Assembly (NCBI GenBank): GCA_001724265.1
Contig: MEDY01000010.1
Span: 124,001-172,255, forward strand
Source: Rhizaria sp. SCN 62-66
Lineage: Eukaryota
DNA length: 48,255 nucleotides
Direction: 5' to 3'
Below the pieces are notes generated by a model, which was not told the DNA's origin, did no database searches, and saw nothing but the letters and a program-made list of their open reading frames with translations. Of this stretch, positions 1 through 48,255 are shown piece by piece; within the stretch, counting starts at the first letter, position 1; the number at the start of each line of letters is the position of its first letter. The translations under genes and the position numbers were made by a program.

Positions 1-1671
1 GCGAGGACGACGGTGCTGCCGCTGAGGGAGCCGGTGCCGGGGCCGAACGAGCCGCCGGCGCCGCCAGATGCGGCCGCGGCAGTGGCGGCGGCTGCAGCAG
101 CGGCGGCGGCAGCGGAAGGATCGGCGCCCGCGGAGACTGCGGTGACAGCGCCGACTGCAACGGCGGCGGCAGCGGCAGCTGCAGCAGCAGGCGTGCTCGT
201 GGTCAGCGATGATGACGACGGCAAAGACCCAGACGAGGTAGAGGTTGACAGTGTAGAGCCGGACGCCGAAGTTGCAGCGCCAGTGGCAGCTGCCACCGCA
301 GCAGCGGTGGCGGCAGCAGCGGCAGACTGGCTGTTGGAAGCACCGAGCACGAGGCCGGTGCTCGCAATGGCGGCGACAACTGTGGAGCCAAGCGTCGCTG
401 AGGACGGCGCAGTGGACGCAGAGCGCTGGAAGTTAAGCCGCACAGCCGCAGAGTCCGTAAGAGTACCGAAGACGCGCGCGAAGCCAGTCGCCGAGGCAGC
501 GTCGCTCTGTGACTGGGAAGAGCTAGAGCCAGCGGCCGTGGACGGGGGCAGCAGAGAGCGCGCGCGGGCGGCAGCGGCGGCCGGGACAGGCGGCAGCGGC
601 GACTGCGAGAGCGCGTGCATCGGCAGCGTGAGGTCGCCCGTCCACGGCAGCTGTAAGGGGTACGCGTGGTCTAAGTACCCCGCCGCACCGGCGCTGACGG
701 AAGAGCCCAGACTCGAGCTCAGGCCCATGGCGGAGATGAGAGTGTGCGTCATGTGCTCGTGGCCAGCCTTGGTCAGCATCGCCAGCGCGCGCGCCCACGT
801 CTGCTGCCGCACGCTGTTGACGCCCCAGCTCGCCGCCACGGCCGCAGACACCATCTTCTTCTCTAACTGCAGCACCAGCGTGCGGCCGCCGTCCGCGGAT
901 AGCAGCAACGACTGCGACTGCGCGCGCGCCGCCTGCCGCCGCACGCACAACAGACACGAGAGGTCGGCGGCGGGCGCGCGCCGCGGCGACGCCAGCGCCA
1001 GCAGCTGTGGCGGCGGCGGCGACGGCAGCGCGGGTGCGACGGCGCGCGCAATCGCGGCGGCTGCGAGCGCAGGCACGAGCACGGGCGCTGTGGTGGCGAG
1101 CAAAGCAGGCAGAGTCAGGGGCCAGGCGTCGTCGCCGCCGCTCACGGTCACTACAGCGATGCCGGTGGTCACCGTCTCCGGGGCGCGCTCGTCACGGGGG
1201 TCTTGCTGTGGCGTTTGCTCAGACTCGGCATCGTCATCATCATACTCTGCGACGTAAGTGATCACGGGATGCTGATGCACATCCCTGGACGAGACACCGA
1301 TGTGAGTCGATTGCTGTGTGAGCGCCATTGGCATCGCGCCCGCGCCAGCGGCCCACTTCTCAAGCACGTCGCGGTGCCTGCTGCCGAGCGCGCCCGCGAG
1401 CGTCAGCGCGGCGGCAGCCAGGCCGAGCTCCACAACGCCGGAAACGACCGCGCCGCGCGCCGCGCTAGCAGACGCGGCGCCTGTATTAGCGGTGGCTGCG
1501 CCAGTGGACGACGACTGGTTGCGCGCGTGCGCATGGCACAGCGCCTGCGCCTGCGCCTGCGCCTGCGTGTGCGCGTGCGCCGTCGCCGCCGCGCACTCTG
1601 CGCAGACCGATGGGGCGGTGTCCTCGACCAGCAGAGCGAGGGAGCGCGCGACAAACGCCGACGCCGCGCCC

Positions 1672-1711
<40 letters not shown>

Positions 1712-4700
1712 GGGCCGTGGCGGCGGCGCCGAGTCCCGGCTGCGGCAGCGGAACAGCGGCGGGCGCGGCGGGCAGGTGCAGCCAGCGCGGGATGACCGAG
1801 GGGCCGTGCGCCGCGGTGTGCGAGGATGCCGACGAGAGCGAGGGCGCGGCGCGGACGGCGCGCTGCATGGCCCAGACCGAGGTCGAAAGCCACGCGCCCA
1901 GCTCCGAGAGCGACGCGCGCGGCACGCGGGGGCTCGCGGCGACCGTGCAGCCGGAATCCTCGGCGCTCGTCTCGTTGTCGCTGTCTGCAGCGTGCTCGTC
2001 GTTCTTGTTGATATCACTGCTGCGAGTGTTGCTGTTGCTATTCATACTGATCTTGCTGAAGCTGTTTGTGTTGCTTATGTTCCGACTGTTGTTGTCGTCG
2101 TCGTCCGCGGCGGCCGCGGCCAACACATCGAGCCTTTCGGCAGCCTCCTCACCGCCCCACAGCCGCACGTGGGGGTGCTGGTAGGTTGACGGCTCGAAAC
2201 TCATCATGAGCAGCGACCCGCTGGCGTTGGCCAGCACCAGCCTGTTTTCGCCGGCGTACGTCCGGTACCAGAGCCCGCTGGTCCACTCGAGCGAGCCCCC
2301 GACCGAGAGCACAGACCGCGGCGGCGCCAGCGGATGGCTGTAGCTCGTTGCAGCCGCAGCCGCGGCAGCGGCGGTCGGCGAGGCGCCGGGGAGGTTCGGC
2401 AGAGCGGCAGAGCGGGTGAGACCGCCGCTACCGCTGCTGCCGACGGCGACGCCTGCAATCTTGTTGGTCTTGCCGGTCGAGATCAGCAACGGCGGCAGGC
2501 CGGCGGCGGCGCGGGCTGCGGCAACCGCCGAGGGGTCGATTCCAGCGTACTCATCGTCGGAGTCGCTCACGGTCGCCGCATGCGTGTTGTTGTTGTTGGC
2601 ATTATTGTCAGTGCCAGAGTCAGTGTCAGAGTCCGATCCTGTCATCACAGTGGCCTCCTCTTCTTCGTCCTCGTCTTCATCAATCTCGGCGTCAAAGCCA
2701 CCGAGCATCTCGCCGCCGCCGCCACCGTAGCTGGTCGCGCTGCCGCTGCCGGCGCGGCTAAGCATCGCCTCCGCGCTGAGGGGCGTCGCTGTGGCGTTCA
2801 CGGCGCCGCTGTTTGCGCGCGACAGCACGGGACACTGCTCCCACGTCCAGCCCTCGCGCTCGGCGGCCTCGTCGTGCGCGCCGGGCAGCAGGCGCGTCAT
2901 ACCGTAGGGCACCACGAGCGGCTCGCAGAAGACATCCACGTCCAGCGCGTCGCGGATGGCGCGGGCCAGCGACAGCGTGTGGCTGCGCAGCTGCGAGAGC
3001 ACAGTCGTCGCGTTCACAGTCAGCTTCGCATTAGTGTTGGAGTTCGAGCCCATGGTAGACGAGTTAGTCGGCACAGCAAGTGCGAGGTCGAGGTCACGGT
3101 CGCGCCACAGCATCGGGGCGCGGCGGCCGAGCGCAACGGCCTGCTGTAACGCGGAAGCCAAGGCGCGGGCACCAAGGGCGCGGCGAGATGCCAGCAGGGG
3201 CAGCGACGGAGACCGAGGAATCTTCAGCTTCTTCGCAGTCGTCTGTGTACTCGTGCTACCGTCAGCGCTTTTACTGCCATTCGAGTGTGGCAGTGTGACC
3301 ATGATGGCGAGCGCCTTCTCAGACGGCATGTGGTACAGCGAGTATGTGTTCGTGTAGCTGAAGGTGCGCACTGCACGGGGTGGCAGCCGGGGCCGCGAGT
3401 GCACTGTCACAGAGCTGTTGGCCGCAGTCGTGTCAGTAGTAGAGCTAGAGCTCGCTTCACTGTCGTGAGACTGGGGCAAGCGAGGGCGTGCCTGCGAAGA
3501 CAGCGGCAACGCGGCTAGCTCATCGCCAGAGAGTGTGATTTGCACGGGCCGCGCCTGGAACGGGGCCACTACACGGCGGCGGCTCCCCGCAACACTCGCG
3601 CTGGCGCTGGCGCTAGCACACACACTCGCATTGATGTTGCTCTTGTTCTTGATGTCAATGACGCTTTGTTGAAACTGCTTGGTCGCAACCTCGGCTGCGT
3701 CGTCCAAGGGGTCCGCAGTGGACACGTCGCCGTAGCTGCACGTGCCGAGCACCCAGCGCAGCGGGAGCGCGTACACGCTGCCGTCGAGACAGCCGACGGC
3801 AATGAGTGACGCGCCCCCCGGGGGATCATTATGGGTGTACGCCGCAGAGTCGGCGATCACGCCGTACGCGCTCAGCAGACGCGCATTGGCACTCACATTC
3901 GCGGGCGCACTCGAAGAAGAGCCAGAGCAAGCAGTGGACTCGGGGCCAGAGCCGGGCGCGGAGCACGAGTCGCAGCTCACGCCCGAGCTCGAGTGCGCGT
4001 TGAGCGTGATACCGGCCCGGTCTAGCACCGCGGCCACGGGCCCCAGCACCGTCGCAACGCCGTGCTCGCCGCTCACCGTCGCGCTGACGGTCGGCAGCGA
4101 CGCGGCCAGCCCGCCGCCGCCCGCAGCCCCCAGACTGACTCCGGCAGCGCCACTGCCGCCGCCGCTGCCATCCACGGCGGCGGCCGCGGCGACGGCGGCG
4201 GCCGCGGCGGCGTCGGTGGCGGGCGGCAGCACCCCGGTCGGCGCGGCAGCCGCAGGGCCCGGCGGGATGCCAGTGTTGAGCGCCACTGTGGTGATGGCCT
4301 TGTGGGGCGCCGAGAACCAGCTCACCACGCGCACCACCGTCGTGTCAGACTTTTTCGGTACCTGCATCAGGGGACCAATCTGAGCGCCGTTGTCACCTGT
4401 CGCACTGCGGTTGTTGATGATGTTGCTGTTGCTGGCAATGGGCAGCAGCGCGAGCTGCGGATCTGACTCGGAGTAGATGACCACGAGGGAGTTGGCGCTG
4501 GCCAGCAGCACAGTCACCGTGTACGAGACCGGGGTCACGCAGGACAGCAGAGACTGCAGCCGCGGCGCGCGCGGGGGCAGAAACAGCGCGTTACGAGTGA
4601 TGCTGTTACTAGTAACGCCAGTCGACGCGTTGGCATTATCGTCGGTGTTGGTATGTGTTTGACTGCTGCTGTTCGTTGTCGCAGCGGTGACGTAAGCATG

Positions 4701-5375
4701 TGCAAGAGCCTCGGGATCGGTGCCCCAGGCAAAGGCGCGACGGCCACGCGCAGTAGTCACGCTCTTGATGATCGCGCGTGGCACGACGGGCGCCACCGAC
4801 GCAGCAGCAGCGCCAGAAGAGGACGCGCTGCTGGTACCGTGCGTGTTGCTGTCATGGCTGACCGCGTCCGAGGCGTACTCGCTGGCGCTGCTCATGCACA
4901 CATCGTAGTACCCGCAGGCAGCACTAGACTCACACGCAGTCGCGTTGGTCTTGCTCTCATCGCGAGCAGACGTCGCAGACGCAGAGTTACTGTGAGCGGA
5001 CGCAGTGTGGCTGGGCTGGACAGGGCCGTGCAGCTGCTTGAGGGCGGGCGCTAGCGCGAGCGCGATGTCGCCCAGGCTCGGCACGGAAAACACGCGCGGT
5101 GTGTCCTCGTCGTCGGGTGGGATCTCGGTGCCCAGGCGGTACGCGCGGCGGCGGCGCGCGGCGGCGGCGCGGCGCATCTCCGCGGCGGCCGCGAAGGCGG
5201 CGCGCAGCCCGGGGGAGTTGAGTGAGAACACGGGCTCCACAGACAGCAGGGGCAAGTTTGGTGCGCCCGCAGGGGAGAAAGAGAGCGGGGGTGCGTAGAC
5301 AGTCGGCGCGGAGGCGCGCGGCGGCGGCGCCGGGCCGCTGGAGCTGGCCGCGGGGGCCGAAGAGGGGGGCGGCAT
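1..5375 (-). CDS. Large low-complexity (Ala/Ser-rich) protein of unknown function, >1790 aa; 3' end lies beyond the window start
   Basis: Not in the ORF track, probably because it has no stop within the window. Manual translation shows the minus frame (+ triplets starting at positions divisible by 3) open from ATG 5375 (MPPPSSAPAASSSG...) to position 3. It has GC3-rich codons and islands of globular-looking sequence (VRVVSWFSAPHKAITTVAL, SLIAVGCLDGSVYALPLRWVL, weakly beta-propeller-like). The + strand ORFs here are antisense shadows. Confidence 0.8.
1674..1709 (-). repeat. (CAG)12 polyglutamine tract inside the first CDS
   Basis: Twelve perfect CTG units on +, in frame as CAG on the minus CDS. 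A short (CAGGCG)n Gln-Ala repeat lies near 1540-1566. Confidence 0.9.
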
Positions 5376-5947
5376 GGAGGACCGAAGCCGCTGGAATATC
5401 AAGCGGTTCGCGTGTCAGAAGCAGAATAGATACGTATATGACCACACCTATACGGATATTTGTGTAGCTAAAAACGATGGGGTGAAAGGAAATTCGAACG
5501 GAACGACATGGTATGTAAGACATCAGTGTAGAAGGAAAGAGCGACGTCATTAGTGCGGTGCATGACTGTGTGTAAGAAAGAGGCTGCAGAGAGCTATAAT
5601 CGTGTACATAAGAAAAATGACAACTAAATATAGCATTCATGCCAAGTGTGAATATCCAAAAAATGGGTTAAATCGTTGTTAACGGATGTTGTGAAGACTT
5701 GGAGATGGCCTAATATCATCCACTCGTAGTCCTCGCTTGCCGCCACCGTCGATGTCGCGTCTCCTCGCGCCTCAGAAGTCACTTATCAAAACACGTATAC
5801 ATGTGTCACGCGATCGACAGAGTGAAATTTGAGTAGCCGATGTGATATTTAAATCGTGTCTTTTGTATTATATGTTAATTATCTGTTCAAAGACACTCAT
5901 CACCCCAATGAACTCGCCCCCTTGATTATGCTGCTCAGGAAGCCAAG

Positions 5948-6478
5948 ATGTCACACGAAGGCCTTTCTCTTCCCCAGGCCTCGATGACCCGCCTGATCAA
6001 GGGCATCCTCCCCGAGTCACTTATGATCCACGCCGATGCCAAGGCGACCGCGATCAAGTCCACGTCTCTGTTCATGATGTATTTGGCCGACGCTGCGAAC
6101 GACATCCGGAAGCAGACCAAACGCAGCACTGTCACCTCCGAGGACATCATCTCCGCGCTCAAAGACATCGACTTCGACTGCCTGGTGGAGCCAGCTACGA
6201 CGTACTGCCAGCTGCAGCGTCAGCACAGCAAGGAGAAGCGCGACGCGATGAAGGCGCGCAAGGTTGCCCGGCCCAGCGGCGGTGCCGGCGGGGCCGGCGG
6301 CGGCGACGGCGACGGCGACGGCGACGAGGACGATGGCGCCGGTGGCGATGTGGAGTGCGAGGACGGCGAGGCAAGCGTCAAGCGTAGTCGCGGCGCCGCG
6401 GGCGGCAACGACGACGGCGACGACAACGGCGGTGATGAGGACGATGCGGACGTGACGCTCTCTGCGCCCAACAACTGA
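5948..6478 (+). CDS. POLE3: Histone-fold protein, DNA polymerase epsilon subunit 3 / DPB4 / CHRAC17-like, 176 aa
   Basis: LSLPQASMTRLIKGILPESLMIHADAKATAIKSTSLFMMYLADAAND...KRSTVTSEDIISALKDIDF matches the NF-YB-type fold with POLE3-like residues. Acidic C-terminal tail; single exon; TGA stop. Confidence 0.8.
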   Translation: MSHEGLSLPQASMTRLIKGILPESLMIHADAKATAIKSTSLFMMYLADAANDIRKQTKRSTVTSEDIISALKDIDFDCLVEPATTYCQLQRQHSKEKRDAMKARKVARPSGGAGGAGGGDGDGDGDEDDGAGGDVECEDGEASVKRSRGAAGGNDDGDDNGGDEDDADVTLSAPNN

Positions 6479-7099
6479 GCATAAGGAAGCGAGACTCGAT
6501 AATTGCTATCATTACACTCAGGCCAAGTAAAGTCACATAGCACGAGACAAAGCGGCGTATAGATGAACACGTGTGCATGTGATGTGACGCTAATCGGGCC
6601 ATTATTGTCTTTTGGACCTCTTATCAATACATAGCAGATGATTCGATCACCAACAACAAGTCACCTTTAACCGTGGTGTACTGCGCGAACACAAGTACAT
6701 TATCTGGCGCGACATCAAGTTTATCAAGTAAAGATGATTGATTGTATTAAAGTAAATTTGTAAAGAACAGATATAAAGAGGTTGAATATCAACGTGAAAA
6801 GAAAGGCTAGCTAGAGTAAAGTAGTGTAAAGTTACAGGAATAAAACAAGGAGAATGAATCACAACAGGAACATGGACACATGCCAGTTGTGACTGTGGTC
6901 ATGTTCAGTTGTTGTGATGGCCGTATGTGACATGTACACACATATGAAGCTCATATCAGAGCAATCATCGACAACAAAGTGTCGTAGATTGTCTGTATCA
7001 GTCATGGCCCGCTTGTTTCAGTGAAAACAAAAGAGAAGAGAAAGTGACACAAAGCTGTCAACGTATTGTGTCTGGTATTAGCGCACTGCAACAGCTCGC

Positions 7100-7960
7100 T
7101 TAGTGCCCGGCGGCAGTGGGGGCGTCGCCGTCGATGCGGCCGCCCGAGGGCAGCGAGAGCATCATCTCAAGCTCGCTGCGCAGCTGAGCATTGTGCTTCT
7201 CCATGAACTCCGTCTCCTCCTTGTGCTTGGCCGCCGCCTCGGCCGCGCGCTCGGCCTCCTTACGCTCCGTCGCCTCAATCTTCTGCTGGAGCTCGACCAC
7301 GGCGCGCTGAAGCTCGCGGCAGTCGCCCTCGAGCCCCTTGATCTTGCGCTGCGTCTCGGCCTTGGTCTGCTCCGCCTGCAGCGCCTTGCGCATGCCGAAC
7401 GCGATGCACGAGTCGTACAACGTCTGCAGCGACGCCACTGACATGCGGATCTCGTCGCGCACGCGCAGCAGGAGCAGCCCGCGCTCGGCGCAGTTGATGG
7501 TGATCTGGCGGATGAGTTCGTCGAAGCACTGCGCATAGAGCTCCTCGCGGATCGGACAGATGCCCGTCTCGCGCGCCTGCCGCTGCTGCAGACGCAAGTC
7601 CAGCTGCTCCTGCAACGTAATCACGTCGGAGCGCGTGGCGGGCGTGGAGGAGACGTACTGCACCCAGAGCTGGCCGTCCTCGGTCCACTCGCGCGGAGGC
7701 AGGATAGAGTTGAGGATGTCCTCCGTCGGCGTCACCTTAGCCTTGCCATCAAGGCCCTTGCGGCCCTACACAAAGAGAAAGCACGTGCAAAAGATAAAAT
7801 AAAAGTTTATTCATAAGACACGTTGCTGGTGCTAAGAGAGGAAGTAAGGTGAGTTGAGAAGAAGGCGTGGGAGGTGGGAACGTACCTTGCTGCGAATGTC
7901 CTTGGTGCTGACAAGGATCGGGTTGTCGTACTTGACGAGGGAGCTGCTAGTAGGCAACAT
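7100..7960 (-). CDS. DNALI1: Axonemal inner-arm dynein light chain p28, 246 aa; exons 7960-7886 and 7765-7100
   Basis: Exon 1 MLPTSSSLVKYDNPILVSTKDIRSK joins in phase 0 to exon 2 ...TEDILNSILPPREWTEDGQLWVQYVSSTPATR...RQARETGICPIREELYAQCFDELIRQITINCAERGLLLLRVRDE...AFGMRKALQAEQ. TAA stop. Confidence 0.95.
7766..7885 (-). other. Spliceosomal intron (120 nt, phase 0) in DNALI1
   Basis: AAG|GTACGT...TGTAG|GGC; splicing restores the conserved N-terminus. Confidence 0.9.
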
Positions 7961-8417
7961 AATAAACCCTAAAGAGAATATACAGCGCAAGAAAGGTAGT
8001 CAGTGAGAAACGATTCAAACAGTCGAGTGTGAGAGTGTGAACAGATCCTCAAAGTTGGTGCTCTCGTCACCCCAACTTCACAGAGAAACTGCCAACCGCT
8101 CGCTGGTCGGCCGGTTCCTGAAAATGCCGCAACACCGAAGCCACATGGCGTGCTTCGAAAAACGCATATATCAACTTTGTATTGCTTCATATTAATTATA
8201 GATGGCTTGATATCGAGATTTGACTGCCACATACTTTTGAATATTGCTATACTTTTCATTGGTGTCGATCATACTCCTGCTCTCCAGCGCAGAACGTGTC
8301 GTCACCTTCGCGATGCACCGAGCTTGCGTCCTTCCCGCGGCGGTCGTGCCTCAGCCATCCTAAACCACATCTGTTTCACATCTTGTTTCGCCCCGTATTC
8401 CATTACATAGACCTGCG

Positions 8418-11400
8418 ATGTCGCAGCTTTGTCTCGGCGCTGCCCGGCGCTTTGCACGCTGCGCAGCCTCGTCTTCGGCTTCGACAGCCGCTGCCGCCAC
8501 ACACCTCATCTCGATTCCTTCGGCCTCGGCAGCCACCACTGCGTCTGCCTTCGGTCGCACGGCCTTTGCGCCGCAGCCGCAGCCGCACGCGTGCTACCCT
8601 CCGCCGACGCCCACGTGCTCGTCCGCGCTGCTCACAGTCCCCGTGCGCCACGCCTCCAGCGCCAAGCCCAACGCTGACGCTGCCGACGCTGCCGACGCTG
8701 CTGGTGTTGATGCATCGGCGATGGACGCGGCCAAGAGCGCCAAGCCCAAGCGCAGCAAGTTCAACTTGAGCGACTTCACCTCGTCCATTACTGCCGACGC
8801 CAGCGGCGCCGACCGCGCGTCGCTGCTCGAAAAGCTCTCCAGCAGCAGTGCCATTGCTAACATCAGCGACGCTGCTGCAACTGGTAGCAAGGTGGCTAAG
8901 TCAGGTCGCGCCGCTGCCGCTGCCAGCAAGAAGAAGACTGCTGCCACCGCGACTCCCGCTGCCGAGCTTGAAACCGCTGAGTACGATGACGACGACGACG
9001 ACAGCCTCGCAATGCTCCACCCTGCCACCGCCCCCGTCACGCGCCGCACAGTCGCCTGGTCCTCCGACGCCAGCGCCAGCGCCGGCCCCGCCGGCCCCGC
9101 GGCCGGCGCGAATGCCGGTGCGAAGCGCGGCAGCGCGCAGGAGCGCATGCGCGCGCTGGCGGCGTCGTTCGCGCGCGCCGTGCGCTCCGGCGAGATCCAC
9201 CGTCTCGGCCAACACTCGGCGGCGGCGACAGAGCTCGCTGACGGCGACGGTGCCGGCGCAGACGCGAGCGTGATAGGAGACCAGGGCGACGGCGCCGAGT
9301 ACGGCGACGACGACGGCCGCGACGGTGACGGCGGCACCGGTCCGGCATCGCGCCACCGCGGCCGCCGGCAGTCCGCGCACCGCTACGATGACGAGGAGGC
9401 CGCCGTGGCGCGCGCCGCGGGACTGCCGCGCACGGTCTCGGACAAGCTCGCGTCGGCCGCGCGCCGGGCCCGCGAGCGCACGGTCTCGTCGCGCCTCTCG
9501 GCCGAGGTCAAGGCGGCCGCGCAGGGCCTGCCCAGGCAGGCGCAGATCGGCGCCTCCGGCAGCAGCGTGTCGCGCCTGGACCCCGTGTCGGGCGGCGAGC
9601 TGCCATCGCACAAGTTCAGCAAGCCCGTCTTCGCGTCGCCGGCGCAGGTGAACAAGAACCATTCGCTACCGGACCGCGAGGAGCTTGGTCTGGCGACGTC
9701 GCAATGGGGCATCCAGCTTGTGCTCGAGTACCTCAAGACGCAGAAACTCGCACGCATGGTCGTCTTCGACACGAGCGGCGTCTACACGCACGCGGACCAC
9801 GTTATCATCGCGACCGCGCCCTCCGCGCGCGCGATGAGCAACCTGGGCCAGCGCCTCGTGAAGCTCGCACGCATGTACAACGCTCCGCACCTGCACCGCA
9901 TGGGCGCCTCGGCCGACCCCGACGGGCTTTGGGTCCCCGTCGCGCTTGGCCCGCTCGTCGTGCACCTGTGCACGCAGGAGGGCCGCGTGGCGCCTATGGT
10001 CGCGCGCATGGAGCAGCGCTTGCTGCGCGACGCGCCCATCATCCCCTACCCGCAGTGGCACACGATCAAAGACCCTTGGACGGTGATGGCGGAGCGCATT
10101 GAGGCCACGGCCTTCTCGCCGCTGCCCGCGCACGTGGCGACGCCGCCGCCCGGGTACTTCAACACCGGCAACGGCAAGCCCATCGTCGTGCGCGGCGCCG
10201 ACGACGCGGCCGCCGCGGCCGAGACGGCGTTGGACCTTGCCGAGGACGCGCCCGCCGTCGCCGCCGCGCTGGCCACGGGCGTCAACGGCTACCCCGCGCT
10301 GGGCGACGAGCAGGACGACCAGGAGCTCGAGTTTGCCTTCTACTCGCGCGCCGAGGCTGCCCGCGACAGGTTTGCGCAGGACATGCTCGCCGCGGCGGTC
10401 AGCGCGCCCGGCGGCGGCAAGGGCCGCGCGCCCGCCCAGGGCGGCGCCAACGGCAACGGCGGCAGCAAGAGCGCGAAGACCGCCAAGAGCGGTGGCAAGG
10501 GCGTCGGCGGCGCCACGAGCGCTGCCGAGGTCGAGTCGCGCTCCGACATCGTCGACGTGTTCACCCCCAATGATGGCACCGGCGCCAGCGGCAGCAACGG
10601 CGGCGCTGCTGCGGGCAACAGCGAGGTAGAGACAGCGCGCCTCATCGCGGCCGGCATCACAGTCAACCCGCTGGGCGCCGCCGCCGAAGCCGCGGCCGCC
10701 GCTTCCGCGGCCAAGACGCGCGAGCGCGACGAGCGCCGCGCAGTCTCCCGCGGCAAGCACCTCATCGCGCGGCTGCTGGCGACCACGCCCGAGCAGCGGG
10801 GCGCGGCCGCGCCGCCGGCGTACAACGCCAACAAGCACGAGGCGGCCTTCGCGGCGCGCGTCGCAGCCGCCAAGGCCGCTGCGGCCGCCGCAAAGCTCAA
10901 TGGGGGCGCGAGCACGAGTTCTAGTAGCAATACCGATGACGGTGTTGTGTCGCAGGGTGGCAAGCGGGCGTTCTCGACTCACAACAACGTGCTGAGTGTA
11001 CGTGCGCTCGGCCGTGGTATCGCGAGCTCAGGCAGTGTGAGTGCGGCGGTCTCGCGCGGTGTGTTTGCCGGCTCGCGCGCGGTGCTGGCCCACAGCAAGA
11101 AGGGCAACGGTGTTGATGATGACGATGATGATATCGATGGCGTTGACCGGGGGTTCTTTGGTGCTTAGGATGTGAACAAGCATAGCCACATGATGTAGGC
11201 AACTCGGCCCCACGATATCCACAACAGTCACAACAACATTAACAGCCACAATCATAGCCACAAGAGCCATCATCACAGCCAGGGTGCTAGCAAGTTCAGC
11301 GGCGGCTCCGGCGCTCGCCACCGCGACTTCGCGCTGGAGCAGCGTCTGCACCGGGAGCTGGACCTTGAACAACACGGCCACGGCTAGATCCACAGCCACA

Positions 11401-14387
11401 GGCACGGCGGGCTCGGTCTGCCGCGCGACATCGACGACGACCTGGACGGCGACGACGCGGGCGACGGGTACGCAGAGAGCGACTACGACGAAGACATCGA
11501 CCTCACTTCGCTGCTCGAGGAAGGCTCTATCGCCTTGCACCCGAGCGCTGGCTCCAGTACAGCTCCCGCAACGAACCACGGTCTCGGCCACGGCCACGGA
11601 CGCGGGGGCGCGCGCTTGGCTAGAAACGCACGGAATGGCAATGTCTAGCTTGACGCTGACAGCGACGGTGCGAACGGCTCGAAGCTGAGTCCGATTCACG
11701 ACGACATCGCGTCGTTTCTCTCAACGGGAAGCTTCAGCATCAGCAAAGCGGCCCGGGGCGGCGAGCGGACGGTGCCCTCTCTGAGCCAGTACCGCAGTGC
11801 CCCCCTCGGCCTGCCCCCGAACACGCGCGTCAGCGGCAGCAATAGCCTGACCTCGAATAGCGACAGCGACGGCGCCCTCACCGCTGCCGGCGCTGCTGCG
11901 GTGGGGCTCAAGAGGTCCCGGCCCCTGCTTCCCGAGGACGATGACGACTTCGAGGAGGACGACGAGTGCGACGATGACGACGACGACGAACTCGTCGAGG
12001 GCAGCGGCAATGATGGCTTTAGCACCGAGGGCACCACCCTACTGTCGGACGACGACATCGACGCAGGCTTCTTCAGCTCGAGCAACAACCCCGGTGACGT
12101 AAACGTCAAGAGTCTCGCTTTGAGCCGCGGTGCCCGCGCCCCCATCATCACCAACACCGCGGATAGCGGCGACTTGGCGGTGTTTCCGCCGCGGCAGCCG
12201 CGCCGCCGCCTCGGCCCGAGCACCCTGAGCACGCTGAGCACGCTTGTGGACGCCCACGGCGGGCTAGCTAAGGTTGACGCGCCGCTGTCTCCGTTCCTCG
12301 ACTGCCTCGAGGGCGGCAGTGGTACCGGCACGGACCTGGACATGGACACGTCGGTCACGCGCTCGCTGTCGCACGCGGGCAACACGAGCCACCGCGACGG
12401 CGACAGCGGCGCCGTCAATGCCGGGCTCAACGGCGCCGGCGCCGGCGCGGGCAGCGCGTGGTGGCCCGGCGCCCCCGCTCTGCCCAGCCACACGCTCACG
12501 CACGGTCATGGCCACGGCCAAGGCCCCAGTAGCGCAAAGGCGCTCGCCACGCGGGGCAGTGGGAATGCGTTTGCGCTGTCGAATAGCTTTTCCAACAAGG
12601 ACACCACTGACTTGGATCTCTTGCTGTTCTCGCGGGGCGACAACATCGCCAGCCAGGTACGCCGAATAACTGAAACTCATATTAACGAGCAACGATAACG
12701 CGAAACGCTCACCAAAGTAGATATTATTTGAATTTATTAATATCGTGATATTCATTCTTAAGTGTGACCTTACATCATCTCCATTTATTTCTTAAATCTT
12801 CACCCCCCCCAGGACTGGGAGTACCGCTCGTCGCGCCACCTGGCGCGGCACTCGATCAACCCCGGGCCGGTCAACAGCTACACGCACGGCGGACTCGGGC
12901 CGCTGGGCAGCGACATCGACTTCGGCGACCCCCACAGCGACGACGCCGACGCCCTCTCCGACTTCGACGACGACGACGACGACGATGTTGACGACGATGA
13001 CGACGACGGGTTCGGCCACCATTTGACCGGCGGCCGCCGCGGGCTCCGCCGCAACCAGCTCAACCTCTCGCAGCAACTTCCCGCCCTCACTGCCTTCACC
13101 GCCGGCGCCGGCGCCGCTTCTGTCACCTCTGCCGCCACCGCGCTTGCGCTGGCCCCCGCCGTCGCAGGCGGCGTCGGCAGCGCTGTCGGCGGCGTGGCGG
13201 CGTCGCTGCACGGCACTGGCGCGGTCGACAGCGACCTGGAGGGCGACCCGGCCTTCGAGGACGGCGCCAACGCCGTGGTGCTGTCCTCAGACGCGGCCGC
13301 GCTGCGCATGAGCCTCACGCTCGGCGGGCTGGGCGCGGCCGCGCAGTCGCTGGGGCCCGGTGGACGGCTGTCGCTTAAGCCGGCCTCGGCGGCCACGGCG
13401 GCCGCGGCGGGCATTGTCATCAATGCGTCACCGCAACAGCAGCAGCAGTTAGCGAACGGTAGCGGAGTGTTGCCGCTGCTGTCGAGTGGTGTCCTGGGCA
13501 ACGGGGGCAGCGGCAACTCGGCCAGCAGCAGTGCCGCCAGCAGTCGCCGCAACATGTCCTCGGTGCTGCCTCCACTGGGCTACAAGACTAAGAGCAAAAG
13601 AAGCGACGGCGACGGCATCGCCAGACTGATCACGACTCCGCCTGTGGTTGCCGCCGTCGCGAACAGCAAGGGCGGCGCGGCGAAGAAAGCCGTGCCCGTG
13701 CAAAGGCGCGACTTTGACGACGACGAGGACGACGACGGGGACACCGCCGATGAAATGACCCGGTTGGGCCTTGGACCCTCGCTTGTCCCGCGCAAGAACA
13801 TCGGCAGCACCACTGCTGCTGGTGGCGCCTCTCAAAGTCGCCTCATTTTGACACCGCCCAACAAGAAGTCTCAGCCTCAGTTGCAGTTGCAGCCGCAGGC
13901 ACGACCACAGGCGCAATTCACCGCCGTGGCCGCCGCTGCGCCCGGCACTGCCGCGGCCGAGGTCGCCGCCTTTATGTCAGGCCGGCGGCTTAACTTCCGC
14001 GACCTGCACGGGCACTCGTGGTCGGGCGCCGAAGGCGAGGGCGACGAGGTGCTGCTCGAGGAGCGCCGCGCGCAGGCCGCGGTCGACAGCGCGATCGCCG
14101 CGGCGACTGCAAAGTCTACAGCGAACGCCAGCCTTACCAGCACCAGTTCCAGTGCCAGCTCTAGTGCGAGTGCGAGCAAGAGTGCGAAGAAGAGCTCCAA
14201 CATGGCGAGTGGTGACGTAATCTCTGGTCCAGCGCTGGTCGCCGGCACGACAATGAACGGCGGATTCGGCAAAGTGACTGTGAGCGGTCAGAACAGTAGC
14301 AACAATGGGCTGCGTGGGTTCAATTTGTACGATATGGATGCTGACTTGGCGCCTCAGGGTGGCAAGAAAAACAAGTGGAAGAATTGA
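8418..14387 (+). CDS. RsfS/Iojap (MALSU1-like) domain protein with predicted mitochondrial presequence and long low-complexity extensions, ~1937 aa if TAG is read as sense; exons 8418-12656 and 12813-14387
   Basis: Domain at ~9700-10020 (LEYLKTQKLARMVVFDTSGVYTHADHVIIATAPSARAM...WVPVALGPLVVHLCTQEGR) fits the RsfS pattern. The N-terminus is Arg/Ala/Ser-rich with no acidic residues. Track ORFs 8418, 11772 and 13023 share one frame and are joined through in-frame TAGs at 11166, 11196, 11385 and 11646 plus one intron. TGA stop. Confidence 0.75.
12657..12812 (+). other. Spliceosomal intron (156 nt, phase 0)
   Basis: CAG|GTACGC...CCCCCAG|GAC; AT-rich; contains an in-frame TAA; frame preserved across it. 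Confidence 0.85.
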
Positions 14388-15318
14388 ACAATGCAGTAAT
14401 CTGATCTCCTGATAAGTCTGTGTCATCGTTGGCGTGCGCGTTAAAATGAATCCGCATCCTGGGTTACGGAATGCGAGGCTTGTTGTGACGGGGTCATGTG
14501 ACTGCCGTGGCGAAGGCCACACTAATTTATTAATAATATTATGTGCAAACCATATAGTAAATAGCTAATAAACAACTGTTATGAATCTTAGAAGCGCTGC
14601 TTTGGCTGTTGTAATACTTATAATGCGCGCTTCCCCGGTCTTGACTGTAAGACTGACTTGCGACAGCCGCCCGTTTGTCTGGCACGATTCTCGAGCCGAT
14701 CTTGGGAGAGGCATACCTCACAAACGATTCGTCACAATACCGTGAGGTAAAAGCTGGGGAGTATAATCTAGTCTGTTCTTCTAATATATTTTTGTAATAT
14801 CCTGCAATCGATTCGCCTTGGGTCTTTTGGACTGTTTCTCCCGCGACGCGAGCGACCGTGCGAGTGGCACTGCCCAGCCCCCTCCGATCTCAACACTCGG
14901 AACCAGCTGTGCTGAGATCTTAAGCAGACAAAACTTGACTTTAGTACACAAACGGTGTACTTGTGTTGCATTTTGTTGGCAGCAGTCGCAAATATAGCTC
15001 ATGTGCAGTGAGGTCCGACTTTGTGCTTGAGTTGTGCAGCCGTTCACCTTGCGCGTGCCCCTGCGCCTCAACTCAAATATGTGTGACTGCAGATCCACGG
15101 CAATTGTCAATGAGTCTCTAGTTTGATTAGACCAATTTTAACATAACTCCACAGCTCATATTTGATTTAATTATCTTATATCCCCATTTCGTCTCTCCGG
15201 CAGTCTCTCGGAACCACTCAGAAGTTCCCCCCACCACTTCACCTCTCAGCCCCTCCTCCCGTGCCCTGCTGCCCCGCCTCGCCCCGCGCTCTCCGCGTTG
15301 TCTCGGCCCCCGCGCGCG

Positions 15319-18300
15319 ATGGACTCCCGCCCCGGGCCCTCGGTCCTTGCCTCCTGGCTCACCCCGCCCGCCTTCCCCCTCTCGGCCTCCGACGTCCTCG
15401 CCCTGCGCGCCCGCCTCCTGGCGCGCCTGCTGCCGGTACGTGATGTGCGCAAGATGCTCGCGACCTACCGCGCATGCTTCTCCGGCGACGACCTCGTGCA
15501 CACGCTCACCACGGCGCCGCTCTGCGGGCCCCTGACGCGCCCCGCGGCGACAGCGCTGGCCACAGCGCTGCTGGCACACCGGTTCATCGTCCGCGCGCAG
15601 CCCGTCGGCGCGGTCACTGCGGCGCAGGCCGCGGCCGCCGCCACCAGCCAGGACATCCCCGCGCTGCACCCCCACAACAGCAACGGCTTTGGCGACGGTA
15701 GCGGCAGTGAGAACGCGCTCGTCCCCGCCGGCTCTGGCTCCAACGCCGCCCCTGCGAGTGCCGTTGTGTTCAACCCCTCACCCGAGGCACTGTACCAGTT
15801 CACCGTGCGCGCCTTCACGCCGTCCAGCGCCTCGGTGCTCCGCGTTGCGGCCCCGGCGGCATGTGTGGTCGACACTGTCGCCACCGCCGTCGCCGTGATT
15901 GCCAACGACGCCACAGTCGACGCGAACAATACCGCAAGTACAAGCAACAACAATACTAACGATGACAGTGACACTGACACGGTCGTTGTCACCACCAATG
16001 CTCTTGTCGCTCCCGGCTCCAGCTTGGGCTCTAGCTTGAATGCTAGATCCAGCTCTAGCTCTAGCGCCGGTCGCTCCGGCCGGTCCCGCGCCCCTCAGCC
16101 GTTCTTGGGCGCCGGCCCCGACGGCACTTACCTCGCGGCCCCCTCCACTTACACCGGCGGTCCAAGCGCCCCATCCGCAAGCAACAGCGACGCCGCGTGC
16201 GCCGCCAGCCCGCCGACGACGGCGGCCTCCGTGGCCCGGGCCAGCGGGGGCAGCGACGTCGACGGGGACGCACCGCTGTGGAGCCTGCTGCACCGGCGCG
16301 CGGCCGCCGACGCGACGGCGGTGGCGGCTGAGCTGGCCGCCGCGGCGCCCGCGCCCGCGTCCAAGAAGGACAAGGAGAAGGAAAAGGAGGCCAAGAAGGT
16401 TGCCGCGGCCAAGGCCGTTTCAATCGCTGCCGCCGCTAGCACCAATGCGAGTGCGGGCGCAGGTGCTCTGATATCTCCGCATACGCCACCGCCGGGCGGC
16501 GTGGGCGTCGCCGGCGGCGTCTCCGCAAGCAACGCGATCGCGGGCGGCAAGGGCTCGCCGGCGAAGCTGCAGCGGCTGCTGGGCAACGACGACGCCGTCA
16601 TGGCCGTCGAGGGCGGGCTTATGAGTCTCTTCTCACCGCTACAGAACCCAAATGCACCGTCTTCTTCCGCCAGCACTGCAGGCAACGGCGCCGGCGTGAA
16701 GCCGAGCGGCCGCAAGATGTCGACGACCAATGTCAACGCGAGCAGCAGCGCTACGACAGGCACGGCGGCCGGTGAGGGCGACGACGAGGACGAGGACGAA
16801 AGCAGGGACGGCTTCGCCAAGGACGGTGCAGCTGGCTCATCTACTGCCAACTCCAAGATCAACAACGCTATGCACGGCCCTGAGCCCCCCGTTGGTCCCG
16901 TCGTTGCCTCCCAGGCTGCCTTTGCTGCCGCAGCTTCCGCGGCCGCCGCCTCTGCAGGCACCGCTGCTCTCTCCGTATCCTTCGCTCTCTCTGCGCAGGC
17001 CTCTTCACATGGCGCTCAGGTTCGTTGACTAACACAAATAAGGATTGATAAATATATATCACAATGAAGCTATTTCTCAGACCCCGACTTTTTCATTCGA
17101 TCAAATGACATGATCCAAATAATTATCCTAACATTCTTTTCATTTTGACATGACCCTCACTGTATCCTGACCGTGTTTTTTTTCATCCTCGCCGCGCAGG
17201 GCTGGTACGCCGACTGGGCTGGTTGGGTGGACAAGAAGCGCGACAAGCGCCTCGCCCTCTCATGGTACCAGCGCCGCTACCTGCGCCTGGAGACGGCCGC
17301 GGGCTGCCTGTGCTACTACGCCGCGCCCACGGAGGTATTCCCGCTAGGTTTCATCCCGATCGCCGACATCAGCGACGTGGTGCTGCTCGTCGACAAGTAC
17401 GACGGCCGCCGCCTCGACGTCGTTACGCCCAACCGCGTCTACGGCTTCAAGACGGACTCGGCGCGCGCGGCGACGCAGTGGGTCGCCGCCATCCAGGCCG
17501 CGCTGAGCCACTACCGGGCCGGCGCGGGCGCTTTTGCCCGCCCCGCGGTCGCCGCGCCTGTTGCGGCCGTCGCAGCGGTGGTGCAGAGCGGCCGCCATAA
17601 GCAGCGCCGCATCCGGGCCGCCGGCCGCGCCGCCGCCGCCATCGCCGCCGCGGCTGCTGCCGCTTCGGCTGCGGCTGCGGCGGGTGAGGGCAAGACGGGT
17701 GAGGAGAAGGACGGCAACGTGACCAAGTCGCTGACTGCTGCGGTAACGCACAACGCGCACAGCCACGGCGCCGCCAGCGTTACCGCGCAGCTGACGCCGA
17801 CGACGCCGGCCGCGATCCGCTTCTTCTGGGCCACAGCGAAGCACGCGCCGCGGCCGCAGCACGCCAGCTCCGGCGCCGCCGCCGGCGCCTCCAGTGGCGG
17901 AGCTGCGTACAGTGGCTCTGACCAGGGCTACGTGGCGCCGCTGTGGGCCTCGAAGCTTGTACCCGCGCACAGCCACTTGCCGCTGCAGTCGCCGGTCAAC
18001 GGCGGCGTCACGTCGCCGATCGCTAGCAACAACAATAATACCAGTAATAAGAGCAGCGCTAGCTCGACTCCAATGAGTGGCGAAGCGAAGTCGCGGCTTA
18101 ACTTGTGCGTCCCCACGCGTAGCATGCCTGTTCCGCTGGATCTCACTCCTCTGCTGGAGCAGCAGCAGCAAAGGACCTCGCCGACCTCCCGTCTCACTGA
18201 ACGCAACACAAGCTCTACCAACCTGAGTCCTGGTGCCAGTGCGGGTGCGGCTGCTAGCGCGAGTGCGAATGTGACTGGCGCCCCGGCGCTTGTGTCCGCG

Positions 18301-21300
18301 ACTGGCGCTCTGCAGTGGACGCCCCCAGCGTCTGTTGCGACACTCGGTCTCGGCTCGTTCTCACCGCTGTGGCTGCAGTGGGCCCAGGAGCACCTGTCGC
18401 CCATGCTTTTCACGAACAGCGCCGCCGCCGCTGCCGTCACGACTGCCGCCGCTGCTGTTACCGCGAATCCCAACAGCAGCAGCACCTTTGCGGCAAAAGA
18501 CGCTGTGAGCATCGTGTGCGATGATCTGTACTCCCGCAGCGGCTCTCTGTACCCGTCAGACCCGCTGGCGACACTGGCCCTGCACGCGGCCCCCGCGGCG
18601 CAGGGCCACGACGCCGCCGCGCACAGCCACGACGCGCTCTGGGCGCACCTGCACGCGACGCTGCTGGGCGCCGACGCTGACTTGCTGCTGCTGCCGACGT
18701 ACGACTACCAGGCCTTCCGGCTCCAGTGCCGGCCCGCGCTGGTCGCGGCGAGCAGCAGCAACGCGAACGCCGTCGTCCCTGCCGCAGTCGCTAGCGCGGC
18801 TGGGAATGCGGGGAGCAGCAACGTGATTGTCGGTGCGACTGGCGGCGCGTTGGCGACTACCTCGAGCTCCGTCGCAGTCACTGCGACAGGCACTGGCTCT
18901 GGCACTGGCACGGGGACGTCGAGCTCGCACGGCGCGTCGGTACTTGTGACCCCGTGTTCCGCGTCCTCGTCGTCGTTCTACACGGCGCTCTCGCATTCGG
19001 CCCATAACAACAGCGCCGGCGGCAGCCCTGTGCGCACCGAGGGCGACGAACTCCCCAGCAGCAGCAACGCCAAGTTCAACTCGCTCTCCGCCGCCCCCAA
19101 GAGCGGCGCCGCGACCGCCGTCGGGGGCGCTGGCGCCGGCGCCGGCGCGGCGGGAAAGTCGCGGCGCTACACGGCCACGACCTCGAGCACCGCCGCAGCC
19201 GCGGCCGCCACTGCTAACGCCAACATCAACAACGGCAACAACAGCGTCACGGTGTGCGACTCCGCGGCCGACGCCGGTCTGCGCGGCGCGGGCGCGTCCA
19301 ACGGCCACAACGATGACGACGGTCGCGGCGTCGGGCTCGGCGGCCTCAAGCTGCAGCTGCACACGATGTCTCTCGCGCCGTCGGTCACCTCGGTGGCCGC
19401 TCTGGACGACGACCGAAGCGACGCCGAGAGCATGTTCTCCGTCGACAACGGCAGTCACGGCGGTCTTGGTGGCGGTAGCGGCAGCTCGTCTAACGCCGCG
19501 AACACGATGCGCACGCCGGTGCTGCCGGCCGCCCCCGCGTTGCCGTCGTTCGCCGAGCAGGACGACGACGACGACACCAGCAGCGGCAACATCACGGGCG
19601 TGAGCTGTAGAGTCGTCAACGCCAGCGGCGCTGTCTCTGTCGCGTCTCGCGGCCGCGCGGCGACCATCACGCCATCGAGCTCCTCTACCAGCAGCAGCAG
19701 CAGCAACAACAACAACAGTAGCAGCACTAGCATGGTCGCCAGCGTTCTGGCGGACGGCGCGTCGCCGCCCGCGCCCACGGTCACCCACGTCTCCAGCGCC
19801 ACCACTACCACCAACAGCGCTAGCAAGACCATGTTCCCCCACGGCGCCTCGCCGCCGCCGTCGCAGTCGCACTCGCCGACGACGGGCCTGTCGCGCGCCA
19901 ACTCAATCTCGCGCTCGATGGCGCCGTCGGTGTCGCCGTCGCGGCTGCTGCAGCCGCTGCAGCTGCGCGAGTCGAGTCGCATCCGGCCCACGCTCACCGC
20001 CTCGGTCTCCGCGTCGCGCAGGCCCTCGGTGGCGTCCAGCGCGACGGGTGGCAACAACACCAGCATCAGCACCACAGCCGGCGCTGCAGGGAATGCCGTG
20101 AGCACGAGCACAAACGCGGACAGCGTCGCTTCCGCGTCTCTCGTGGGGTCTCCGGTCTCGGTAGCCGACAGCCGCGGCAACAGCAAGAACGAGGGCGAGT
20201 GCGAGAGTGCCTGTGAGCAGCGCGGCCGTGGTTACGAAGGCCTGCTGCCGCTGCCGTCGTTATGGGGTGGCTTTGCTTCACACAACATCGCCGTCACGGC
20301 TGCCAACGCAAGCCAGGCCAAGAGCAAGACTGTTGTTGGTTATTCTGCTGGCTCAGCCGCGAATGCTCGTGCCCAGGCCCGCTACACTGCCGCGCGCCAC
20401 CGCGCCGAGTCGTCCTCCGCGGCCGACATATTGTGCCCTGCGCTGTCCCGCTGCGTGGTGCCCTCGGTCGCGACGCGCACGCTGCCCACTGTCACCCTGC
20501 ACCCCGCAGCCGTCGCCGCGCTCGCGCTCGCGCAGCAAAAGCAGCGGCAGCAGAAGCAGCCATGCGGTCCCAGTCAGAAGAAGAGTGGCGCTGCTGCGGC
20601 TGCTGCCGCGAGCAAGGGCAAGCCGCAGTTCGAGAGCATTCCGATCTCGCCAATTGGCGCTGGCACCAAGCTCAACAACAACAGCGGCAGCAGCCGCAGC
20701 AGCAGCAGCGCGAGTCCGAGCGACCGCGCCGGCGCGGCATCGCTGGCCCCGTTCCTGGCTCTCGTGTCGCCGGTGTTCATGTTGCACAGTGCCCGCGCCG
20801 CCGACGAGCCCGCGCCCGCGCTGCCGCTGATGTTGGGGCAGGCCGCCGTCGCCGCATACACCAACACGCTCCCCAACCCCACCCCTGTCTCCGCCTCGAG
20901 CGCCGCGAGCAGTCAGAACAAGAAGAAGCGCAAGGGCAAGAAAGATGCCGAGAGCTCTGTGACCGCTTGCAACGCAACTGACTACGCTGGCGGCTACTCT
21001 AAGCTCACCGGCCCCTCTATCGCGTCGCTGTCGCGGCCGACGCGGCTCTGCGTGCAGCACGCCGCGCGCCCGCGCCCGCGCTCGCTGCCGCCGGCGTGCC
21101 GCGCGCTGCCCCTCGTCTCCCTCGTCACCACCACCACGGCCACCAACGCCTCCGCCAACGCCAGCGCGAGCGCAAACATGACCGGTGAGTTTGACGGTGA
21201 GAGCCCAATCTCCCCTGCCACCAACTACAGCACTGCCAGTGCCGGTAGCACCTGCGCGGGTCAAAGCCAGAGCCAGGGCCCCGCGGTGCCCGCGGCGACG

Positions 21301-24300
21301 GAGGTGTTCCTGCCGTGCCCCGCGACGCTGCTGCTGTCCCGCTCACTGGCGCTGCCTCTGCCGCACGTGCTGCCCGCCGGCCTCGCGCCGCCCGCCGCCG
21401 TGCGCGCGCTCAAGCTAGGCCGCGCCGCCGCGCTGTGGGCTGCCGCCAGCGCGCCCGCCGCGGCGCACGCGCGCGCGCACGAGGGCACCGCGGTCGCCGC
21501 CGTCCTCGCAGCCGACTCCTCTGTGAGCACCAGCAGCACCAGCAGCAGCAGCAGCGCCAGCGCCAGCGACAAGACCGCGCTTGTGTTGCGCTCAGCGCGC
21601 GGTCTGAGCAGCGACGCCGGCGGCGCGGCCGCGGCCGTGTCGCTGGCCCGCGTGGCCGACTCGCTCGCCGTGCGCGCGCGCTCGCTTGCGTGGCTGTTGT
21701 CGGACCGCTTCCAGACCCATGCACTCCTGCGCACGCGGGCTTTCCTCGACCCTGAGGCCGAGGCCGCGCGCGCAGACGCCGCCGCGGCGGCCGCGGCCAC
21801 GGCGACGGCCTCGATGGCCGCCACCGCGCACTCTGCGGCCGCCGACACCGCTGCGACGGCGACGGCGATGGCCGCGCGCGGCAGGACGCTGGCGACGTTT
21901 GCGGAGGAGTCCGACGACACCGAACAGGGCGCGAACGACGTGCTTGAGGGCGCAGCGGCAGACGCACTCGCGGCCGACATTAAGCGCCGCGCCGCGGCCG
22001 CCGCGCGCGCGCTGCCCCCGCCCCTCGTCATGTCTGCAGCCACGCTCAACAGCGGCGGCGACAGTGGCTCTGTGCCGTGGCCGTGCTCGGGCAGCGCCAG
22101 CTCCGTTTGGTCCCAATCGCACCTGTCATCGTTCTTGTCGCTGCTCGACACCCTCAGCCCCGGGCCTCTGAACCCGCTCGCGTCGCGCATGGGCGCCGCC
22201 GCGGCCCCCGCCGCCTCCGCCGCCACCTCGGCCGCCGCGACCGCAGCCGCCTCTGCTGCCTCGTCGGGTTCGCACAGCGGCGGCGGCGGTGGCGCCGGCA
22301 TGTCTGTCGCGGCGACCGCGGCCGCGCTGGCCCTCTTCGACGCCAACCCGATCCTGCCGCTGCAGCCGGGCTCCGCCGGCGGCGCGGGCACCGGTGCCAC
22401 TAGCGGGGTGCACCCTGGGCTGCGGCCGCGGTCGCTGTCGACACTGCGCGCCCCCAACCTCGCGTCGTCCTCGTCGGCGGCCATCTCGCACTTGGGCCCG
22501 TCGTCCTCGGCCGCCGCGGAGTCGCTCGCGCCGCTGTCCGCCGCCTCCGCCGCCGCCGCCGCGCCCGCGCGCGCGCGCCCGCCACCGCTGGCGCCCGCGC
22601 TGGCGCTGGCGGCGGTCGTGGCGCAGGCGCGCGCGCACGGCGATGACGTCACGGCGCTGCGGGCGCTCGCCGCCGCGGTTAAGGCCGAGGCGCACCGCAG
22701 GCGTTGTGCGCGCTTCGTTGCCGCGCCCACGGTTGCCAACGCGGCTGCGTGCGCACCGTTCTCTGCTTTTGTCTCTGCTCATTCCGGTGATCCTGCCAGT
22801 GAGCAAGCAAGTGCGCTGTCTGCCGCGAGCAGCAACAGCTGGAGCCCCAGCGCATCGACCTCGACCGCCAAGAGCGTCAACGCTGCTGGAAGCACCGCGA
22901 TGACCGTGGCCGATGACGAGGGCGCCGGTCTGCTCGCAGTGCTGGGTCCCGGCCCTAGCGGCAACCCCGTCGCGGCCGCGCTCGACCTGCTGCTCGACCT
23001 GACCCCGGACCGCGTCTTCGCCAACGAGGCCGGCAGCACCGCGAGCACGGGCGGCGGCAACAGCACTGCGCTGCCACCGCTGCCCGCGCTGCTGCACGCG
23101 CTGTCACCCTTCACCTCCCCGGCCGCCACGGGCGCGGCCGCGGCCAGGGCGGCCGCGCTGCGCTCGCTGCGCAGCTCGCTCGCGCTGCACGCCTCTCACG
23201 CGCTGCCGCCGCACGCCGCCTGGCGCGGTGCCGGCCCCAGCAGCAACACTGCCAGTGTGGCCACGAACGGCGACAGCGCGGGCGCGGGCACGAACGTGTG
23301 CCTAGTGCCCGCGCTGTCGGCGCCCGGCTGCTCGCCGAGCCCCGCGGCGAGTCTTCCGCAGCACGGCTGGGTGCCGCACTGCGCGCGCTGCGCCGCCGCG
23401 GCCCGCGCGCTGACGGACCTACTCAACGGCGTCGTCGTCCCAGGGCTGGCCGCGCTTGCTGCCGCGGCCACGGCCGGGCTCGACGCTGCCGCGACGACGA
23501 CTGCGGCGGGAGCCGGCAGCTCCGCTGCTGTGGGCAGTGGTGTGACCGCGTGGAGCTCGCTGTTCACCCCCGCGATGCCCACCGCGCACTCTAACACGAC
23601 CGCGAAAGCGACCTCCTGGAGTCTGCCCTCGCTGCCCTCCGCGACGACGCGGCTGTTGCTCACTCCGCTCGCCGCGCCCCCGCCGCCCGCAGTCGCCCCG
23701 CCCGCCGCCGCCGCCGCTGCTGCTGCCGCTGCCGCCGCAGCCTCCCCGACGACCACCGCTGCGGCCGCGGCTGGCTCCGCTGGCAGCAAGGACGCCGCCG
23801 CCGCCGCCGCCGCGCTGTTCCAGCCCAGCGCGTCCTCCGCGGCGGCCGCGAGCACGGCGGGCGCCACGGCGTCGCCGTCGCTGCTGCTGCTCGCGCCGGC
23901 CTTCGCGTCGCCGGCGTCGCTGAGCGAGCTGGTGGCCGTGCGCGTGCTGATCGACCTGCTGACGACGACGCTGCCATCCGCGGTCGCGCGCACAACCACG
24001 CCTGCCACGCTCGTCCCCAGCCCGTGGCTCCCGTCGCTCTACCACGCGCACGCCCACTCTCACACAGCGCACGCGCAGTCGCACAGGGGCGGCCAGGGGA
24101 GCTCGTCGGGCGCCAGCTCCAAGTACACGTTCGTCAACTACAGCCCGTCGCGCTCGCCGGGCCGCACCGCCAACGCCAACACCGCGGGCGCGACGGCGAG
24201 TGGTAGTGCCGGCGCGGGCTCGGGCTCGCCCCGCATGCCGCCTCTGTCTGCATCGCCCTCGCTGTCCCGCACGCACGCCGCCTCCACCGCGACCGCGACG

Positions 24301-27300
24301 GCGACGGCGGCGGCGACCGCTGCGGCCGGCGGAGTGATCGGCCTGAGCATCATGTCGCCGCTCCCGTCGGTGCGCCCGCAGCAGCTGCCGCCGCCGGTGT
24401 CGCTGCCCTCGCCCGCGGGCTCCGCGGCGACGGTGGCCGCGCTCGACGGCTCATGCGCGGGCTTCTACACGCTGCAGCACTGGCACAACGCGCTGCTGCT
24501 GCCGGTCCGCGGGACGCCGAGACGCGTCGACGCGGCCGGCACCGCCGTCATGCGGGGTTTTGCGGCCGCCGTGTGCAAGGCGCTCATCACGCCCCTGTCC
24601 GCGGCCACCAGCAGCGCCGGTGCGAGCACAAACTCCAGCACCCACACAGCCGACAGCCGCTACAGCAGCGTGAACGGGAACCCGAGCCGGGCGGCGGCCG
24701 TGCCCGCCAAGGGCAGTCTGTACTCGCGCTCGGCGCCCCCGATGCCGCTGGCGGCCCTGGCGCGGCCGCTCTTCACGCTGCTGGCCACCACGTCGCTCTA
24801 CGTGCGCCAGGCGGCCCTGCACGCCATCACGGGCATCATCTGCGCGCCCGCGCCCACCGTGCCGCTCGCCAGCTACGCCGGCGGCGCCGCAGGGATCGCC
24901 CCGCTACAGGCGGTGACCGAGAGCGCCCCGGCCGACGCAGACGGCGGCGGCGGCGGCAGTCATAGCGCCAACGCGCTCGTGCCGATCGCGCTGCCGTCCG
25001 CGGTCCACGGCGTCACCGCGTACGCCACCTTCCCGCTGCTCCCCGCCGCCGCCGCCGCGGCCGCCGCGGCCGACCACAGTGCCTCTGGCGGCCGCTACAG
25101 CCTCGGCGGAGGCGGCGGCCACGGGCGCCGCGAGTCGTCGTCATACCCGTTCCCGACGCCCGCGGCGGCGGCCGTGGCCGCGGCGGCCTCGGCCCCGCTG
25201 GCCGCGTCGCGCTCGCTGTGCCACGTGCGCGCCTGGGCCGACAGCGTGCTCGCCACGGCCGACGACGTCGCGCCCATCGCCGCGCTGCGCTCGCTAGCAG
25301 CCTCGGCTCTGACAGAGGGCTGGGAGGCCACGCTGCGCCGCGCCGCCGCTGCCGCCGCCACGGCCGCGGCCACGGGCGCCGGGGAGACTGCTCTGACAGC
25401 GAGCGCGACCGCCGCGGCCGTGGCGGCTGCGACGACGGCCGCCGCGGTGACCACGGCGGTCAGCAACGACAAGACGGGCCTCGCACTCTCGGGCACTTCA
25501 TCCCCCGCCGCCGTGGCCGCCGCGGCCGCGCAACCCGCCGCGGTGACGGGCGCAGCAGCCGCGGCGCTGGCCACGACCCCGCTCGACGCGCGCGTGCACG
25601 TGGCGCTGGCCGCGCTATCCGCGCTCGCCTCGGCGCCCCCCGCGGCCGCGGGCACGGCGGCGCTGCGCTACGCAGTCAATATTGCTGCGCTGGGGCTGCT
25701 GCACTGCTTCGCCGACGACGCGGGCGACTACAGACAGGCGCCCGCCGCCGACGAGCGCGCCGCCATCGTGGCGCAGGTCGCGGCCGCCGACGCCAAGGCC
25801 GGCAGCTCGAGCTCCTCGTCCTCGTCCTCGTCGGCGGCGGCGGCGACTTCGAAGCAGCAGCAACAGCAGCAGGCCATCGCGGCCGCCGCTGCCGCTGCAG
25901 CCGCAGCCAAGAACGCCGGCGACGCCAGCAAGGGCTCCAGCAGTGCTAGCAAGACTAGCGCCGCCTCCGCCGCTGCTGCGGCCGCTGCTGCTGTTACTGC
26001 TAGTGCCACTGCAAATATCCGCACTAGCAGCAGCAGCAGCAGCAGTAACAGCGCAGCGCGCGGCAGTGCGAGCGGCACCGGCAAGCGCGTTTCGCCGCTG
26101 CCGCCGTCGGTGCTCGCGGTGGCCCCGTGGCTGCGGCCGTGCGCGCCCGTTGCCACGGCGGCCGAGAGCGGCAGCGACGGCGGCAGCGGGCTTGAGGCGG
26201 AGGTCGACTTCGGCTGGCTCCTGCTTCAGTGCGCGGCCCTGCTGACGAACGGCGGGGCGTTGAGTGTGAGTGCGGGCGTTGTGGCGGCCGAGGGCGACCG
26301 CGTGGAGCTCGATCTCGACGCTCTGCCGGACGCCCGCAGCCGCAGTACCTGCGGCACCACTAGCAGTCGTTGCAGCAACAGGAGTGGTAACTCGAACACG
26401 CAGGTCTGCTTCGCGAGCAAGTCGGACGAAGACGACAACACTCTGTACACCCTCGTGACGGCTGCGACCGACTCCTCTCATAGCGGCGACATCTACAACG
26501 ATGACGATGGCGCGAATGCTGGTGCAAAGGGCCGTGGTTTCCTGCTCGTCGATGAGACGGACATGCCTCTGCTCGATGCACTGCGCATCGCTGCCGCCAC
26601 CGCCATCACGCCCTACGTCAACAGCAGCGGCAGCGGCGACGGCAACATCACGGTCAGCACCGCCGGTGGGTCGGCCGCGCTGGCCGTGTCGCCCGTGGCC
26701 GCCGCGCTGCTGCTTGCCTCACTTGTGTCCCCGCGCCGCGGCGGCTCGGCCGCGGCGCTGCTGCCGCTGCCGACGCCGCTGCCCACCGCGCAGCGCTACC
26801 TGACCGCGCTTTCCGCTTCCACAGCGACGGCGACTGCGGGTAACAACAACGCCAGCAGCAACAGTAGCGCCTCCTGTGGCGAGTGCACGTGTGCCGACAC
26901 CGGGCTGCTCTCGGCCGCGTCCGCAGTGGCCGCCGCGTGCTTTGCCGCGACGCCGCTGTCAACGCCCGCGTGCGACACAGCCCCGCTCGCGCTGCCGGCG
27001 CCGCCGCGCGCGGTCTGCCCCGCCGCGGGCTCCGGGCGCTGCGCCGCAGCCGCCGCGCTCGCGCACGCGCGGTCCGCCGCCCCCGCGCTCGCCGCCGCGG
27101 CGCGCCCGCTGCCGCCGCCGTCGCTGTCGCACTGGGCGAACCCGTACCTGCACCCGCGCAACGCCGCGCTCTACGGCGCCGCTGCGGCGACTATGACCGT
27201 CACCGCGCCCACGGCCGCGCTCGACGCCGATCTTAGCCTCGGCCTCGGCATTGACGGCCACGTGCACACGTCGACGGCTGCAAGGTCTGGCGCAGAGGGC

Positions 27301-30300
27301 AGGTGGCTGACGCGTGTGCTGGCAGCGCGGCTGCCGTGGGGCGGCGTCGTGACCGCGCCGCTGCTTGCGGCGCCCGCGCTCGCGACGGCGCTGCCGCACT
27401 CGCGCCTCGCGCACTGCGCCGGCGCGCTCATCGCCGCCGCCGCCGCCAGCGCCGTCACCATCACGCTCTCGGGCGTCAGCGCCAGTTCGAGTGCGGGCGT
27501 GGCGTCGTCGTCGGTGACCGTGAGCCACAGCGGCGCTTCTGCGGCTGAAGTGACGGTGAGTCGGCTGCTGCTGCAGCTGTACCACTGCCTGACCGCGCCC
27601 GCGGACAGCGGCTGCGCGCCGCCGCCCGCCGCCGCGCGGTGCCAGGCCCGTATGCAGCGCGTGCTGCGCCCGCCCACGCCCCTCATCCTCGCTGTCGCTC
27701 CCACTGCCGTCGATGCTGCGGACGCGAGCAAGAGCACTGCCGGGCGTGTCGGTGCGTTTGTCGCCTCGCCTCTTGCTGCCTCGGCCAACGCCACTGCAAC
27801 TGCCGCGACTGCCGCGACCGGTAGTAGTGAGGCTGCTACTGCACGAACCGAGCCGCAGACGCCGCCGCTGCGCCCCCGTCTGTCGCTCGCGTTCTCACCG
27901 GGCTCCGTCGCGTCGCCCCCGCTCACCGGCTCCAACAGCAACAGCACCGGTGCTCCTGCCGCCGCTCGTGGCTCAGGCTCGAGCGCTGGCCCTGGCGCTG
28001 GCGCGGGTGTCGCGATGCTTCGCGTGGACTCGGCGGCCACGTCGCCGCGCTCGCCCGCGCTTTCGCATATCAACAACACCAACAACAACAACACTACGAC
28101 CAACAGCAGCGGCAGCGGCAGCGGGCTTCCGGCGCTCAAGTCCGGGCTGAGCATCAACGCCAACGCTGCGCACAGCAACAGCATCCACGGCCACCGCGGC
28201 GGCATGCGCTACTTGCTCCCGCTGCCCTCCACCACGGCCGCGGCCGGCCTCATGCTCCTGCTCTCGCCACGCGGCGCCGCGGCCGGCAACGCTAGCGGTC
28301 ACAACAACGGCGCGGGCCCCGCTGGCGGCGTCTTCGGCCCGCTGACGACCGTGCGCACCCGCGCTGCGCCGCGCGGTCAGGCTTTTTTCGGTCCCACAAC
28401 GATGACCTCCGCCGGTGCGAGCGGCGTGGTGTCGCCGATTGTCGGCGGCAGCGCGCACGGCAGCGGCGTTTTCGACAGCCACAATGCGTCGGGTGTGTTT
28501 TCCGAAGAAGAGGAAGACCTGCACAGCACCGCTAACGCCGCCAAGGGTGATAAGGGCGACAAGAAGGCTACTGGTGGCGGCGACGAGGACGAGGGCGCCA
28601 ACTCGCCCCTCGCGTTGGCGGCGGCGTCGGCGTCGGCGCTCATCACCGCGCTGGAGCGCCGCCCCTCGACCTCGGACCCCGCGCTGGGCGTCGCGTCGCC
28701 GCGCTCCGGCGCCGAGTCCGCCGTCGCGTCCTTCTTCTCGCCGCCGCGCCTCACCGCCGCAGACACCGCCGCCGCGGCTGCCGCGGCCGCTGCGGCTGCG
28801 GCGAGTGCAAGCGCCGCCGCCAGCGCGAGCTCCGGAGCCGCGAAGAAGGGCGACAATGACAACGGTGACAGCATTGTCGGCGTCACCGTCAAGACCACCG
28901 CGCTGCCTGAGCCCGAGACCGAGTCGGTGACTCGGCGCAGTTCGCCCACCGACGACACCTGCGGCGATGCCGATGCAGACGCCGACGCTGCCGCCGCCGC
29001 CATCGACGCCGCAGCCGCCGCCGCAGTCGCCGCCGTCGCGGCCGCCGCGGCCAACGGTGCCGCGGTAGGCTACGACGCGACGCCGTCGAAGCTGACTCTG
29101 CGCCGCAGCTCGCTGCCCTCCGGCGTCCTGCTGCCCTCCGCGATGGGCGCAGTGGGCAACAATAGCGGCTCCGACATGACGCCGTCTACCACGCCCGCGC
29201 CCGGCGCCATGGCCAGGCCCGGTATGGGCACGCCCAGTGTCAGCACCTCGAGCACGAGTCAAAGCGCCGCCGTCCCCGCTGCGGGCGCCGGCGCGAGCAC
29301 CAGCGGCGCGCTCAGCGTCTACGCTCAGTCGCAGCCGACCTCTGGCTCCGGCCAGCAGCCGCAGTTCCGCGCCAGCCTCAACCTGCTGTCCGCCACGAAC
29401 TCAAGCAGCGCCAGCGGCAGCGGGAACGGCTCCGGGCTCGTCGTGAACACGGCGCGCGTGCAGCCGCCTTCTGCGTCAGTGGCCGCCCTGCTGCCCCACG
29501 CGCCGGCCGCGCCGGCCACGCTGTCGCTGCCCACGGCGGCGGCCTCGTCGTTTCCTCTGCCGCTCTCGCTCATCGGCGCCGCGTCAGCACACAACCCCGC
29601 GTCATTCTCGGCGCAGCTGCGCGACGCGCTGCTCTCGGCGCTCTCCCGCTCCACGCCCGCAGCGCGCGCGCTGCCGCGGCTGCTGCTGTCCGCGCTCGTC
29701 TCGTTGCTCGCCGCCAAGGCCAAGGCGCGCGCGCCGCTACCCTGGGCGCGCCGCCTGCGCCAGGTCGCCTTCGTCGCCGCCGCGGTCAAGGCCTTCGTGC
29801 TGGGCCTGCCGCTCGACGCCGCCGAGGCCGGCTACACGGAGCATGCCGCCGCCGCCGCCTCTGCCAAGTACGCCGCCGCGGTCGCCGCCTCAAACACCAG
29901 CAGCGGCAGCGGCGTGGCCGCGGCGGTGACCGCGAGCAACGGTGTCAGCGGCAGCGGCGCCGGCAGAGGCGCCAGTCTGACCCCGCTGCACCCCGGCGAC
30001 CTCTCAATCCCGGAGACGGCCTTCACCGGAGGCGCAGACGCGCTCTCGGCCGCCTTCGCTGGCTCCGGCGCCGGCCCCGGCTCCGGCGGCGCGGGCTACG
30101 GCGCGGGCTACGGCCCGGGTTATGGCGGGTTCGGCGGCACCGCGGTCGCGCTGGGCGGCTGGTCGTGGGCGCCCGCGAGCGCGCCCGTGGCCTTCCTGCC
30201 GCCCGCGCTGCTCTCGCCGCTGTGTCTCTTCCGCTCGCCGCCGCCGCAGTCGCTCCTCGTCCGCGCCTCAGCGGCCCCCGCCCTCGCTATGAGCGCCGGC

Positions 30301-33152
30301 GGCTGCGACGGCGAGTACGAGTCAGCGCAGTCCGCGACAGCGGCTGCGTCGTCGTGCGGCGTTGTGGTGACCGTGCCCGCGAGCGGTCACCTGTCCTCGG
30401 CGCCCTGGGTGCTGCCCGCGGCCGACAGCGGGCTCTACGCGCTGTCCTCGGTGGACCGCAAGCGTCCGCTGTGGTCCGCGGCGTTGGGCGCGCTCTCGCT
30501 CATCACCAACGCGCACGTGCCGTGTTCCTACTCCGACTCAGAGGACGAGGCCGGCGACGACAGCGAGAACGAGGACGACGACGAAGAGTACCTCCAGTGT
30601 CACGAGAACAACAACAACAACAGCACCGCCGCCAGCGCGAACAAGCCCGACAGCGCCGCCGCCGACAGCGCGAGCGAGAGCGATGCTGACAGCATGGACG
30701 GCGACGACGCGGCCCTCTTGGCCGGCGTCACCGGCAAGGCCGCCCGCCGCCGCCTGCGCCGCCGCCTCGCGCGCCGCCGCGCCCGCCGCGCGCTGCTGCC
30801 GCTTGTGCCGCGCCTCGGCCTCGCCTTCCCGGGCGCCGCCGAGGCCGCGCGCATTCCCGCGCCAGCGCCGTCCCGGTCCAGCGCGAGTGCCGTCGCCACT
30901 GTGACCCCGCTGGCTCCCCCCGCGGGCGCCGCTGTCATCGGCCTCGGCCCCAGCGCCGCGGGCCCCGGCATGGGCGTCGCGCTCGACCTGTTCCCGCTCT
31001 CCCCGCTGGCCAGCACCAGCCTCGCGCTCACGTCGGCGGCCTCGCCCGCCGCGCCGGCCGCCGCGCTGGCCGCCGCCACCCCCGGCGCCGGCTCCGGCTC
31101 CTTCAGCGCCGGCGCCGGGGCTGGTGGCGCGGGCGCTGCGGTGCCAGCGCACCTGTCCGCGCTGTCGCGCATAGCGACGCTGCGCGCCAGCCAGTCGACG
31201 CTGCGCTCGCCGCTCACCGCGCGCCTCCCGATGCCCTCCTTCACCGCCAGCGCCAGCAGCGGCAGCGCCAGCGGCGGCAGCGCCAGCAGTGCTGCGAACA
31301 CAGCCGTTGGCCACGCCGCCGGCAGTCTGAGCATGAGCGCGAGCGCGAGCGCGGCGCACATGGCCTCGCTGCTGCTGCCGCTGTCGGCGCAGTTCGCGAC
31401 GCCGGTGACGGTGGGCGAGGCTCTCGCGCTGGCGATGGCGCCGACGCTCTCGGCGCCCATCCCCAGCATCCTCTACACCAACGCCAACGGCAGCGGCGCG
31501 GGCGCGGGCTACGGCCTGGACGACCCGTTCTCCAGCGGGCGCGACGTGGGCGATTCGTTCCGCGGCAGCAGCGGCGGCGGATTCAGCTTCGGCTCCGGCC
31601 TCCGCAAGGGCACCACCACCCGCGCCAGCATCGGCACGTTCACCCTCAATAATAACACCAACAGCAGCACCCCTCAGCGCAGCGGCTGCAACCCGAGCGT
31701 GGGCGACGGCTCCCCGCCATCGGTCGCCGCCAACAGCATCAGCAACGGCGGCTCGCTGCTCAACAGCAGCTCCGGCGGCGCTGGTAACGGAGGCACGATG
31801 AACAGCGGCCGCGGCGGCTTCTACAACACGCTGCGCCGGTCATCGATCCCCAACATCACCGCGTTGCTCCAGCTCGAGGCCGAGAACGCCGCCGCGGCCG
31901 CGGCCGCCGTGTCTGTGACCGACCCCAGCGACGGCAAGGACAAAGACAAGGACGGCGGTGCCAAGGACAAGGACGCGGTCCCGTCCTCGGCGTCCGCGTC
32001 TGCGCCCGGCTCGCTGCACCTGTACGAGCCGGGCGGCCTGGACGGCGACTGCGAGCTCATCGAGCGCCTGCTCACTCTCCTGCACTCGCTCCGCATCGTC
32101 ACGTTCGACAACTTCGCGCAAAACACTTCCACCTCGGCTGCGGCGGCTGCGGCGGCGACGGCCAACGCGCTCTCGCTGCCCGGCACTACCGCCGCGGCGG
32201 GCGCCAGCGGCAGCGGCGCCAGCGGCGGCGCCGGCGCCGGTGCCGGTGGCGGCGCGGGCGGCGGCGGCAGCGCGGGCAGCGTCGGCGCCCTCCGCCGCGA
32301 GCGGTCGGCTGTGGGCGGGCTATTCGGGATGCTTAATAACGCCAACAGCGGCGCGGGCGGCGGCGGCGGCGGCAACACACTCGGGCTTGGCGCCCGCCGC
32401 GTCGCCGCTGCCGGCACTGGCACCGGCGCTGGCGCTGGCGCTGGCGCTGGTGTCGGGGTCGGTGTCGGTGCTAACGCCGGCGCGAGCAATGCTGCTGCGG
32501 CTGCAGGCGCGCTCACGACGGACGGGCTGCTGGTCGCTACGAGCTCCAACTCGCTCTCGCACAGCAGCAGCAGCAGCAGTAGCGGCGGTGGCGGCGGTGG
32601 CGGGCACGGCCAGTACAGCTCCGGCACCCTGAGCAGCAACAGCATCGTCGTGGTCTCGGGCGTCGCGCCGCCCTCCCACGCCGTCGGCTTCGGCGGACTG
32701 CGCAAGCCGGCGAGCCAGGCCGTGTGGACCTCGTTGTCCGAGCTCGGCGGCGTCTTCACGCCCGACGAGAGCGAGCGCGCGCCCACGGCCAGCGAAACGG
32801 CGCTCATCAAGCGCATTCAGGTACGCAAGACGGCAATCACGTATTTTCGTCATGTTTCAGTATATCGTGTACAACAGTGTCTTTAATTGATATATAATGT
32901 GTAATTGTGTGTTCTTTATTGTGCTTTTACTCCAAATCCCTCATACTCATCGCTTCATCCTCCTATATCCTATTTTTGCTCTAAACCTCCACACAGGCAA
33001 CTGCCGAGATGCTCAAGGACCTGCTCCCCGTACTGGCGCTGCTGAAGGAGCGGGCACACGTGCTCACTCCGCAGCAGGTGTCCGCACTGGTGCGCGAGTT
33101 TGTCGCGCTCGAGAACAGGCAGAAGGTGTTCGTCACCAAGCTCACGGCGTAA
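15319..33152 (+). CDS. Giant DEP + PH domain protein, ~5825 aa, mostly Ala/Ser/Gly low-complexity; exons 15319-17019, 17200-32820 and 32997-33152
   Basis: DEP-like VRDVRKMLATYRACFSGDDLVHTL...TRPAATALATALLAHRFI...FNPSPEALYQF (~15436-15802). PH-like WAGWVDKKRDKRLALSWYQRRYLRL...LCYY...PLGFIPIADI...VVTPNRVYGFKTDSARAATQWVAAIQAAL (~17215-17507). Two phase-0 GT-AG introns. Last exon ATAEMLKDLLPVLALL...TKLTA ends in TAA. Confidence 0.85.
17020..17199 (+). other. Spliceosomal intron (180 nt, phase 0)
   Basis: CAG|GTTCGT...CCTGAC...TTTTTTTTC...GCAG|GGC; AT-rich; has a branch-point motif and pyrimidine tract. Confidence 0.85.
32821..32996 (+). other. Spliceosomal intron (176 nt, phase 0)
   Basis: CAG|GTACGC...ACACAG|GCA; AT-rich; followed by a GC3-rich terminal exon. 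Confidence 0.85.
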
Positions 33153-33558
33153 TCAAACAACATATTCAAGCTTTCCAGTCACGTTAATGTGACTGCGCTG
33201 TATAATTTCTACAAGATATGACTTATATATGCAGGCTAAATAGGTTCTACGAAGAGTTTTATGTAAACCCAACGAGTAACAAATACACTAATTTCACTAT
33301 TTTGATTAATCATGCATCGCAATACTCATAACGCAGTCATTTCATATCATTTGTCATTTCATCCAGTCCGGCTCAAGCTTGCAGCGCGAGCCGACCGGCC
33401 GAAACACAGCAGCACAGCGGAATGATCCTAGAGAGAGTAGTTACTTCCATGTCTATTGTTGTATTTGCGACAGTAAGAGTCGAACTGACATGCTAGCAGA
33501 TACGGCACAGCACACCAGGGTGTAGAAGACTTGATTGATAAGCTCTTGTAGGTAAAGC

Positions 33559-34421
33559 TTACCGGTAGGACTTCTGGTAGCGGGCGCGGGCGCCGGGACC
33601 ACCGAACTTCTTGGGCTCGCGGCGACGGGGGTCAGCGACGAGGAGGGAGCGGTCGTAGCTCAGGAGGAGGTTCTTGATCTCGACCTTGGAGGCCTCATCG
33701 ACGTCTATAAAGGACAAAGCAAGCGAGCGAGAGCGGGAGCGAGGGAGCGAAGAGGATTGGAGGGACAGGGAGGAAGAGAAGCGAGAAGTGAGCGAAGGTG
33801 CGGGACATGGAAGATCAACGCGAATAGGGTGCGCAATAGTGAATCAAGGTAATAGCTCGATTGAAGTAGCTATATTACATGATTAAAGAGCGAAAGCAGC
33901 CGCGCTTGCCCTGTCGCGGACGTTTGGGAGTGGGCAGCGCGATGCAGTGGGTGTGCGAAGAGAAGGACGTACACTTCTGGTAGTAAGCAACGAGGGCCTT
34001 GCCGATGGCCTGGCGGACAGCGTAGACCTGAGCGACGTTACCACCGCCGTTGACCTTGACGCGGATGTCGACCTTGCCGTAGCGCTGAGGGTCTCGTTGG
34101 CGATCGTGTCAACGGGCTTGCCGTTGATCTTGACCAGACCAGAGCCAGCCTTGCAGTGGGCGACCGCAATGGCGGACTTCTACTCGGGCGATAAAATCAC
34201 GTAGCAGCGTCAAAAGAGGCAACGACAGAGAGGGCAGGGCGTGAGCGGCAGTCGCAGTGGACACTAGGGGCACACCGCCCCGGTCGGGCAGTAGACAGTG
34301 GCGATCAAAACTAGGCATAAAGCACAACAAATCCGTCAATAGAGAATATGGGGGGTGTGCGGGAAGAAACAACACAGTGACGTACCTTCTTACCGTAAAC
34401 CTGAACAGCGGGAGCAGACAT
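33559..34421 (-). CDS. RPS16: 40S ribosomal protein S16 (uS9); exons 34421-34386, 34179-33973 and 33704-33559; apparent ~40-nt frameshifting deletion near 34088 (assembly error or pseudogenised allele)
   Basis: [12 protein letters not shown] / [31 protein letters not shown] [gap and frameshift] [38 protein letters not shown] / [51 protein letters not shown] stop. Exon total is 389 nt, not a multiple of 3. Confidence 0.95.
33705..33972 (-). other. RPS16 intron 2 (268 nt, phase 1)
   Basis: AAGT|GTACGT...TTATAG|ACGTC; pyrimidine-rich on the minus strand. Confidence 0.9.
34180..34385 (-). other. RPS16 intron 1 (206 nt, phase 0)
   Basis: AAG|GTACGT...GAGTAG|AAG; splicing restores the conserved GKKK motif. 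Confidence 0.9.
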
Positions 34422-35082
34422 GGTGAAGCTGATAACACTTTTTCCTTGCCGTCCCAGAGCTTGTCTTCACCCTTCGGCCCCGCCCTCGGACTGGGCCCCG
34501 GTTTGCGGGCGGCGGCCTTCATTCAAACGTAGGCCGCAACCACAAATCATTTCCATTTTTTCAGTCCATCGCCTCCCAGCATTTCTCGCTCCTCTCGACC
34601 ACCCGTTGCTGTTCGCCTAGTGATTGTGGAGCGATATTGCGGAATCAAAAATATTGTGACTGGGTCCATGGGGTGATTATGTTGCAACGATTTTGGGATA
34701 GATCATGAAGTGTAGTACGAGTATTTTATTTTACTTTCTGCTACAAACTTCGTCTTATCCTACTGAGCACTGCCTTGTTTGACCCCAGTCGAATGCTGAC
34801 TAGCCACCTTCTTAACTCACATCCCGTTGCACGTTGCTGATCTGTATTTGCTTGTGTGCTTCTGCAGACACCTGTCGGTGTAACCCCGTTTTTTTTTGTT
34901 TTCCGTATTCCTTCTCACAAGCACGCACTAAATCACAACAAGCCACTACGCGTTGTTGTTGTCCCTGTCGTGTCGTGTAATTCTTTAAGACTCGTTTGCT
35001 TCACCACAGCAACAGTCTCTCCTTTAACAGCACCATCATTTAACAGCACCGCATAGTACTGCTTTAACTAGCTACACAACAC

Positions 35083-35991
35083 ATGAGTTCCGCAGCGCAC
35101 CACACCCACGGCGGCAGCCTCCCCGCGACGACTCTGTCCGCGGACGTGTCCCCGTCCACGGGCCACCTCTACCCCGCCGTCAACACATGGCTCACGCCCG
35201 ACGGCAAGCACCGCCTCTCGGACGCGTTCAACTTCTGGTTCTTCAATCGCCGTGCGCAGGTCCCGGCCGCGTCCTCGGCGGCCGTGGCGTCAACGGCGGC
35301 CCCCAAGGACCAGTACGAGGGCGGCCTCTTTAAGGTCGGCCCGTTCAGCACCGTCGAGGACTTCTGGGTGCACTACTCGCACGCGCGCCGCCCCACGGAG
35401 ACGTCGCAGCTCTACATCCTGCACTACTGCTTCCGCGACGGCGTGGAGCCGCTGTGGGAGCACCCGGCCAACGCGCGCGGCGGGCGCTGGATCGTGCGTC
35501 TGCGCAAGGGGACCGCGGGCCGCGCGTGGGAGAGCGCACTTCTGGCGCTCGTGGGCGACGAGTTCAACCTGGGCGACGAGGTTTGCGGCGTCGTGCTCTC
35601 GATCAAGAAGCACACGGACGCCACGCTGTCGTTCTGGGTGCGCGCGACGACCAAGGAGGCGGGGCTGCGCGTGCGCGACGCCATCAAGCGCATGCTCGGC
35701 GTGGGGTCAAACGCGCTCGAGTACCGCATGCACGACACATCGCTGCAGCGGCACGAGGCGACCGTGGCCAGCAAGGAGCAGGCCGCGGCCGCCGCGCAGC
35801 AGAAGACGCAGACCCAGGCGCAGTCGCAGGACGGCAGCGCGGACAACGTCGACGGTTCAGGCGCAGACGCCGATGCTGATGCTGATGCTGATGATGCTAG
35901 CGATAGAAACAACAATGGCGGTGGCGTGATGTCGATGATGAAGCAGAATAATGGCACTAGCAACGCTGATGATGATGCTGAGGACGAGTGA
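35083..35991 (+). CDS. EIF4E2: eIF4E family cap-binding protein, class II (4EHP/eIF4E2/nCBP-like), 302 aa
   Basis: HRLSDAFNFWF...QYEGGLFKVGPFSTVEDFWVHYSH...FRDGVEPLWEHPANARGGRWIVRLRKG...WESALLALVGDEF...EVCGVVLS. The W43 and W56 equivalents are F and Y, as in class II. TGA stop. Confidence 0.85.
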   Translation: MSSAAHHTHGGSLPATTLSADVSPSTGHLYPAVNTWLTPDGKHRLSDAFNFWFFNRRAQVPAASSAAVASTAAPKDQYEGGLFKVGPFSTVEDFWVHYSHARRPTETSQLYILHYCFRDGVEPLWEHPANARGGRWIVRLRKGTAGRAWESALLALVGDEFNLGDEVCGVVLSIKKHTDATLSFWVRATTKEAGLRVRDAIKRMLGVGSNALEYRMHDTSLQRHEATVASKEQAAAAAQQKTQTQAQSQDGSADNVDGSGADADADADADDASDRNNNGGGVMSMMKQNNGTSNADDDAEDE

Positions 35992-36794
35992 AGTGTCTTT
36001 TAAGTCCAAATTAAGTTGAAACTAACTAGAATATTGACTGATTTCTGCTCGCCTCACGACGCAAGCAGGTTGTTGTTCAGGCAAGATTTGCGAAGGATAT
36101 CCGCGCCATGGTCAAGTACAGGGCCAATATATTAATACAAGAATGGCTATTTAGTTCTACAATTGCATTTTTATTTTCATTGTGCTTCATTTCACGGAGA
36201 CATCGGGTTGATTAGTCAAGCGGCTTAACTTTGCCCGGAGTCACGTCGCTCTCTGACCTGTGCAACAGCATCCCAGCGCCAAAGTCAGCCTCCTCTCAAA
36301 ACGCAAGCTGGCGAAGTGAAACAAACGTCTGACGTTGTTGTGTAAGTACATAAGGTGTGACACTGGTGTTTATAGGCGTTAACATTGGTATGGTCTTCTA
36401 AAAAGACGGGTGTTGTGGGTCTAGAGCCCCTTTTCCGCTGTCGTTCAGGAACAGCCGCAGTTGCTGTCGAACAAACGTCGAAGTCTCCGCGGGACCCTAG
36501 TTGGTCCTCGCATGATCGTTCATTTTCTTCCTAGCTCCCTGTCAGCTTACTTGGCAGGCGTGTCTTTCTAATTGTTTAATTGTACCCCAACTAAAATGCA
36601 TCTAGGGCGTGCAATATTCTCCTTCATTCTCGCCCATCTCTTCGCACCCAGACTCTCTGCGCTCACCGCCCGCTCAACTCCCGACTTGCCCTTTACGTCC
36701 ACCCTTGCCTCCACGCCGGCGTTCCCCACAGACCAGCGCCGCGCGCTTTCCCCTTTTCCCGTCTCTCAACAGCTTTTCCGGCCCACAGGACAGG

Positions 36795-39035
36795 ATGGTG
36801 TACCGCCGGCTCAACTGCCAGTCGTGCGCAGACGTGCTCTGTTGCCGCAGCTGCTGCGGCGAGCGCGATTGCTGCTCCTGCCTCATCCCCAAGTCCGCCC
36901 CCGAGGCGAGCCGCATGATGACCTTCGGCGGCTTCCTCTTTTTCGTCGCGTGCCTCTTCGTCGGCATGGGCTTCCTCGTCCCCGCGTTGTTGGACCGCTC
37001 GCTGGAGCGCGGGCTGCACCAGCTTAAGGCGCTTGACTCGACCGACTCGCGCGCCTACTCGCTCTTCAGCGACAACCACGAGTACCCGATCAAGCTCTCG
37101 ATCTACGTCATGAACGTGACAAACCACGCTGCCGTGGTCAACGAGGGCGCCACGCCCGTGATCCAGGAGGTGGGGCCCTACGTCTACCTTCAGTACCGCC
37201 GCGCGCTCAACGTGTCGTGGACCCCCGACGCGACCGAGCTCAACTGGCGCTACTTCAGCCGCTTCGTGTTCCAGCCGCAGGAGTCGGCGGGCGACCACGA
37301 GAAGGACATGGTTTACTCGCCCAACGTCATCTTCTGGGGACTCGCCGCGTCGTTGCGCGACACCAACCCCGGCCAGCTCGTCGTCGTGGCCACCTTCTCG
37401 GGGCTTGACGACGTTGGGCTCGCCTTCGTCAAGCGCTCGCCGCGCGACGTCATCTTCGGCTACGCCAAGGAGACGGACCCGATCCTCAAGATCGTTGGCA
37501 AGGACCACGAGGGGCTCATCACCAACTTCACCTCGGAGGATGACGCGCTCAAGCGGGCCAAGTACGACACCATCCGCACCGGCTACCCCGACATCCGCAC
37601 GCTCCACCAGCTCGTCCAGTACCAGGTACGATACACAATCTGCCTCTAGATTGTCCTTAAGCGTTGTAATTCTCTTGACTATGTCGTCAGGGATGCAAAC
37701 AACATGCCTATATCTCACCTCTCTCTTGTTTTTTTGTTTTTATCTTGCTTCCCTCTCGTCTCCGCGTCCGACCCCGTGCGCACCGCGCCCCCACAGGGCC
37801 AGGAGGTGCTGCGCAACGCTGACAACTCGTCCTGGGCGTGGGCTAACCCCGAGCTGGGCCGCGTGCGCGGCTCCGACGGAGGCATGTTCCCTCTGCCCAT
37901 CAACCAGTACTCGAAGCCGACCGTGTTCGTCTCGTCCTACTACCGCTCCATCGACCTGGACTACGTCGAGCGCCGCACTTACAAGGGCGTGCACCTGGAA
38001 CGCTTTGCCGTGCCGGCCACGATGTGGCTCTCCAAAGACAAGGTCCCCGACAACATCGACTTCGACCAGATTCGCTGGGACGGGCTGCTCAATCTCACTT
38101 CGCCGACCAGCAAGGTGCCGTTCTACCTCTCGCGGCCACGCTTCCACATGGTCGACGAGGACGCGCTGACCAACATGCACATCGAGTGGCTGCCAGAGGC
38201 TGCCGACGCTTTCCCGTCCGACTACGAGACCTTCTTCGACGTCGAGCCGACGATGGGCGCGTCCATGTCTGTGGTGACCAACTCGCAGCTCAACCTGCAG
38301 TTAGCACCCTTTACGGTGACCTACATGCAGGATGACAAGCCGACGAACCGGACTTTCTGCCCCAACATGACGACCTTCATGGCGCCGCTCTTCTGGGCCA
38401 ACCAGTCGGTAATGATCAGCGACAAGGACGCCAGCGACTTCGTGGGCTCCGTCTATGCCGTCTTCGACATCATGCGCGTCACACCCATCGTCTGCTACTC
38501 GATCGCGGGCGCCATCGCGCTCATCGCGCTGCTCATCGCGCTCCGCGGGTACAAGTACCACCAGCTCTATCGCTTCGAGGGCCACGTCTTCGTCGAGAGC
38601 GACAATGTCGACAACAACTTCGCCAGCGACGCCGTCATCGCACAGCACCGCCACAGCCGCTTCACGCGCGGCAAGCCTGCGCGCCCCGACGGCGGCGTCG
38701 CGGGCGACGCCGAGGGCGTGGGGCTCGACTCGCTGGCAGCCCACTACCAGGCGCGGAACGGGCGCGCTCACGGCCGTCGCTACGGCGCCACGGGCGAGTC
38801 GCAGACCGCGGTCGTGGCCGTCGCCGGCGCAATCGCCATGGATGGCAACGGCGGCAACGGCGCGGTGCGGGGCCAGACCGCGGCCCGCGGGTCCGGCACC
38901 GGCTCGCGCCAGAGCTCGCGCTCGCGCCCGCGCAACGACAACGGCAGCGGCAGCAACAGCGGCGACGGCAGTGTGGAGCGCACCGTCGCCGTCGACGCGC
39001 CCGAGCTCGACATGCGCTTCGCCAGCGACGATTGA
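36795..39035 (+). CDS. CD36/SCARB (LIMP-2-like) scavenger receptor family protein with two TM helices; exons 36795-37625 and 37797-39035
   Basis: N-terminal TM (FGGFLFFVACLFVGMGFLVPALL), IYVMNVTN...PVIQEVGPYVY, VRGSDGGMFP, PFYLSRPRFH, TFFDVEPTMG, APLFW, and C-terminal TM (IVCYSIAGAIALIALLIAL). TGA stop. Confidence 0.9.
37626..37796 (+). other. Spliceosomal intron (171 nt, phase 0) in the CD36-family gene
   Basis: CAG|GTACGA...CCCACAG|GGC; AT- and pyrimidine-rich relative to the flanking exons. Confidence 0.85.
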
Positions 39036-39862
39036 GCTGGCAGGCAGCGCTGTCCGAGAGATGAGTGCCAGCTGAGTCGTGTGAGTCGCAGTTAAAACTG
39101 GTGTTCTGCTTTCGTGTTTGACAATGGTTTAGGGTCGTATAAAGGGTCAGTGTAGCTTGGCTTATTGGCTTAGTTGAGCGAGATTATCATAGTTCATGTC
39201 GCGGTCGTCACTGCTTTATTGGCGATGACTTGTGTCGTCGTGGTGGTCTCTTGCTTGTTTGTCATCCCTCTGTCTTTTTCCAATCTTGGTCGCAATCGCG
39301 CTCTGCTCTGTTGGCATTACCTATGTTGACGTAAGTTCACTCGCACTCACCCGCGCTGAGTGCAGACGCTTTTACAGTCACATGCACACATCATTATCAT
39401 TAACACTCACCCCAAACAACACTCGCTACGCATAAGCGAACGCGGGAATCAGCAAACCTAGTAACTTTTCGTTTTCGTCTCGATCATAACAAACGATTTT
39501 TTTATCACCTTATTGTTTTTCAGAATACATTCGTCTATCCCTTTTGAATCGACGTTAATTTTAATTATTATGAACGTGCATTGCTTAAGTCTGTCGCTTT
39601 TGAGCAATGTTAGCAATGAAGTAATGAGTGTTGACATCATGCACCCGAAGCACAAGGCAGGACAAGAGCGGAGTAGATGTGTTGAAAGTTGTGAATAATT
39701 ACAGCAGGAAGAAGAAAAAAACGAAAAGAGAAGTGGGGAGCTCAAGTACATAAGTCTGAAGAAGAAATACAAAAAGAGGTGCAAAAGTGAAAATAATCAT
39801 TGTTAAATTTGGATGTTGGACAGAGGTGTCATTAGACTTCAGGTAAGAGTCAGTCATATGAG

Positions 39863-42166
<2,304 letters not shown>

Positions 42167-42636
42167 TTGATAGGCTGACCTTAGGTCCACAAGATGCAGA
42201 TAGAAAAAAACGCGCCACTGGGCGCTAGTCGCAACTTTAGAGAAAAATAAAACGGTTGAATAAATAATATATTTGTAAAAATCTGGATAGCCGTGAAATT
42301 GCACAATTGACGATAGAACTTTCGAAATCAGAACATTTTAATGAAGTCGACTTGACGCGAGCCGCATCATCGCGTGCGGCACGAGCCACCACAAACCGTG
42401 TTGTGCATCGGGTCTCAAGTTCAGCCCAACTTTATCGGTTGTTATCGTCACCATGCCGTCGTCAACCTCGTGACGCGTACACACATCCTGTTGCTAATCT
42501 CTTGAATTACTTGAAATGTATTTGCTTTAAGTCAACTTCACTCTTAGCAAACAAGAAGCACAAGGATAAACCGCCTTCATCTAAAGGCCACCACGAGTGA
42601 AATCGGCTGAGTTTGTAGCCGCTACTGGGCTTCAGG

Positions 42637-45600
42637 ATGAGTTCTTCGTCTCCGCCCGATATGGTTGATGATCTGCCGCTTCCTACAGTTGCTGTTTCGC
42701 AGGACTCTGCTTCTCCTGGTCGCTACCTGATCCCAGGTTCGGCATCTGCTGGTCCTGCTGCACCTGCCGCTCCAGCCTCTGCCTCCGGCTCCGCGTCGAC
42801 ATCTGCCGCCGCTCCAGCTCAGGTTTCTCCAAAGAGGTATGCTGTACCGCAAGCAGAAATTACGTTTGGACCGACGATATTGCAAGACAGCGCGCAATCA
42901 TCGCAGCTTGAGTCCGACATTGAAAACAAGCCTCACACGCAAAACATCGACACTAGTAGCGCGCTGTTTACTGCCACTGGCAGCAGCAATAGGATCAGCG
43001 CGGCGACAGCCCCGCTCAACCAGTCAAGCATGCTGTACCGCACTGCTGCAGCGCACAGTCAGTACAGTCAGTACAGCAGTCCGGCTGTGTTTCACCGCGC
43101 CAGCCCCGCCACCAAGCCTGCCCACGCAGTTGCTGCAGTTGCGGACGCGGCGGACGCGGCGGACGCAGCGTACGTCACTGATGAAGCCGATACTAATGCT
43201 ACCGTGGGCAGCACGTATAATGGTAACAACAGCGCGAGTCTAGCACGAAGTTTTAACACAAAGAAAGCGGAAAATGATTCAGCAGCTGCGGCAGCGACAG
43301 ACGCTGCGACAGACGCTTCTGCGGTGACTGAGACGGCTAATGACACTGCAACAGGAACTGGAACTGCTCATTTGACAGTTGACAACGCTGTTGCGGCTGC
43401 AAACAGGGCAACCGCTGCAGCTCAGGCTGAGGCTGCAGCGTTGTCGCGGCGCTGTTCACGGCTGCAGCGCAAGCTATCAGCTCAGCAGCAACAGCAACAG
43501 CAGCTGCGGTATCAACGGTACTTGTTCAGCACAAGTGCTTTTACAGATCGTAGTGCAAGCGCAATGGCCAGTCAATTTGTGGGAAGCTTTAGCGATAGGA
43601 CTGTCTCGCGACTACTGACATCAACGTTGGCGGCCGCCGCAGCTGCCGCCGCAGCTGCTGCCGCAGCGGCTGCAAACTCAAGTGATAGTTTGGAGACCGA
43701 GAGCAGCAGCAGCGTCAGTGCGTTGCTTGGAGGCTCGCACCCTTACATCCTAGACCTACTTAGACGGGGCTACCTAAATCCTGACGACAAAGACCTCTCT
43801 CAAGGATACGGCACCGACGAGGTCTGTGCATCACACTTGCCGGACGCCTATCGCGACAGCGGTGACGCCGCGAACGTGGGCAACACGGACAAAGACAGCC
43901 GCAGCGCTGGAATAAGCCGTGCTGCCAATGTGTCTGCTTTTGCGCGCAGTCCACCGTAGTCCCCGCTTTGTGGTCACAGCGACGCAGTCGTCAGCTGCAC
44001 GCTGGGGGTGTCCTACTTAGAGGCCTACGTCGCCACACTCACGGACGCCATCAGGCGGCTAGACTCGGCAACATATCAGTCACTCATAGCGCCAACGGTA
44101 TTGGAGCAACAGTGTCGTGTGCAGATAGCGCCGGATAGGGCCAGCGCTGCTAGCAGCAATCTCGTCAACGGTGACGCACCAGCAACGGCGACAGAGGCTG
44201 CGACAGAATCTAATGGCGACAGGACTCGGCGTAGCGTGCCGTCGAGCACGGGGTCTGCAAGCACGCTTTCGGGTTCCAATAGAGACACCGCAAGTCCCGC
44301 AGTCCTCGGCCTTCCCGCCTCAGTCGTCGCGCTCGTGACCGCGGCCGTCTCGCACACGCTCTCGGTCACGGCCACAGCCACCGCGCCGCTGCTCACTGCC
44401 GCGCCGCCCCCGCCGCCGCCCGCCGCCGCGACGGTCGTCCCCGCGGTGCCGCGCGGCGGGCTGCGGGCAAGCGCCTCCTTAGACGGGGCGAGGATGACCC
44501 CCTCAGCCGTGGCCCACTTAGCCGTGGCCGCGGAGGCCGCGCTGGCGGTGGGCCCCCGGCCGGCGCTGGTGCCCGGCGCGGCCTGGAGGGCGCAGGATCT
44601 CCACCGAGACCAAGGCGCGGCAGGCGTGGCGGCGGAAGAGGCTGCGGCACGCATGCGGAAGCACGGCGAGACTGAGCGAGCGAGACGGGGCGTGCTGACG
44701 GGGCTCGGCGCGGCGGTGCCAAACGCACACCCCAGTGCGCAACCTGTTCTATCAGTATTTAACACCGTATCTGCAGATATCAATAGCGATGCGCTTACTC
44801 CTTTTGCCGGGGGAACTGCGAGGGGGCTCCAAGGGAGGAGTGCTCACTGTGCTTTTGCTTCAGTGTTTAGCCTAAGCTGCGCGCTGGTAGGTCGATGTTT
44901 CAGAACGTGAACAAAAATCAGATTACTAAAAATATGGCAGGATATGACTGAATTCTAAAAATATGATATAATTAAATGTTCTTATTTTAGAAAAGAAATA
45001 TTATTGAATTTGGATTGCAAAAGTTTCAAAATGACTTATATAACTCAATTTATAGCAACTTGCTCACTCCCGCACTGTACTCATTGCGCTGCCACTCTTA
45101 CACTGGCATAGGGCAACGACTTGTCCCGTTTGTTTTCAGCCTGGCTGGTGCCCACAGCAGCAACACTTCTCTCTGTGTACCCTTCAGCAACCACAGCGGC
45201 ACACGACGCTTGGGCTGGCGCGAGTGCGAGCGCGAGTGCTATGATGGTGGCAGCGACGCCGACAACAGAGGCGGGTGCGTCCGTTCTCGCCGCGGCACAG
45301 ACGCAGACACTGCTACAGCTGAGGGCCAGGGCAAGCGCGCACGGCCGCAGGCTACTTGCGCGCGTGTCGTCTGCACTCTCCTGCCTTGTTATGATTCTCT
45401 CTACTCCCGCTCCCACCGCATCAGCAACAGCAGCAACAGGACTGCCGCTGTCCGCCCAACTCCCGCGCACCCTCTTGCTGCTACGGCTACAGCGCGCGCG
45501 TTCTCTTGTGTTTAGCGCAGCACACGCGTTGCTTCGAGGGCTAGCACAGAGCCATCCACTGTTATGCGCGGCTGCGCTATCGGCGGTTTTGACCGCGATT

Positions 45601-47925
45601 AGCCACAGAGCAACACAGAACAAGAGCAGCACAGTTGGCGAAAAGTCGGGAGGCGCGAGAGACTGCGATCTATGGCTTGGATCCTGTCTAGAGTGCATAA
45701 CTGCCTTGTGGTCACTGATTCCTAGCGCGACTGACACCGCGCTAACGGCTCATAGCATCCACGGGGGCGGCCATCGTAACTAGCCTGGGGCAGCGCGAGT
45801 TGTCGCGCCCTTTGCGCCTCCTTTACAAGCAGAAGTAGCTGCCGACGCTGGGTGGCAGCAGAAGCTAAGGGCGTTGGCAATGCTTTCAGTCACTCCGCAC
45901 AACATCCATGCAGAGACGAGTGGCCGTGATACGAACATTGGCAGTAGTGCTGATGTTAAAGTTGGCGACACTTTGCCCGCCGTGGCTGGGGGTGTGCCTT
46001 CAGTTACGAGGAGCGCATTCACAGTAAGCAGCACTAGCAGCACCGAGGACAAAAATTTCGGGACTAAAGGTAAGAAACAGAGTGGCGTTAGCGGGAGTGA
46101 GAATAACACGCAGTCGCACCACTTCACCGTTACGCAAACACACTTGGGCGCAGACTCAGAAACAGCCGCGTAGGCTGCTGATGTTTTGACAGGCACTGGT
46201 GCAACCTTAAACGAAATGCTGCTGTGGCAACATCAGCAAAGTCACATGCAGCAGTGGAAAGCAGCCCGCGCGGTGCTCAGTGTAAACAAAAACACGACCA
46301 GCAATGGTGATACAGCTGCAAGTGTCGGTTCCGACTCGGACTCAAACTCAGACATTGGTGATGACCAGAGCGGCAAGAGTGGTAGCAGTGGCGTTGGCAG
46401 CATTGATTCCGACACGCAGTATACGCAGCTTCCACGTCTTTTCATTCGCTCAGCAAACAGCTCGCAACTTAACTTGAATCATGGTCGACTCACCTTCCCG
46501 CAGCCGCGTCTCAACACAGTACTGTCAATAGCCATCTGGAGAGCGTGCGCGCGGCTCCAGGGCCTTGTGCCGGTGACTGTAAGCGGCGGCGGCGTGCTCA
46601 CTGTCGCTTGCCAGCATCGCCAGCAACGTCGACATTGTGCGACTGATAGCATAGGAGGTTCGCCGACGGTGAGCTGGAATGGCGTCGGCGTTGTGGAGCG
46701 GGGAATTCAGAGGAAACACAGGGCAGAACACGTTGAATCTAACGTGATGGACGATGATAACAGAGAAGAAGAGCGTCATACTGAGACGAAGCGTAGACTA
46801 AGCACTGGAAGCAGTGCGACTGAAGGCCGTTGGGATGTAAACACGTTGGCTGTACAAGGGCAGCTGACTTGCATTGAAGCCACTTGCGTCCAGAATTTCA
46901 ATGCTGACGTAAGTTCTGCAAGAAATTCAGGTAGTGTCTCTACGTTTACACCACTTTGCTCGTGTTGCGAGTCGCTTGGTTACGTGCCACTAACAACAAC
47001 ACTAACATCGCTTGCGAGCGCATGTCAAGACCGGACCAGTATAGAGTGCCACAACAATGAAGAGGCAAGTGAGCCAACAAATCACGCTTACATGTCAGCC
47101 ACGACATCATCAGATCTAATTTCTTTTGCCGACTTAACTGTCACTCAGCGCGCATGTAACACACCTGCAAACGAGACTGCGCCACAAGCGCCGACACTGT
47201 CAGACGCGCAGAGTCACACTCAGTCCTTGAGCTCAAGCCGCTGGTCCCGTTTGCATTCACGGTTCACCCGCGCCCATTGTACCGAGGCAGGGACTTCTCC
47301 AGAGAGTGACGACGACGAGGACTGTCCGTGGACAGCAACCGCAGCGATGGCAGCAGTGGTGGCGGGCGACACGCTGTCGCAGCTGCGGGCCGAGCGCGCG
47401 CGCTGGCGGTGTCACGAGGCGCGGCGCCGCGGTCACACAGGCCGCAGGGGCACAAACGCTAACGCGCGTGTTGATGATGATCACGATGACGGTGACGGCA
47501 ACGGTGACGGCGATATTAGCAGTGACTGTGACAGCATGTTTGCCAACAGCGACGACACGAGCGACGACGATATGACGCTCACCCTGTTCGCGACTCACTA
47601 CACGCAGGCCGGACATTAGCGCAGACAACGACTAAAGCTGAGGCAGCGGGCGGCAGCCGCAGCGGCCGCAGCGCGCGCGTCTCACTCCGCAAACACAAAC
47701 CGTGCACCAAGTTCCAGCGCGAGTGCGAATGCGAGCGCGATTGCGGGCGAGAGTACTGGCGCAAGCGCGAGTGCAAACGTGGCAGCAGCTGCAGCGGAAC
47801 AAAACACTACTGCTCACAGTCACCGCATGGGGGCGGTGACGGTGAGCGCACAGCCTGTGCTGGTGCCGGTCCGCACGCTGCCTGGGCTGCTACCTCTGCC
47901 ACCACACTGGTTACCTCTGTTTTAA
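42637..47925 (+). CDS. Orphan low-complexity protein, ~1687 aa if TAG is read as sense; exons 42637-44886 and 45112-47925
   Basis: Track ORFs 42637, 44008, 45121, 45874 and 46186 all share one frame. They are separated only by TAGs (43957, 45781, 46171, 47617) and one AT-rich intron. The frame continues about 100 codons past the last TAG to TAA at 47923-47925. No recognisable domain. Confidence 0.7.
44887..45111 (+). other. Probable spliceosomal intron (225 nt, phase 0)
   Basis: CTG|GTAGGT...GCTCAC...CATAG|GGC; very AT-rich. An alternative frame-preserving pair is 44891-45139. Confidence 0.65.
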
Positions 47926-48255
47926 TACAATTGTTGACTGCAGTAAAAAAACACACACACACACGAAGGAACGCGAGCAGTGACTCGTTTTTGCCACGCA
48001 CAATTGCCACAATACAACATCAAGCTCTCGCAAACAGGGACGAACAAAACAACAACCCGGATAGACATACAAACATTCAATATATTAAGATAATTGGGGA
48101 ACTACAGACATCTTAAACGCGCGCGCAGGGCGATAATCATGCTCCTTGCCAGCTGCGAGTTGAAGCGGCGAGATTACAATCTTACCAAAGAGTCCGTAGG
48201 GTGATATCAGCGCGTACGCGTTCCAGTCGGCATGCTGATGGGACCGGGGATCGAA

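Follow-up and report, generated by a model that had tools for sequence, protein, structure and literature searches.

Codes that give UAG and UAA separate meanings are on record for no more than a handful of eukaryotic lineages (PMC5304391, PMC10553269, PMC11687900). In the rhizarian exLh (Sainouroidea), UAG specifies leucine while UAA and UGA remain stops (Panek et al. 2017, PMC5304391): 384 in-frame UAGs, spread over 71 conserved genes, fall at conserved leucine positions, and use of the codon is uneven, with few occurrences in genes for ribosomal proteins and many in others. The same text describes Iotanema spirale (Fornicata), where UAG was assigned to glutamine from conserved alignment columns (PMC5304391). 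As for ciliates, UAG-only or split UAA/UAG codes are described for Oligohymenophorea sp. PL0344 (PMC10553269) and for phyllopharyngeans (PMC11687900). A different solution to in-frame UAG occurs in filamentous ascomycetes, for which restorative A-to-I editing of premature UAG codons is reported (PMC11156358, PMC10776026, PMC5496914).

The stretch of DNA analysed here, called the window (48,255 nt), comes from a nuclear contig; the organism, an uncultured eukaryote with introns, is known from metagenomes of wastewater or bioreactors, and the searches gave no close sequenced relative of it. The contig is compact, with about eleven genes, three of which have in-frame TAGs (Table 1), and the TAG-free genes include 5,846 codons from a giant gene of low complexity. 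The initial annotation had attributed the DNA to a GC-rich flagellate: the GC-rich part stands (0.54-0.77 per 2 kb), and the flagellate part has as its sole basis one axonemal dynein light-chain gene. Five introns are defined, with GT..AG ends, lengths of 156-268 nt and a GC content of 0.32-0.54, below that of the coding sequence; a pyrimidine-rich stretch precedes the acceptor in four of them, and four of the five have a length that is a multiple of three, so that the reading frame is kept. The clear AT-rich GT-AG introns are found at 12657-12812, 17020-17199, 37626-37796 and 44887-45111 (GC 0.32-0.49), and the one assigned to gene 3 was deduced from composition, splice signals and frame. With its high GC content, long genes and intron lengths, the contig does not resemble a ciliate macronuclear genome, and it differs in the same traits from the ciliates with reassigned UAG.

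Table 1. Coordinates of the TAG-bearing genes, their in-frame TAGs and two control features in the window.
Feature	Start	End	Strand	Remarks
Gene 1, exon 1	8418	12656	+	ATG 8418; RsfS domain and long disordered tail; four in-frame TAGs
Gene 1, TAG 1	11166	11168	+	
Gene 1, TAG 2	11196	11198	+	No in-frame ATG for the next 381 codons
Gene 1, TAG 3	11385	11387	+	Within a His/Gly-rich stretch
Gene 1, TAG 4	11646	11648	+	Followed by 349 open codons, GC3 about 0.82
Gene 1, intron	12657	12812	+	156 nt; GC 0.36; GTACGC...CCCCAG
Gene 1, exon 2	12813	14387	+	Frame as in exon 1; TGA terminus at 14385
Control, TAA stop of ribosomal protein gene uS9 (S16)	33559	33561	-	TAA immediately follows the conserved C-terminal residue
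Control, intron of the CD36-family gene	37626	37796	+	171 nt; in-frame TAG at 37647; local example of a non-coding TAG context
Gene 2	39863	42166	-	ATG 42166; TGA terminus 39863; orphan
Gene 2, TAG	41978	41980	-	62 codons past ATG 42166; weakest of the nine sites
Gene 3, exon 1	42637	44886	+	Orphan; weak codon bias; GC3 0.60
Gene 3, TAG 1	43957	43959	+	
Gene 3, putative intron	44887	45111	+	225 nt; GC 0.32; GTAGGT...GCATAG; the acceptor AG belongs to TAG 45109
Gene 3, exon 2	45112	47925	+	TAA terminus 47923; three in-frame TAGs
Gene 3, TAG 2	45781	45783	+	
Gene 3, TAG 3	46171	46173	+	
Gene 3, TAG 4	47617	47619	+	

The nine in-frame TAGs listed by the initial annotation are all in place, and so are the nine termini, four of them TAA (7100-, 33150+, 33559-, 47923+) and five TGA (6476+, 14385+, 35989+, 39033+, 39863-). 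Its statement that neither TAA nor TGA interrupts an exon also holds: the 4,392 codons of the TAG-bearing frames contain none of either, the counts of TAG, TGA and TAA being 4/0/0 in gene 1 (1,938 codons), 1/0/0 in gene 2 (767 codons) and 4/0/0 in gene 3 (1,687 codons). For gene 3, about 18 TGA or TAA would be expected from position-specific composition, and each of the five other frames of its exons has 8-27 TGA and 1-15 TAA per exon. The two kinds of codon also differ in what lies beyond them. Past each of the nine TAA or TGA termini the GC content drops to 0.33-0.50, the next in-frame stop is 1-22 codons away, and none of the frames is preferred or looks coding; past each of the nine TAGs, GC remains at 0.52-0.67 and the frame of the gene scores best. 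A codon model learned from the genes without TAG ranks the gene frame first among the sense frames in 15 of the 15 inter-TAG segments and first among all six in 14 of them, in agreement with the same-frame coding flanks originally described; in gene 1 it has the best score in every segment. That TAA is a true stop is attested by the uS9 gene (Table 1). TAG itself is never a terminus, in a small sample of nine; on the assumption that TAG makes up 25% of stops, such an outcome would have a probability of about 0.075.

Assemblies from elsewhere confirm that the TAGs are genuine DNA. All five that fall in a compared 20-kb stretch are unchanged in contigs from two other studies, with single-base differences nearby: the gene 2 TAG in X3 record 5 and X4 record 14, TAG 43957 in X3 record 6, TAG 45781 in X4 record 15, TAG 46171 in X3 record 7, X4 record 15 and X5 record 24, and TAG 47617 in X3 record 8.

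Taken together, the organism probably reads TAG as an amino acid and ends translation at UAA and UGA, as had been proposed for this DNA. The absence of a gene-end signature at the TAGs and the exclusive use of TAA and TGA as termini support the proposal; the other genes weigh against it, because their roughly 9,050 codons contain no TAG, against about 77 expected from position-specific composition, and most genes here avoid TAG as strictly as a stop. The uneven distribution of TAG can be counted in favour of a sense codon, since the rare AT-rich codon TTA is spread in a similar way, with 13 of its 20 occurrences in genes 2 and 3 (2,454 of the 13,442 codons); the uneven use of UAG among gene classes in exLh offers a precedent. 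Translation of UAG would depend on a dedicated tRNA or on highly efficient suppression, and UAA and UGA would terminate; the ribosome would thus pass through the TAGs, and genes 1 and 3 would each encode a single protein, of about 1,940 and 1,690 residues, respectively. The window has no tRNA gene by ARAGORN, no Rfam match and no eRF1 gene, and none of the nine TAG sites is in a region with a homologue or family match in protein, Pfam or PDB searches. Glutamine and leucine are our guesses for the meaning of UAG, by precedent and as one-step mutational neighbours.

TAG is confined to sequence that is disordered, evolves fast and has weak codon bias, and genes with strong bias still avoid it; we infer from this that the change would be young or the codon poorly decoded. 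It is possible, although we propose it only tentatively, that the capture of UAG is early and incomplete: the codon would no longer serve as a terminator, would be tolerated in genes with weak bias and fast evolution, and would be purged from those with strong bias. Two further features count against a sense reading. The termini are few, nine in all, and gene 1 has its four TAGs crowded into 161 of its 1,938 codons (simulated P = 0.002), which a plain sense codon does not explain; the next 861 codons are without TAG, with a GC3 of about 0.8-0.95.

Compared with the described systems, the locus is like exLh in that UAG is the only in-frame stop, the termini are exclusively UAA or UGA, and UAG is unevenly distributed among genes; exLh also lies outside the ciliates, and has free-living or coprophilic relatives. 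Unlike in exLh, the nine UAGs are in three orphan or disordered regions with no aligned column, and conserved genes are without UAG. Iotanema spirale, an anaerobic metamonad, would share with this organism the different meanings of UAG and UAA, with UAA kept as a stop, and differs in having conserved alignment columns at its UAG sites. In Oligohymenophorea sp. PL0344 and the phyllopharyngeans, UAG is reported to be reassigned independently of UAA, as proposed here; the studies of those ciliates could draw on tRNA genes and genome-wide statistics.

Of the alternatives, each improbable, the first is that the code is standard and the three genes were recently truncated or inactivated by nonsense mutations, their downstream frames being undecayed relics. 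The genes concerned are lineage-specific and, for the most part, disordered, the conserved genes are all without TAG, and one-step routes to a stop mostly give TAG in GC3-rich genes. In gene 1, the ribosome silencing factor domain RsfS (Pfam E 2.9e-07, residues 452-541 of the read-through translation) is upstream of the first TAG, so that a truncated protein could still work. Gene 3 is under weak constraint at best, being an orphan in which three of the four single-base differences listed relative to other assemblies change the residue (one is silent; 19 further differences in the 20-kb stretch fall outside the list), and whose 481-aa ORF has a mean pLDDT of 0.33 in the ESM Atlas model; an exhaustive protein search retrieved only two matches, both with 100% identity and taken for fragments from the same organism.

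We nevertheless consider decay unlikely. Random decay should also bring TAA, TGA and frameshifts, as the initial annotation had reasoned, and the nine TAGs, with no TGA or TAA and a frame constant through all 4,392 codons, fit it poorly; decaying genes acquire frameshifts about as often as stops. With TAG accounting for 0.73, 0.49 and 0.48 of the one-step nonsense routes in genes 1, 2 and 3, respectively, nine random nonsense mutations would all yield TAG with a probability of about 0.73^4 x 0.49 x 0.48^4 = 0.007. In gene 1, the first TAG is followed by three more inside 160 codons and then by none in the next 861, a distribution also at odds with decay, as is the fixation of the compared TAGs in assemblies from three studies; three broken genes out of about eleven would be unusual in a compact contig. 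Finally, gene 3 has a GC3 of 0.58, where the other genes have 0.79-0.95, and to reach this value would require far more neutral change than the intact frame permits; being low and long-standing, it sets gene 3 apart from typical genes in recent decay, and still TAG alone interrupts it.

Under the second alternative the code is again standard, and the genes are rescued by A-to-I editing of UAG to UGG or by gene-specific programmed readthrough. This would account for stops that are all TAG in a few fast-evolving genes with TAG avoided elsewhere, and reports on fungi supply a model: editing favours U before the edited A, often at UAG, and 71 'pseudogenes' with premature stops are restored by editing in Fusarium graminearum (PMC11156358, PMC10776026). 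The resemblance to the ascomycetes extends to in-frame UAG being present in a minority of otherwise intact genes and avoided in most.

Rescue is, all the same, improbable. The nine sites have no common context or motif, the base after TAG being G, G, A, C, A, T, C, G and C, and the A of TAG falls in a predicted hairpin loop, the position expected for editing of the fungal type, at three of the nine sites; the local fold has a z below -2 at one. X5 record 24, a contig from a cDNA-type library that may contain DNA, spans TAG 46171 and retains it, and the spliced joint of uS9 is present in the same library; no A>G change at the five compared sites is among the differences listed, RNA cover being uncertain there and none being listed for the TAG sites other than 46171. 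Four leaky stops in series would leave almost no full-length product of gene 1 unless each was read nearly fully, and none of the nine termini is TAG. Furthermore, the known restorative editing system belongs to non-flagellate ascomycetes, whereas this contig encodes the axonemal dynein light chain.

The remaining alternative, that the gene models are wrong and the TAGs lie in unrecognised (e.g., non-GT-AG) introns or between separate genes, is very improbable: in its favour, the organism has introns, mostly of frame-keeping length, two additional in-frame TAGs (37647 and 45109) do sit in an intron or at an acceptor, the gene 1 TAGs are clustered, and the gene 2 TAG could be the stop of a 62-codon upstream ORF, as another ATG starts 2 codons after it; against it, none of the nine is inside the clear AT-rich GT-AG introns, their surroundings combine in-frame codon usage with a GC of 0.52-0.67 (0.32-0.54 in introns), the flanking segments adjoin without spacers, stops in all three frames within 11166-11198 make the interruption not removable by a single frameshift or a small frame-keeping intron, and the coding-like part past TAG 11196, lacking an ATG for 381 codons, cannot be a separate gene.

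If UAG is indeed a sense codon, the organism would add a lineage to those with a code of this known kind, and the change might be at an early stage; should the capture be incomplete, it would offer a natural snapshot of a stop-to-sense reassignment under way, in a lineage with no such case known. Split meanings of UAG and UAA bear on how eRF1 and tRNAs distinguish the two codons, and a further independent case, in a GC-rich, non-ciliate organism known only from metagenomes, would be a data point on how code changes begin. On the practical side, gene callers that apply the standard code truncate this organism's genes at TAG; genes 1 and 3 are represented in the database by fragments of this sort, the call for gene 1 ending at TAG 11166 (916 aa).

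As for the product of gene 2, it has no match in Pfam or PDB; kinase-like features are a lead only: in the ESM Atlas, the 300 residues that follow its TAG have a feature score of 0.96 to clusters of protein kinases.

The best explanation of the nine in-frame TAG codons in genes 1, 2 and 3, held with somewhat better than even confidence, is the one proposed in the initial annotation, namely that UAG is read as an amino acid; if true, this would be another case in which UAG alone is reassigned and UAA and UGA still terminate translation. The nine TAGs and the nine TAA or TGA termini were all found again at the positions first assigned to them, and the claim that neither TAA nor TGA interrupts these genes held throughout, with 0 TGA and 0 TAA in the 1,938, 767 and 1,687 codons of genes 1, 2 and 3, respectively; the remaining five frames of the gene 3 exons contain 8-27 TGA and 1-15 TAA apiece. 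Genes 2 and 3, both TAG-bearing, are divergently transcribed from an AT-rich spacer of ~470 nt (42167-42636), and their codon bias is weak at the 5' ends.

Features of the window, with their positions and the basis of their description
Feature	Position	Strand	Remarks
Gene 1	8418-12656, 12813-14387	+	RsfS domain at residues 452-541, long disordered tail
Gene 1 TAGs	11166, 11196, 11385, 11646	+	
Gene 2	42166-39863	-	one TAG at 41980-41978
Gene 3	42637-44886, 45112-47925	+	TAGs at 43957, 45781, 46171, 47617
Giant gene, DEP/PH-domain protein	15166-17019, 17200-32886, probable last exon to 33152		Pfam; ~5,900 codons, GC 0.74
Short AT-rich GT-AG introns	12657-12812, 17020-17199, 37626-37796, 44887-45111		GC 0.32-0.49
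uS9 intron	33705-33972		268 nt; joint present in contigs of two RNA-type libraries
Ribosomal protein uS9	in window		
eIF4E	35083-35991	+	Pfam
CD36-family protein	36795-39035	+	Pfam
Axonemal dynein light chain	in window		Pfam
NF-Y-like histone-fold protein	in window		Pfam

The nine TAA/TGA termini served as controls for the behavior of TAG. Past each of them, GC falls to 0.33-0.50, the next in-frame stop occurs within 1-22 codons, and in no frame does the codon-model fit exceed about -4.8 per codon; past each of the nine TAGs, GC remains at 0.52-0.67, and of the three frames that of the gene fits best (-3.7 to -4.6). The same-frame, coding-like flanks described initially were borne out, since, under a codon model for which only TAG-free genes served as training set, the gene frame was the best in 15/15 inter-TAG segments among the sense frames; in the six-frame comparison it was the best in 14/15, the exception being a tie of 0.01. 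An in-frame ATG is absent for 381 coding-like codons past TAG 11196 and for 178 codons past TAG 43957, and therefore the downstream parts cannot be separate genes. As for TAA, it is a true stop because in uS9, the ribosomal protein used as control, it stands directly after the last C-terminal residue, with the C-terminus aligned over its whole length to uS9 chains of known structure. In short, what follows a TAG is unlike what follows a gene end.

The TAGs are real DNA. All five sites within the 20-kb stretch compared, which leaves the four gene 1 sites outside, are spanned by contigs with the TAG unaltered, from two studies distinct from the possible source of the window (records 5, 6, 7 and 8 of the public sequencing run X3, and records 14 and 15 of run X4); single-base differences close to the TAGs do exist, at 45762, 46368 and 47590. 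Regarding gene 1, the 916-aa product terminating at TAG 11166 is recorded on 4 contigs. Within gene 3, a short CAG/Gln repeat (43483-43504) has many chimeric joints and loose ends to unrelated contigs in all four runs, and because these gather at the repeat, depth figures near it are meaningless.

Decay of standard-code genes, by which the TAGs would be nonsense mutations and the downstream frames relics, is improbable. Among the single mutations that would create a stop, TAG accounts for 0.73, 0.49 and 0.48 in genes 1, 2 and 3, respectively, and with these shares nine stops of nine would be TAG by chance with a probability of ~0.007. Decaying genes gain frameshifts about as frequently as stops, yet here the frame is constant and no change was seen. 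It also speaks against decay that the second to fourth TAGs of gene 1 all fall within 160 codons of the first, with the next 861 codons clean and at a GC3 of at least 0.8. Gene 3 has a GC3 of 0.58 and makes free use of non-preferred codons, with CAA accounting for 25/72 of its Gln codons versus 10/106 in the giant gene; this low codon bias must be old, and a typical gene drifting to it could not have stayed free of TAA, TGA and frameshifts. In gene 3, TAA and TGA are being kept out of the frame, whereas TAG is not.

Rescue at the level of the RNA or the ribosome, either by A-to-I editing of UAG or by readthrough, is quite improbable. A-to-I editing of the fungal type is reported to repair premature UAG codons in dozens of genes that are otherwise intact (PMC11156358, PMC10776026), and editing would suit in-frame TAGs limited to a few genes; against it, no context is common to the nine sites, folding predictions put the A of the TAG into a hairpin loop at 3/9 of them, only one of the nine local folds is unusually stable, and TAG 46171 is unaltered in one contig of X5, a cDNA-type library that also has the spliced uS9 joint, DNA carry-over being possible. 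RNA cover, in the Logan contigs of X5 and of the poly(A) run X8, is patchy. As for leaky readthrough, it could not maintain the ~1,000 codons that come after four stops in a row unless each stop were read almost fully, and such near-full reading is equivalent to a sense codon.

Location of the TAGs in unrecognised introns is unlikely, because their surroundings resemble coding sequence, unlike every defined intron. For the gene 1 cluster, a conventional intron was rejected, as no donor and acceptor were found that fit the frame and have a pyrimidine tract, and the composition is that of coding sequence; a double-frameshift path was discarded as well, since the alternative frame at 11194-11688 scores below the gene frame, and stops occur in all three frames within 11166-11198. 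The alternative frame at 11194-11688 (plus strand) is in +1 and stays open for 164 codons; its translation is Thr/Ala-rich and of low complexity, it overlaps the TAG cluster almost exactly, and it is taken for chance.

Reading of UAG as a plain sense codon meets a limit in its distribution: the TAG-free genes have 0 TAG per ~9,050 codons, versus ~77 expected from position-specific composition. TTA, the rarest Leu codon, is spread in the same way, with 13/20 occurrences in genes 2 and 3, and in exLh, a sainouroid rhizarian with UAG = Leu, UAG usage is likewise very uneven across gene classes (PMC5304391). The argument from uneven spread is softened by these two parallels, which leave unexplained the clustering of the four gene 1 TAGs in 161 codons (P = 0.002). 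If UAG is reassigned, its distribution suggests that the change is at an early or inefficient stage. In a literature search, no paper was found that describes a reassigned UAG in a non-ciliate eukaryote from wastewater or of high GC.

The amino acid is not readable from alignments, because no TAG lies within a region with a homologue. Searches with the TAG-bearing regions found none for any TAG, nor any Pfam match: the word-indexed search with the gene 1 tail returned solely the organism's own truncated 916-aa call, that with gene 2 gave no match, its candidates being swamped by low-complexity words, and the exhaustive search with gene 3 exon 2 gave only two matches, both 100% identical and taken for the organism's own fragments. 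Gene 3 has no predicted fold (ESM Atlas model of a 481-aa ORF, mean pLDDT 0.33), and three of the four single-base differences listed in it alter the residue, the list leaving out 19 differences of the 20-kb stretch. In the ESM Atlas the part of gene 2 past the TAG scored kinase-like (0.96), and a motif upstream of the TAG presumably resembles a glycine loop; gene 2 had no match in Pfam, even when searched in pieces with E values of up to 10, or among PDB sequences, and an AlphaFold model built from the one sequence was of no use (mean pLDDT 35.3), so that a kinase domain spanning the TAG is not counted as evidence. The gene 2 TAG could be the stop of a 62-codon upstream ORF, and this site is weak.

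Four of the five delimited introns (156, 180, 171 and 225 nt) are exact multiples of three, all with in-frame stops, which may be chance in a small sample with boundaries chosen using the frame. Joints for the CD36 and gene 3 introns were absent among those listed for the patchy X8 and X5 contigs.

The window is eukaryotic nuclear DNA, with a GC per 2 kb of 0.54-0.77 and a GC3 of 0.79-0.95 in most genes. Nearly all of its sequence recurs in Logan contigs from three studies of bioreactor and wastewater metagenomes, and the organism is therefore uncultured. No close sequenced relative was found. Of two metagenome scans for relatives suited to codon-by-codon comparison, one was empty and the other yielded a single contig of 4.3 kb, which belongs to the same organism (L001), and a scan for mis-binned eukaryotic DNA among prokaryote genome contigs returned nothing. 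The top matches of the dynein light chain, apart from one of 100%, have 75-76% identity, and those with organism names, at 67-70%, are spread across green algae, oomycetes and others; this one gene is the sole support for calling the organism a flagellate.

The giant gene has zero stops of any kind; its only domains, DEP and PH, are near the N-terminus, the remainder is of low complexity, rich in Ala, Ser and Gly, and matches no family, and much of its 3' part is covered by poly(A)-library contigs. A 1,804-codon open frame (3-5414, minus strand; GC3 0.80) runs past the left end of the window and, with no match in Pfam, is probably another large lineage-specific protein. The CD36 gene belongs to the CD36/scavenger-receptor class B family (Pfam E 7e-61), with LIMP-2 as best solved relative. 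Compared with proteins of known structure, the eIF4E is nearest to the 4E type 2 (4EHP) chains, with 129.6 bits versus at most 90 for canonical eIF4E.
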